This document shows, piece after piece, positions 1-64,000 of a DNA stretch of 64,000 nucleotides. This DNA comes from Azolla caroliniana. Its lineage: Eukaryota > Plantae > Polypodiophyta. A program made the position numbers and the translations under genes. The notes below the pieces were generated by a model. The model had not been told where the DNA came from and searched no databases. It was given only the letters and a program-made list of their open reading frames with translations. The stretch is from positions 11,594,001-11,658,000 of the forward strand of contig JBHGNT010000021.1 of NCBI GenBank assembly GCA_043228905.1, in the 5' to 3' direction. Within the stretch, counting starts at the first letter, position 1, and every line of letters begins with the position of its first letter.

Positions 1-109
1 GTAATCCTCCCCTTCTTTACACTCTCGTTTAACCCTCACACTTATCCACATGTATAGAATACTACGTTAAATTCTCACCACGGGATATTATATAGTTATG
101 CCCATAACA
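1..109 (-). repeat. 3' LTR of element A (partial)
   Basis: Starts TGTTATGG on the minus strand directly after the PPT AGAGAGGGGGGCAGTA; homologous to 26694-26802. Confidence 0.9.
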
Positions 110-111
110 TA

Positions 112-935
112 CTGCCCCCCTCTCTAAAACATTGCACTCTTGCACTGGAAAGTTAGGGAAGTTAGTTCTAAGAGTATTTTTGCATTCCCATGTGGCATCT
201 TTGATAGATTTATCCATCCATTTAATTTTAAATTCACGGATTATTTTAGTACGTAGATTTTTTGTTATAACATCGAGAATTCTTTCTGGTACATGTCGTT
301 TAGAAGATAATTCTTCAGAAGTAACTAGAGTTTCAGTTGTAACTATATTGTCGCAAGAACCTAAAAGTTCTTTTAGATGACTTACATGAAAAATGGGATG
401 AATTTCAACGCCATCGGGAAGAGCGAGACGATAGGCTAATGAACCAATGCGTTTGAGGACTTGAAAAGGTTCACAAAACCATGGGGCTAACTTCGCGCAC
501 TTACCCGTACACAATGTCTTAGAATTGTGAGGTACACGTAAAAATACCTTCTGTCCAGGGTTGCATACACAAGGTTACCTATTATGATTGATGTAAAAAC
601 GCGCTCTATCTTGAGCTATTTCTATATTACCTCGTGCAATATACAACATACCTTGCATATCCCGAAGAAGGTTTTGCGTACTTCGCAACTCAACATGATG
701 AATATTAACATCAATTGGGGCACGTGGCTGAAAAACCATACATCAACATAAAACGACTATATCCCGTTGACGTATGCTTGGAGCTATTATAACCAAACTC
801 CAAAATTGGGAGATAACGTTCCCATTTTGCTGGTTTTGCACTAACGTATGCTCGAAGCATGTGCTCAATAATTTGATTTACTCGTTGTGTCTATCCATTG
901 GATTGAGGATGATCCGTTGAGCAGATGCTAAACGT
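112..935 (-). pseudogene. Element A integrase C-terminus and chromodomain
   Basis: KLAPWFCEPFQVLKRIGSLAYRLALP..IHPIFHVSHLK (GPY/F-type region), PERILD..FKIKW..DATWE chromodomain, STDHPQSNG. The frame continues at 11204 across the H insertion. Confidence 0.9.
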
Positions 936-2827
936 TGTCGTGATGTGGTGGGCTCGAGAGTAGGAAACCCCCCTTCTTTTTTTCCTATAAAAGGAGGTCG
1001 AGGGGGGCTCATTGGGGGGGACGTTTTGGGAGGAGGACACTATCGTCATTTTTCCTTCGGAGCTCTTCATCTTCTTCTTCACCACTTTGCTTCATCTCAT
1101 ACCCCGTCATCCTCTCATTGCCATGTGCTCGTCTTCTTTGCATTGGCACTCGAAGTGCTCGTTTACGGTGCTCGTGAGCCAGAGCTTCATTGGTTCGACA
1201 TTGCTTCGCCTCGTTCATTGTTGCAAACCCGTGTGCTCACCTCGCCGTTCGAGTGGTCGTGGTTCTTTGGGGTTGGCATTTTTGTGGTGGTCGTGTGTTC
1301 GTCTTCTTCGTCTTTGTCTTCGTCGTCTTCGTGCTCCGTGTTTGGATTTGCTCGTCTCTAAGGGCATTTAGTATTTATGTTTTGTGGAGCTTGTGGTTAA
1401 CTACAAGTTGCCACATTATAATCAAACCCTATTTTATAAAGGGCCCTCCTGCGTTGGAATTGAACACGTATTTATTTCTTTAGCCAATATCATTTGTTTT
1501 TTCTTTTTCTTTTTTTCTTTCTTTGTTCTCGTCCACTTGTACGTTCAGTCGTCTTGTGACGAGGGAGCATTTCGGGCGTGCCCATGCACCTCTCCTCATA
1601 AGGGCATACGAGCATTCTTGCGTGTGTTTGTGTCTTCCTTGTACGTTCGTTCGTCTTGTGACGAGGGAGCATTTCGGGCGTGCCCATGCACCTCGCCTCC
1701 TTATAAAGGCGTACGAGCATTTGTTTGTGTGCTTGTGTCTTCCTTGTACAATCGGTCGTCTTGTGACAAGGGAGCGTTTTGGGCGTGCCCATGCACTTCT
1801 CCTCCTCATAAAGGCGTACGAGCATTTTGTGCCTGTGTTCATGTCTTCATTGTATGTTCGCCCGTTTTGTGCTGAAGGAGCGTTTCGGGTGTGCCCATGC
1901 ACCTCTCCTCCTCATAAAGGTGTACGAGCATTCTTGTGTGTGTTTGTGTCTTCCTTGTACGTTCGGCCGTCTTGTGACGAGGGAGCATTTCGGGCGTACC
2001 CATGCACCTCTCCTCCCTATAAAGGCATACGAGCATTTGTGTGTGTGCTTGTGTCTTCCTTATACGTTCAGTCGTCTTGTGATGAGGGAGCGTTTCGAGC
2101 GTGCCCATGCACCTCTCCTCCTCATAAAGGCGTACGAGCATTTTCTGTATGTGTTTGTGTATTCCTTGTATGTTCGGTCGTCTTGTGACGAGGGAGCGTT
2201 TCGGGCGTGCCCATGCACCTCTCCTCCTCATAAAGGCGTACGAGCATTTGTGCATGTGTTTGTGTCTTCCTTGTACGTTCGGCCGTCTTGTGACAACGGA
2301 GTGTTTCGGGCGTGCCCATGCACCTCTCCTCCTCATAAAGACGTACGAGCATTTATGCGTGTATTCCTTGTACGTTCGGTCTTCTTGTGACGAGGGAGCG
2401 TTCGGGCTTGCCCATGCACCTCTCCTCCTCATAAAGGCGTACGAGCATTTGTGCGTGTGTTTTGTGTCTTCCTCGTACGTTCGACGTGTTGTGACAAGAG
2501 AGCGTTGGGGCGTGCCCATGCACCTCTCCTCTTGATAAAGACGTACGGGCATTCGTGTTTGTGTTATCGTCCCCTTGTGTGTTCATCTTGCGTGCTCATC
2601 TTTGCTTGTACTAGTTTGATCACTGTCTCGTGCGGTGATCTCGAAAACTCAACTAGTCGTGATCAACGAAAGCCACCGACGTCACAAAAGGGGCAACGAA
2701 CCCTTTCTTGGGAAGGGGTCGAGAAGTAGTATTGTTGTAAAGCAAACCTCAGGTCTTCTCTATCCCTTAAGTACTCCCTAGTCCAAGACCCTCGTGGTCC
2801 CGCCCAAGTAACACACGCGCGAGAAAC
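936..2827 (+). repeat. 5' LTR of H (last bases at 9216-9224, split by Copia G)
   Basis: TG start, TATAAAA near 987; distal part homologous to 10803-11203; the LTR ends TTGCAACA at 9224 just before the PBS. Confidence 0.85.
1537..2575. repeat. Tandem array of about 10 x 105 bp inside the H LTR
   Basis: Units start at about 1537, 1639, 1744, 1850, 1955, 2060, 2166, 2271, 2368 and 2473; core TTGTGACGAGGGAGCRTTTCGGGCGTGCCCATGCACCTCTCCTCCTCATAAAGGCGTACGAGCATT. Confidence 0.95.
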
Positions 2828-3064
2828 TGTTGAGCTAGCAAGCTCAACCGGATCCGGATCGGTTAAAGAAGCCTGAGCCGGATCGGCATCCGGAAGGATG
2901 AGCCGAATTGGTATCCGGAAACAACCGACCGGATCGGGGAGTCGGATTCAAGCGGGAATCGGAAGCCTAGTAGTAGCCTAGAGTACTAGGTAATCATTGT
3001 CTCGTAGTTAGTGTCAGTTGCATGTAGGAATATTGAAGTACTTCTTAGGAATATTGAATATTGA

Positions 3065-6000
3065 TGCGGATGGTCGAAGAAAACCACGCGAGTGGGTCAA
3101 GGATCACTCAATCGGACGACCGGATGTTGTACATGGATATAGATTGGCCCCACGAGCGTGGTGGACGAGGTGGGTCGGCATGCAGTGGAGGCAGCCGGCA
3201 AGAGCAAGACTAGAGGCACAAAGGTGGTGCCAACAACCGTTCCGGACCCTCCACAAGCAGGACGAGTCAAAGCGGCGTCGGGAACCAGCAAGGAAAGGTC
3301 GACACAGAATGTTGGTACTGTAGCAAAAAGGGCCACAGGGAAAGCGAGTGCTGGAAGAAGCGCACCGATTCAGACAAATTCGGATCCGGCAAACCCGGTC
3401 GGGAGAACCGACAAACCTCACACTACGTGGAAGGATCCAGAACTGGGAAAACCGGTAAATGGCTAGCCTTCGTGATGAAACACAAAGCTAACTCGATGAA
3501 GAAGACTACTTCCAAATCGGAGGAAGTATGGTACATTGATTCCGGAGCGTCCAATCACATGACGAGCCATGAAGAGTGGTTCTCTTTTTTGGAGAAGCCG
3601 GAACAACCAGGGAATGTCGAAACCAAAGTCGACACCCCTCGCCCGATTGTGCATGACGGAGAAGTCCCTTTAAGCCATGTCGGACAAAAGGGGAAGCTAA
3701 TGAACGTACTACACGTTCCGACTATCACAAAGAACCTGGTGTCAGTTGGACAAATCGTTGACCAGGGGATGCAGGTGCGGTTTATGCACCTAGGGTGCTT
3801 CATCGAGGAAGAAGGCCAGATAATTGCACAAGGGCACAGAGAAGGGAGGATGTTCATCCTCAACACTAATGACATCAGTACTTGCATGTTTGCCAAGTGA
3901 CAGAAGATTGAATCGGACATTGATCTCTGGCACAAGCGGATCAGCCACGTCAATTATTGGAGGCTTCAAGACCTGCAATCAAAAAAGTTGTGTTCAGATT
4001 GCCGAACCTCAGTGGCCGGAAGGCCGAAATTTGTGAAGCCTGCCAACTCGGGAAGCAACACCTGACGAAACCGGAGCTGTAACAAGCTCAACCTAATCCA
4101 TTCGGATGTATGGGGACTGACACAAAACGTTAGTCTTGGCGGGAGTCGATACTTCGTCTCCTTCATCGACGACTACCGCCGGCACCTCATTGAACGGAAG
4201 AGCGAAGTCTTTGAATGTTTCCGGAACTTTAAAAGCTTAGTTGAATGGGAAACGGAGAGGAAGGTCAAGTGCTTGCGGTTGATTGGTGGAAAAGAATACT
4301 TTTCCGGCCACTTTAGCAGTTATCTGCAGCAAAATGGAATTCGGAGAGAATTCAACTGCAGATAACGCCGTAGCAAAACGGTGTGGCCGAAAGGAAGAAC
4401 TGGTCGATTGTCGATGCAACAAGGGCAATCTTGGAGGAGAAGAGCATGCCCCAATTCTATTGGGCTGAGGCGGTCCAAACGACCGTCTACATCCTAAACC
4501 GGATCAGAGACAAGGTGTCATCACATGAGCTATATTTCGGGCGGAAGCCGAATTTGAGACACCTTCAGATATTCGGTAGCATAACATATGTGGATGTACC
4601 GGATGAGAAGTGGAGGAAGTTGGATCCGAAGTCGGAGAAGTGCATCCTGGTCGGCTACTCGCATGAGCAGAAGGGGTATAAGTGCTATAACCCCCGGACT
4701 AAGCAGGTCCGACTAAGCCGAGATGTCGAGTTTGATGAGACAACATCATGGTAATCCCTACCGACTCCAACTCCTGATGAAGACCTGATTCCGGAAGATG
4801 AGGCTAGTGAGCCCCAGGAGGTCCAAGCAGAAGATGAAGAACTCGTCCCTCTAGAAGAGAGTCCGATCTCATTCTAGCTAAGTGGACCGAATGAGCGGCT
4901 GAGTCGGGATGACTAGTCAGATGAGGAACCGGCGAGTAGTGGAAACTCTGTCATGCTCTCCCCGTGCAAGGAACCGAGGAGACAGTTCACGCGCAAAGAG
5001 AAAGGAAAGAAGAAGATGCCGGAATACGAAACCAGGAACGTTGAGTCGGATTGGAGCGAATTTGACTCTGGAAATGATGAAGGTAAATCTTCGGGAACGA
5101 AGTCTGAACCGGCCAAGAAGGGCCCTAAACCGGGTGATGACAAGTTACGCCGGTTCTCCCGCCAGAAGAACCCCGTTATGAGGTACGGGTACAATGAGTA
5201 CATGGCGCATCACTATGCGTACATGACCAAAGTGGTGGAAGTGCGTGAGCCGGAGAGCTACGTAGAAGCGGCAAAGGACGCAAATTGGGGTGTCGTTATG
5301 GAGGTAGAAATGTGTGCACTCGATGCCAACGACACATGGGACCTCGTTGATCCTCCCCGATATTGTAAACTGATTGGTTGCAAATGGGTGTACAAGGTAA
5401 AGTACAATGCTAACAGTTTGGTTAACCGGTACAAGGCCCGTTACTGGCGAAGGGATACGCACGGACCCACGGAATCGACTACGACGAGACCTTCCCTCGA
5501 GTAGTGAAGATGACGACTATTCGTGTGGTATTGGCGGATGTTGTGGCAAGGGGGTGGCATCTTCACCAGATGGACGTGAAGAATGCGTTTCTTCAAGGTA
5601 ACCTTGAAGAACTGGTCTATATGATCCAACCTCGCGGATTTCAGTCGGAGATGAACAAGTCGGCGATGTGCCAGCTTAAGAAGTTGCTTTATGGTCTGAA
5701 ACAAGCTCCCCGAGCTTGGAATGTGAAGATCACGCACCGGTTGCGTAAGATGGGGTTTGTGACCTGTAAATCTGACTCATCGTTGTTCATCTGGCAAGGT
5801 CCGGATTGTCTAGTTTGCATCCTACTCTATGTTGATGATTTACTCATCACCAGACCCGGCCTCAATGAAATTGTCTAAATAAAGTCCCAGTTGTCGGACG
5901 CATTTGAAATGAAGGACTTGGGGGACCTTCATTATTTTCTTGGGATCGAGGTGATCCAAACCCCCGACGGCATATTGCTCTCCCAACGACACTATGTGTT

Positions 6001-8782
6001 GAATATGCTATACAAGTTCGGCATGATGGAATGCCAACCTATCTCCACACCCCTGGACCGGAACCAGAAGCTTCGTCCCAACTCCAGACCAACCTGCGAT
6101 GAGAAATGGTTCCGACAAATTGTTGGAAGCCTCATATATCTATAAATACTCGACCTGACCTCAGTTACCCGGTCGGAGTGATCAGCCATTTCATGCAGAA
6201 GCCGTCTATTGAGCACCTTTAGTGCACACACCGGATACTCTAGTGTCATGAAGATCTGTCACTATGTGCGGATTGCGAGGCGGAACCACCGGGGTCCTGG
6301 ACCGGAAGGATTTGAAGTTTGCACTAGCTTTAGCGAGAAAGGGTTTTTAAGATAGATTGAGAGAGATTGAGATTAATATGAGATTTAAACGCTTGACTTT
6401 AGGTTGAGAGAGATTGATATGGCGAGAGAGAGATAGAGAGTGAGAGAGATAAGATCGAACTTTTAACTTTAGATTTGAGAGACAAGATATATCATCAATT
6501 GGATAACGAATTTCTTACTTTTAATTTTCTTGATTCATACATCGTTCCCTTTGATATTTTTCATCCACTCTTTTATAAATGCCCCCATGCATATGATGCA
6601 TGTGGGGCACAAGAGATGCATAAAATGCATGATACATGTTTGCTATTTGGCGCTCATGTGTTACATGTGAGGCGTGATAACCATGTCACTCATTTAAGCT
6701 CTCATATGAGAATATTCAAGTAAAACTATAATGCTAAAAATATAACTTTAAACAAATGATTTGGCTTAATAGTAAGCCTAATTGCTTCCTATCTTGGAGG
6801 TGCAAAGTTCAAGTCTTGCTTACACCTTTTTCTATTATGCACAAAAGACTATTGGACCAAATATCTTTAAGACACCATACACCACAATCAACCGATCCCT
6901 CCGATATGCATCCGTTTGGTCCGGCCTAATCCGCATCCCGATCCGGTTCGCGGTCACCGGCCGGTTGCTGGTTCTGTCAACTCACCGGCTTCGCCGCCGG
7001 TTTTGGTTGGTTAAAACCTTTACAAGTCTTGCTTACACCTTTTTCTATTATGCACAAAAGACTATTGGACCAAATATCTTTAAGACACCATACACCACAA
7101 TCAACCGATCCCTCCGATATGCATCCTTTGGTCCGGCCTAATCCGCATCCCGATCCGGTTCGCGGTCACCGGCCGGTTGCCGGTTCTGTCAACTCACCGG
7201 CTTCGCGCCGGTTTTGGTTGGTTAAAAGCTTTACAAGTAGCTAGGCCACACCCACTCATCCAATTAGCTTAGTTCAAGTCACCTTGAACTCTCTATGCTC
7301 CACACATAGACACAAGAATAATAGCTTTTGCTTTACCTTATATATGGTGAGATCCTTATTTGTCCTGTCTATGTGGGATATCTCACAGTTTTATCTTTCT
7401 CTTTTCCTTTGGAAACTTTCTACCCACATAACTTGAGACTTAAATGTCCGTTTCGTATGTAGTACAGTGCATTCGAAAGTGCTTAAAGACCTCCATCTTT
7501 TTGTACTAAGATATTAAACTAATTTAAAATAGTATTTTCACTATTATTGTTTTACATGATTCATACTCAATTTCGTATGTTTTATGCGATTTTCACACCA
7601 TTGCCGAAAATCTTCACGACACCGATATATGAGCGGCACGAAGAATCGAGGACTATTATACCAGCACAGTATAGTTGGGAAGCTAGTTGAATATACCAAT
7701 GCCAACTAGGTTGGTGATGGATCGGATCGCCGATCCACCTCCGGTTACGTGTTTTCTCTAGGTAGCACGGCTGTTGCGTGGAGCCGCAAGAAGCAACCAA
7801 TAGTGGCTCTGTCGAGCATTGAGGCTGAATACTAGGGCGCTACCAATGCCACCTGTGAAGCCATTTAGCTTCGGCAACTGCTGCAAGACCTGCGGATTGC
7901 GGTACCAACCCCAATCTTGATCTACTGTGACAACATGAGCAGCATTCAGCTTGCCAAGAACCCCGTGTTCCATGCTCGAACGAAGCACATAGAGGTCCAC
8001 TATCACTTTGTGCATGAGCGGGTTTTGAGCAATGAAGTTGAACTTTTGTATGTTTAGACGGATCGGCAGGTTGCCGATATCTTCACCAAACCGCTTGGAT
8101 CGAACAAGTTGCAACACTTCACCGAAATGCTTGGTTTTCAACATCTTGAAGTGCCGCACTTGAGGGGGAGAAAAGGAAAGGGAACATATGGCACCAGACA
8201 AGGAGCCAGAGAGGAAGAAAGAACCAACAAAGGGGGAGACAAGAAGAATAAGGAAGCCGAGTCAACGAAGGAAGTCGGCACATCCGAACAAGTTGGAACG
8301 ACCGACAGTGGCGGCAGAGTCAAGAAGGATAGAGCCGACGGAAAGAGAAGGCCAAGACCTGGACATGGTCTGATATGGTGAAGGGCCTGAAACCGGAAGA
8401 CGAGTTGGAGAGCACCGATTTAGACAAGAGTTGAAACGAATTGAAGGAAATGGATTCAGTTCAAGATTTGGAGAAGTTGAATCAACTAAAGGCCAAGCAG
8501 ACAGGGACGTAGTAGGAGTCGACGCCAACACGAAGGAACCGACGGGTCGACAAGCACCGGAGTCGCAGCAGCGAGGCAGCTGAAATGGGCATGCTGAGCA
8601 GACAAGCCGACCGGGGAGGTCGAGGCGCGCAATACCGGACGGGTCGCGGGAAGCGGAACCAGACCAGACGAGGAGCGCGAGCAAGGCGTGATGACGCTAG
8701 AAGGAGTCAGGTGGAAGGACCGGCTGCCACACAGACTAACACCATGATCCGACCTCAAGTTGAGCTTAAGGGGGAGTGTTGA
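3065..8782 (+). pseudogene. Copia G gag-pol remnant (zinc knuckle, PR, INT, RT, RH, tail)
   Basis: WYIDSGASNHMT protease, KLDPKSEKC, MDVKNAFLQG and LYVDD RT motifs; many stops and frameshifts; interrupted by the solo LTR at 6244-7621. Confidence 0.92.
6244..7621 (-). mobile_element. Solo LTR of the D Gypsy family inside G RT
   Basis: Termini TGTCATGAAGAT...ATCTTCACGACA; homologous to the LTRs at 37942 and 45746; flanks CTAG/CCGA, and removing 4 bp restores the host frame; internal 213-bp tandem duplication at 6810-7238. Confidence 0.9.
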
Positions 8783-9210
8783 GTGAGCAAGCTAAAACCG
8801 AATCCGGATCGGTTGAAGAAACTTGAGCCGGATCAACATTAAGAAGGATGAACTGGATCGGTATCCGGAAACAACCGGCCGGATCGGGGAGCCAGATTCG
8901 AGCAGGAACCGAAAGCCTAGTAGTAGCCTAGACTACTAGGTAATCATTGTCTTGTGGTTAGTGTCAGTCGCACGTAGCGATATTGAAGTACTTGTCAGTA
9001 CTTCTGTCAATCCTTTATGGACTTGTATAAATAGTGTTGTTTAGCACGTTGTATGTACAGAGTTTTAGAGTCATTTTTTGAATCTACGTTTAAGTTTTAC
9101 TCTCTCTGTGTCTCCCGTGTATTAAGCTTCTCCATTAAACCTTCATCTCACTCTCTGTTGCTATCTGGCTGAGCCGGTTTGTCTAACGCTTCCGCACGAT
9201 AACATTTACA
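8777..9210 (+). repeat. 3' LTR of Copia G
   Basis: Follows the PPT; its first ~215 bp match 2828-3043; ends TTTACA. Confidence 0.92.
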
Positions 9211-9229
9211 GAAACTTTGCAACATAAAT

Positions 9230-9246
9230 TGGTGAACCCGACGTGA
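9230..9246 (+). promoter_or_regulatory. Primer binding site for tRNA-Trp (element H)
   Basis: TGGTGAACCCGACGTGA is the reverse complement of the plant cytosolic tRNA-Trp 3' end (..TCACGTCGGGTTCACCA, recalled); 5 nt after the LTR end. Confidence 0.88.
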
Positions 9247-9269
9247 AAGGGCGGCAAGGGAGAACCCAA

Positions 9270-10795
9270 ATGCGAGGAGGAGAACTTGCTGAAGTGATGG
9301 CGGTAGCGGTGGACCGCTTAGTAAATGCCCGAGAAGGCATCACCGGCCTAGACCGGGCCATAGAGACGGTGGTCAGCACAACGGGTTAGTTCAATGGAAG
9401 AGATACCACAAGCTACTTAGATGCCTATAAGGCCGAAATGCTTATGCAAAATGTCCCCGAAGATAGGCGGCTAACCGGATTCGCTAAAGTGGTAACGCCG
9501 AGTATACCCGTAGAGGTACGTGAGTGTAAAGAATCAGTGGTGATTCTTGTGCAGGGAATAGACTAGAGATATGTGTTGTGAGTGTGTGTGTATGAGAGAG
9601 AGAGAGAGAGAGAGAGAAACACAAGATAGATAGATTTGAACAAGAGTAGAATACTCAAGACAATGTATATTACAAAGGAGATTAACCGAACTTATTACAA
9701 AGTAGGAGGAGAGTGCTTTATATAATCACTCTCTCTCTCTCTTCATTAACTACTGAAGCTCATGGGTCATGGGGAATGTGAAAGCTCATTAGTTATGTGT
9801 CATAGAATATGATTCTATGACACATAGTTAATGTGTGGATAAGAGTGGTGACTTTTGACCTTTGAGTGCACACTCTCAAGGGAGTGTTCACACACTAGAC
9901 TAGGTTGAGCTTGATTCTCAATAGCGAGATCCAAGAGGACTATTGCAATTGGGTGAAGTTCGAAGAAAGACTCCTCGAGAAGTATGGCCTTAATGACTCA
10001 CTCAGAATTTCAAAAAGGGATCTAATGGAGTGGGTTGAGCTTCCCGGGAAGGGGAGAAATACTATGGCACTTCTACAAGAATTTGAGAAGCGCTTCACAC
10101 GACTCCCGGCTCTCGAGTTGCACCTGACCTACCCACTCACCACCATACACTTCAAATGGATGGTGGATTTGGTTTCGATGCCAATGGGAGTGGGCCAAAT
10201 GAAATATTTGGTGCTAGCAAGAGAAGACCTAACAAACCAGGTAGAAGGGCGAGCCTTAGCAAACAAAACGACAACGAGGGTGTGTAAATTCTTACTTGAG
10301 GATGTCATCTGCCGGTACGGATGTGTGGGAAAGATAGTGGCCGACAGAGGAGAGTTGAACGCTCAGGAAGCTATAGAGCTCTTTGAACGACATGGAGTGA
10401 AGCTCTCTCTCACAACCTCCTATAACCCGGAGGCTAATGGAAAGATAGAACGCGGACATGGGCCTATCGTAAAACCCATTGTAAGAGCTTGTGATGGGCG
10501 ATTTGGGAACTGACCTCGGTTACTACCTTATGCCTTGTGGGAAGATAGAACAACTCATAGCTCAGTTACAAGTTTCATGCTAGCTAAACTCATGTACGGA
10601 CAAAAGCCGGTGATGCCCATTGAAGACAAGATTGCGTCATGGGTAGCGATGCCGTGGGAAAATGAGATGAGTCGAGAAGAGCTTCTAGCAACACGGATAA
10701 GGCAACTTGAGAGAAGACCCAAAGACTTGGAGTTGGCAAAGGAGAGGTTAGAAGCGGCTAGGCTAAGTAACAAAGCCCAGTTCAACAAGACCTCG
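9270..10795 (+). pseudogene. H gag N-terminus fused by deletion to integrase core
   Basis: MRGGELAEVMA..RLLEKYGL (homologous to 54112 onward), then LHLTYPL..FKWMVDLV..VADRGEL..YNPEANGKIERGH; PR, RT and RH are missing. Confidence 0.88.
9525..9923. mobile_element. Solo LTR (399 bp) of an unrelated family inserted in H gag
   Basis: Imperfect inverted termini TGTAAAGAATCA...TGATTCTCAATA; 5-bp TSD GTGAG (9520-9524) and GCGAG (9924-9928); gag resumes afterwards. Confidence 0.8.
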
Positions 10796-10802
10796 GAAGT
10801 AA

Positions 10803-11203
10803 CAAAGTGTACGAGCATTTATGCCTGTGTTTTGTGTCTTTCTCATACATTCGACGTCTTGTGACAAGGGAGCATTCGGGTGTGCCCATGCACCTCTCCT
10901 CATAAAGACATACTGTCATTCGTGTTTTTGTTATTGTCCCCTTGTGCTTTCATCTTGCATGCTCATCTTTGCTTGTACCTGTTTGATCACTGGCTCGTGC
11001 GGTGATCTTGAAAACTGGACTAGTCGTGATCAACGAAAGCCACTGGCCTTACAAAAGGGGCAACGAGCCAATGCTTGGGAATGGGTCGGGTAGTAGTATT
11101 TTCGTAAAGCAAACCTCAATTATTCTCTATCCCTTTAGTACTCCCTAGTTCAAGACCCCCATGGTCCCGCCCAAGTAACACACACATGCGAAACATTGCG
11201 ACA
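10803..11203 (+). repeat. Truncated 3' LTR of H
   Basis: Matches about 2430-2827 plus 9216-9224; the PPT and most of the LTR are deleted; left boundary approximate. Confidence 0.85.
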
Positions 11204-14200
11204 ACGTAGTTTCTAACTTCTTAAAGACTTGTGTCTAGAAGTCACTAGTAAAGTTTGGATCTCGATCACTCACAATTTCCATCGGTAACCCATAAAAACG
11301 AAATAACTCGTCAACGAATTGGTAAGCCAATTCAGGAGCTATTACCATGGTTTTAGTAGCGATAAATATGGCCTTTTTGGGTGCGAGGAAGGCTAACAAT
11401 AAAATCCATGGATATACTTTCCCACTTATTATTGGGAACGTCCAAGGGATGTAAAAGTCGTGCGGCTTTAAGTCGCTTGGCTTTGTTAACTTGACATTGG
11501 TGACATTTAGTCACATAGCTATGTATGTCAGGACGCATTTTAGGCTAATAGAATTGAGTGGAGATGAGAACGAGTGTATGATGTATTCCAGGGTGCCCTG
11601 CTGAGGGTGCATCATGGCATTAAAAAAGAATTTTGTTTTTGACCTCAGGCAAATCTAGAACACAGACCTTCCCATTACGGTAGAGCAGACCGTTAGCAAT
11701 GTGGAAGTATTCCTTCGAGGATGTGGTGGCGTCTGTTCCAGACTCAACTCTTGCCCAATATTTCGCAAAATAACTGTCATCAGGATACTTTCCTCGAAGG
11801 TGATCATAAAGATCTAAGCATGTTAACTTCACGGATGCTACTTAGTGCATCAACGACAGTGTTGATGGAACCTTTATGATATCGTATGGAAAAATCAAAG
11901 TCTTGGATGAGATCAGCCCATCGTGCCTTATGACCTTTCAAGTCTTGTTGGTCACAAAAATATTTCAAGGACTCGTGGTCCGTAGTTACCACAAAACGAT
12001 TTCCATAAAGATAATGGGGCCATGTTTTGAGCGCATGTATAACTGCAAATAATTCCTTTTCTTGAACCGTATACCGACATTGAGCAAAATCAAGTTTCTT
12101 ACTCTCGAATGTTATTGGTTTACCATCATGATATAAGATAACCCTATAGCATAATCGCTTGCATCGGTTTTAACTTCGAAAGGTTTTGGAGGATCGGGTA
12201 AAAGATGCGACAAAGCCTTGCACACCAGGTCCTTGAGTTCTTTAAAGGTGAGGTCTAGTGTAGCATTCCACACAATAGGTTTTGTAGACTTACACGTTTG
12301 ACCTTTTAGAAGATCAGTAAATGGCGTCGTCAATTGGGAGTAATTATGAAGGGATTTTCACAAAACCCGACAAAACCAAGGAATGATCGAACTTCTCGAA
12401 TATTCCGAAGAGTAGGCCAATGTTTGATTTTCTTGATGCGAGAAGGATCAATTTCAACTCTTCATTTGGTTATGAGATGTCCAAGATAAGTAATTGATTT
12501 CTTGAAGAACTCGCATTTTGAGATCTTCGCGTAGAATTGCTTGTCACACAATGTTTGTAAAACAAAGCAGACATGTTTAGCATGTTCTTCTAATGTACGA
12601 CTATAAACTAGAATATCATCCAAGAAAATAACAAAAAAAATTCCAAGTTCTTGGAAAATGTCATTCATTTCTTATTGTAATGTGGTCGGAGCATTGGTCA
12701 AACCAAAAGGCATGACCAAAAACTCGTAATGGCCATAACGCATATGAAATGCGGTTTTAGGAACATTGTCCTCACTTATACGAATTTGATGGTAGCCCGT
12801 ACGAAGATCAAGTTTCGTAAAATACCGAGCTCCTTGGAGACAGTCAATTAGATCGTCAACCTGGGGCAATGGATATGAATTCTTGATCGTCACTTTATTC
12901 AAGCGTCGGTAATTAATACACATACGCCATGTGCCCTCTTCCTTTTTAACCAAGAGAACAGGTGCACCCCATGGAGATTTACTATAACGTATATAACCCA
13001 TTCGTAAATAGTCCTTGAGTTGCTTAGATACTCTTCGGATCGACTTAAGCGATAAGGAGGTATACTTATTGGTGCAACGCCAGGTACAATATCTATACGA
13101 TGGTCTATATTACATTTAGGAGGTAACCCATGTGGTAGTTCACTCGGAAAAACATCACGAAAATCATTTAAGATTTCATCGAGTTGTTGTTGTTCAAAAT
13201 ATGATAATTGAACCAAGACATTATCGATATTGTAAACGTGAATGTTTGGATCAAGTACACAGTAAAATAAAGTAGAACAAAACAACTCGGATATTGATGG
13301 AGAGGAAACAATTGAAAGAGATTATTTTTTAACACATTAAATAAAATGAGTACAATCGTTCAGTACAAAAGTAATTGAATGATGAACCCAATCAATAGAT
13401 AAAGAAGAGTTTTTATTAAAAAATCAGGGATAACTTAGTATTACATAAGTGGTACAAAGATTCATTACATGGAAGTCTACTTCCTCTATATAAGTATCAA
13501 TAGAAATTCCTAATGAATGAATCACCCTGTTGATGTATTGTACTCTTCCATCAGCCAAATGCACCTTATAGGTGTGATCACTTATGATGGGTTGGATTCC
13601 CCATATCTAAACCAAACGATCATTCACAAAATTGTGTGAGCTTCCCGAATCAAATAAAAATTAAACGGGAGATCCATTGATATACCCGTTTGCACGTATT
13701 AAATCATTGGGTCCCAATACATAATGAGGGAAAGAACATTGACAATTACTTAAATGATGTGTATAGACCTCAAGGATATTAGGAATTTGACCTTTATGGT
13801 CTGCAACTTTTGCTTTGTTGTCGTGCTCTTTTCGTTGGAGCTTTCGACATTGTTCTTTTGTATGACCCTTCTTTTTGTAGAATATGCAAAAAGAACATTA
13901 GGAATCTGACCTTTATGGTATGCAACTTTTGCTTTGTTGTGGTGCTCTTTCTGTTGGAGCTTTCGACATTGTTCTTTTGTATGACCCTTCTTTTTGCAGA
14001 ATACGCAGAAAGGATGTTGTTGCTTACAATCGCGATCCATGATTTCGTTGGGTGTCTTGTGTTTCCTAGAGAATTGCAGCTTCTTAGTCCCAAGCACTTC
14101 GTTGGGTTTGTTATGGTCCTTCGAAGTGCGTTGATAGCGAAGAACTATTTCAACGGCCTCTTGGAAGGATTTTGGATCCTTATTGTGCACTATCTAGTGA

Positions 14201-14562
14201 TAGTCCGAATTGGGGATGCCATTGATAGAACATAGTCTTCTAGCGAGGAAAAATAGTCTTCTAGTGAGGAAAAATTCCTGCTACATTAAAGCTTGTGCTG
14301 TCTTGGTTCGAGAGGGAGGTTGTAGAAATTGGCCCTTGAAAACTGTGACAAAATCTGTTCAGGTATTGGGAAATTTCCCCAAAGTTCAGAGCCCACACCA
14401 CCAGGTGACAGCCTTACCCCCTAATTCTCGGCCGACATATGCAATCTTCGTACTATCGAGCGTGGGATAGAGCTCAAAATGAAACCCCCATCTGCCCAGC
14501 CACGTGCAGATTGCTTCTTCAGTTCTTTCCTTTTTTCTCTCGTAAATGGCTTTACAACAAAT
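11204..14562 (-). pseudogene. Element A gag C-terminus, protease, RT, RNase H and integrase N-terminus
   Basis: CVFCKKKGHTKEQC zinc knuckle, LFDSGSSHNF protease, [11 protein letters not shown] and FLDDILVYS RT, TDASDYAIG and TDHESLKY RH, WESISMDFI integrase; many stops. Confidence 0.92.
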
Positions 14563-14873
14563 TGTTGAGCGGCAAGCTCAATTGGAGCCGGATCGGCTGA
14601 ATAAGCCTGAGCTAGTGAGCGAGACGGATCGGTGAGCCGGTGAGCACCCGGTGAGCTGAGGAGCCGGTTAGCCAGATCCATTAGTAACTGGAAGCCTAGT
14701 AACAGCTAGACTACTAGGGAGTTAATACTCTCGTAGTTAGTGTTAGACGCTCAAGTGAGCATTGAAGTACACCATACTTCTGTCAGTCTGTATGGACTTG
14801 TATAAAAGTGTTTGCTGAACACATACTATGTACAGAGTGTTGACATAATTTTCGAATTGTGATTCTTGTTTTG

Positions 14874-14946
<73 letters not shown>

Positions 14947-15024
14947 GCGTATTGTTAAGTTCTCCATTAAATCTGTTTTCTGTTTTCTGTTTTCTATTGC
15001 TTCCGCGCGCTATTTGTTTTTACA
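14563..15024 (+). repeat. 5' LTR of B with (CT)n tract
   Basis: TG...CA termini; near-identical to 19959-20479 apart from microsatellite length. Confidence 0.95.
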
Positions 15025-15105
15025 TGGTATCAAAGCGCGAGGGTTGAGATCCTCTGCAGCCGACATTCGCTTTTGCAAGAAGAAAACTTAACCTTGGATA
15101 GAGGA

Positions 15106-18100
15106 ATGGCTAGCTCGCTTCCGGTGGAGAAGCTGGACAGAACCAACTATGCATCTTGGTCTTACAAGATGCATCAGTACCTGCTTGGGCATGGGTATTA
15201 GAGCTATGTCGATGGAGCTAACGACACAACACCTAATGTGGCACACAAGGACTTCCCGCTGTGGGAACAATCATCAAGCAGAGTGATGTACTGCTTTGCG
15301 TCTAGTGTCGGAGACCAGCTGCAGAGCCACGTCCGAGATGCCAAGACGCCGAAAGAGGCTTGGGGAAACTTGAAGAAGGTGTTCGCCGCTAGCACTACAA
15401 CCCAAAAGCTACAACTCTGACAGGAGTTGAGTAATGTCCGACAGAAGGACATGTCGGTGGCTGATTACATGGCCCGAATCAAAGAGATCTGTGACTCGCT
15501 TGCCTCATCAACGTCACGGTAGAGGAAGACGAGATGGTACAAGTTTGTCTTGGGGGCCTAGCGTCTAAGTTCCGAGCTTTTCGGACAGCAGTATGTACGA
15601 GGGAGAATACGTCGTCATTTTTCGACTTATAGTCGATGCTCCTTGTAGAGGAGAACCACATGGGTGCATCAACAAGTGTACCCACCGATAGTCGGATGTT
15701 GTACATGGAGGTGGATCGGCCCCGTGGGCATGGTGGACGAGGTGGGTTGGCATGCAATGGAGGCGGCCGGCAAGGGCAAGACCAACGGCACAAAGACCGT
15801 GGCAGTTTTGGGACCTCCACAACTAGGGGGAGTCAAGGTGGAGTCGGAGGCTAGCAAGACAAAGCCACCACAGAATGCTGGTACTGTGGCAGAAAGGGCC
15901 ACAGAGAAAGTGAGTGTTGGAAGAAGCGTGCCGATTCGGATAGATCTGGATCCACCAAAACCGGTCGGGAGAACCGGCAAAGCTCACACTACGCACAAGG
16001 ATCGAAAGGATCCGGAACCGGGAAGACCAGTAAGGGGCCAGCCTTGGTGATGAAGCACGAGGCAAACTCGATGAAGAAGACAACTTCCAAATCAGAGGAA
16101 GTGTGGTACGTTGATTCCAGTGCGTCAAATCACATGACGAGCCACAAAGAGTGGTTCTCCTTCTTGGAGAAACCGGAACAACCAGGAGTTGTTGAAACTA
16201 GAGACGACACTCCTCACCCAATCGTGCATGTCGGAGAAGTTCCCCTGAGCCATGTCGGACAGAGGGGGAAGCTGATGAACGTATTACATGTTCCGACTAT
16301 CACGAAGAACCTGGTGTCGGTCAGACAGATCGTCGACCAGGGAATGCAGGTGCGGTTTACGCACCTCAGGTGCTTCATCGAGGAGGAGGGCCAGATTATC
16401 GCGCAAGGGCGTAGAGATGGGAGGATGTTCATCCTCGACACCAAAGGACAGAAGGTCGAATCGAACATCAACCTGTGGCACAAGCGGATCGGCCACGTCA
16501 ATTACCGGTGGCTTCAAGACTTGCAAACGAAACAAGTTGTTTTCGGTTTGCCGAAGTTTAGTGGCCGGAAGGCCCAAGTGCGTGAAGCCTGCCAACTCGG
16601 GAAGTAGCACTAGCTTCCATTCCCTGCCGAACAAAACCGTAGTCGTAACAAGCTCGACCTTATTCATTCAGATGTATAGGGACCAACATAGAACGTGAGT
16701 TTTGGCGGGAGTCGATACTTCGTCTCCTTCATCGATGACTATAGCCGACACACATGGATCTACCTCATTGAGCGGAAAAGCATGGTGGAACGGGAATCAG
16801 AGAGGAAGATCAAGTGCTTGCAGTCAGATGGCGGAAAAGAATATTTTTCCGGCCAATTCAACAGTTATCTGCAGCAAACAAGAATTCGGAGAGAGTTCAG
16901 CTGCAGATACACACTGGAGCAAAATGGTGTGGCCAAAAGGAAGAATCAGTTTCTTGTCGACGTGGTAGGGGCAATGCTGGAAGAGAAGAGCATGCCCCAT
17001 TTCTACTGGGAAGAGGCAGTCCGGACGACCGTCTACATCCAAAACTAGATCGGTGACAAGGTGTCCACGCATGAGCTGTATTTCGGGCGCAAGCCGAATT
17101 TGAGACACCTTCGGATTTTCGGCAACATAGCATATGTGCATGTGCTAGATGAGAAGCAGAGGAAGGTGGATGCAAAATCGGAGAAGTGCATCCTTGTTGG
17201 CTACTCACATGAGAAAAAGGGGTATAAGTGTTATAAACCCCGGACGAAGCAGGTCTGAGTTAGCCGCGATGTTGAGTTTGATGAGACGGCATCATGGTAT
17301 GCCTTACTGGCTCCGACTTCCGAACCCGACCCGATACCAAAGGATGAGGCTAGTGAGCCTGAACCAGTCCAAACAGAAGATGATGAATCTAGGACTCAAG
17401 AAGAGAGTCTGGAATTGTTTCGGTTGAGTGGGCCGAACGAGAGACTAGGTCAATCCGACCAGTCAGAAGAAGAACCGACGAGTAATGAAGACTCCGCCGT
17501 GCTCTCCCCGCGCAAGGAACTAAGGAGACGGTTCACGTGCAAAGAGAAGGGGAAGAAGAAGATGCCGGATTATGAAACTGGTATTGATGAGTCGGATCGG
17601 AGTGGATCCGACTCCGGAAAGGAAAATGACGGTTCTTCGGCACCGAAGACCGAACCGGCCAAGAAGGGCCTCAAACCGGGTAATGGAGGGTTACGCCGGT
17701 CAACCCGCGAGAAGGAACCTATTAAGCGGTATGAGTACAATGAGTACATGGCGCATCACTATGCGTACATGACCAAGGTGGCGGAAGTGCGTGAGCCAGA
17801 GAGCTACGCAGAAGCTGCAAAGGATGCACATTGGCGTGCCGCTTTGGAAGAAGAGATGTGTGCACTCGATGCCAACGATACATGGGACTTAGTTGACCCT
17901 CCCCATCACAGTAAACCGATCGGATGCAAGTGGTTGTACAAGGTAAAGTACAACGCTGACGGTTCAGTTAATCGGTACAAGGCCCGGTTAGTGGCGAAGG
18001 GATATGCATAGACCCACAGAATCGACTACGACGAGACCTTCGCTCCGGTAGCGAAGATGACGACGGTTCGTGTAGTGTTGGCGATTGCAATGGTAAGGGG

Positions 18101-19958
18101 GTGGCATCATCACCAGATGGATGTGAAGAATGCATTTCTTCAAGGAGATCTTGAAGAAGAGGTCTTTATGATACAACCCCCCGGTTTCCAGACGAAAATG
18201 AACAAGTCGGCGGTATGCCGGCTAAAGAAGTCACTTTATGTCCTGAAGCAAGCCCCCCGATCTTGGAATGCCAAGATCACGCACTGGTTGCGTAAGATGA
18301 GGTTTGTGGCCTCCAAGTTCGACTCTTCGTTGTTCATCCGGCAAGGTTCGGACGGTCCGGTTTGCATCTTGTTGTACGTTGATGATCTGGTCATCACTGG
18401 ACCCGGACTCGATGAGATCAGCCGAGTCAAGTCCCAGTTGTCGGATGCGTTTGAGATGAAGGACCTGGGGGACCTTCACTATTTCCTTGGGATCGAGGTG
18501 ATCCAAAACCCCGACGACATATTGCTCTCACAAAGGCACTATGTGTTGAATATGTTGTACAAATTCGGCATGACGGAATGCCGACCTATCTCTACTCCCT
18601 TGATCAGGAACCAGAAGCTCCGTCCCGACTCCGGACCGGCCTGCGATGAGAGACGGTTCCAACCAATTGTTGGAAGCCTTATATATTTGACCATCAACCG
18701 ACCCGACATCAGCTATCCGGTTGGAGTGATTAGCCAATGCATGCAGAAGTCGACCGTAGAGCATCTTCAGTGCGTGCACAGAATACTACGGTATGTGAGG
18801 GGCACGAAGGACTGGGGACTATTATACCAGCGCGATATAACCGAAGAGCTGGTCGGTTACACAGATGCCGATTGGGCCAACAATGCATCAAATCGCCGAT
18901 CAACCTCCGGTTATATGTTTTCCCTAGGTAGCGTGGTTGTTGTGTGGAGCAGCAAAAAGCAGCCAACAGTTGCTCTGTTGAGCACTGAGGCTGAGTATCG
19001 GGGCTACCATTACCACCTGTGAAGCCATTTGGCTTCGGCAACTGCTACAAGACCTACGAATCGAGGTACCGACCCCGATTCTGATCTACTGCGACAACAT
19101 AAGCAGCATACAGCTTGCCAAGAACCCTGTATTCCATGCTCGCACAAAGCACATAGAAGTGCACTATCACTTCGTGCGTGAGCGTGTCCTGTGCGGTGAG
19201 GTCGAACTTCAGTATGTTCACACGGATCGGCAAGTTGCCGACATCTTCACCAAACCACTCGGATAAGACAAGTTGCAGCATTTCACCGAAATGCTTGGTG
19301 TTCAACATCTCAATGTGCCACAGTTGAGGGGAGAATGGGCAAAAACACCGGAACGGGCAAAGGCAAAGAGACTGCCGATTGCGCCAATGAGGGAAGAACC
19401 GACAAAGGGAGAGTCAAGAAGAAGAAAGGAGTCGAGTCGACAAAGGAAGTTGACACATCCGAACAAGTTGGAACAAGCGGCAGCGGCGGTAGAGTCAAGA
19501 AGGAAAAAGCCGACCGGAAGAAGAAGGCCAAGACTTGGACATGGTCCGAGGTGGTGAAGGGCTTGGAACCAAAAGAAGAATCGGGAGCAACCGATTCGGA
19601 CAAGAGCTGGACCAAATCGGAGGCAGTTGATTCGGTTCAACAGACAAATTCGGAAGGACCGGATCAATTCAAGGCCAAGAGGACGAGAAGGCAGCGAAAG
19701 TCAACACCAACACGAAGGAATCGGCGAACCGGCACACACCAAAGTCACAGCATCGAGGGAGCTGAATTGGGCCTATTGAGCAGACAAGCCGACCGAGGAG
19801 GTCGAGGTGCGCAGAACAAGAGGGGTCGCGGCAAACAGAACCGGACCGGATGAGGAGCGCGACCAAGGCGGAGTGACGCCAGAAGGAGCCAGGCAAAAGG
19901 ACCGGTTGCCACAGACGTTGACACTACGGCTAGACCTCAAGTTGAGCTTGAGGGGGAG

Positions 19959-19964
<6 letters not shown>
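15106..19964 (+). pseudogene. Copia B gag-pol
   Basis: KLDRTNYASW gag start, WYVDSSASNHMT PR, FVSFIDDYSR INT, LYVDDLVITG RT, YTDADWA..WSSKKQPTVA RH; stops and frameshifts. Confidence 0.93.
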
Positions 19965-20479
<515 letters not shown>

Positions 20480-20690
20480 CAAATGATGGTTCACCCTGAT
20501 GCTCATCAGGTCTATTAGTGTCATGTTGTAAACTAATGACACGTGCCTCGAGAGCACTTTGATATTGCCAAAGTTCGGACATCTGATGAGTAGTTGAACT
20601 AAGGAAATTTTGTATTTGTAAGAAATAAGACTCAATGGAGATTGGTCCAGGAGGATTTCCTTGAGTTCCTTCCACTTGAGCGGATGACAT
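20480..20690 (-). pseudogene. Element A gag N-terminus
   Basis: MSSAQVEG...QGEPSFV continues in frame as VKPFTREKRK left of 14563 once B and one TSD copy are removed. Confidence 0.75.
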
Positions 20691-20789
20691 CGGGTCGTTA
20701 TTCTAAGCCATTGAATGATTATTTCTAGCAAAGAAATAGGTTAAGGTTAGACATATAGTCATAACATCAAGTCGTGATGTAAACATATC

Positions 20790-23700
20790 TAACGTGAAAT
20801 ATGCGGGATATTACTCAGCCACAACCGAGTCTCAAATCGTGTCGTTTCGAATCGAACACCGAGAATGGGAATGGAGGTGAATACACGTACACACAAATAA
20901 TATGAGAGAGGGTACACAACATGTTTACGTGGAAAACCCTAAATGGGAAAAACCACGGGAGCCCACAGATTCCAACTATCACTATGTCGAGAGGAATACA
21001 ATCTTCGTGCTCACAATCTTCGCCTGGCGGCGATTACAACATAGACTCACTCTATTTCTCTCTCTCTCTCTCTCTGTACAACAGTTACACCAAAAATTCT
21101 ATACAAAATGATGACAACTCAATGATACATGCACTGTTCTGTTTGCCCTAGGTCATATTTATACTAATATGACATTAGGACTATTTACAGATATAGCCCC
21201 AATGGGCTCTCAGAAACATATTTCCATATATGTCCCTTCATCTAGTGAGAGCTTCTCACCGGGCCTGTATCATCCGGTTCTCACCGGGTCTTCCTTGCTA
21301 GGTACTCAACATCCCATCCGGAGGGACCGAAATCCTAACAAACTCCCCCTTCACTCCGGCATGGGATGCCTCGTTAGTTCGATCCGCTTCTGGCGTGTGT
21401 CCAGCTTGTCGGGCGTCAGCACCTTGGTCAGCATATCTGACCCATTCTCCTCCGTGTGGATCTTTGTTAGCAGGAACTCTCGATCTTCCACTCATTCCCG
21501 GATCCAATCGTACCTCCGCTGGATGTGCTTCATTTTGCAATGGTACGCCACATTCTTCGCAAGGTGGATGGCACTTTGACTGTCGCAATAGAACCGGTAT
21601 TCCTCTTGCTGGATCCCTACCTCTTCGATGAAGTTCTTCATCCATAGTATTTCCTTGCCGGCTTCCACGACTGCCATGTATTCCACCTCTGTGGTTGACA
21701 ACGCAACCGTCTTCTGCAACCTCGATTGCCACGAAACGGCTCCCCCTCATATTTCATGACATATCCAGATGTTGACCGGCTGGTATCTGCATCAGCTGAC
21801 ATATCTGAATCGGTGAAACCGTCAAGTTGGGGTTTACCAGAGCCGAATCGGGGACACGTAGTTCCAGTGCTCCTCGCCTTTTAAGTAACGGAGTATCCAT
21901 TTTACCGCATTCCAGTGCTCCTTGCCAGGATTGGTCATAAACCAGCTCACCACTCCGATTACGTATCCGATATTCGGTCGAGTACACACCATTGCATACA
22001 TTAAGCTCCCAACGGCAGACGCATATGGTATCTTCATCATATCCGCCTTCTCTGCCTTCGTCTTCGGGCTTTACTTATCGGATAACCTGCAGTTTGCCGA
22101 GAGTGTCGATCCGACCGGTTTCGTGTCTAACATGTTGAACTGTTGAAGCACCTTTGTCACGTATTTCTCCTGTGACAGCCACAATTGCTTCTTTGACCGG
22201 TCCCGGATGATATGCATCCCCACTATCTGTCTTGCTGGACCCAAGTCTTTCATTGAGAAGGTTCGGTCCAAAGCCTTCTTCAGCATCTGTATCTTCACTT
22301 GGTCTTGTCCAACGATCAACATGTCGTCCACGTACAGGAGGAGTATCAAGAAGTCTCCTCCTTCAAACTTCTTCACAAATACGCAGTGATCGGCCTGCGT
22401 CTAGTGGTACCCTTGATTGGTCATGAAGGAGTTGAACCTCCAGTACCATTGCCAGGGAGCCTGTTTCAAATCGTAGAGGCTCTTCTTCAACAGGCAAACC
22501 AGGTGCTCCTTCCCTTTCTTCACAAATCCCTCAGGTTGCTGTATGTAGATCTCCTCTTCGAGGTCGCCGTGAAGGAACGCCGTCTTCACATCTAACTGCT
22601 CTACCTCGAGGTCCATGCTTGCCACTATGCTCAGCACCATCCAGATGGAAGTCATCTTTACTACTGGGGAAAATATCTCGTCGAAGTCTATGCCCTTCTT
22701 TTGCTTGAACCCCTTCACCACGATCCTAGCTTTGTATCTTGCGGGGTTGCTGGCATCTCTCGGTTTCAACTTGTACACCCACTTGTTTCGGAGTGCCCTC
22801 TTTCCTTTCGGCAACTCCACCAATTCATACGTGTGGTTCTCATGCAGGGAATCCATCTCGTCCTGCATGGCACTCAACCACTTGCGGCTATGGGTACCAT
22901 CCCTGGCTTCTTCGAAGCTTTCCGGCTCCCCCTCATCGGTCAACAACACATGCTCTAGATCCGGAAATCTCCGGGGGCCCTTCTCTCTCTGAGAGGATAT
23001 CTCCGTCTTTGGCTTTTGGCAACCGGCTCCTCTATTTGTTCTTCATCCGAATCTAATTCGGGGTCTTGGCCGGTTCCGGTTTCAGCTTCCTCTCCTTCTT
23101 CTGCCGGTTCGGTATCCTCACTGTAAGTGGCCGGTTCTTCGAGTGTTAACCGGCTCTTAGCCGGGTAGGTTCGAATCTCATCGAACCGATCCTTACCGGT
23201 CGACTCGGAGTTCATTATCTTCTTCTCCGACTCCCAATCGGCAAGGGTCTTGTCCTCCATGAAGATAATATCTCGACTCTGGAAAACCTTCTTGTCGACT
23301 GTCGAACCGATCCTTACCGGTCGACTCGGAGTTCATTATCTTCTTCTCCGACTCCCAGTCGGGAAGGGTCTTGTCCTCCATGAAGATAATATCTCGACAC
23401 CAGAAAACCTTCTTGTCGACTAGATCCCACACTCGGTAGCCGAACTCATCATCGCCATATCCGAGGAATATGCAAGGCCGGGACTTTGGATCCAACTTTT
23501 CTCTCCGGTCCTTTCCAACATGCACGTAAGCGAGACACCCGAACACCTTCAGATGCCGGTAAGACACTTCCTTACCGGTTCACACTCTTTGCGGCGTGTC
23601 TCCGTCGAAGGGCACTGAGGGTGATTTGTTTATCTCGTACGTCGTTGTCGCTAGCGCCTCAGCCCAAAACATCTTGGGTAACCTTGCATGTTCCATTATG

Positions 23701-26060
23701 GTCCGGTTCATCCTCTCGGCCAACCCGTTAAGTTCTGGCATATTCAGCACAGTAAATTCGAGTTGGATGCCCTTCGAGTGGTATGACTCCTCAAACGCCC
23801 CCCGGTATTCGCTTCCATTATCTGCTCGAACCGCCTTTAGCTTTCGGCCGGTTTCTCTTTCTACTCTCGCGTGGATCTCCTTGAAGACGGATAACACTTG
23901 GTCCTTCATCTTTAGCGGTGTGGTCCACAACTTTCGGCTGTGGTCATCTATGAACGTCACGAAGTACTGCGATCCGGCATGTGACTTTGTGTCCACTTGA
24001 CACACATCGGTATGCATCAATTCCAGTGGTGCATTACGTCTCATTGGTGGCCTTGAGGGGAAGGAGGTCCGGTTTTGCTTACCGGCCAGGCAGTCGGTGC
24101 ACTTCTCAAGATGCACGTCTTTCACCGGAATGAGGTTGTCATCAGCAAGCCTCTTCATGCCCTTCTCTCTCATGTGACACAATCTCTTGTGCCACAGCTC
24201 ACCGGTAGTGTCAGATGCCACATTCACGTCTTCTCGGCATAATCGGGCATTCATTAGATACAATGTGTTGACTTTCTGGGCCCGAGCCACTATTAGGCTC
24301 CCCTTGCTGAACTTCATAACACCGTTCCATATGCTACCCGTGTAGTCTTCATCGTCTACCCTACCACCTGATATGAGGTTCAGTCGAACCTCCGGAATGT
24401 GTCAGACATCCTTCAACAACAACTTGCATCCGGTTGGTGTTGTCAACCACACGTCTCCTATGCCGACAATTCAGCATGTACCTTCATTCCCCATCTGGAC
24501 ATAGCTGTGCTCACCGGCTGTGTAGGATGAGAAGCATTTCCGGTCCGAGGTCAGTTGGAACGACGCTCCGAAATCGACAGCCCACGTTGTCTTGTCGCCG
24601 GTAAGGTTTAACTCACTCTCTTCACTTTCCACGATTGTCGTCATTCCCTTCCGGTCCAGCCCCCTCCGGTCTTTACCGTTCCGGTCCGGTGACCGCTTCG
24701 AATCGGTACTATCGGTTTCCTTTTCTTTTCGGAAATGCTAACAGTTCTTCTGGAAGTGCCCCGGCTTGCCGCAATAGAAGCAAGTGGGCCTCCCCTTCCT
24801 TGACTTTGACCGTGTCCCCGACTTTTCCCAGTCGTAGGGACTACGGTTCATTTGTCTTCCATGTTCCGATTCGGTAAGGAGCGCTTTGGAGTTGGAGGTC
24901 ACCTCTTTGCCTTTCCGACGTGCCTCCTCATCTAGCAAGCTCGACTTGACTCTTGCTAGGGACAGTTGTTTTCCTTCCAGCCCAGCGTTGCCCAAAGTGA
25001 CAACTAACGTCTCGCAACTATCCGGGAGGGAACCGAGCAGGAGTAATGCTAGTACCTCATTGGCGAGAGGTACTTCCAACAATGTTCCCTAGTGAATCAG
25101 CCCCTAGAAGGCATTCATGTGCTCCGCCATGCTGGAGCCATCTTGGTACCGGAGCCGCACTAGCTTCCGGAATACCGAAACCCGATTAACAATATTTTTG
25201 TTCTGAAACATAATGCCAATCTTCTCCCAAAGCTCATGAGCCTTGCCCTCCTCGTTGAAGTTGTTGTACAGGCTCATGTCGATGAAACACCAGATGTATG
25301 CTGTTCTCTTCATGTGCATTACCTCCCATATCGTGGCATCGATCTTGTCTAGTCTCTTGTCCCTGAACTAAACCGGCAACCAAATATCTTTAACCGTGAG
25401 CATGTCCCTCATCTTTGACTTCCACACTGAATAGTTGGAGCCGGTGAGCTTGAAGATGCCGCCAAATGAATCTTCCATTTTCTGTGTCGATATGCTCTGA
25501 TACCAGATTGACGCGAAATATGCGGAATATTACTCGGCCACAACTGAGTCTCAGATCGTGTCGTTTTGAATCGAACACCGAGAATGGGAATGGAGGTGAA
25601 TACACGTACACACAAATAATATGAGAGAGGGTACACAATATGTTTACGTGGAAAACCCTAAATGGGAAAAACCACGGGAGCCCACAGACTCCAACTATCA
25701 CTATGTCAAGAGGAATACAACAGGTAAACACGGAGGCAACGACCTCGTGCTCACAATCTTCGCCTGGCGGCGATTACAACAGAGACTCACTCTATTTCTC
25801 TCTCTCTCTCTCTCTCTCTACTATGCTCTGTACAACAGTTACACCAAAAATTCTATACAAAATGATGACAACTCAACAATACACGAACTGTTCTCTTTGC
25901 CCTAGGTCATATTTATACTAATATGACATTAGGACTATTTACAGATATAGCCCCAATGGGCTCTCAGAAACATATTTCCATATATGTCCCTTCATCCGGT
26001 TGTCACCGGGTCTTCCTTGTCGGGTACACAACATCCCATCCGAAGGGACCGAAATCCACA
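20790..26060 (-). mobile_element. Element C: degenerate Tnt1/Tork-like Ty1/Copia
   Basis: LTRs 20790-21340 and 25509-26060; tRNA-iMet PBS (plus strand GCTCTGATACCA, 25494-25505); PPT 21341-21357; no intact TSD because the right end is damaged. Confidence 0.93.
21345..25478 (-). pseudogene. Copia C gag-pol
   Basis: KLTGSNYSVWKSKM, CFYCGKPGHFQKNC, VTFIDDHSRK, LDVKTAFLHG, LLYVDDMLI, PYASAVGSLMYAMVCTRP; 122-bp tandem duplication at 23181-23421. Confidence 0.93.
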
Positions 26061-26802
26061 GCCAACAATCATGTAATCAAGATATATAATTGAGGTGTCA
26101 TATATATTTAAAAAAATGTAATATCAAATAGCCAACAATGATGTAATCAAGATACGTAATCGAGGTGTATAGCCTCTACGCACACGAAACATACAAAAAA
26201 AAGGGTTAATCGTAATACACAATTGAGGTATTGACCTCTTACACATACGACACCAATCGAATATTGTTTACATAGAAATCGAGGTATTGCCCTCATACGC
26301 ACACGTAACATATATATGTGAACGTAATACACAATTGAGGTATTAACCTCGTACGTTATGATCTAATGTCAGCATATGATAAGGATAAAACATATATGAA
26401 ATAAGAAAAGAGAGAGAGAAAGAAGGGTGTCGATCCACCCGATCACCCTCGAGCGAAGGGATTGAGACGGACGCGAGCCTCGATCGGCATCCCATACCAC
26501 CAATGTGGCGTTGAGTCATACCTGGTGCTGGTGCGCTCGCTATAAGAGTTGATCCACCACAAGAACAGAATCTCGACGTAGTCAAGAGATGATGAAATGA
26601 GGGTAGTTAGGCCTCATATTTATAGCGAGACCCAAGGCCCCCAAGCAAGTTCACACTTGGCCTAATGGGTTGTCTAAATCCCGAGGATTAAAAGTAATCC
26701 TCCCCTTCATTACACTCTCGTTTAACCCTCACACTTATCCACGTGTATAGAATATTATGGTAAATTCTCACCACGAGATATTATATGGTCATGGCCGTAA
26801 CA
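26061..26802 (-). repeat. 5' LTR of element A (U5 end split off by C; true end near 20770 uncertain)
   Basis: Right end homologous to 1-109; TATAAATA on the minus strand at about 26617-26624; short internal repeats TAATACACAATTGAGGTATT. Confidence 0.8.
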
Positions 26803-27152
26803 AAGAGGAGTGCCGAAAGAAGAAAACGAGAGTCAGCTTCGACTAGCCAACAACTCATAAACTATGCCACGAATTCTAATTATGATGATCATGGCAGGAT
26901 GTTCGTAATGAGGCATAACGCGCATTCGATGTCGACACAGTGTCTGACTAGTACCTCTTCCCCAGAAGATGTATGGTTTGTAGACTTTGGAGCATCCAAT
27001 CACATGACGTCTCAAGAAGATTGGTTCCGAGAGTTGAGAAAGCCTGATCAACTTGGTTATGTTGAAACCGGAGATGACACAACTCACCCAATTTGGAATA
27101 TCAGAAATGTCCCATTCGGGAACGACGGCAAACAAACCTACCTAAAGAACGT
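26803..27152 (+). pseudogene. Fragment K: protease region of an older Copia element (host of A and of the 27153 insertion)
   Basis: VWFVDFGASNHMTSQEDWF..VETGDDTTHPI, related to but distinct from the G/B/I protease. Confidence 0.85.
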
Positions 27153-29120
27153 TGTCGTGGAAATACGCTCCTGCGGGTCAGTTGAACGGGACCACCGGGG
27201 TCTTTGATCGGGGAGGATGAATTGGTTGTTTTGGGCTTATTGTCGGGTCGTTCTTTATTGTTGAAGACACTTGTGTGGGTTGGACACCCCTTAATGCAGT
27301 TGAGAGAGATGGAGTGAGAGAGAAGCGGAATGAGAAAGTATTTAATATAGATAGGTAGGTAGATTGATAGAGACGAACGGCTGGAAATTCCAATTCCGGG
27401 TTTGAACCCTTGACTTCAATTTCGAGAAATAAGACACATCACCAATAAGATAAATAGGTTTGTTCTCATTAACATCTTGATTTAGTACATAGATTGATTG
27501 ACCCCCTTCTCTTTTCTTTTCCCCCCTTTATATTGAAGCCCCCATGCATGTGATCCATGTCAGGGTGCAAGACATACATACAATGCATGTAATGCATGCA
27601 ATGTATGTCTGCCACTTGGCGCTCATGCATTACATGTGATGCATGATGTCCATGTCACTCATCGAAGCTCTCATGTATGAGAATTTACATGTGAAAAATA
27701 TAATGGAAAATACAACTTTCAAAGAAATGACTTGGCTTGGTGGTAAGTCAATTGTGTTATGTAATATTGTCCCTCCTTGTGGGGGAGTCGGCTAGAAAGT
27801 TGAAATGAGAGTCGGTTGGCTGAAATTGGAAAAAAAACAGAAATTGGATTCAGCCAAATAGAAGTTCAAATGAATACACACACATATATATATACATAGT
27901 CATATATATATGTGAGATAAGTTAGTATATTTATAGAGAGAGTCGTATTAGCGGCATATATATGTGGGATAACTCACTGAGAGAAGCTCGAAAGTCAACC
28001 CTTCTTGGTTTTCTCCTTTCCATGTGATTTTCTCACTGTTGCCGAAAAGCTTCACAACATCCACCCCCACCAAACCGTACGTCCTCTGGTACGTGCCAAG
28101 AAGAGAGTGTGAGATTTTGGCTACGGTGGTCAGTCTGATTTCTCCACGTCCTCATTGACTTCACTCACATTTGCGGGTTCCGTCCTACTATCTTCATTGT
28201 CAAGGTCATTGAGGTCAGGACCCTCATCTTGAAGATCTTTACTCTTTTTCCCGCAATGGATATGGCCAACCCTGATCCATCTAGCTCCGCAAGGTGGTAG
28301 GTGGCGTTGTCATTGGCCCTCATCACCACATACAGTCCAAACCACCTTCTTGCAAACTTCCTTATTGTTTTGTGTTGGTTGTCAAGGGTGTTGTTGTAGA
28401 CCAGTACCCAATCTCCTTCTTCGACCTTCTTGGGACGCAATCAATGTGTCTTGTTGAACCGAATCTTGTTCGACACACGTGTTGTCTCCATTATCTTTCG
28501 TGCTTTTTCTAGATCTTCGGGTCTTCTTTCAAGCTGCCTTGTCTACGCCGCTAGTAATTCTTCCCGGCTCATCTCGTTTTCCCATGGTATTGCCACCCAT
28601 GAGGTGATCGTCCTCTCAATGGGCATTACCGGCTTTTGTCCATACATGAGCTCTGTTGGCATATAGCTTGTCACAGAACTATGTGTAGTTCTATCGGCCC
28701 ACAATATATAAGGCAATAGTCGTGGCCAATTCCCAACTCAACCATCGCATGCTCGTACGATGGATTTGACTATCGCTCCATGCCCTCACTCGATTTTCCC
28801 ATTTGCTTCTGGATTGTAGGCAATCGTGAGGGAGAGCTTCACACTAGTTGCTTGAAGAGTTCCATTGCTTCGCGGGCATCCAGGTCCCCTCGGTCAGCCA
28901 CTATCTTTCCAATGCATCCATATCGGCAGACAACTTCCGACGGATGATGTTGTCTTATTTGCCAAGGCTCGTCCCTCTACCTGATTTGTCAGGTCTTCTC
29001 TTGCCAGTACCAAGTACTTCATATGTCCCACTCCCATTACCATCAAGACCAGATCCACCATCCATTCGAAGTGTATGGTGTGTGGGTATGTCGGTCGTAA
29101 CTCATCACAGTGACGTATGT
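27153..29120 (-). mobile_element. Truncated D-like Gypsy: 3' LTR (27153-28059), PPT (28060-28076) and integrase
   Basis: LTR TGTCGTGG...TTCACAACA; PPT GGTTTGGTGGGGGTGGA on minus; KFARRWFG..YHLAELDG and FEWMVDLV; left flank ACGT; right end is a deletion junction (approximate). Confidence 0.88.
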
Positions 29121-29344
29121 TGTTGTTGCAACTCCCCATGTTGTTGCTGTGTTTGCTGTTTTTCTAGGGTGATTTGTTGAAGATCCCCTAACAACCGTTG
29201 GTTTTCTTGTTCCAAGGCAACAAAATTTTCTTTTAGACACTGTAGCTCGGAGAAAATGGATTGGTATTCTTGGGCACTAACAGAAGCCATTGTATAGAAA
29301 AAGGATAAGAGGATGAGGGAAACCAAAAGAAAGACTAGAGAGGA

Positions 29345-29356
29345 AAATTGGTTCAA
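29345..29356 (-). promoter_or_regulatory. Putative self-priming PBS of E1
   Basis: Element-sense TTGAACCAATTT, 2 nt after the LTR end, is perfectly complementary to 29572-29583, which begins 33 nt downstream of the TATAAAA at 29616. Confidence 0.65.
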
Positions 29357-29447
29357 ACTGTTAGGAATAATACTAAAACAGAGAGAGAATTAGTACTAGA
29401 GAAGGGAAGTACTATTAGTACTAAGAGGACGGGACTGCGTAAGACTC

Positions 29448-29505
<58 letters not shown>

Positions 29506-29721
29506 GATGATAACAAATGATATATTATGTGAAGAGCAAGTACAAAAGGGCTATGCGGCTTAAGACTGGCATTGAACCAATTTGGTTCAAAATAATGCCT
29601 AGTGCCTTCTTTTATAGTGTTCTTAGGAGTAATCTTGAAGCTTCTAGAATGTTCCAAAGAAATCTGGAATATACATTAATTTCCTATAATACCTTAAATG
29701 AAAATAATATCCTACGTATTA

Positions 29722-29790
29722 CAATAGATGGTATAATGGTCAAGAGCTCGATCCATATAACATAAGGTCATGGCTTTGAGTCTTGCCATA
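29722..29790 (+). other. tRNA-derived A/B-box segment in the E1 LTR
   Basis: A box TGGTATAATGG at 29729; AAGGTC variable loop; decayed B box CTTTGAGTC at 29774; U8-to-G53 spacing 45 nt. Confidence 0.6.
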
Positions 29791-29798
29791 TCATGACA

Positions 29799-30617
29799 TC
29801 CGCTACCGGAAGATAGCTCGCAAAAGATGAAGGAAGTTGCAAAAGAACCAAGCTTAAGGAATCCAAAGACAATAGGTCTCGTCTTCACTAAAGAGACGAA
29901 GGGAAAGCTATGAGTTGGAAGGGAGGATTTCCTCCTCCCTGAAGAAGAGCGAATGTTTCGCGACATGCTTGAGAGTCATGGGAAGGCTTTCGCATTTTTC
30001 CCACAGGAAATCGAATGTGCTGATCCAAGGACGATAGAGCCGATGATAATCTTCACGGTGCCGCATGTGCCTTGGAATTTGAACCCGATACCAGTTCCGA
30101 GAGCACATCTACCGAAGCTGATCGAGCTCTTAACGAAGAAGGTGGATATGGGAATTTCGGAACCATCGAATGTGTATCTTACCTCAAGGTGCAACGAACT
30201 CGGTGGCTCATATGGTGAATGCCATGAACAAGGTCTTGAAGAATTGCATCCCGGGCATCATGATGCCATTCTTGGATGACATTCCAATAAAAGGATATTT
30301 GGATGAGGAAAACGATGAATCGAATGATAAGGATGGATGGAGAAATTTTGTCGTGGATCATATGAAAGATTGTGACAAGGTGCTCCAAAGGCTCAAAGAT
30401 GCGAATTTGACATTTTCGGGAGAAAATTCCGCATTCGGGCAAGTGGAGATCTTGGTGGTAGGTCACTTGTGTGGAGCATACAGTCGGAAGCCTTCGCCAT
30501 CCAAGGTGAATGCGATCCAAGACATGAAAGAAGAATGTGTAACCCAAATAGAGGTTCGAAGGTTCCTTGGAGCATGCGTGTTTTATCATACGCCCACATT
30601 GTTGAGCCATTATACGG
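29799..30617 (+). pseudogene. RT fragment of a plus-strand D-family Gypsy
   Basis: HGKAFAF..VPHVPWNL..EPSN, an internal deletion near 30172, then LPQGATNSVA and MPFLDDIPIKG; closely similar to 42000-43095 on the other strand. Confidence 0.9.
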
Positions 30618-30966
30618 TGTCGTGTCGACCAAGGACTGCACGAAACAGGAAGGGGAAGAGAGCGAAAGTGGCGAACCGGCAATTATCGGCTACAAACGAG
30701 TAGCTAAACGAGGGCCGGCAAGTCCCGTTACCAGCATGTAATGCTCACCGGACCAAACAAAAACACAACTAGCTCTCATCGGCTCACCAAAAACACGATA
30801 GCGTACAAAGAATAGACAGGGGCACGCTCCCAACCAATTACGGGACAGCAACGAGTTAGAGAGCACACAGATACACCGGGAGACGACAACTCATAGAATC
30901 GATTCAACCTAATAAGTGATTACAATGCTCCCAAGACTACATCGGCACGACAGTGACCAACCAAAC

Positions 30967-31291
30967 TGTTGAGCGGCAAGCTCAACCGGAGCCGGATCGG
31001 CTGAATAAGCCGGAGCCGGTAAGCGAGACGGATCGGGCGAAACGGATCGGTATGACGGTGAGCAACCGAACCGGCAAGCAGTGGAGACCGGGTGCAATCT
31101 GTAACCGGAAGTCCAATCGGAAGCCTAGTATAGGATAGACTACTAGGTAGCTATAGTCTCGTAGTAAGTGTCAGATGCTCGTGTGAGCATTGAAGTACAT
31201 GGTACTTCTGTCAGTCCCAAGAGGACTTGTATAAATAGTGCTACTTAGCACAGTGTGTGTACAGAGTCTTGATATAATTTTGAAATTGTGT

Positions 31292-31334
<43 letters not shown>

Positions 31335-34300
31335 CTCTGTTTTACACTTCCGCAAACACTTACGTTTACATGGTATCAGAGCGCGAGGGTTGAGAACCTT
31401 TGCTGCAGACATTTACTCTTGAGAAGAAAACCCTAACAGGTCGAAAACAGACACAGTAGAAGACATGGATAGAGGCATGGCTACGTCGCTCCCGGTGGAG
31501 AAGCTCGACAGGAGCAACTACGCATCCTAGTCTTACAAGATGCACCAGTATCTGCTTGGACACGGGTACTGGAGTTATGTCGAAGGAGCGAATGATGCGG
31601 CGCCCGACTCGGCACACAAGGACTTCCCGGTATGGGAACAGGCGGCAAGCAGGGTGATGTACTGCTTTGCGTCCAGTGTCGGCGATCAGTTGCTCAGCCA
31701 CATCCATGACGCCAAGACACCGAAGGATGCTTGGGGGAACCTCAAAAAGGTTTTCGCCGCAAGCACCACTGCCCGGAAGCTGCAACTCAGACAAGAGTTG
31801 AGCAATGTTCGACAGAAGAACATGTCCGTGGCAGACTACACGGGCCGGATAAAGGAGATTTGCGACTCGCTCGGCTCTATCAATGTTACCGTAGAGGAAG
31901 ACGAGATGGTGCAGGTATGCCTCGGAGGCCTGGCGTCCAAGTTCGGAGCGTTCCGGACTGCGGTGTGTACAAGGGAGAATACCCCCTCATTCTTCGACTT
32001 ACAATCGATGCTCCTTGTAGAGGAGAACCACGCTGGTGCATCTACCAGTGCATCCCCGGACAGCTGAATGCTGTACACGGGAACGGATCGGCTCCGTGGG
32101 CGTGGTGGAAGAGGTGGGTCAGCACGCAATGGAGGCGACCGGCAAGAGCAGGAACAGAGGCACTATGAGCGTGCCGACAGCAGTTCCGGGACTTCCACAA
32201 GCAGGGGGAGTCAAGGCGGTGCCGGAAGCCGGCAAGACAAATCCGCTACGGAATGCTGGTACTGTGGCAAAAAAGGCCACAGGGAAAGCGAGTGCTGGAG
32301 AAAGCGTGCCGATTCGGACAAATCCGGATCCGGCAAGACCGGTAAGGATGGCCGGCAAAACTCGCACTATGCAAACGGATCAGAAGGATCCGAAACCGGA
32401 AAGGCCGGTAAGGGGCTAGCCTTGGTGATGAATCACAAGGCAAACTCAATGAAGAAGACCACTTCCAAAACGGACGAAGTGTGGTATGTTGATTCCGGCG
32501 CGTCGAACCACATGACGAGCCACAAAGAGTGGTTCTCCTTTCTGGAGAGACCGGATCAACCAGGAGTAGTCGAAACCGGAGACGACACTCCTCACCCAAT
32601 CATGCATGTCGGAGAAGTCCCTCTAAGCCACGTCGGACAGAAAGGGAAGCTGATGAACGTATTACACGTTCCGACGATCACGAAGAACCTGGTGTCCGTC
32701 GGTCAGATTGTCGACCAGGGGATGCAGGTGCGGTTTACGCACCTCGGGTGCTTCATTGAGGATGAGGGCTAAGTCATTGCGCAAGGGCATAGAGACGGGA
32801 GGATGTTTATCCTCGACACCAATGACTTTGGCACCGCTCTGTTCGCGAAACGACAGAAGGTTGAGTCGGACATCGACCTGTGGCACAAGCGGATAGGCCA
32901 CGTCAACTACCGGAGGCTTCAAGATCTGCAAACGAAACAAGTCGTTTTCGGTTTGCCAAAGTTCAATGGCCGGAGAGCCGAAATTTGTGAAGCCTGCCAA
33001 CTTGGGAAGCAACACCGGCTTCCATTCCCCACCGAACGGAACCGGAGCCGTAACAAGCTCGATCTCATCCATTCGGATGTGTGGGGACCGGCACAAAGTG
33101 TAAGCCTTGGCGGGAGCCGATACTTTGTCTCCTTCATCGACAACTATACTCGGCATACTTGGATCTACCTCATTGAGCGGAAGAGCGAAGTCTTCGACTG
33201 TTTCCGGAGCCTCCAGAAGATGGTGGAACGGGATTCGGAGAGGAAGATCAAATGCCTTCGGTCGGATGGCGGAAAGGAATATTTTTCCGGCCAATTCACT
33301 AGTTATTTGCAGCAGAAGGGAATTCGGCGAGAGTTCATCTGCAGATACACACCGGAGCAAAACGGTGTGGCCGAAAGGAAGAACCGGACACTCGTCGAAG
33401 CGGCAAGGGCAATGCTGGAGGAAAAGAGCATGCCCCGGTTCTACTGGGCGGAGGCGGTCCAGACGGCTGTCTACATACAAAACCGCATCGGTGACAAGGT
33501 GTCAGCTCATGAGCTGTATTTCGGGCGCAAACGGAACTTAAGACACCTTCGGATATTCGGCAACATAGCGTATGTGCATGTGTTGGATCAGAAGCGGAGA
33601 AAGCTGGATGCAAAATCGGAAAAATGCATCCTAGTCGGCTATGCTCAAGAGCAAAAGGGGTATAAGTGCTATAACCCCCGGACGAAGGAAGTCCAAGTTA
33701 GCCGGGATGTCGAATTCGATGAATCGGCATCCTGGTACTCCGTACCGACTCCGACTTCCGATCCCGACCCAATGTCGGAAGATCAGGCCAGTGAGCCTGA
33801 ATCAGCCCTGTCAGAGGATGATGAAGCCGGGACTCAAGATGAGAGTCCGGAATCATTACGGTTGAGTGGACCGAACGAGCGACTGAGTCGGTTGGACCAG
33901 TCGGATGAAGAGACGGCAAGTGGTGGAGACTCTGCCGTGCTCTCCCCGCGCAAGGAACCAAGGAAACGGTTCACGCGCAAAGAGAAGGGGAAGAGGAAGA
34001 TGCCGGAATTCGAAACCGGCAACGATGAGTCGGATCGGTGCGTATCCGACTCCGGAAAGGAGAAAGGCGGATCTTCGGCAACGAAGACCGAACTGGCCAA
34101 GAAGGGCCTCAAATCAGGTGACGGTGCGTTGCACCGATCAACTCGCCAGAAGGATCCCGTCATGCGGTACGGGTACAATGAATACATGGCGCATCATTAT
34201 GCGTACATGACTAAGGTGACAGAAGTGCGTGAGCCGGAGAGCTACGCAGAAGCGACAAAGGACGCAAATTGGCGTGCCGCTATGGACGAAGAAATGCGGG

Positions 34301-36814
34301 CACTCGATGCCAACGAAACTTGGGACCTAGTTGATCCTCCCCGTCATTGTAAACCGATCGGATGCAAGTGGGTGTACAAGGTCAAGTACAACGCCGACGG
34401 TTCTGTTAACCGGTACAAAGCCCGGTTAGTGGCGAAGGGATACGCGCAGACCCACGGAATCGACTACGACGAGACCTTCTCTCCTGTGGCGAAGATGACG
34501 ACGGTTCGTGTGGTACTGGCGGTTGCTGCGGCAAGGGGGTGGCATCTTCACCAGATGGATGTGAAGAACGCCTTCCTTCAAGGAGAGCTTGAAGAAGAAG
34601 TCTTTATGACTCAGCCCCCCGGATTTCAATCGGAGATGAACAAGTCGGCGGTATGCCGACTGAAGAAGTCGCTTTACGGCTTGACGCAAGCCCCCCGAGC
34701 TTGGAACACGAAGATCACGCACCGGTTGCTTAAGCTGGGGTTTGCTGTCTCTAAGTCAGACTCTTCATTTTCATCCGGCAAGGCTCTGACGGTCTGGTAA
34801 GTATACTCTTGTATGTGGATGATTTAGTCATCACCGGACCGGGTCTTCCCGAAATCAACTGCGTCAAGTCCCAGTTGTCGGAAGCATTCGAAATGAAGGA
34901 CCTGGGGGACCTCCATTATTTTCTTGGGATCGAAGTGATCCAGACCCCGGACGGCATATTGCTCTCACAACGACATTACGTGTTAAATATGTTGTATAAG
35001 TTCGGCATGACGGATTGCCGACCTGTCTCCACACCCTGGATCGGAACCAGAAGCTCCATCCCAACTCCGGACCGGCCTGCAATGAGAAACGGTTCCGACA
35101 GGTTGTCGGAAGCCTGATCTACTTAACCATCACCCGACCCGACATCAGCTATCCGGTCGGCATGGTAAGTCAGTTCATGCAGAAGCCGACCGTGGAGCAC
35201 CTTCAGTGCGCGCAACGAATATTACGGTATGTCAGCAGCACTAAGGACTGGGGATTGCTATACCGGCGAGGTATACCCGAAGAGCTTGTCGATTACACAG
35301 ATGCTGACTGGGCCGGCGATGCGTCTGATCGCCGCTCCACTTCCGGATACATGTTCTCCATAGGTAGCGCGACCGTTGCGTGGAGCAGCAAGAAGCAGCC
35401 CACAGTGGCTTTGTCAAGCACTGAGGCTGAGTACCGGGCCGCTACCGTTGCCACTTGTGAAGCCATCTGGCTTCGGCGACTGCTGCGAGACATGCGGATC
35501 GAGGTACCGATCCTGATCCCGATTTACTGCGATAACATGAGCAGCCTGCAGCTCGCCAGGAACCCTGTGTTCCATGCTTGCACAAAGCACATCGAGGTGC
35601 ACTACCACTTCGTGCGTGAGCGGGTCCTGAGCGGTGAAATTGACCTACGGTATGTTCATACAGATCGGCAAGTTGCCGACATCTTCACCAAGCCACTCGG
35701 ATCGATCAAGTTGCAGCACTTTACCGACATGCTTGGTATTCAACATCTCGACGTGCCGCACTTGAGGGGGAGAAGCAAGGGCAAAGTCTCTATCGAAACG
35801 GGCAAAGGAAAAAAAACTGTTGAACCCGTCGGTAAGAGGAGAGCCAGAAGAAGAGGAGACAAGAAGATGAAGGAAGCCGAGTCGACGAAGGAAGTCGACA
35901 CATCCGAACAGGTCGGAGCAAGCGGCTGTGAAGAAGAGTTGTGCACTCAGGACCGGCTGAAGAAGCCGAGGGAAGCATGGAGAAGGCCAAGACTCGGAAG
36001 TGGTCCGATGTGGTGAGAGGCCTGAACCCGGAAGTCGAATCGGAGTGTACCGATTCGGACAAGAGCTGGAACGAGTCGGAGACAACTGACTCGGATCAAC
36101 AGATGGATTCGGATGAGTCGGATCGACTGAAGGCCATGGGGACACAGACACAGCGGAAGTCGATGCCATCGTGGGAGAACCGACGGATCGGCAAGCGTCG
36201 GAGTCACAACAACGTGAGTGCTGAGATGGGCCTATTGAGCAGACATGCCGACCGAGAGGGTCGAGGCGCGCAGAACCAAAGGGTTCGCGGCAAACGGGAC
36301 CGGACCGGACGAGGAGCGCGAGCAAGGCGGAGTGACGCCAGGAGAAGTCGGTTGGAAGAACCGACTGCCACAGAGGTCGACACTACGACCCCACCTCAGG
36401 TAGAGCTTGAGGGGGAGTGTTGAGCGGCAAGCTCAACCGGAGCCGGATCGGCTGAATAAGCCGGAGCCGGTAAGCGAGACAGATCGGGCGAAACGGATCG
36501 GTATGACGGTGAGCAACAGAACCGGCAAGCAGTGGAGGCCGGGTGCAATCTGTAACCGGAAGTCCAATCGGAAGCCTAGTATAGGATAGACTACTAGGTA
36601 GCTATAGTCTCGTAGTAAGTGTCAGATGCTCGTGTGAGCATTGAAGTACATGGTACTTCTGTCAGTCCCAAGAGGACTTGTATAAATAGTGCTACTTAGC
36701 ACAGTGTGTGTACAGAGTCTTGATATAATTTTGAAATTGTGTTCTGCTCTCTCTGTCTCTCTCTCTCTCTCTGTTGTTCTCTGTTTTACGCTTCCGCAAA
36801 CACTTACGTTTACA
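30967..36814 (+). mobile_element. Element I: full-length Ty1/Copia, TSD CAAAC; apparently the youngest insertion
   Basis: CAAAC at 30962-30966 and 36815-36819; LTRs 30967-31370 and 36418-36814 differ by only a handful of substitutions plus the CT tract; PBS TGGTATCAGAGC at 31371-31382; PPT before 36418. Confidence 0.97.
31465..36423 (+). pseudogene. Copia I gag-pol with few lesions (665-aa open INT-RT segment at 32803-34800)
   Basis: CWYCGKKGHRESEC, WYVDSGASNHMT, LWHKRIGH..CEAC, RSDGGKEY, PEQNGVAERKNR, YVDDLV, TDADWAG; stops at 31528, 32065 and 32770; frameshifts near 34770, 35035 and 35940. Confidence 0.95.
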
Positions 36815-37941
36815 CAAACACACACCTGAAACACGTAGTGGAGCCCCTGCTGGAAGTGCTCGAGCTTCTCTTGCAAGCAGAGGCGACCGATCAAAATCTG
36901 CAGAGATCAACAGGAATGAGGAGAAGAATGCTCAGTTCCTAGTCAGACAACACTTCGTCATCGCCAAAAATGTGATTCCCTTTCAACCTTCTCCCCTTCC
37001 TCTTTATAGCCGTCGGGGAGGGACTGTCACGTCCTATTTACATCGTCTTTTTTCTCTATCCCTTCGGATAGAGATACGCATCGATTTTGTAGCTAATAAA
37101 TACATTCTACCTAGTATATTTACATCAGACCGACCTATTCCTAGTTATGTACAAACTTGTCAATTTACACATCCACATGTAAAGGTCGGTTCACCCGCTT
37201 TATCCTCCAATTCCTCTTAAGGACGGTTTTCTTCACAACATCCACCCCCACCAAACCGCACATCCATCAGCATGCACCAGAAAGGAACAAATACCGGAGA
37301 AAATCGGCTCGTGTTCACTTGTTGCCCTCCAAATCATCGTCTGCTTCAAACCGGTCGTCATCGTCATCCGCGCTCCCCGGGTCCGGCTCATCTTCATGCC
37401 GCTTCTTGAAGGCCTTGATCCTCTTCTTGGCTACCGTCGAGTTCCGTGAGATTGTAAGCGCCATTGTCATTTGTGCTCGTTACGGCGTAGGGTCCGAACC
37501 ACCTCCTCACGAACTTACGCCTTGTGCTGGTTTTCGAGGCTGTGTTCGTAAACCAGCACCCAGTTGCCTTCATTGATCTTCTTTCGTCGTAGCCGGTGAG
37601 TTCGGTCAAACCAGCCTTTGTTCTTCACCCTTGCCGTGTGCAACCTCGTCCTTGCCCGATCCACATCCTCCGGTCTCTGCTCAAGCTATCGAATTCGTGT
37701 TGCCAATAGCTCCTCTCGGCTCAGCTCATCCTTCCAGTCCACCGCGGCCCAGGAGGAGATCGTTCGCTCCATCGGCATGATCGGCTTCTGCCCGTACATT
37801 AGCTTTACCGGCATGAACCTAGTTACCAAACTATGAGTAGTTCGGTCCGCCCACAATGTGTAAGATAGGAGCCGCAACCAATTCCCGACTTGCCCTTCAC
37901 ATGCCAATACTAATGCCTTCACGATCGGCCCGTGCCCGCGT

Positions 37942-38610
37942 TGTTGTGAAGATCCGTCACTATGTGCGGATCGTGAGGAGGAACCACCGGGGTTCTAGAC
38001 CGGAAGGACTCGAAGTACGCACTAGCTTTAGCGAGAAAGGATTTAAGATAGATTGAGAGAGAGAGAGATTGAGAGAGAGAGAGATTGAGATAAGATAAAA
38101 CGCTTGACTTTAGATTGAGAGAGATTATGATTGAACTCTTGACTTTCGATTTGAAGAACAAGATTGATACATCAATTGGATAACGAATTTCTTACTTTTA
38201 ATTTCTTGATTAATACATCACTCCCCTTTTGCTTGATTCCTCCATTGTTTTATAGATGCCCCCATGCATATGGTGCATGTGAGAGTGCAAGACATGCACG
38301 GAATGCATGAAATGCATGCAATGCACGCAATACATGCTTGCCATGTTATCATCTAAGCTCTCACACATGAGAATTTATATGTAAAACTGGTGATAAAAAT
38401 ATAAGCCCTAAAGAAATGATTTCGCTTAATGGTAAGCCTATAAACTCTCAACTTGGAGGTAAAAGGATCAAATCTTCACTTGCACTCTTTTTACAAGTAT
38501 TATTATATATATAATCTCTAAAGAAATGATTTCGCTTAATGGTAAGCCTATAGACTCTCAACTTGGAGGTGAAAGGATCAAATCTTCACTTGCACTCTTT
38601 TTACAAGTAT

Positions 38611-38653
<43 letters not shown>

Positions 38654-39765
38654 TTTTACAAGGCGTTTCTCCGTCCGGTCATCGTCTCGTTGGCACCGTT
38701 GGTCGCCGGATGCCGTTGTCGGATCCGTCGTCGGTCTTGTTGGTCGTCGGATGATGTCGAATGATGTCGGATGCTGTTGTCGGTCTCGTTGGCCCCATCG
38801 GTTGCCGGATGTTGCCGGTCGCTATTGCCGGATCCGTCCAAAACACATAGTTATATGCATTTGGCTACATCCATTTGTTAAGTCATACAACTTAACCTTT
38901 CTATGCTCCACACATAAACACAAAGATAATAGCTTTTGCTCAGCCTTATATATGCTCCACATAAACACATAGTTATATGCATTTGGCTACATCCATTTGT
39001 TAAGTCATACAACTTATCCTTTCTATGCTCCACACATAAACACAAAGATAATAGCTTTTGCTCAGCCTTATATATGGTGGGATCCTTATTTGTCCTATCT
39101 ATGTGGGATATCACATTGTTTTATTTTTCTCTTCTTCTTTGCAAACTTCATACCCACATAACTTGACACTTAGATGTTTATTTCCTACGTAGTAAAGTGC
39201 ATTCAAAAGCTCTTCAAGACCTCTATCTGTTTGTACCAAGATATTAAACTTATTTAAATAGTATCTTCACTATTATATGGTGGGTCCTTATTTGTCATGT
39301 CTATGTGGGATATCACATTGTTTTATTTTTCTCTTCTTCTTTGCAAACTTCATACCCACATAACTTGACACTTAGATGTTTATTTCCTACGTAGTAAAGT
39401 GCATTCAAAAGCTCTTCAAGACCTCTATCTGTTTGTACCAAGATATTAAACTTATTTAAATAGTATCTTCACTATTATATGGTGGGATCCTTATTTGTCA
39501 TGTCTATGTGGGATATCACATTGTTTTATTTTTCTCTTCTTCTTTGCAAACTTCATACCCACATAACTTGACACTTAGATGTTTATTTCCTACGTAGTAA
39601 AGTGCATTCAAAAGCTCTTCAAGACCTCTATTTGTTTGTACCAAGATATTAAACTTATTTAAATAGTATCTTCACTATTATAGTTTTATATTTCATGAGA
39701 AGAACCACACTCGATTTCGTATATTCCTCACAAGTTTCACACTATTGCCAAAAATCTTTACGACA
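37942..39765 (-). repeat. 3' LTR of D with internal tandem duplications
   Basis: Two separate duplications with ~115-123 bp units (38405-38630 and 38842-39075) and three copies of a ~202-bp unit (39071-39680). Confidence 0.9.
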
Positions 39766-39837
39766 TTGACCCCCACCAAACCGCTCGTCGTCCGGTACGT
39801 GCCAAGAAGGGAGAGTGTGAGATTTAGGCTATGGTGA

Positions 39838-42800
39838 TCAATCAGATTCCTTCACGTCTTCATTCACATCCGCCCTATTATCTTCATCGTCAAGGTGATC
39901 GAGGTCAGGATCCTCGTCTTGTCTTTTCTTGAAAATCTTTACTCTTTTCCCCACAATGGGTACGACCAACTTTGATCCGTCTAGCTCCGCAAGGTGGTAT
40001 GTGGCATTATCGTTGGCAGTTGTCACCACATACAGTCTGAACCATCTTCTTGCAAACTTTCTTGTTGTACTGTGTTGATTGTCAAGGCTAATGTCGTAGA
40101 CCAATACCCAATCTCCTTCTTCGATCTTCTTGGGATGCAGTCGCGTCTTGTCGAACCGAATTTTGTTCTTCACTCCGGCTACCTCCATCATCTTTCGCGC
40201 TTTTTCTAGATCTTCGGGTCTTCTTTCAAGTTGCCTTATCCGTGCCGCTAATAACTCTTCTCAGCTCATCTCGTTCTCCCATGGTATCGCTACCCATGAG
40301 CTCGACCGTTGCATGCTCATGAGTAGTGATACCATGGGAGAACGAGATGAGCCGAGAAGAGTTATTAGCGGCACGGATAAGGCAACTTGAAAGAAGACCC
40401 GAAGATCTAGAAAAAGTGTGAAAGATGATGGAGGCAGCCCGAGTGAAGAACAAAATTCGGTTCAACAAGACGCGACTCATCTTGTTCTCCCATGGTATCG
40501 CTACCCATGAGCTCGATCGTTGCATTATCGGCTTTTGTCCATACATAAGCTCCGTTGGCATATACCCTGTCACCGAGCTGTGTGTCGTTCTGCCAGCCCA
40601 CAAGGCATAGGGCAATAGTCGTGGCCAATTCCCGACTCGACCGTTGCATGCTCGTACGATGCCTTTGACGTTAGGTCCATGCACTGACTCGATCTTCCCA
40701 TTCGCTTCTGGATTGTAGGCAGTCGCGAGGGAGAGCTTCACACCTAGTCGTTCAAAAAGCTCTGTTGCTTCGTGTGCATCCAACTCCCCTCAGTCGGCGA
40801 CTATCTTTCCCACACATCCGTATTGGCAGACAACCTCTTCGAGTAGAAATTTGCAAACAACCGACGTCGTCTTATTTGTCAAGGCACGTACTTCCACTTG
40901 ATTTGTCAAGTCTTCTCTTGCCAGATGTAAGTACTTCATTTGTCCCACTCCCATTGGCAATGAGACCAGATCCACCATCCATTTGAAGTGTATGGTGAGC
41001 GGGTATGTTGGTCGTAGCTCATCACGATGACGTATATTCGAATGTACTTGGCATGTTTTGCATGTGGATACGAAATGGAGTACATCTTTGTATATGCTTG
41101 GCCACCAGTACTTCTCCTTCAACTTCTCGAACATCGCCCATGTTCCTCCATGACCTGCCCAAGCACTCTCGTGGAATTCGTTCATTAGCGTCACTTGCTC
41201 TTCTTTCTTCACCACCACTTGACGTGGTATTCCTGTCCTTCTTTTTGGGTGTCGCCAAAGGAAGCCTCCCTTCAAGAAGTATTGGTAAGCTTTCTTCTGA
41301 ATTCGTAGGGCCTCCTCCTTCGTCAACGAAGCATCCGCCGTCATTGTTTTTAGGAATCGGCCGATCTGTAACCACTCTCCTTCATACTCATCCTTGTTGA
41401 AGGCGTGGAGGGTTAGTGTGTCCTTGTCTTCTGCTGATAGTCGAGCCATCTTGAAGAAGTCGAGGTTGACTTCTTCATCTTCCGAAACCATGTCACTTTC
41501 ATTCTCAAATCTTGCCCTTGACAGCATGTCAGCCATGGCGTTCTTCTTCCCTGCAATATGGCAGATCTCTAGGTTTAAAGACTTGATATAGGCGATCCAC
41601 CTTAGCATAGCTAGATCTGGTGTCACAAATCCTGAGATCATCCCAAGGATTGTGAGACAATCTGTCTCAATTATTACTTCTGACTCGATCAGGTAGTCTT
41701 TGTCCGTCTTCACTGTTGACACAATACCCCAAAGTTCTCGCTTGACTTGGGTGTATCTTTGTTGTCGTTTTCTAAGAACCTTTGCTCCGAACCGGATGGC
41801 ATACCGCGCATTATCTTCTTCTTCTTGGTTGATGACCCACCCGATTCCGGTTGGGCTCATATCTACAATCACATAAATCGGCTTCCCTTCGGTATAGTCG
41901 GCCTTTCTTAGTGCTGGAGCTTCAAGAAGTAGTTTCTTCAATCTTCGCATCGTGTTTGTGTGCTCGTCTCACCATTCGAACTTCATTCTTTTCTTTAGCA
42001 ATCCATATAAAGGCTCGGTGACATGGGTAAAGTGCGGAATCCAGATATGATAAAACGTGCATGCTCCAAGGAACCTTCGAACCTCCGTTTGGTTTACGCA
42101 TTCTTCTTTCATATCCTGGATCGCGTTCACCTTGGATGGCGAAGGCTTCTGGCCGTATGCTCCGCACAAGTGACCTACTACCAAAATCTCCACTTGCCTG
42201 AATGTGGATTTTTCTCCCGAAAATATCAAATTCGCATCGTCAAGCCTTTGGAGCACCTTCTCACAATCTTTCATATGATCCGCAACGAGCTTTCTACACC
42301 CTTCCTTATCTTTCGATTCATCTTTCTTCTCATTCGAACATCCTTTTATCGGAATATCATCCAAGAATGGCATCGTGATGTCCGGGATGCAATCCTTCAA
42401 GACCTTGTTCATGGCATTCACCATATGAGCCACCGAGTTCGTTGCACCTTGAGGTAAGGTACACATCCGCACGAGCCCGATCGGAGTCCTCATGGTCGTA
42501 ATGTCACGACTGTCGATTGCCAACTGGAATTGGTCATATCCGGAGTAGAGATCGCCAATTGAGTAGATGGACCAGCCCGCAAATGCCTCGGCAAATTCGT
42601 CCACACTCGGACTGATTCCAGCATTTTGAATTGTCACCTTGTTGACGGGTTGAAGATCTTGGATGAATCGCAATTATCCATTCTTCTTTGGCACCGTGAA
42701 CCACCTATTAGAGTAAGGAGCATTCGATGGTTCCAAAATTCCCATATCCACCTTCTCCTTTAAGAGCTCAATCAGCTTCGGTAGATGTGCTCTCGGAACT

Positions 42801-43527
42801 GGTATCGGTTTCAAATTCCAAGGCACATGCGGCACCGTGAAGATTACCATCGGCTCTATCGTCCTTGGATCAGCACATCCGATTTCATGTGGGAAAAATG
42901 CGAAAGCCTTCCCATGTCTCTCAAGCATGTCGCGAAATATTTGCTCTTCTTCAGGGAGGAGGAAATCCTCCCTTCCAACTCGTAGCTTTCCCTTCGTCTC
43001 TTCGGTGAAGACATGACCTATTGCCTTCGGATCCCTTAAGCTTGGATCATTAGCGACTTCCTTCATCTTTTGCCAGCTATCTTCCGGTAGCGGAACCGCA
43101 TTTGGCTTGATCTTCTTATCCACCGTTTTATATTTTGTGTTGACTTCAGCTTCCTCCATCAAGATTCCACAATGGTATTCATCGATGATAGCGTCATGTT
43201 GATGGAGTTAATAGAAATCACGTGTTGATCATGAAGATAGCTCAAGTCCACGACTTCCTCGATTTCGCTGATGGTGTCGTTAAATGAGGCTTCTTCCATC
43301 ATATGAGTCACGAACTCTTCTTCTTCTATTATGTTTTCTTCTTTCAACATCTTCTTGAAGTCTTGTATCCGACACTTGTCCTTCTTGTCGGGTAGTACTA
43401 GTTTACATGCGCCACTAGGTGTGACACATGTTGCTTCTCCTCGCAATCCACGCAGTCTATTTTCTTGTGGGGACATGTGATTGCTCGGACTATTTGTGCC
43501 CCATGCTTCCATAGTCCTCTCTAAAAA
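39838..43527 (-). pseudogene. D pol (RT, RH, INT) in the -1 frame relative to gag-PR
   Basis: DLYSGYDQF, LPQGATNSVA, PFLDDIPIKG, VDMSPTGIGW, ETDC, FHESAWAGH..CKTC, YNPEANGKIE; acidic C-terminus with no chromodomain. Confidence 0.93.
40139..40477. repeat. Fold-back inverted duplication: 163-bp arms, 13-bp spacer
   Basis: 40315-40477 is the reverse complement of 40139-40301 with a few transitions. Confidence 0.93.
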
Positions 43528-43530
43528 TCT
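43467..43530 (-). promoter_or_regulatory. Putative -1 ribosomal frameshift signal of D
   Basis: A GAT TTT TAG, 6-nt spacer, stem GGACTAT/ATAGTCC, loop TGGGG able to pair with a downstream CCCCA. Confidence 0.7.
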
Positions 43531-45680
43531 AAAGCATCTTCTCCAAGACAATCCCGATTCCTTTCATGGTTGGCACGTTCTGTCAAGAATTGTATGGCCT
43601 TCTTCCCATCAAGACTCTTACTCGAGCAAATGCCGCACCATTGTCGAACACTTTGGTTTCCATCCGCGATGATGTTATGTATGGTTGCCCAAGAATGATG
43701 GGATGGGACGCCGAGTCTTGAACAAAAAAATGTTGATCTATCTCAACATCGCCAATCGTGATGGGGATGTTAGGACATGCCCCATACAAGTCTTCGGTAG
43801 CTTTCATAGCAACACGGATCTTCCACCCATGATTCGTATTTATGGGCCATCTTCCCTTCCTGTAGACTTCAATCGACATAAGGTTGATTTCGGAGCCATG
43901 GTCGATCAAGGCTACCATGGTCTCTTTCTTCTCCCCGATCTTCACCGGCGTCTCCGTTGTCGCTCGTGCCCAATGAGGTCGAGTATAATGACCGTCCACC
44001 ATATCTTCATCGACTTCGTCCCTTGCCATCGTTATGGCATTTGTTTTTGCTTTTTGTGGCTTCTCTTCTTCCTCGTCCGATTGTTGCCGTTTTCTCTATA
44101 CAAGGTCCACGATCATGTCATGGAACTCCTTCGTAATGCCGAGTAATTCCCTCAAGGACAAAGTGACGTGGCTATCAAGAACGCGTTCCTCGAGAATCTT
44201 CTTCAAGTCTGTCGTCTGCTCTATGTCCGACCTTAGCTTATAGGTAGGCAGAGTTTTTGTCTTCCGAGCAGATTCTTCAACACCAACCTTCATGGGTCGA
44301 ACCGTTTCTTCGACTCGTTTGCTTGACTCTTCTTTCCGGGTTGAGTCTCCATCCTCCGTTTGTAAAGCTCGATTTGCTTCTACATCTTCTTTCTTCTTCG
44401 TGCTCCTTGTTTCATGTCTTTTTGATGGGCTAGCTTGCCCTTCCATTCTTTTTCTCTTTTCATCCACAAACACCTCGTGGTTGTCACACATCACTTCCGT
44501 GAGTATGGTGTTGTCATCTACCGTATCCGACCATCCGATTATACTTTGTACACTTCAATCTGCAAGCTCTACCTCGTTCGAAGTGACTTTTCCCTTCTTC
44601 TCATACTTGAAAACGGTAGACCAAAACTTTGTTCCCGTTCTAGCAGCTTCATTTTTATCTTAGTCCGACTCTAATTCCAGCCGTTGCAGCATAGTCCATC
44701 GCATCCACATGAGTCACCTCAGCATCTTCCATAGATTTCTTCATCCCCCCTCTTCCGAAATTCACCCGCAAGGGTCTTCGAGTTTCAGTCGAGCAGATCA
44801 TGTTGTCATCCATGTATACAATATTTTGTCGGATCGCCTCTCAAATGCTTGTGCAATCCCTTCTCATGTGGTCCATGCTATCGCACCACACGCATCTAAA
44901 GGGTTCTTTTCCTTTGGGGCCCCGACGATTCATGTTGGCTAGCATGACCATCTCGAACTTCTTCGCTAGCTCTTCGATGATGTCATCATCAATCTTCTTT
45001 TCTTCCAGGCTGCTTTGTTTGGGCGGCTTAGCTACTTTCGGTTGTCTTGTTTTCTCCGCGTTAGTCGATCCCGCCAAGACGGTGTCATCAACCCACTAAT
45101 GACGCTTGTCGAGCCTATTGCATGCTCGCTTCACCGCAACCCAGTCCACCACAAGCCCGTTCGCTTGGGTATCATCTTCAAGGAGAGTACACAATTCTCG
45201 ACTATCCTTTATATCCACAGGTTTTAGGAAGTACAAAGTTTTTTCCTCCTCAAGTAGCACTTGGTCTGTGGCGGGGAGACGACAAAACATTTGGTCGAAT
45301 TCGTCGTACACCCTCGGGGTGCTCATCTTCTTATTTTTCTTCTCTATCCACTTCATCAAGGCATGTTGAGTCATCCTTGACAAATCTTTCGTCGCGAACT
45401 CCGACCACGTTGTCTTCCCTTCTTGAAGCTCGATGACGCGCCTCTGGATGTTGTTGGTGACCACTCTCTTGAAACTTGTGATTTGACGCGCTTCAAACAC
45501 GTCCCTCTGATTCATCTCCCTTCTATATGCATCAAGGAACTTCGTAATCTCGAGCTCAACGACACAGTCGATGGACTTCTCTAGGCTCGCATCGTTGTCT
45601 CGAGATCTCATCATTTGTTCGACAATCAGCATCATCCTTTCGAATTCTCCCGCTTGATTGCTTGAGGATGCCATCTCCAA
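43521..45680 (-). pseudogene. D gag-protease
   Basis: CVWCDSMDHMRRDC zinc knuckle; ALIDHGSEINLM..PIILGQPY aspartic protease; ends DF*. Confidence 0.9.
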
Positions 45681-45720
45681 GTATCGGTTGATCCTCGACT
45701 GATCCTTCCTGCCGCGTCTT

Positions 45721-45737
45721 TCACGTCGGGTTCACCA
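45721..45737 (-). promoter_or_regulatory. tRNA-Trp PBS of D
   Basis: Plus strand TCACGTCGGGTTCACCA, 8 nt from the LTR edge at 45746. Confidence 0.9.
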
Positions 45738-45745
45738 CTTAATTA

Positions 45746-46268
45746 TGTCGTGAAGATCCGTCACTATGTGCGGGTCGTGAGGTGGAACCACCGGGGTTCT
45801 GGACCGGAAGGACTCAAAGTACGCACTAGCTTTAGCCAGAAAGGATTTAAGAGAGATTGAGAGAGAGAGATTGAGATAAGATAGAACGCTTGACTTTAGA
45901 TTGAGAGAGATTAAGATTGAACTCTTCACTTTAGATTTGAAGAACAAGATTGATACATCAATTGGATAACGAATTTCTTACTTTTAATTTCTTGATTAAT
46001 ACATCGCTCCCCTTTTGCTTGATTCCTCCACGCTTTTATAGATGCCCCCATGCATATGGTGCATGTGAGGGTGCAAGACATGCATGCAATGCATGCAATG
46101 CATGCAATGCATGCTTGCCATGTCATCATCTAAGCTCTCACACATGAAAATTTATATATAAAACATAAAAATATAATCCCTAAAGAAAGGATATTGCTTA
46201 ATGGTAAGCCTATAGACTCTTAACTTGGAGGTGCGAGGATCAAATCTTCACTTGCACTCCTTTTGAAT

Positions 46269-46301
<33 letters not shown>

Positions 46302-46839
46302 TATGTTTTATTATTATTATTATATATTGTGGTGTGCATGTATGCCTCGTGCCACTCTTTTAGCACACCCTTTTTAGGATGCATGTACCTAAGCCGACCC
46401 ACCCTTTTAGCATACCCTTTTAAGCTAAGCCAACCCAAATGGGTACCTTTGTATAAACTATAAATTGAGTAAGAAGTAAGAAACTAACTAGACTAGTTTT
46501 GATCTCTTATGTGCATTTCACAATATATATGTTTTTTTACAAGGAGTTTTTCTATCCGGTCATCATCTCGCCGGCTCCGTCGGTCACTCTTTTATAGATG
46601 CCCCCATGCATATGGTGCATGTGAGGGTGTAAGACATGCACGGAATGCATGAAATGCATGCAATGCATCCTTACCATGTCATCATCTAAGCTCTCACACA
46701 TGAGAATTTACATGTAAAATTGATGATAAAAATATAACCCTTAAAGAAATGATTTGGCTTAATGGTAAGCCTATAGACTCTCAACTTGGAGGTGCAAGGA
46801 TCAAATCTTCACTTGCACTCCTTTTGAATATACATATAT

Positions 46840-46922
<83 letters not shown>

Positions 46923-47931
46923 TTATATGTATGTATTTTTACAAGGCCTTTCTCCTTGCGGTCATCGTCTCACTGGCTCCGTCAGTCACTCTTTTATAAA
47001 TGCCCCCATGCATATGGTGCATGTGAGGGTGCAAGACATGCACGCAATGCATGCAATGCATGCAATGCATGCTTGCCATGTCATCATCTAAGCTCTCACA
47101 CATGAGAATTTACATGTAAAACTGGTGATAAAAATTCTCACACATGAAAATTTATATGTAAAGAAATGATTTGGCTTAATGGTAAGCTTATTGACACTCA
47201 ACTTGGAGGTGAAAGGATCAAATCTTCACTTGCACTCCTTTTGAATATACATATATATGTGCGTGTGTTTTATTATTATTATATATAGATATGTATTTTT
47301 ACAAGGCGAAAATTTATATGTAAAGAAATGATTTGGCTTAATGGTAAGCTTATTGACACTCAACTTGGAGGTGAAAGGATCAAATCTTCACTTGCACTCC
47401 TTTTGAATATACATATATATGTGCGTGTGTTTTATTATTATTATATATAGATATGTATTTTTACAAGGCGAAAATTTATATGTAAAGAAATGATTTGGCT
47501 TAATGGTAAGCTTATTGACACTCAACTTGGAGGTGAAAGGATCAAATCTTCACTTGCACTCCTTTTGAATATACATATATATGTGCGTGTGTTTTATTAT
47601 TATTATATATAGATATGTATTTTTACAAGGCGTTTCTCCGTCCGGTCATCGTCTCGCCAGCGCCGAATGATGCTGAATGCCGATTGCCAGATGCCCTTGC
47701 CGGATCGGTCGGTTGCCGTCGTCGCTCGCCGGTCTCGCCAACTCCCATTGACGGATCTGTCCAAAACACATAGTTATATGCATTTGGCATCCATTTGTTA
47801 AGTCATACAACTTAACCTTTCTATGCTCCACACATGAACACAAAGATAATAGCTTTTGCTCTGTCTTATATATGGTGGGATCCTTATTTGTCCTATCTAT
47901 GTGGGATATCACATTGTTTTATTTTTCTCTT
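45746..47931 (-). repeat. 5' LTR of D, expanded by repeats and truncated
   Basis: Matches 37942 onward; a block beginning TTTTATARATGCCCCCATGC recurs at about 46034, 46590 and 46992; (TTTA)n at 46838-46922; three copies of a 162-bp unit at 47147-47631. Confidence 0.88.
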
Positions 47932-49157
47932 CGGTTCTGTTGTTCGTAAAGATTGTGGACGTGCAGGATCGGGAGCAAGTGGGTCTCTTGCTGGAGACAG
48001 ACGACGACCTGATGACCGACGGGGCCGTGGTGAAAAGAGTCTACGGCTGTTTCGACAAACGGCGTGAGTAGGGCGACAAGGGCTCATCGGGGCGGGATCT
48101 GTTGCGGAAAGAAAGCTCGAGGAACCCCCGCTGGCGCGAAGGGAGGAAACCCGGGATTGGCTCGAGAGAGGCTCGACATCCACCAGCATGGTCAAAGGCC
48201 TGTCTGGAGGAGCGGCTCTAGAAGAGCTTACGCAGATGGTACGAGACCTCTAGATTGCATAGGCAAGGAGGGACGGCGGCGAGCAACCTCGTGACCGAAG
48301 GCCTTTGGCTAGGCATCGGTGCTTGTGGTGTGATGCGGTCGGTCACATCCAGAAGGACTGCGGGGACTTCGCGGAAGCACTCAAGGCTAACGTGGTGTAC
48401 CTGTGGAACGGTCGGGTGCATGCTAGCAAGACCCAAAGAGACCTAGAGTTGAACATCGGACGAGGAGGAATGAAGCGGCTGCTCACCATGCGGAGACCAT
48501 CCACTACTCGGCGTCGTAGGAATCCGGGTCGAGAGTGACGAAGGCTGCAGGACGAAGGACTCCGGGTTCTGGCCGTTGGTGCTAGAAGGCCTCGTCGGCG
48601 TGCGGCTTAGGAAGGAGGAAGCGGACCGCGCAGAAAGGTGGGTCCGGAAGGTCACCAGGTGGGACGACCCGGTTGAGGAAAAGACCAGCTTCGTGGAAGC
48701 CACGTGCCAGAACTATGAGGTTCTGGAAGAGGACAAGTGTGCGAGAAAAGCCGAAGGGTCTGGACCCTCACAACGGTACGTGACCCGGTTTGGGTCGAAG
48801 TAGAATGACGTCAATACCACCGGCACACCAGACAAGACAAAGAAGGCCGATTACCGGTTGAGCACCGAGATAGAAAGGATGACGGATCTACGAAAGGTCC
48901 TGAAGGAACGAATCCTCGATAGCAAGGTGGAGTTGCGTTAAGGGAAGTGCTCGGGATCGCCAAGAAGAAGTTCCACAACTCCACCGTGGACTTGGTGAAG
49001 CGGAAACGGCTTTCGACATAGTCGGAGCCGGAGAAGCCGATGGAGGTGTGAACGACACACTTGGAAGATATGGCCCTGGAGGACGAGTTGGTGGAAAGCC
49101 ACTATTCGAGGCTGCATTGGGCTAGAGCCATTATGGAGACCCCCGTTCAGATCGGAG
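47932..49157 (+). pseudogene. gag fragment of an F-family Gypsy
   Basis: VLLFVK..DREQVGLLLETDD, CLWCDAVGHIQKDC; collinear with 54580-55820. Confidence 0.88.
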
Positions 49158-49487
49158 CAAGGTTGTTAGGTACGTTAGGTATAGTACGGATACCATACGT
49201 ATTTAACGTATTAATACTCGTATAGTACCTCCCAATTTAAAAATACGTTAAATACGTTTTTTTAATATGTTAAATACTTATAAAATACGTATTTTACGTA
49301 TAGTACGTTAAATACTTCTAGAATTTGAAAATTTATTTACTTTTCTAAAAAATATCTATAATATTGTAAAAAACATCTATGTTTACACAATTTTGTGATG
49401 TACAATATAGTTCTACATCCTAAAATGCATATAAGACATTTGAACATTTCACATCCTAAAATACTTGTAGTAATATGGATGTCGACA
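49158..49487. mobile_element. Probable terminal segment of a hAT-like DNA transposon or MITE
   Basis: Abrupt switch from gag to AT-rich DNA beginning CAAGGTTGTT, with dense subterminal TACGT/ACGTA repeats in both orientations; the other end is not in the window. Confidence 0.5.
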
Positions 49488-50196
49488 TGTTAGGAAACAG
49501 ATCCCTCCAGATGGGATAGGAGTACCCGGCAACGGAAGACCCGGTGAAAACCGGATGACAAGTGTCCAACAAGAGCCAGATGGTGAAGACCCGGTGAGAA
49601 CCGAATGACGAGTGCCCGGCAAGAGCCGGATGGTGAAGGCCCGGTGAAGACCGGATGACGAGTGCCCGGCAAGAGCCGGATGATGCAGGCCCGGTGAGGA
49701 GTGCTCACCGGATGAAGGGACATATTCGTAAATATGTTTCTGAGAGTCCATTGGGGCTATATTTGTAAATAGCCGAAAAGTCATATTAGTATAAATATGA
49801 CTTAGGGCAAACTTAGTGCGTAGTTGTTGTCATTCTTGTTGGTGCAAGATTTGAGTGCAACCGTGTACAGAGAGAGAGAGTGAGAGTGAGAGACGAAGAG
49901 GACGTTGTCCCTGTTGTAACCGCTACTTGTGGCGAAGATAGTGAACAAGAGGTCGTTGCCTCTGTGTTCATCTATTGTATATTGTAACATAGTGATAGTT
50001 TGCAGTCTGTGGACTACCGTGGTTTTTCCCGTGTTTGGGTTTTCCACGTAAACATCCTGTGTACTCTTCTCTTTACTATGTCGTGCATACATTACCCGTT
50101 TTTCTGTGTTTGATCCTAGACTCGATTGTGGCCGAGCGTTGTTTTCGGAGCTTGTAGTCCCTTCAAAGTGGTATCAGAGCGAAACGACATAGAAAA

Positions 50197-53100
50197 ATGG
50201 ACGATTCATTGGGAGGCATGTTCAAGCTCACCGGCTCCAATTACTCAGTGTGGAAGTCGAAGATGAGGGACATGCTCGTGGTTAAAGATCTTTGGTTGCC
50301 GGTTCAGTTCGGGGACAAGAGACTGGACAAAATCAATGCCACGATATGGGAGGTGATGCACATGAAGACAACGGCATACATACGGTGCTTCATCGACATG
50401 AGTCTATACAACAACTTCAATGAAGAGAGCAAGGCTCATGAGCTCTAGGAGAAGATCGGCATTATGTTTCAGAACAAAACTGTTGTTAATCAGGTTTCGG
50501 TATTTCGGAAGCTAGTAAGTCTCCGGTACCAAGATGGCTCCAGCATGGCGGAGCACATGAATGCCTTCCAGGGGCTGATACACCAGGCAACATCATTGGA
50601 AGTACCTCTCGTCGATGAGGTACTAGCACTACTCCTGCTCGGTTCCCTCCCAGATAACTGGGAGACGTTGGTTGTCACTTTGACCAACATCGGGCCGGAG
50701 GGGAAACGGGAGCTCCGACTCCAAAGCGCTCCTTACCGAATTGAAATGCGGAAGACAAAGGAACCGTAGTCCCCAGAACCGGGAGAAGTCGGGGACACGG
50801 TCAAAGTCAAGGGGGAGGCCTACCTGCTTCTATTGCGACAAGCCGGGACACTTCCAGAAAAATTGTCGGCACTTCCGAAAAGACAAGGAAACCGACGGTA
50901 CCGATTCGAAGCGGACACCAGACCGGAACAGTAAAGACCGGAGGGGGCCGGACCAGAAGGGAACGATGGCAATCGCGGCAAGTGAAGAAGAGTTGATGCT
51001 CATCACCGAGGAGAGTGAACTAAACCTTATCGACGACGAGACAATGTGGGTGGTAGATTCCGGAGCGTCGTTCCACCTTACCCCGGACCGGAAATGCTCC
51101 TCGTCCTACTCAACCGGTGATCACGGCTGTGTCCGGATGGGGAATGAAGGTACATGCCGAATTGTCGGCATAGGAGACGTGTGGTTGACAACACCAACCG
51201 GATGCAAGCTGTTGTTGAAGGATGTCCGACACGTTCCGGAGGTTCGATTGAACCTGATATCAGCCGGTTGGCTAGATGATGAAGGCTACACGGGTAGCAT
51301 CCGGAACGGTGTTATGAAGTTCAGCAAAGGGAGCCTGATAATGGCTCGGGCCCGGAAGGTAAACATGTTGTACCTGATGAATGCCTGACTATGCCCGGAA
51401 GAAGTGAACGTGGCTTCTGATACTGCCGGTGAGTTGTGGCACAAGAGGCTGTGTCACATGAGCGAGAAGGGGATGAAGAGGCTTGCAGACGACAACCTCA
51501 TTCCAGTGAAGAACGTGCACTTGGAGAAGTGCATTGATTGTCTGGCCGGTAAACAAAATCAGACCTCCTTCCGATCGAGACCACCGATGAGACGTAATGC
51601 ACCACTGGAGTTGGTGCATACTGACGTATGTCAAGTGGACACGAAGTCACATGCCGGATCGCAGTACTTCGTGACGTTAATAGATGACCACAGCCGGAAG
51701 TTGTGGGCCACACTGCTGAAGATGAAGGATCAGGTGCTATCCGTCTTCAAACAGCTCCACGCGAGAGTGGAAAGAGAAACCGGCCGGAAGCTGAAGGCGA
51801 TTCGAGCAAATAATGGAGGTGAATACCGGGGGCAGTTCGAGGAGTATTGCCGCTCAAAAGGAATCCGGCTCGAATTTACCGTGTCGAAGACGCCGAAACT
51901 AAACGGGTTGGCCGAGAGGATGAACCGAACCATAATGGAGAGGGTCCGGAGTATGCTGGCGCATGCAAAACTACCTAAGAAGTTTTGGGCTGAGCCACTG
52001 TCGACGGCGACATATGTGATAAACAGATCACCCTCAGTACCCTTGGATGGAGACACGCCACAGAGAGTCTGGACCGGTAAGGAAGTGTCCTACCGGCATC
52101 TGAAGGTATTCGGGAGTCTTGCGTATGTGCATGTAGCTAAAGACCGGAGAGGGAAGTTAGATCCGAAGACCCGGCCATGCATATTCCTCGGGTACAACGA
52201 CGATGAGTTCGGCTACCGAGTGTGGGACCTGGTCAACCAGAAAGTATTCCGGAGTCGAGATATTATCTTCATGGAGGACAAGACGCTCGCCGACTGGGAG
52301 TAGGAGAAGAAGATAATGAACTCTGAGTCGACCGGTAAGGATCAATCCTACGATGAGCAGACCCAACCGGCAAGAGACCGGTTAACACTCGATGAACCGA
52401 CCGATGATGGTAAGGAGACAAGACAAGCCGAAGAAGAAGGAATAGGTGAAATCGGAACCGGCCAAGACCCCGAATCGGATTCGGATGAAGAAAAAATAGA
52501 GGAGCCGGTTGCCGAAGGCCAAAGACGGAGATATCCTCTCAGAGAGAGGAGGGCCCCCCGGAGATTTCCGGATGCAGAGCATGTGCTGCCGACCGATGAG
52601 GGAGAGCCAGAAAGCTTCGAAGAAGCGAAGGATGACACCCACAGCCACAAATGGTCAAGTGCCATGCAGGATGAGATGGATTCCCTGCATGAGAACCATA
52701 CATACGAATTGGTGGAGTTGCCGAAAGAAAAGCGGGCACTCCGAAATAAGTGGGTGTACAAGTTGAAACCGGGAGATGCCGGCAACCCCCCGAGATACAA
52801 AGCCAGGATCGTGGTGAAGGGGTTCCAGCAGAAGAAGGGCATGGACTTCGACGAGATATTTGCCCCGGTAGTAAAGATGACCTCCATCCGGACGGTGCTG
52901 AGTATAGCGGCAAGCATGGACCTCGAGGTAGAGTAGCTGGACGTGAAGACGACATTCCTTCACGGTGACCTTGAAGAGGAGATCTACATGCAGCAACCGG
53001 AAGGATTCGTGGAGAAAGGAAAGGAGCACCTGGTTTGCCGGTTGAAGAAGAGCCTGTACGGTCTGAAGCAAGCTCCCGACAATGGTACCGGAAGTTCGAC

Positions 53101-53372
53101 TCCTTCATGACCGATCAAGGGTACCACAAGACGCAGGCCGATCACTGCGTATTTGTGAAGAAGTTCAAAGGAGGCGACTTCCTGATACTCCTTCTGTACG
53201 TGGATGACATGTTGATCGTCAGACGGGACCAAGCCAAAATACGGATGCTGAAGAAGGCTCTGAACCGAACTTTCGCAATGAAAGACTTGGGTCCGGCAAG
53301 ACAGATACTAGGGATGCACATCATCCGGAACCGGTCAAAGAAGCAATTGTGGTTGTCACAGGAGAAGTACGT
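50197..53372 (+). pseudogene. Copia J gag, PR, INT and RT
   Basis: MDDSLGGMFKLTGSNYSVW, CFYCDKPGHFQKNC, WVVDSGASFH, LWHKRLCH, KLDPKTRPC, LLYVDDMLI, LSQEKYV. Confidence 0.93.
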
Positions 53373-54071
53373 TGTCGTGAAGAAAACCGTCCCTAGGCGG
53401 AAACCGAGTCTAGCATGTGTAAACCGGCCCTTACACGCGAGCACACATTTCATTGTATAGTAAGTAGGTAGGTACAAGTCGGCTGAGGTGAAATCCTAGG
53501 TAGCACGCATTCAATAGGGAGAGAATCAAGGTGTATCTCTGTCTGAAAGGACAGAGAATTAATGTGATGTAACGGATGATAACAACCTCCCTCCTTGGGC
53601 TATAAAAGAGAGGGAGAGGAATGGAAAAGGTATCGCGCGTTAAAGAGGACGAAGTGCTGCCGGACTGGGACCGAGCCCTTCTCCTCTGCCACTCTCCATA
53701 GCCATTTTTGCGTAGGTTTTCGGGAGGCTGACTCTGCTCTGTGGAACGCCCGTGTGCTTCCGGTAGAGTCTCCATCTCGCTCTTTTGTGTGTGAGTGAAT
53801 AAGCGTCGGTGTTCGCCTTGCCGGCCTGTTAGTTGTAACCGTCTTGATATATATATATATTTATATACATACGTGTTCATATACTCAGACTTCTAGTCGT
53901 CTCGTTTAAATGCTGTGTTGTTGGACTGTGATCCTTGTGTGCTCCCGTGTCTATGCGTGTGCAAGTGCGTCCGTTGCCTTTCCGTTCTCCTCCTTCTCAG
54001 CTATTTTTCGGTCCAAGACCCCGGTGGTCCCGCCTCATTCTCCACGCACGCGCGTAACAACGCGACATATG

Positions 54072-54088
54072 TGGTGAACCCGACATGG
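54072..54088 (+). promoter_or_regulatory. tRNA-Trp PBS of F2
   Basis: TGGTGAACCCGACATGG, 4 nt after the LTR end. Confidence 0.85.
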
Positions 54089-54111
54089 ACAAGCGGCAGA
54101 GGAATAGAAAG

Positions 54112-56238
54112 ATGAGGGGGTCGGATATCGCGGAAGCCATGGCTTCGGCTGTGGATCGGATAGTGAGTGCGCGCGAAGGCGCAGGCGCCCTCGATAGGGC
54201 TATTGAAGCGGTCGTCGGCGCGATAGGCTGGTTCGGTGGGAAGGATGCCACGAGCTATTTGGAGGCCTACCGGGCCTAGATGGTAATGAGAGACATTCCG
54301 GAAGAAAGGCGATTGACTGGATTCCCTCGAGTGGCGATGTCGGGCATCCATGCAGAGGTGCTCGAGGTATGGGCTGAGAGCCGGACCTGGGAAGAGTTTG
54401 AAGGTCGGCTCCTCGAAAAATACGGGCTTGATGACGCGCTTTGGCTCTCGAAACGGGACTTCATGGAATGGGTAGAGACCCCCGAAAAGGGGAGAAACAC
54501 GTCGGTGCTCCTCCGGGAGTTTGAAGAACGCTTCGTGCGTCTTTCGGCGCTCGACCGGACCGTACTAGACACAAGTCGCGTCCTGCTGTTCGTTAAGTCA
54601 GTGGATGCGAGGGACCGGGAGCAAGTGGGTCTCCTACTGGAAATTGATGACGGGTTGACGGCCGACTGGGCTGTGGTGAAGAGAGTCTATAGCCGTTTCG
54701 ACAAACAGCGAGAGTGGGTCGATAAAGGATCAACAGGGGCAGGCTCTGTAACAGCAAGGAAACTCGAGCCAACCCCGCCAGCGCAAAGGGAAGAGACCCG
54801 AGACTGGCTCGAGACCAGATCGATTTCGACCGGCATGGTCAAAGGCTCGTCCGGAGGAGCAGCTCTAGAGGAGCTGACTAGGATGGTAAAGGACCTCCAG
54901 ATTGCACAGGCATGGAGGGACGGCGGCGAACAGGCCCGTGACCGAAGGCCTCTGGCTGGAAACCAGTGTTTGTGGTGCGACGCGATCGGCCACGTCCGAA
55001 AGGACTGCGGGGACTTTGCCGAGGCAATGAGAGCCAACGTGGTGTACCTATGGAACGGTCGGGTGCACGCTAGCGAGACCCGAAGGACCCTAGACCTGAA
55101 TGTCAGACGAGGGGGTATGAAATGGCTGATGGTAGAAGTGGTGGCTCGCCAAGCGGAGACCATCCACTACTCGGCGTCGGCTGGGATCCGGGTCGGAGGT
55201 GGTGAGGCCCGGGAGACGAACGAAGCCGAAATCTAGGCCGTTGATGCTGGAAGGCCTCGCCGGCGCACGACTAAGGAAAGAAGAGGCGGACCGCGCGGAA
55301 AAACGGGTCTGGGACGTAACCAGGTGGAGTGACCCGGTCGAAGAGAAGACGGGCTTCGTTGAAGCCGCATGCCAGAACTACGAGGCTCTGGTGGAAGACA
55401 AGCGAGTAGGTAAAACCGGAGGGGCCGGGCCCTCGCAACGGTACGAGACTCGATTCGGTCAAAGGCAAATGAGGCCGGTGCGACCGGCACACCGGATAAA
55501 GCCAAGAAGGCCGGGTACCGGTTGAGCACGGATATCGAAAGGACCATGGACCTACGAAAGGTCTTGGAGGAACGTATCCTCGATTACAAATTGGAGTTGT
55601 CGCTAAGGGAAGTGCTCGGGATCACCAAGAAGGAGTTCCACGACTCCATCGTAGACTTGGTGAAGAGGAAGAGGCTATCGACAGAGCCAGAGCCGGAGAA
55701 GCCGGTGGAAGTGCAAACGATGCACATAGAGGACATGGCGCTAGAAGACGAGTTGGCGGAGAGCCACAATTTGAGGCCGCACTAGGCCAGAGCGACCACG
55801 GAGACCCCTGTTAAGATCGGGGATGTCCAAGAGCCGGTGGTGGCGTTGGTGGACCATGGTTCAGAAATCAACTTGATGTCCATGGACTTCTACAAAAAGG
55901 GGAAATGGCCTATCAACACCAAACACGACTGGAAAATACGGGCAGCGACGCACGCCACGGAAGAACTACATGGAGCCTACCCGAACGTACGGGTGAAAAT
56001 CGGCGATGTCGAGATCGACCAACACTTCTTCGTGTAGGAGACGTCCTCACATCCGGTTATACTAGGGGAACCATACATCACGGCGGCACGGATGGAGACC
56101 AAGGTACTGGACAACAGTTCGGCCTATGCAAGAGTCAAGAGCCAGGACGGGCGTCGCTCGTTCCAGTTCCTGACGGTGCGACCAAACCATGAGCATAACC
56201 ACGAGACCCTCGGTGGCGAAACCCAAGGTGATTTTTAG
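54112..56238 (+). pseudogene. F2 gag-protease
   Basis: MRGSDIAEAMA.., CLWCDAIGHVRKDC, ALVDHGSEINLM; ends GDF*. Confidence 0.9.
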
Positions 56239-56294
56239 AGAGGGCTATCAAGGCGTGGGGCCGCGATAGTCCATACACCCCGAAAAAACCCCAC
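56229..56294 (+). promoter_or_regulatory. Putative -1 ribosomal frameshift signal of F2
   Basis: T GAT TTT TAG; stem 56242-56249 with 56265-56272; loop GTGGGG able to pair with CCCCAC at 56289-56294; the -1 frame is open from 56232 into RT. Confidence 0.72.
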
Positions 56295-59200
56295 AAATGT
56301 ACAATAGGGGAGAAGACCTGTACCATAGGTAGGAAATTTTGGTTCTCCGACAATGGGGGTTGTACGATTGTCGGCGTCGTTGGCCGGGAGAAGAAGAGGG
56401 CGGAGGAGCGACTTCGGGCATGCGGAGTCCTCAGCCCTGGAGAGGAAATCAACGGAGTTGTGGAGACGGTCTCTTTCGACGACACCTTGGGACAGTTACG
56501 AGAGGTGGTCGGAGGAGGCCTTAAAGAGGACCAGACGATTCCGATATGTTCAGAAGGGATGTACGAAGTCATCGCCGAATTTTGTAACGGGCTCGAGTTG
56601 GATTGGACGGCCCAGGTGGACACAAAGTACAAGACTGTGGACCGGAAGGTGAGGCCAGTAGCGGCACCCTTGCCGGAGGGCAGCGAGTTACGAGTAAAGG
56701 GGGGTGCGTCGGACCCGAGTTTGCGAGATCCGGCCAGCATAGGACACACGTTCATCGCTATAACGCTACGAGAGCTCAAGATCGGTGGGGGTGGCTTTCT
56801 ACTGCCGGCGGAAGAGGACCAGTTTCCGAGAACGCTCGGGAGGCACAGGAAGGCTTTCGCGTTCTCACCGGAGGAGATCGGGTGCGTAGACCCGACAGTT
56901 GTGGAACCGATGGTGATCTTCACGGTACTGCATGTGCCATGGAACCTCAAACCGATTCCGGTACCCAGAGCTAACATCCCGAAGCTGATGGAGCTGTTGA
57001 AACAAAAGGTCGAGATGGGCATCCTCGAACCATCGAGTGCCCCATACTCAAATCGGTGGTTTACCATGCCAAAGAAAAACGGCACATTACGTTTTATTCA
57101 AGACCTGCAACTGGTCAACAAGGTGACCATTCGGAACGCAAGAATCGGATCGACCATAGACGAGTTCGCGGAGGCCTTCGCCGAAAGGTCGATTTACTCT
57201 GTCGGTGATCTGTACTCGGTGTACGATCAGTTCCAACTAGTCGTGGAGAGCAGAGACATTACGACGATGCAGACTCCTCTCGGCCTAGTGCGGATGTGTA
57301 CCCTACCACAAGGAGGGACGAACTCGGTGGCTCACATGGTGAACACGATGAACAAAGTGCTTAGGGATTGTATCCCGAACATCACCATGCCATTCTTAGA
57401 AGACATCCCGATCAGGGGATGCCAAGTTGAGGAAAAGGACGAGACAATCGGACCGGACGGATTTTGGAATTTTGTGGCGACTCACATCGATGACTGCGAG
57501 AAGGTGCTGCAGAGACTAGAAGGCGCGAGACTCACCTTCTCCGGGGAGAAATTGGCCTTCGGGCAATCAGAGATCATGGTCGTCGGGCACCTATGCGGAC
57601 CATACGGTCGGAAACCGTCTCCGGCCAAGGTGGAAGCCATCTCCGCGATGAAGCATGACTGCAATTCGGTTACGGAGGTTCGGATATTCTTGGGAGCATG
57701 CGTGTTCTACCATATCTAGATCCCGCATTACACCCACGTCGCGGAGCCGTTGTATGGGTTGCTGAATAAAGGGCGTAAATTCGAGTGGGGAGACGAGCAT
57801 ACGGAGTCAATCCGAAAGATGAAGGAAGCACTTGCCATGGCACCGGCGCTCCGAAAGGCTGTCTATGGCAAAGACACTCCGATTTACGTAACCGTAGACA
57901 CGAGTTCGACCGGGATCGGATGGGTGATCAACCAAGAGGATGACGTTGGCACGAGGTTCCCCATCCGGTTCGGCGCGAAGGTCCTCAGTGCGCGACAGCG
58001 AGGATACGCCCAGGTTAAACGCGAACTCTGGGGTATCGTTTCGGCGGTGAAGGCCGATAAAGACTATCTGATCAGGACAGAGGTAATAATCGAGACGGAC
58101 TGCTTGCCGATTCTCGGCATGGTTTCCGGATGCGCGACACCGGACCTGGCAATGCTCAGGTGGATAGCGTACATCAAGTCCCTGAATCCGGAGATACGAC
58201 ACATTTCCGGAAAAGACAATGCCATGGCCGACATGCTCTTAACGGCGAGGTTCGAAAACGAGGACGGCACGGTTTCGGAGGACGAGGAAGTCGGCGTAGA
58301 TTTCTTCGAGGCGACATACGTGACAACTAGAAAGGGGAGCACTCCGGCACTTTATGAATTCGACGAGAGCAAGTATGACGGGGTGTGACTCCAGATCGGC
58401 GGGCTCCTGAAAACAATGATACCGGACGTGGCGTGGACAAAGGAAAAGACCAACCGGATCCGGAAGGAAGCGTATCGATTCTTCCTTCGGGACGGGTACA
58501 TATGGAAGCACCCGAAGAAGAGGGACGGAATCCCGCTCCGAGTGGTGGCGAAGAAGGAGGAACATGAGGAGTTGCTGGAGGCCTACCACGAGAGTCCCTA
58601 GGCCGGACACCGCGGAATGTGGGCCACGTTCGAGAAGCTAAAGGGGAAGTACTGGTGGCTGGGACTGTACCGGGACGTGCATTGGTTCGTGACGACTTGC
58701 GAAAGCTGTCAGATGCACTCCATAGTCCGACATTGGGACGAGCTTCACCCGACCTACCCCCCGACCTTCCACTTCAAATGGATGGTGGATTTGGTGATTA
58801 TGCCGATGGGGGTAGGACAAATGCGATATCTGGTGCTGGTTCGGGAGGATCTGACAAACCAGGTTGAAGGCCGAGCGCTGCAGAACAAAACAACCACGTC
58901 TGTGTGCTGGTTTCTGATCGAGGACATGATATGTCGATACGGGAGTGTAGGAAAGATTGTGGCTGACCGCGGAGAGTTGGACGCGCAAGAGGCTGAAGAG
59001 TTGTTTGACCGACTAGGGGTCAAACTCTCGCTCACCAAAGCATACAATCCGGAGGCTAACGAGAAGGTGGAGCGCGGACACGGGCCGATCATCAAAGCGC
59101 TAGTGCGGGCGTGTGAAGGCCAAGTCGGGAACTGGCCACGACTACTACCTTATGCCTTGTGGGCGGACCGAACTACGCACAGTTCGGTAACCGAGTTCAT

Positions 59201-59723
59201 ACTAGCAGAGCTTATGTACGAACAAAGGCCGATCATGCCAACAGAGCGAACCATCTCCTCATGGGCCACGATGGACTGGAGAGATGAGATGAGCCGGGAG
59301 GAGCTGCTAGCAGCACGGATTAGACAGCTTGAGCGAAGGCCAGAGGACGTGGAATGAGCCGTAGAGAAGCTTCGGTTGGCAAGGTTGAATAACAAAGGGC
59401 GGTTTGACTGGACTCACCGACTGCGACCGAAGAAAATCGAGGAACGTGACTGGGTCCTAGTGTATGACAACAACCTCGACAACCAACGTAGGGCAACGCG
59501 GAAGTTTGCAAGGAGGTGGTTCGGGCCTTACGTGGTGACAGGCACCAACGACAACGGGACTTACCATCTTGCGGAGCTCGACGGTACGAGGATAGCAATA
59601 CCGGTAGTGGGGAAGAGGGTCAAAGCGTTTAAGAAACGACACGAGTGTGAGCTGGATCTGGAAAGCATGGATGGCGACGACGGGCGGTCCGAGGCGGATG
59701 ACGATTCGGAAGACGAGAAGTAA
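56232..59723 (+). pseudogene. F2 pol (RT, RH, INT)
   Basis: RFIQDLQ, LPQGGTNSVA, VDTSSTGIGW, KWMVDLV, VADRGEL, RRWFGPYVV; several in-frame stops; no chromodomain. Confidence 0.93.
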
Positions 59724-60638
59724 AGCATGGACCGGTTTTCTCCATCAAGAGCCCAATTTTGGCGCATACCGGTGTATGCGCGGTTAGGTGGGGGCGGATG
59801 TCGTGAAGAAAACCATCCCTAGGCGGAAACCAAGTTTAGCATGTGTAAACTGGCCCTTACACGCGAGCACACTTTTCGTTGTATAGTAAGTAGGTAGGTA
59901 TAAGTCGGTTGAGGTGAAATCCTAGGTAGCACACATTCAATAGGGAGAGTATCGAGGTGTATCTCTATGTAACGGATGATAACAGCCTCCCTCCTTGGGC
60001 TATAAAAGAGAGGGAGAGGAATGGAAAAGGTATCGCGCGTTAGAGAGGACGAAGTGCTGCCGGACTGGGACCGAGCCCTTCTCCTCTGCCACTCTCCATA
60101 GCTTTTTTTGCGCAGGTTTTCGGGAGGCTGACTCTGCTCCGTGGAACGGATGATAACAGCCTCCCTCCTTGGGCTATAAAAGAGAGGGAGAGGAATGGAA
60201 AAGGTATTGCGCGTTAGAGAGGACGAAGTGCTGCCGGACTGGGACCGAGCCCTTCTCCTCTGCCACTCTCCATAGCTTTTTTTGCGCAGGTTTTCGGGAG
60301 GCTGACTCTGCTCCGTGGAACGCCCGTGTGCTTCCGGTAGAGTCTCCATCTCGCTCTTCTGTGTGTGAGTGAACAGGCGTCGGTGTTCGCCTTGCCGGCC
60401 TGTTAGTTGTAACCGTCTTGATATATATATATATTTATATACATACGTGTTCATATACTCGGACTTCTAGTTGTCTTGTTTTGCTGTGTTGTTGGACTGT
60501 GATTCTTGTGTGCTCTCGTATTTATGCGTGTGCAAGTGCATCCGTTGCCTTTCCGTTCTCCTCCTTCTCTGCTATTTCTTGGTCCAAGACCCCAGTGGTC
60601 CCGCCTCGTTCTCCACGCACGCGCGTAACAACGCGAGA

Positions 60639-61450
60639 ACGTGACAAAGGTGCTTCAGCGGTTAAACATGTCAAACGCGAAACTGGTCGGATCGACACTT
60701 CTGGCAAACTGCAGATTATCCGGTAAGCAAAACCCGAAGATGAAAGCAGAGAAGGTGGATATGATGAAGGTTCCATATGCCTCTGTCGTCAGGAGCTTAA
60801 TGTACGCAATGGTGTGTACTCGACTGGATATTGGATATGCAGTCGAAGTGGTGAGCCGGTTTATGAGCAATCCCGGCAAGGAGCTCTAGAACGCGGTCAA
60901 ATGGATACTCCGGTACTTGAAGGGCACTTCGAATATTTGACTCCGATTCGACTTCGGTAAAACTCAACTTGACGGTTTTACCGATTCGGATATGTCGGTT
61001 GATGTGGATACTAGCCGTTCTGCTTCCGGGTATGTAATGACATATGCAGGGGGAGCTATTTTGTGGCAGTCGAGGCTGCAAAAGACGGTTGCATTGTCAA
61101 CCACGAAGGCGGAGCACATGGCGGTTGTTGAAGCCGGTAAGGAAATATTATGGATGAAGAACTTCATCAGAGAGCTCAATGTCCGGCAAGATGAATACCG
61201 GCTCTATTGTGACAGTCAAAGTGCCATCCACCTTGCTAAGAACGCAACGTACCATTCCAAGACGAAGCACATCCAGCGTAGGTATCACTGGATCCGGGAG
61301 CGAGTAGAAGATCAATAGTTCACGTTGACGAAGATCCACACAACCGAGAACGGGTCAGATATGCTGACCAAAGTACTGATACCCGACAAGCTGGATGCAT
61401 GTTGGAAGCGGATCATACTAGTAAGACATCCCATGCCGGAGTGAAGGGGG
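60639..61450 (+). pseudogene. Copia J RT C-terminus and RNase H
   Basis: VTKVLQR..KVPYAS..LMYAMVCTR, WQSRLQKTVALSTT, CDSQSAIHLAKN, KHIQRRYHWIRE. Confidence 0.93.
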
Positions 61451-62008
61451 AGTTTGTTAGGAAACAGATCCCTCCGGATGGGATAGGAGTACCCGGCAAC
61501 GGAAGACCCGGTGAGAACCGGATGACGAGTGTCCGGCAAGAGCCGGATGGTGAAGGCCCGGTGAAGACCGGATGACGAGTGCCCGGCAAGAGCCGGATGA
61601 TGCAGGCTGTCGAGACTCGTGGGTAGAAGATAGAGCGAGAGCGAGAGCGAAAGAGAGAGGGTGTGTGTGTGTGTGTGCCTAAGAGAGAGAGAGAGAGAGA
61701 GAGAGTGAGAGAGAGTGAGAGAGATAAGGCTTGAAATAGGAATGAGATTATATTATGATGAAACAAGATTACAATGAGTAAGTTAAGGGCTAAAGACTGG
61801 TGTTGAACCGAATGAGTTGAAACGAATGTATAGACAATTATTTATAGGTCCTTATGGAGTAATCTAGAATGTTCTAGAATATTTTAGATTTTATGATAAG
61901 AAATATAATCATGAAATATTAAAGGATGTTCTACAATAATCTAAAATGTTCTAGAATATTCTAATATCTTGTAATAACTAGAAACATAATTATTATAATC
62001 ACACAACA

Positions 62009-62080
62009 TATATGTTATTACAATGGTTAAGGGTTCAACACATAAACCAAGATGTCGTGGGTTCGATTCTTGATAACCAA
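62009..62080 (+). other. tRNA-derived A/B-box segment in the E2 LTR
   Basis: A-box-like TATTACAATGG at 62016; B box GTTCGATTC at 62061; spacing 45 nt; followed by ..TAACCA. Confidence 0.65.
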
Positions 62081-62114
62081 AATGTTGTCTTCATGACATT
62101 ATCCCCCCCTTTCG

Positions 62115-64000
62115 ATGACGAGTTCCACGAGTCGGAAGACAAGAGTTCGGACTTGGTTTATGGGGATATTTGTCGTGAAATGCAACAGCCATGTTAGAGG
62201 CATTAGCAAGATGCTTGGCAGGCTCCCATGTTCGATCATTAGGTGTATAACCTAACTAATCAACCAAATAATATAGTTTGTTGTGGATGATCTTGGAGTC
62301 GAGAATACAAGTAACCTCATATTCAAAGCCATTGGAAACTTCGATTGGAGGTGGGGGAGGTGTAAGACGACCCGGAATAGAGCTTGTTGTGTAGGGCTCC
62401 AAAAGTGAAACATGGAAGACCGGGTGAAGACGCATATGAGGAGGGAGATCAAGACAAAATGTCACATCATTGATCTTACCAGAGATCATATATGGGTCGA
62501 AACGTTGATAATCCAATTTGTAGCAAGGTCGAGTGGTTTTAATGCTACCTTGTAAGAGCCATACACGATCTCCTACTTGAAATGTAGTCGATGAATCGCG
62601 CCGATGACGATCAGCAATCTTCTTTTGAGTGTTTTGGGCATCACATAAATGATGCAAAAGTATATCTTGAATTTCTTGGAGTCGAGTGAGCCGATCTTCA
62701 GCAGCCAGGTTTTTCGGGAGTTCGGGATGGTCAAACATCGTCCAACGAGGATAGTACCCAATGTTAGCAAAAAATGGGGAATAGCCAGTAGAAGAATGTT
62801 CAGAGTTGTTGTAAGCAAATTCTGCCAAATGTAATAAATCCACCCAATCATCTTGTTGATAGTTGACAAAACAACGTAGATATTGTTCAACTGTTTGGTT
62901 GGTGCGCTCACTCTACCCATTAGTCTCTAGATGGTAGCCGAAAGAGAGTTTACAAGAAGTATGTAGGAGTTTGAACATGTGCCGCCAAAATTTCGAGATG
63001 AATTGGGGACCCCGATCACTGATAATATTATCCGGAAGACCATGATGGCGAAACACCTCCCGCATGAGTAAATCGGTTGTCTCTTGACTAGTGATGGTCT
63101 TCGTGCATGGAAGGAAATGCGCCATCTTCGTAAAACGATCGACTACCGTGAGAATAGAATCAAATCCCTTGGAAGGTGGAAGATCCGTAATAAAGTCCAA
63201 GGAAATAGATTTCCATGGGCTCTCCGGAATAGGCATTGGCTGTAATAGGCCATATGGATTATGTCGAGGCTTTTTTGATCGGCAACATGTATCACAACTA
63301 CGAACATAATCCATAACAAAATGGCAAAGCCGTGGCCACCAATATCGGCGAGAAATCAACTCAAAAGTCTTGTGGATGCCGAAATGTCCAGCCATTGGCG
63401 TGTCATGACATTGTTGCACGACATTGAGTCGAGAAGGACCGTCAGGCACATACAAGAGAGTTTGTCGAAAAAGCAAACCATCATGCCAATTGAACTGGGT
63501 GTAGTCTAGACGAGGATTTTTAGATTGAGAGCTGGAAGCACGATCTGGGATAATATGACTCAAAACCTCTTGGGCGAATGCATCTGTCGCAATCTGCTCC
63601 CGAATGGAATCAAGAAGCCTTGAATCTCCTGGTGTGTTGATAGTATGTATTGCCATTACTCGAAGACGATCAGGACCTAAGAGGATTTGCTTTTGACTTT
63701 CAAATGCGGCCTCTCCTGGTTGAAGTTCCATATACGAACGTCGAGATAAAGCATCTGCTTTTCCTTATTGCATCCCAGGGCGATATAGAATTACAAAATC
63801 AAAACGAGTTAAGAACTGCGCCCAACGAGCTTGTCGACGATTCAAGACTCGAGCACTTTGGAAGTATGTTAGATTTTTGTGATCATTGAAGACAATAATC
63901 TGTTGAGAAGAACCCTCCAAAAAATGACGCCATTGTTGAAAAGAATCCACAATGGCAAGAAGCTCTTTGTTGTGAATCTCATAGTTGATTTCTGCGGCTT
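62115..64000 (-). pseudogene. E2 RNase H, integrase and chromodomain
   Basis: [95 protein letters not shown]. Confidence 0.93.

What the first reader, a model, noticed from the sequence alone, without database searches (positions are those of the whole stretch)
932..60642. A tRNA-Trp-primed Gypsy lineage that inserts at CpG-centred 4-bp targets
Seen: all six readable insertion sites of the H/D/F lineage have CG in the middle of a 4-bp target. They are ACGT/ACGT (932 and 11204), CTAG/CCGA (6240 and 7622; reconstructed as CCGG by deamination), ACGT (27149), ACGG (30614), GCGT (37938) and ACGT/ACGT (53369 and 60639). In the three two-sided cases, removing exactly 4 bp restores the host reading frame. 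All six lie in coding regions of other retrotransposons, and the integrase has no chromodomain. Known: most plant LTR elements make 5-bp TSDs with weak sequence preference, while Drosophila ZAM makes sequence-specific 4-bp CGCG duplications. Inference: the integrase may read CpG or methyl-CpG directly, giving a chromodomain-independent route into methylated heterochromatin. The lineage may be the Phygy/Selgy-like non-chromoviruses; I could not test this.
Basis: partly seen in the sequence, partly recalled or inferred. Interest (0 to 1): 0.82.

Follow-up and report, generated by a model that had tools for sequence, protein, structure and literature searches.

The report
Phygy-type retrotransposon inserting at CG sites
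These jumping genes, in what is likely a fern genome, almost always insert at four-letter sites with CG in the middle, a habit already published for the moss Phygy family, and plain DNA-sequence reading likely explains it without any need for methylation, although that is untested.

Summary
All six window sites check out. Outside the window, 123 of 159 host junctions have CG in the centre of a 4-bp target, and 30 more have TG/CA, the decay products of CG. Local background is 5%. Of 42 paired ends, 22 match exactly at 4 bp and none at 5 bp. It is not new: Neumann et al. 2019 (PMC6317226) list Phygy as 4-bp NCGN targets, tRNA-Trp primer, no chromodomain. Those traits were met here; placement against named Phygy sequences could not be run. 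Additions: the host is likely a fern, relatives occur in liverworts and ferns, T is excluded at the joining position (VCGB), and there is no preference beyond the 4 bp. Methyl-CpG reading has no positive support: targets lie in repeats less often than random CG sites do (104/154 vs 235/300). It is not excluded. The scan met a Phygy-like nest elsewhere in this genome before (e1-10618240).

The parts
932..935 (+). 5' target duplication ACGT of element H, in the integrase region of a chromovirus on the minus strand
936..11203 (+). Element H: internally deleted Phygy-type copy. 5' LTR 936-9224 is split by a Copia element (2828-9210, 5-bp TSD GAAAC); integrase remnant 10115-10792; partial 3' LTR about 10804-11203
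   Evidence: the same LTR start follows a PPT in relatives
9230..9246 (+). tRNA-Trp primer binding site of H
11204..11207 (+). 3' target duplication ACGT of H
6240..6243 (+). Target duplication copy CTAG (inferred decayed CCGG) in a Copia pol region
6244..7621 (-). Solo LTR of the D family
7622..7625 (+). Target duplication copy CCGA
27149..27152 (+). One-sided target ACGT in a Copia pol region
27153..29133 (-). Element E remnant: 3' LTR 27153-28059, PPT, integrase remnant 28222-29133
30614..30617 (+). One-sided target ACGG at the end of a D-like RT/RNase H fragment
30618..37941 (-). Element G remnant: 3' LTR 30618-30966 plus about 36815-37240, split by a Copia element (30967-36814, 5-bp TSD CAAAC); PPT; integrase remnant 37375-37941
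37938..37941 (+). One-sided target GCGT inside the integrase of G
37942..47932 (-). Element D: 3' LTR 37942-39765, INT-RH-RT-protease-DUF4100-gag in broken frames, PBS 45721-45737, 5' LTR from 45746, far end lost near 47932
53369..53372 (+). 5' target duplication ACGT of F, in a Copia RT
53373..60638 (+). Element F, 7266 bp: 5' LTR 53373-54067, PBS 54072-54088, RT/RH/INT 56232-59720 with stops, PPT to 59798, 3' LTR 59799-60638; LTRs 646 of 692 aligned bases identical
60639..60642 (+). 3' target duplication ACGT of F

Best explanation
These are decayed copies of a Phygy-type Ty3/gypsy retrotransposon lineage that inserts at 4-bp targets with a central CG, and its integrase likely selects that CG from DNA sequence and shape alone, without needing methylation. 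Shown: tRNA-Trp primer site, PPT, no chromodomain, 4-bp duplication, VCGB target, no preference outside the 4 bp. Inferred from retroviral intasome work: a 4-bp stagger forces a sharp bend at the central step and favours pyrimidine-purine steps, and the joining site disfavours T. Inferred here: extra base-specific contacts narrow the choice to CG, since TA, TG and CA are commoner in the genome but are not used. Because repeat-rich blocks, and this lineage's own DNA, hold about three times more CG than CG-poor blocks, the rule would steer copies into transposon nests with no chromatin reader. The target is likely methylated after insertion and then decays to TG/CA.
For: 123 of 159 junctions CG, 20 TG, 10 CA, 1 TA, 5 other; other registers at background. 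In stretches chosen by position only, 14 of 19 CG and 18 of 19 CG/TG/CA. 39 of 42 paired TSDs keep CG in at least one copy; all 26 mismatches are C/T or G/A; T at position 1 or A at position 4 in 4 of 153 against 32% expected. CG is 18% of genomic YR steps (from frequencies). Base counts are flat beyond the TSD. Target flanks match a repeat in 104 of 154 cases, random CG sites in 235 of 300, random positions in 162 of 300 (Fisher p 0.016 and 0.007). CG per base is 0.021-0.024 in the three blocks without termini and 0.037-0.066 in the five with them. Relatives in other assemblies: 13 of 16 junctions CG (counted by hand). Phygy row of PMC6317226 Additional file 5. YR bending and T avoidance: PMC4422553.
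Against: No methylation data and no biochemistry. Most CG in these repeats is probably methylated, so CG and methyl-CG cannot be separated by sequence. The repeat test rests on eight 50-kb background blocks and a 660-kb reference, and the CG-density contrast is partly circular because the elements are themselves CG-rich. No named Phygy sequence could be placed in the tree. F-family copies (about 6.0-7.3 kb) fall below the published Phygy size range of 7656-9968 bp. No CG-contacting residue was identified.
Confidence: 0.7

Rival explanations
1. The integrase itself prefers methyl-CpG, which would guide a chromodomain-less element into silenced DNA.
For: CG is chosen far more strictly than other flexible YR steps. 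Targets decay by C>T/G>A, so they are likely methylated at some time. Flanks are in repeats more often than random positions (104/154 vs 162/300). A report that CpG methylation creates preferred retroviral integration sites in vitro is recalled, not found (one search returned 0 papers).
Against: Flanks are in repeats less often than random CG sites (104/154 vs 235/300). Decay also hits non-CG cytosines made CHG by the LTR end (8 of 8 position-4 mismatches), which shows methylation after insertion, not before. ZAM integrase binds CGCGCg on PCR products and oligonucleotides. No Pfam methyl-binding domain in the integrases scanned.
Confidence: 0.2
2. A host methyl-CpG-binding or chromatin protein tethers the integration complex, and the cut site follows from that.
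For: Host tethering is common in retroviruses (PMC4422553 abstract). The integrase has a weak SH3-like C-terminal match and an acidic tail.
Against: A tether sets the region, not a base-exact register: CG sits only at positions 2-3, with 0 hits one base to either side. A protein bound on the CG would be expected to block the cut (inference).
Confidence: 0.05
3. Only DNA flexibility is read (any YR step), and the CG excess comes from GC-rich surroundings.
For: 30 of 159 junctions have TG or CA; 3 of 42 pairs have TG/TG or CA/CA.
Against: TA occurs 1 of 159 times though it is commoner than CG genome-wide. Local CG background is 5.1%. About 1.3 doubly decayed pairs are expected from independent deamination against 3 seen (arithmetic).
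Confidence: 0.04
4. Artefact of misplaced LTR ends or of a few duplicated loci.
For: 10 of 169 junctions had near-identical flanks and were removed; LTR ends themselves contain CG.
Against: Ends were fixed by PBS and PPT junctions, independent of flanks. Copia elements in the same window show 5-bp GAAAC, CAAAT and CAAAC duplications. Sister-copy alignments give exact 4-base overlaps.
Confidence: 0.01

Closest known systems
Phygy clade, non-chromovirus Ty3/gypsy (Neumann et al. 2019, PMC6317226; passages, section 9, Additional file 5 read; Additional files 1 and 3 too large to read)
   Same: 4-bp NCGN duplication, tRNA-Trp primer site, no chromodomain, no extra RNase H found, coding region fills the interior.
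   Different: Described as specific to Physcomitrella patens; here the host is likely a fern. Some families are shorter (6.0-7.3 kb vs 7.7-10.0 kb). The motif resolves to VCGB with ACGT commonest.
TatI clade (same paper)
   Same: 4-bp TSD and tRNA-Trp primer site.
   Different: TatI has an extra archaeal-type RNase H between protease and RT; none was detected here. No NCGN preference is listed for it.
Selgy clade (same paper)
   Same: 4-bp TSD, compact, no chromodomain.
   Different: tRNA-Ala primer, about 5 kb, no target motif listed.
Drosophila ZAM (PMC2527525, passages)
   Same: Gypsy-type integrase with a CG-rich palindromic target that it binds directly.
   Different: Longer consensus CGCGCg plus a second binding site; animal element; the paper does not mention methylation (0 hits for 'methyl').
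Prototype foamy virus and other 4-bp-TSD intasomes (PMC4422553: abstract, section 12 part 1 of 2, section 14; PMC7826272 passages)
   Same: 4-bp stagger, central YR step, avoidance of T at the joining base; PFV integrase is the best PDB sequence match (E 4.5e-21).
   Different: Retroviral preferences are weak and accept any YR; they prefer bases 2-3 nt outside the TSD, which is flat here; Glu stands where PFV has Ala188.

Membership tests
Phygy | 4-bp target site duplication | tested here: met
   22 of 42 pairs exact at 4 bp, 0 at 5 bp; 3 of 3 window sites overlap by 4
Phygy | NCGN target motif | tested here: met
   123 of 159 CG, 153 of 159 CG/TG/CA
Phygy | tRNA-Trp primer binding site | tested here: met
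   H, D and F carry it; it complements 6 of 6 scanned tRNA-Trp(CCA) genes
Phygy | No chromodomain | tested here: met
   No Chromo hit in lineage integrases; positive control L143 E 5.9e-13
Phygy | No extra RNase H or extra ORF; compact interior | tested here: met
   Order gag/DUF4100/protease, RT, RH, INT; no second RNase H at E<=1. About 250 residues before RT match no family and remain unexplained
Phygy | Length 7656-9968 bp (descriptive; the paper calls size weak for classification) | tested here: inconclusive
   F is 7266 bp and paired copies span about 4.8-7.3 kb, some deleted; D spans about 10 kb
Phygy | RT/RH/INT group with reference Phygy sequences (the formal criterion) | not testable with these tools
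   Reference FASTA too large to read; no Physcomitrella-named hit. The tree shows one clade (98/98) with Riccia, Calypogeia and Adiantum proteins, far from this genome's chromoviruses and its other gypsy
TatI | Extra RNase H between protease and RT | tested here: not met
   0 Pfam families and 0 PDB matches at E<=1 in that stretch
Selgy | tRNA-Ala primer binding site | tested here: not met
   tRNA-Trp instead
Chromovirus (Tcn1) | Chromodomain at the integrase C-terminus | tested here: not met
   RT only 27% identical to the genome's chromoviruses

The most novel reading that the evidence does not exclude
The Phygy-type integrase, conserved from liverworts to ferns, reads methylated CpG directly in its target-binding groove, making it a retroelement integrase that uses DNA methylation itself, with no chromodomain, to find silenced DNA.
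Probability: 0.15. Interest if true: 0.75.

Novelty: new member of a known kind. Interest (0 to 1): 0.3.

Why it matters
The target rule is published, so the core finding is not new. Two smaller points add value. First, a lineage described as specific to one moss keeps the same CG rule in a likely fern and has close relatives in liverworts, so the specificity looks old and conserved (or moved between hosts). Second, how a plant LTR integrase reaches near-absolute CG specificity was not explained in the papers found (searches; listings only), and it can be tested simply with purified integrase. If methylation were read, it would be a new targeting route and a possible tool for tagging methylated DNA.

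Tried and rejected
Five-bp or six-bp duplications: 0 and 1 of 42 pairs, the one being a GC repeat that also matches at 4. A longer palindromic site: base counts flat from -5 to -20. 30618 as an unrelated motif: rejected. Other TGTCGTG hits (13819, 30349 looked at) are not LTR ends of this lineage; 62053 and 62171 were not resolved. Naming a Physcomitrella relative: none among named hits; the ESM Atlas gave only generic RT clusters. Host as a moss: my first guess; one host gene is closer to Adiantum and Ceratopteris (59-64%) than to the flowering plants listed (mostly 44-55% over long alignments); this is one gene only. Literature on methyl-CpG and integrase targets: one search found 0 papers, none on this point; GingerRoot (PMC6839031, passages), PMC7466625 (passages) and Additional file 4 of PMC6317226 were not informative. 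The motif count required 'GE' in its pattern, so it is no test of conservation; only the 16 pairwise alignments were used.
Full report
Setting. The window is G000:C21:11594001-11658000 of a 523-Mb genome and is a nest of Copia, chromovirus and non-chromovirus gypsy elements. One host gene, an L-type lectin kinase, is 59-64% identical to Adiantum and Ceratopteris proteins and mostly 44-55% to flowering-plant proteins over long alignments, so the host is likely a fern. An earlier scan note (e1-10618240) gave me that lead and also names Phygy; it is not independent support.

The six sites. All stated 4-mers are present beside LTR ends. Six insertions of the lineage have a readable host junction: H (936-11203, +), a solo LTR (6244-7621, -), E (3' LTR 27153-28059, -), G (3' LTR 30618-37240, -, split by a Copia), D (37942 to about 47932, -) and F (53373-60638, +). 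For the three two-sided sites, each flank was aligned separately to an uninterrupted sister of the host, and the flanks overlap by exactly 4 bases. The solo LTR reads CTAG/CCGA; a sister has TCGG at the same place, which fits CCGG with three C>T/G>A changes. The end at 30618 looked doubtful because homologs matched only from base 10-15; it is a real LTR end with a deletion of about 46 nt.

Genome-wide test. I fetched 108 loci by search and 80 stretches by place, 60 of them chosen by position only. LTR ends were defined from primer-site and PPT junctions, not from flanks. This gave 285 ends in 189 sequences: 106 first called internal (2 moved back to external), 4 dropped for poor termini, 2 dropped as decayed primer sites, 6 in the window, and 10 dropped as duplicate flanks, leaving 159. 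Centres: CG 123, TG 20, CA 10, TA 1, other 5. Local CG background is 5.1%; the binomial p is 1e-124, overstated because about 40 elements contribute both ends. CG occurs 0 times one base to either side of the register. In position-chosen stretches alone, 14 of 19 are CG and 18 of 19 CG/TG/CA. Of 49 candidate pairings I kept 42 by hand (removed: 2 in the window, 1 duplicate, 4 judged not to be two ends of one element, two of them partly because the 4-mers disagreed; both of those still have CG at each end). 22 of 42 match exactly at 4 bp, none at 5 bp; 39 keep CG in at least one copy; all 26 mismatches are C/T or G/A. Three Copia elements in the window give 5-bp duplications without CG. In 80 metagenome contigs with related integrases (50-95% identity), 13 of 16 host junctions are CG-centred, 2 TG, 1 other (counted by hand).

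Shape of the motif. T at position 1 or A at position 4 occurs in 4 of 153 against 32% expected at genomic NCGN sites (p 4e-20); A dominates position 1 (41 of 77). The motif is VCGB. Beyond the four bases the counts are flat.

What the element is. The primer site is the reverse complement of the 3' end of the genome's tRNA-Trp(CCA) genes. The domain order is gag, DUF4100, protease, RT, RNase H, integrase, with no chromodomain and no second RNase H; that DUF4100 was built from Physcomitrella proteins is recalled. Neumann et al. 2019 (PMC6317226) state that Phygy elements are the one plant exception with an NCGN insertion preference (passage), and their table gives Phygy: 186 elements, 4 bp (100%) NCGN, tRNA-Trp 81%, no extra domain, 7656-9968 bp. 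Selgy uses tRNA-Ala and TatI has an extra RNase H. Jedlicka et al. (PMC6911290, passages) report GC-rich centres in 4-bp TSDs and Phygy nested in Tcn1, as H is here in a chromovirus. The reference sequences could not be read, so formal placement is untested. An RT tree of 34 rows puts the window copies in one clade (98/98) with Riccia, Calypogeia and Adiantum proteins, far from the genome's chromoviruses (named hits). Phygy is also reported from a liverwort (PMC12885004, passages).

Mechanism. In retroviral intasomes a 4-bp stagger needs a severe central bend and selects flexible YR steps, and T at the joining base is disfavoured by a methyl clash (PMC4422553; PMC7826272). PFV integrase is the closest solved relative. 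This would explain the YR centre and the T exclusion. It does not explain CG alone: CG is 4.2% of steps against TG 6.8, CA 6.7 and TA 5.8, so some base-specific readout is inferred. The 3 TG/TG or CA/CA pairs compare with about 1.3 expected from independent decay.

Methylation. Decay of targets shows likely methylation after insertion: 8 of 8 position-4 mismatches lie where the LTR's TG creates a CHG site. It says nothing of the empty site. If methyl-CG were needed, targets should be richer in repeats than random CG sites. They are poorer: 104 of 154 flanks (5 of 159 too near a locus end) against 235 of 300 random CG sites and 162 of 300 random positions. CG density alone is 0.021-0.024 per base in the three blocks without lineage ends and 0.037-0.066 in the five with them, and about 0.08 inside F. 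The test is weak: few blocks, a small repeat reference, and partial circularity. ZAM integrase binds its CG-rich site on PCR products and oligonucleotides (PMC2527525, passages), so CG-centred specificity without methylation has precedent. I found no paper testing methylation for Phygy (searches; listings only).

Verdict. Observation confirmed and strong. It is a new member of a known kind, with a published target rule. Sequence-only reading is the best explanation (0.7); direct methyl-CpG preference stays open (0.15-0.2). Interest 0.3.

Noticed in passing
window 55846 (+) and 43909 (-): The lineage's protease motif reads L[IV]DHGSEIN, with His where retroviral-type proteases usually have Thr or Ser (recalled). 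Present in 15 of 24 homologs; the other 9 gave no match to the pattern.
   Followed up: partly
L153:1360-3048 (-); window integrase 58032-59720: Glu stands at the position of PFV Ala188 in 14 of 16 homologs; PMC4422553 says small neutral residues fill this place in retroviruses. Possible link to the flat flank preference.
   Followed up: partly
L153:4015-4875 (-), L175:3385-4764 (+): About 250 residues before RT in the pol frame match no Pfam family or PDB chain; the gag-protease and RT-RH-INT frames appear separate in homologs.
   Followed up: partly
window 2823-2827/9211-9215, 14558-14562/20480-20484, 30962-30966/36815-36819: Three copies of one Copia family have 5-bp duplications GAAAC, CAAAT and CAAAC, all with a central AAA.
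   Followed up: no
paired TSDs in G000: All 8 mismatches at TSD position 4 are T on the 5' side and C on the 3' side: the LTR's TG turns that C into a CHG site, a likely footprint of CHG methylation at the junction.
   Followed up: yes
G000 blocks: Repeat-rich blocks have CpG observed/expected near 1.0 while three other blocks have 0.54-0.62, the reverse of the usual depletion in methylated repeats.
   Followed up: no
G000:C8:17796786-17823371, C16:4989495-5105657, C5:10105608-10112201: Clusters of 5 to 19 matches to the tRNA-Trp 3' end, some at regular spacing of about 0.9-1.2 kb: possible tandem tRNA arrays (only L096 scanned).
   Followed up: no
window 40139-40477: Inverted repeat with 163-nt arms, 95% complementary and 13 nt apart, inside the integrase C-terminus of D: a local inversion.
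   Followed up: no
window 1513-2584, 46168-47632, 39010-39682: Tandem arrays of about 105, 162 and 202 nt inside the LTRs of H and D.
   Followed up: no
duplicate list: Several insertions sit at the same CG of different copies of a host element; either repeated use of one site or co-duplication. Not resolved.
   Followed up: no

What the first reader, a model, noticed from the sequence alone, without database searches (positions are those of the whole stretch)
29722..62098. Antisense tRNA-derived Pol III cassette at the U3 tip of coding chromovirus LTRs
Seen: two diverged E-family LTRs each carry, within about 90 nt of the U3 terminus and antisense to the element, an A box and a B box at exactly tRNA spacing (45 nt from U8 to G53). 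E1 reads TGGTATAATGGTCAAG..AAGGTC ATGGC TTTGAGTC at 29729-29782; E2 reads TATTACAATGGTTAAG..GATGTC GTGGG TTCGATTC at 62016-62069. The boxes are kept while the anticodon arm is not. Known: Cassandra TRIMs carry 5S-derived Pol III promoters in their LTRs but are non-autonomous, and TFIIIC-bound B boxes can act as chromatin barriers. Inference: a self-priming retroelement that needs no tRNA primer has co-opted a tRNA head as an insulator against surrounding heterochromatin, or as an outward/antisense Pol III promoter. I am not aware of this being described for autonomous plant chromoviruses.
Basis: partly seen in the sequence, partly recalled or inferred. Interest (0 to 1): 0.75.

Follow-up and report, generated by a model that had tools for sequence, protein, structure and literature searches.

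The report
Retrotransposons carrying backward tRNA promoter boxes
Several protein-coding jumping-gene families of a non-seed plant, likely a moss, carry a backward-facing tRNA-like promoter signal at the outer edge of their end repeats, and because it has outlasted the neutral sequence around it, it likely binds the host's tRNA-gene factor and would shield the element's own promoter from silencing.

Summary
Real. Both sites exist at the stated coordinates, antisense, at the U3 tip of Tcn1-type chromovirus LTRs (E1: 5' LTR with a 12-nt self-priming match; E2: 3' LTR behind PPT and chromodomain). They score 21.8 and 29.9 bits on a tRNA-trained matrix; 3.84 million shuffled positions gave 6 at 20 or more, none at 25. 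The same head sits at the same place in 4 of 10 related loci (5 of 8 families counting E1/E2), although neighbouring four-fold codon sites are near saturation. It is not a cloverleaf and has no TSD. A tRNA-primed Phygy-like family in the same window carries 8 similar antisense heads, so self-priming is not the cause. Against function: both E1-family copies lack the invariant B-box C; three Tcn1 families, SM-Tcn1 and RLG1 have no head; no binding or RNA data. Best reading (0.45): a retained TFIIIC site acting as a boundary 110-185 nt upstream of the Pol II TATA. Closest known: Helenus/Cassandra TRIMs (non-coding; sense in the Helenus LTRs seen). This scan noted tRNA boxes in chromovirus LTRs of another genome before. 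New variant of a known kind.

The parts
29359..29798 (-). E1: 5' LTR (440 bp, TG...CA) of a Tcn1-type chromovirus
   Evidence: ends; followed by self-priming site and gag stub; contigs that run on into a PPT behind 29798 show the family's 3' LTR form; 83% identical over 143 nt to the LTR of coding locus L015
29729..29782 (+). E1 tRNA-like head, antisense to the element: A box 29729-29740, variable-loop motif 29765-29769, degenerate B box 29773-29782
   Evidence: 21.8 bits, spacing 45; B core fails GWTCRANNC
29611..29616 (-). E1 TATA box, 112 nt from the head's U8
29572..29583 (-). E1 predicted transcript 5' end, complementary to the site behind the LTR
   Evidence: 12-nt match starting 33 nt below the TATA start
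29345..29356 (-). E1 self-priming site in place of a tRNA PBS
29120..29305 (-). E1 gag start, truncated
   Evidence: tblastx 55% over 62 aa to L003 gag, E 1e-17
61608..62098 (-). E2: 3' LTR (491 bp) of a Tcn1-type chromovirus, abutting a truncated copia LTR
62016..62069 (+). E2 tRNA-like head, antisense: A box 62016-62027, consensus B box 62060-62069
   Evidence: 29.9 bits, spacing 45; fits GWTCRANNC
61841..61846 (-). E2 TATA box, 169 nt from the head's U8
62099..62112 (-). E2 polypurine tract
   Evidence: sequence
62103..63764 (-). E2 integrase, SH3 and chromodomain region; two in-frame stops, so this copy is dead
   Evidence: Pfam integrase and SH3_Tf2-1; translation; aligns end to end with chromodomain-bearing relatives
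6762..6815 (+). tRNA-like head, antisense, in an LTR of the Phygy-like family P1
   Evidence: 20.1 bits; T4 at 65 nt
38422..38584 (+). two tandem antisense heads in the 3' LTR of Phygy-like element P1
   Evidence: 22.9 bits each
46194..47548 (+). five antisense heads (46194, 46755, 47172, 47334, 47496) in the 5' LTR of P1
   Evidence: 22.1-24.8 bits; all fit GWTCRANNC and have T4 at 67 nt
27399..27452 (-). tRNA-like head, sense to its element, below the TATA of a related Phygy-like LTR (P4)
   Evidence: 27.0 bits

Best explanation
The two sites are tRNA-like A- and B-box heads lying antisense at the U3 tip of coding Tcn1-type LTRs, likely captured once by an ancestor of the clade and likely kept because the host factor TFIIIC binds them and would act as a boundary for the element's own Pol II promoter. 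Steps: (1, shown) the head lies between the LTR edge and the TATA box, 112-169 nt upstream of it and facing outwards. (2, established) U3 is copied into both LTRs at every replication, so one capture is fixed in all descendants and needs no TSD. (3, inferred from sequence) selection kept the boxes, the variable-loop motif and a 44-47 nt spacing but not the cloverleaf, the acceptor stem or a terminator, the pattern of a protein site on DNA. (4, inferred from yeast) bound TFIIIC, with or without Pol III, would position nucleosomes, block spread of heterochromatin or stop read-through from the flank, which matters to an element whose chromodomain likely steers it into heterochromatin. It is an accessory: other Tcn1 families thrive without it.
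For: Head at the same place and strand in L003, L004, L011, L015. E2, L003, L004 and L015 form one clade, 100/99. Among E1, E2, L003, L004 mean pairwise identity is 0.71 in the A box, 0.90 in the variable-loop motif and 0.67 in the B box, against 0.49 in the spacer, 0.48 upstream (shuffled 0.47) and 0.46 downstream; four-fold codon sites of the adjacent integrase are 0.21-0.48 identical in the 6 pairs of this clade. 4 of 6 Tcn1 heads fit the yeast core GWTCRANNC (core from PMC4228148). No shared fold: z from +0.4 to -1.8 for the six. An unrelated Phygy-like family has 8 antisense heads, the two measured lying 158 and 184 nt upstream of the TATA, in tandem-multiplied U3 modules, and a relative has one on the other strand. 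In yeast Pol III complexes act as barriers, insulators and read-through blocks (PMC4228148 passages).
Against: No binding, chromatin or RNA data. Both known copies of the E1 family, which has the greater summed depth, lack the invariant B-box C whose loss severely lowers TFIIIC binding. In that family the 5' half of the A box is polymorphic, including G10 to A in 13-59% of depth, and the invariant run round the D-loop GG is not significant (p 0.14 over 41 listable sites). 6 of 10 related loci (3 families), SM-Tcn1 and the first 400 nt of P. patens RLG1 show no head (the last two by eye). Heads were aligned on their boxes, which favours box identity. The matrix is from bacterial tRNAs. Yeast also shows the opposite effect, silencing of nearby Pol II promoters.
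Confidence: 0.45

Rival explanations
1. Neutral passengers: SINE or Helenus-like heads, whose arms were already degenerate, were picked up several times at the U3 tip (for example by template switching just after plus-strand priming) and now simply ride along.
For: The tree needs 2 changes: L011 has a head but its sister L006 has none. E1-family B box is broken in 2 of 2 copies. Most Tcn1 families seen outside one clade lack it. Heads of different sequence occur in other LTRs of the window.
Against: Four families form one clade with the head at one place; spacers keep weak residual similarity (0.49 against 0.38 shuffled) and three of the four families share the letters just behind the B box, which points to one old origin, older than saturation of four-fold sites. 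No free SINE with TSD was seen in the window.
Confidence: 0.2
2. An outward-firing Pol III promoter: it makes RNA into the flank from the 5' LTR and antisense RNA over PPT and chromodomain from the 3' LTR, which would tune the element or decoy silencing.
For: Both boxes at tRNA spacing are kept, not the B box alone. In the Phygy-like family all 8 heads have a T4 at 65-67 nt, like a discrete unit.
Against: In Tcn1 heads the first T4 falls at 65, 108, 125, 266, 521 and 1080 nt, so no conserved product. Antisense RNA over its own 3' end would be expected to feed siRNA silencing (inference).
Confidence: 0.15
3. An RNA-level site: in the genomic RNA the stretch behind the PPT is complementary to tRNA D and T arms and pairs with a packaged tRNA to help dimerisation or strand transfer, like the 3' half of the Ty3 bipartite PBS.
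For: Position and strand match the Ty3 3' PBS in U3 (PMC5371799 passages). The best-kept motif is the variable loop, which is outside the two boxes.
Against: These elements self-prime (12-nt matches in E1, L003, L004), so no tRNA holds the 5' end to bridge. The three letters between variable loop and B box differ between families, breaking contiguous pairing to one tRNA. A related LTR has a head on the sense strand.
Confidence: 0.15
4. A landing pad that draws tRNA-gene-seeking retroelements, as proposed by earlier notes for another genome.
For: Earlier unreviewed notes e1-10420520 and e1-10702772; Ty3 and dictyostelid precedent.
Against: No nested insertion lies between head and TATA in E1 or E2 or in L003, L004, L011. 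It would not explain selection on the carrier.
Confidence: 0.05

Closest known systems
Helenus TRIMs (Kojima 2024, PMC10886601; read parts 1-3 of 6, Discussion, figure legends and tables, supplement passages)
   Same: tRNA-derived A and B boxes inside an LTR, boxes kept while tRNA function is lost, proposed origin by SINE insertion; one family in Selaginella.
   Different: Helenus is non-coding and under 1.3 kb; in the LTRs shown in the supplement passage the tRNA part is sense to the element and would transcribe it. Here the carriers have full gag and pol frames, keep a TATA box, and the head is antisense and points out of the element. The paper states that autonomous partners must use Pol II promoters, and also that 'not a few' Repbase LTRs have tRNA-like parts that it did not follow up.
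Cassandra and Ajax TRIMs (as described in PMC10886601; PMC7215508 seen as search listing only)
   Same: small-RNA-gene-derived Pol III promoter in an LTR
   Different: 5S-derived, non-autonomous, drives the element's own RNA
Tcn1 chromoviruses, e.g. SM-Tcn1 and P. patens RLG1 (PMC6317226 passages and file 5; PMC2864245 passages and file S3; PMC7466625 passages and Table 1)
   Same: self-priming, chromodomain, two frames, LTR of about 440 bp
   Different: SM-Tcn1's LTR and the first 400 nt of the RLG1 assembly show no antisense B box by eye; none of the passages read mentions a tRNA-like part
Yeast tDNA and ETC sites as boundaries (PMC4228148 passages)
   Same: B-box core GWTCRANNC near a Pol II promoter
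   Different: host chromosomal sites with proven TFIIIC binding; here carried by a mobile element and untested
Ty3 bipartite PBS (PMC5371799 passages)
   Same: tRNA-complementary sequence in U3 just behind the PPT
   Different: Ty3 is tRNA-primed and pairs with one tRNA; these elements self-prime and keep promoter-like spacing

Membership tests
Tcn1 chromovirus | self-priming site instead of a tRNA PBS | tested here: met
   12-nt complement to the predicted 5' end in E1, L003, L004; 11 nt in L006
Tcn1 chromovirus | integrase followed by a chromodomain with aromatic cage | tested here: met
   E2 aligns with chromodomain-bearing relatives; cage Y and Y present, the W position is a stop in this copy
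Tcn1 chromovirus | placement with Tcn1 references in an RT-RH-INT tree | tested here: inconclusive
   tree on integrase C-terminus has no named reference; likeness to SM-Tcn1 pol and LTR motifs seen by eye
Tcn1 chromovirus | 5-bp TSD | not testable with these tools
   E1 is truncated; E2's other end lies beyond the window; no genome held
Helenus / TRIMp3 | non-coding, short internal region | tested here: not met
   L003, L004, L011 have pol frames of 1183-1235 codons; L003, L004 gag frames of 383-389
Helenus / TRIMp3 | tRNA-derived A and B boxes in the LTR | tested here: met
Helenus / TRIMp3 | Pol III promoter oriented to transcribe the element | tested here: not met
   heads are antisense and face out of the LTR
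tRNA gene | cloverleaf scored by ARAGORN or Rfam RF00005 | tested here: not met
independent tRNA-SINE insertion | own TSD and tail, absent from most copies | tested here: not met
   no flanking repeat over 8 nt; only 16-36 nt between B box and LTR tip; region covered at family depth in the runs laid
type 2 Pol III promoter / TFIIIC site | B core GWTCRANNC with A box at tRNA spacing | tested here: inconclusive
   met in 4 of 6 Tcn1 heads and 8 of 8 P1 heads; not met in E1 and L015
type 2 Pol III promoter / TFIIIC site | TFIIIC or Pol III occupancy, or transcript | not testable with these tools
   no ChIP data or raw stranded RNA on hand
Phygy (for element P1) | non-chromovirus gypsy with tRNA-Trp PBS | tested here: inconclusive
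   TGG-type PBS at about 45724-45738 and no chromodomain hit; the tRNA identity is recalled, Phygy features; no tree made

The most novel reading that the evidence does not exclude
Autonomous LTR retrotransposons of two unrelated lineages in one moss-like genome have independently domesticated tRNA promoter boxes as a portable TFIIIC insulator: each new copy brings its own chromatin boundary into heterochromatin, and thousands of such LTRs redraw the host's map of TFIIIC sites.
Probability: 0.3. Interest if true: 0.8.

Novelty: new variant of a known kind. Interest (0 to 1): 0.56.

Why it matters
How elements that target heterochromatin keep their own promoter usable is an open question; a built-in TFIIIC site gives a simple, testable answer, with natural controls (sister families without the head, a family with a broken B box). 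It would extend small-RNA-gene capture from non-coding TRIMs to coding elements, in a new orientation and role, and would mean hundreds to thousands of mobile candidate TFIIIC sites per genome.

Tried and rejected
No whole genome is held, so no copy-by-copy LTR alignment. ARAGORN and Rfam found no tRNA at the heads. A loose mismatch scan with recalled box motifs was too unspecific and was replaced by the trained matrix. could list differences only about 30 nt or more from the ends of the laid part, so the E1-family B box was not readable; one search showed only 40 of 146 differences (none of the 40 in E2's boxes, expected about 1.3, not significant). No RNA holder listed; this is no evidence either way. 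Viral contigs gave 2 distant loci and no exact E1 motif; genome contigs gave 22 loci, none with a head at 16 bits or more. Conserved RNA fold: not found. Tandem look of L003, L004, L006 may be assembly through a collapsed LTR and was not used. The tRNA-like elements in fungal loci L072 and L051 are not part of the chromovirus LTR there. No structure or complex jobs were run: not relevant.
Full report
Setting. The window is a nest of LTR retrotransposons: copia elements, DUF4100-type gypsy elements resembling Phygy, and chromoviruses. No whole genome is held. The host is inferred to be a non-seed land plant, likely a moss, because Tcn1 occurs in mosses and club-mosses (PMC6317226 passages).

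Anatomy. E1 is a 440-bp LTR on the - strand (29359-29798) followed by a 12-nt complement of its predicted transcript start, 33 nt below the TATA start, and by a gag stub 55% identical to L003 gag: a 5' LTR of a self-priming element. E2 is a 491-bp 3' LTR (61608-62098) behind a PPT and an integrase-SH3-chromodomain frame with two stops. Self-priming, the chromodomain and shared motifs with SM-Tcn1 (by eye) point to Tcn1; 83% of 1500 Tcn1 elements are listed as self-priming. E1's family is coding: L015 has the E1 LTR behind a chromodomain and PPT.

Observation. A matrix from 37 class I tRNAs (spacings 43-47) scores E2 29.9 and E1 21.8 bits, real tRNAs 28-48; in 3.84 million shuffled positions 6 reached 20, 1 reached 22, none 25. 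They are not tRNA genes and share no fold. E1's B box fails the core GWTCRANNC at G53 and at the invariant C.

Relatives. A protein-based scan, blind to the LTR, found 571 relatives in metagenome contigs and returned 79 loci. I built a tree from E2 and 29 of the 103 loci in hand, chosen by identity and coverage. Twelve rows form the plant-type clade (91/90); L010 ends before its LTR. Of the other 10 loci, 4 have the head at the U3 tip, antisense (L004 32.8, L003 29.7, L015 28.3, L011 23.2 bits) and 6 do not (best 7.1 bits in the first 300 nt): 5 of 8 families with E1/E2. None of 10 LTR starts from outside that clade exceeds 9.0 bits. E2, L003, L004 and L015 are one clade (100/99); L011 sits with head-less L006, so there were two gains or one gain and two losses. 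L003, L004 and L011 have open pol frames of about 1200 codons; they may be collapsed assemblies of many copies.

Conservation. In the clade, four-fold codon sites are 0.21-0.48 identical and the 40 nt upstream of the head are at shuffle level (0.48 against 0.47), while A box, variable-loop motif and B box are 0.71, 0.90 and 0.67 identical (shuffled 0.43, 0.37, 0.37) and spacing stays at 44-47; the spacer is 0.49 against 0.38. A single old neutral capture would not look like this. The caveat is that segments were cut by the boxes themselves.

Family level. Contigs of 4 of 4 runs (organisms A-D) lie on the E2 stretch, 363-1107 per run, and 718-1249 per run on 101 nt of E1; summed depth is no copy number but suggests high-copy families, E1 the larger. 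In one search a loose-end cell from 19 contigs of X3 shows a B box fitting the core. In one search, 12 of about 41 listable sites vary by 5% or more, six in the 5' half of the A box; two of these break the tRNA pattern (G10, A14). The D-loop GG and the variable-loop motif show no listed change, but the longest invariant run is not significant (p 0.14). The E1-family B box could not be listed; both known copies lack C56, which may be CpG decay or a fixed loss.

Not tied to self-priming. Of 20 LTR stretches of the window scored (boundaries approximate), 6 have a head of 20 bits or more: E1, E2, three LTRs of Phygy-like P1 (8 heads, antisense, upstream of the TATA) and P4 (sense); 14, including all 9 copia LTRs, stay under 12. 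P1 has a TGG-type PBS. So two unrelated lineages place an outward-facing head 110-185 nt upstream of the TATA.

Mechanism. Kept boxes and spacing, lost fold, no conserved terminator in Tcn1 (first T4 at 65-1080 nt), position between flank and promoter, and tandem multiplication in P1 fit a DNA-binding site best. In yeast, TFIIIC affinity rests on the B box and Pol III complexes act as barriers, insulators and read-through blocks, but can also silence nearby Pol II promoters (PMC4228148 passages). RLG1-type chromodomains are thought to target heterochromatin (PMC7466625 passages). Binding and boundary action are inferred, not shown: 0.45. Rivals: repeated neutral capture of SINE-like heads 0.2; outward Pol III promoter 0.15; tRNA pairing at RNA level like the Ty3 3' PBS (a similar HIV-1 case is recalled, not seen in any call) 0.15; landing pad 0.05.

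Novelty. Six full-text searches listed no paper that by title or abstract describes such heads in coding plant chromovirus LTRs; most subscription papers, Repbase and REXdb files were not searchable, and Kojima notes that other Repbase LTRs have tRNA-like parts. Earlier unreviewed notes of this scan report tRNA boxes in chromovirus LTRs of another genome.

Noticed in passing
window 6762, 38422, 38532, 46194, 46755, 47172, 47334, 47496 (+): Phygy-like LTR family P1 carries 8 antisense tRNA-like heads in tandem-multiplied U3 modules, all fitting GWTCRANNC and followed by T4 at 65-67 nt; one folds with z -2.6. A better candidate for a discrete Pol III unit than the Tcn1 heads.
   Followed up: partly
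window 27399-27452 (-); weak homologues at 38183 and 45969 (-): A second, sense-strand head below the TATA in the related LTR P4 (27.0 bits); decayed in P1 (8.0 and 3.3 bits), while P4 keeps only the A-box part of the antisense head. The two LTR types seem to keep one head each.
   Followed up: partly
L072 3613-3787; L051 14281-14353: Fungal-type contigs hold an intact cloverleaf-scoring element (55.9 bits Rfam tRNA in L072). In L072 it reads either as a TG...CA solo LTR with a 5-bp TSD, like Helenus, or as a SINE with a 13-nt repeat.
   Followed up: partly
L074 56-109 (-); L038 5021 (+): Another tRNA-like head (29.8 and 19.0 bits) in fungal-type loci; context not resolved.
   Followed up: no
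window 29118 and 29799: E1 sits between two Phygy-like pol fragments of opposite orientation with no TSD: a rearranged nest.
   Followed up: no
window 40134-40481: A 163-bp-arm fold-back duplication inside the integrase end of P1.
   Followed up: no
SM-Tcn1 (PMC2864245 file S3), bases about 395-410 and 497-510: The 2010 paper found no sign of self-priming, but its printed sequence shows by eye the same kind of complement as L004.
   Followed up: no
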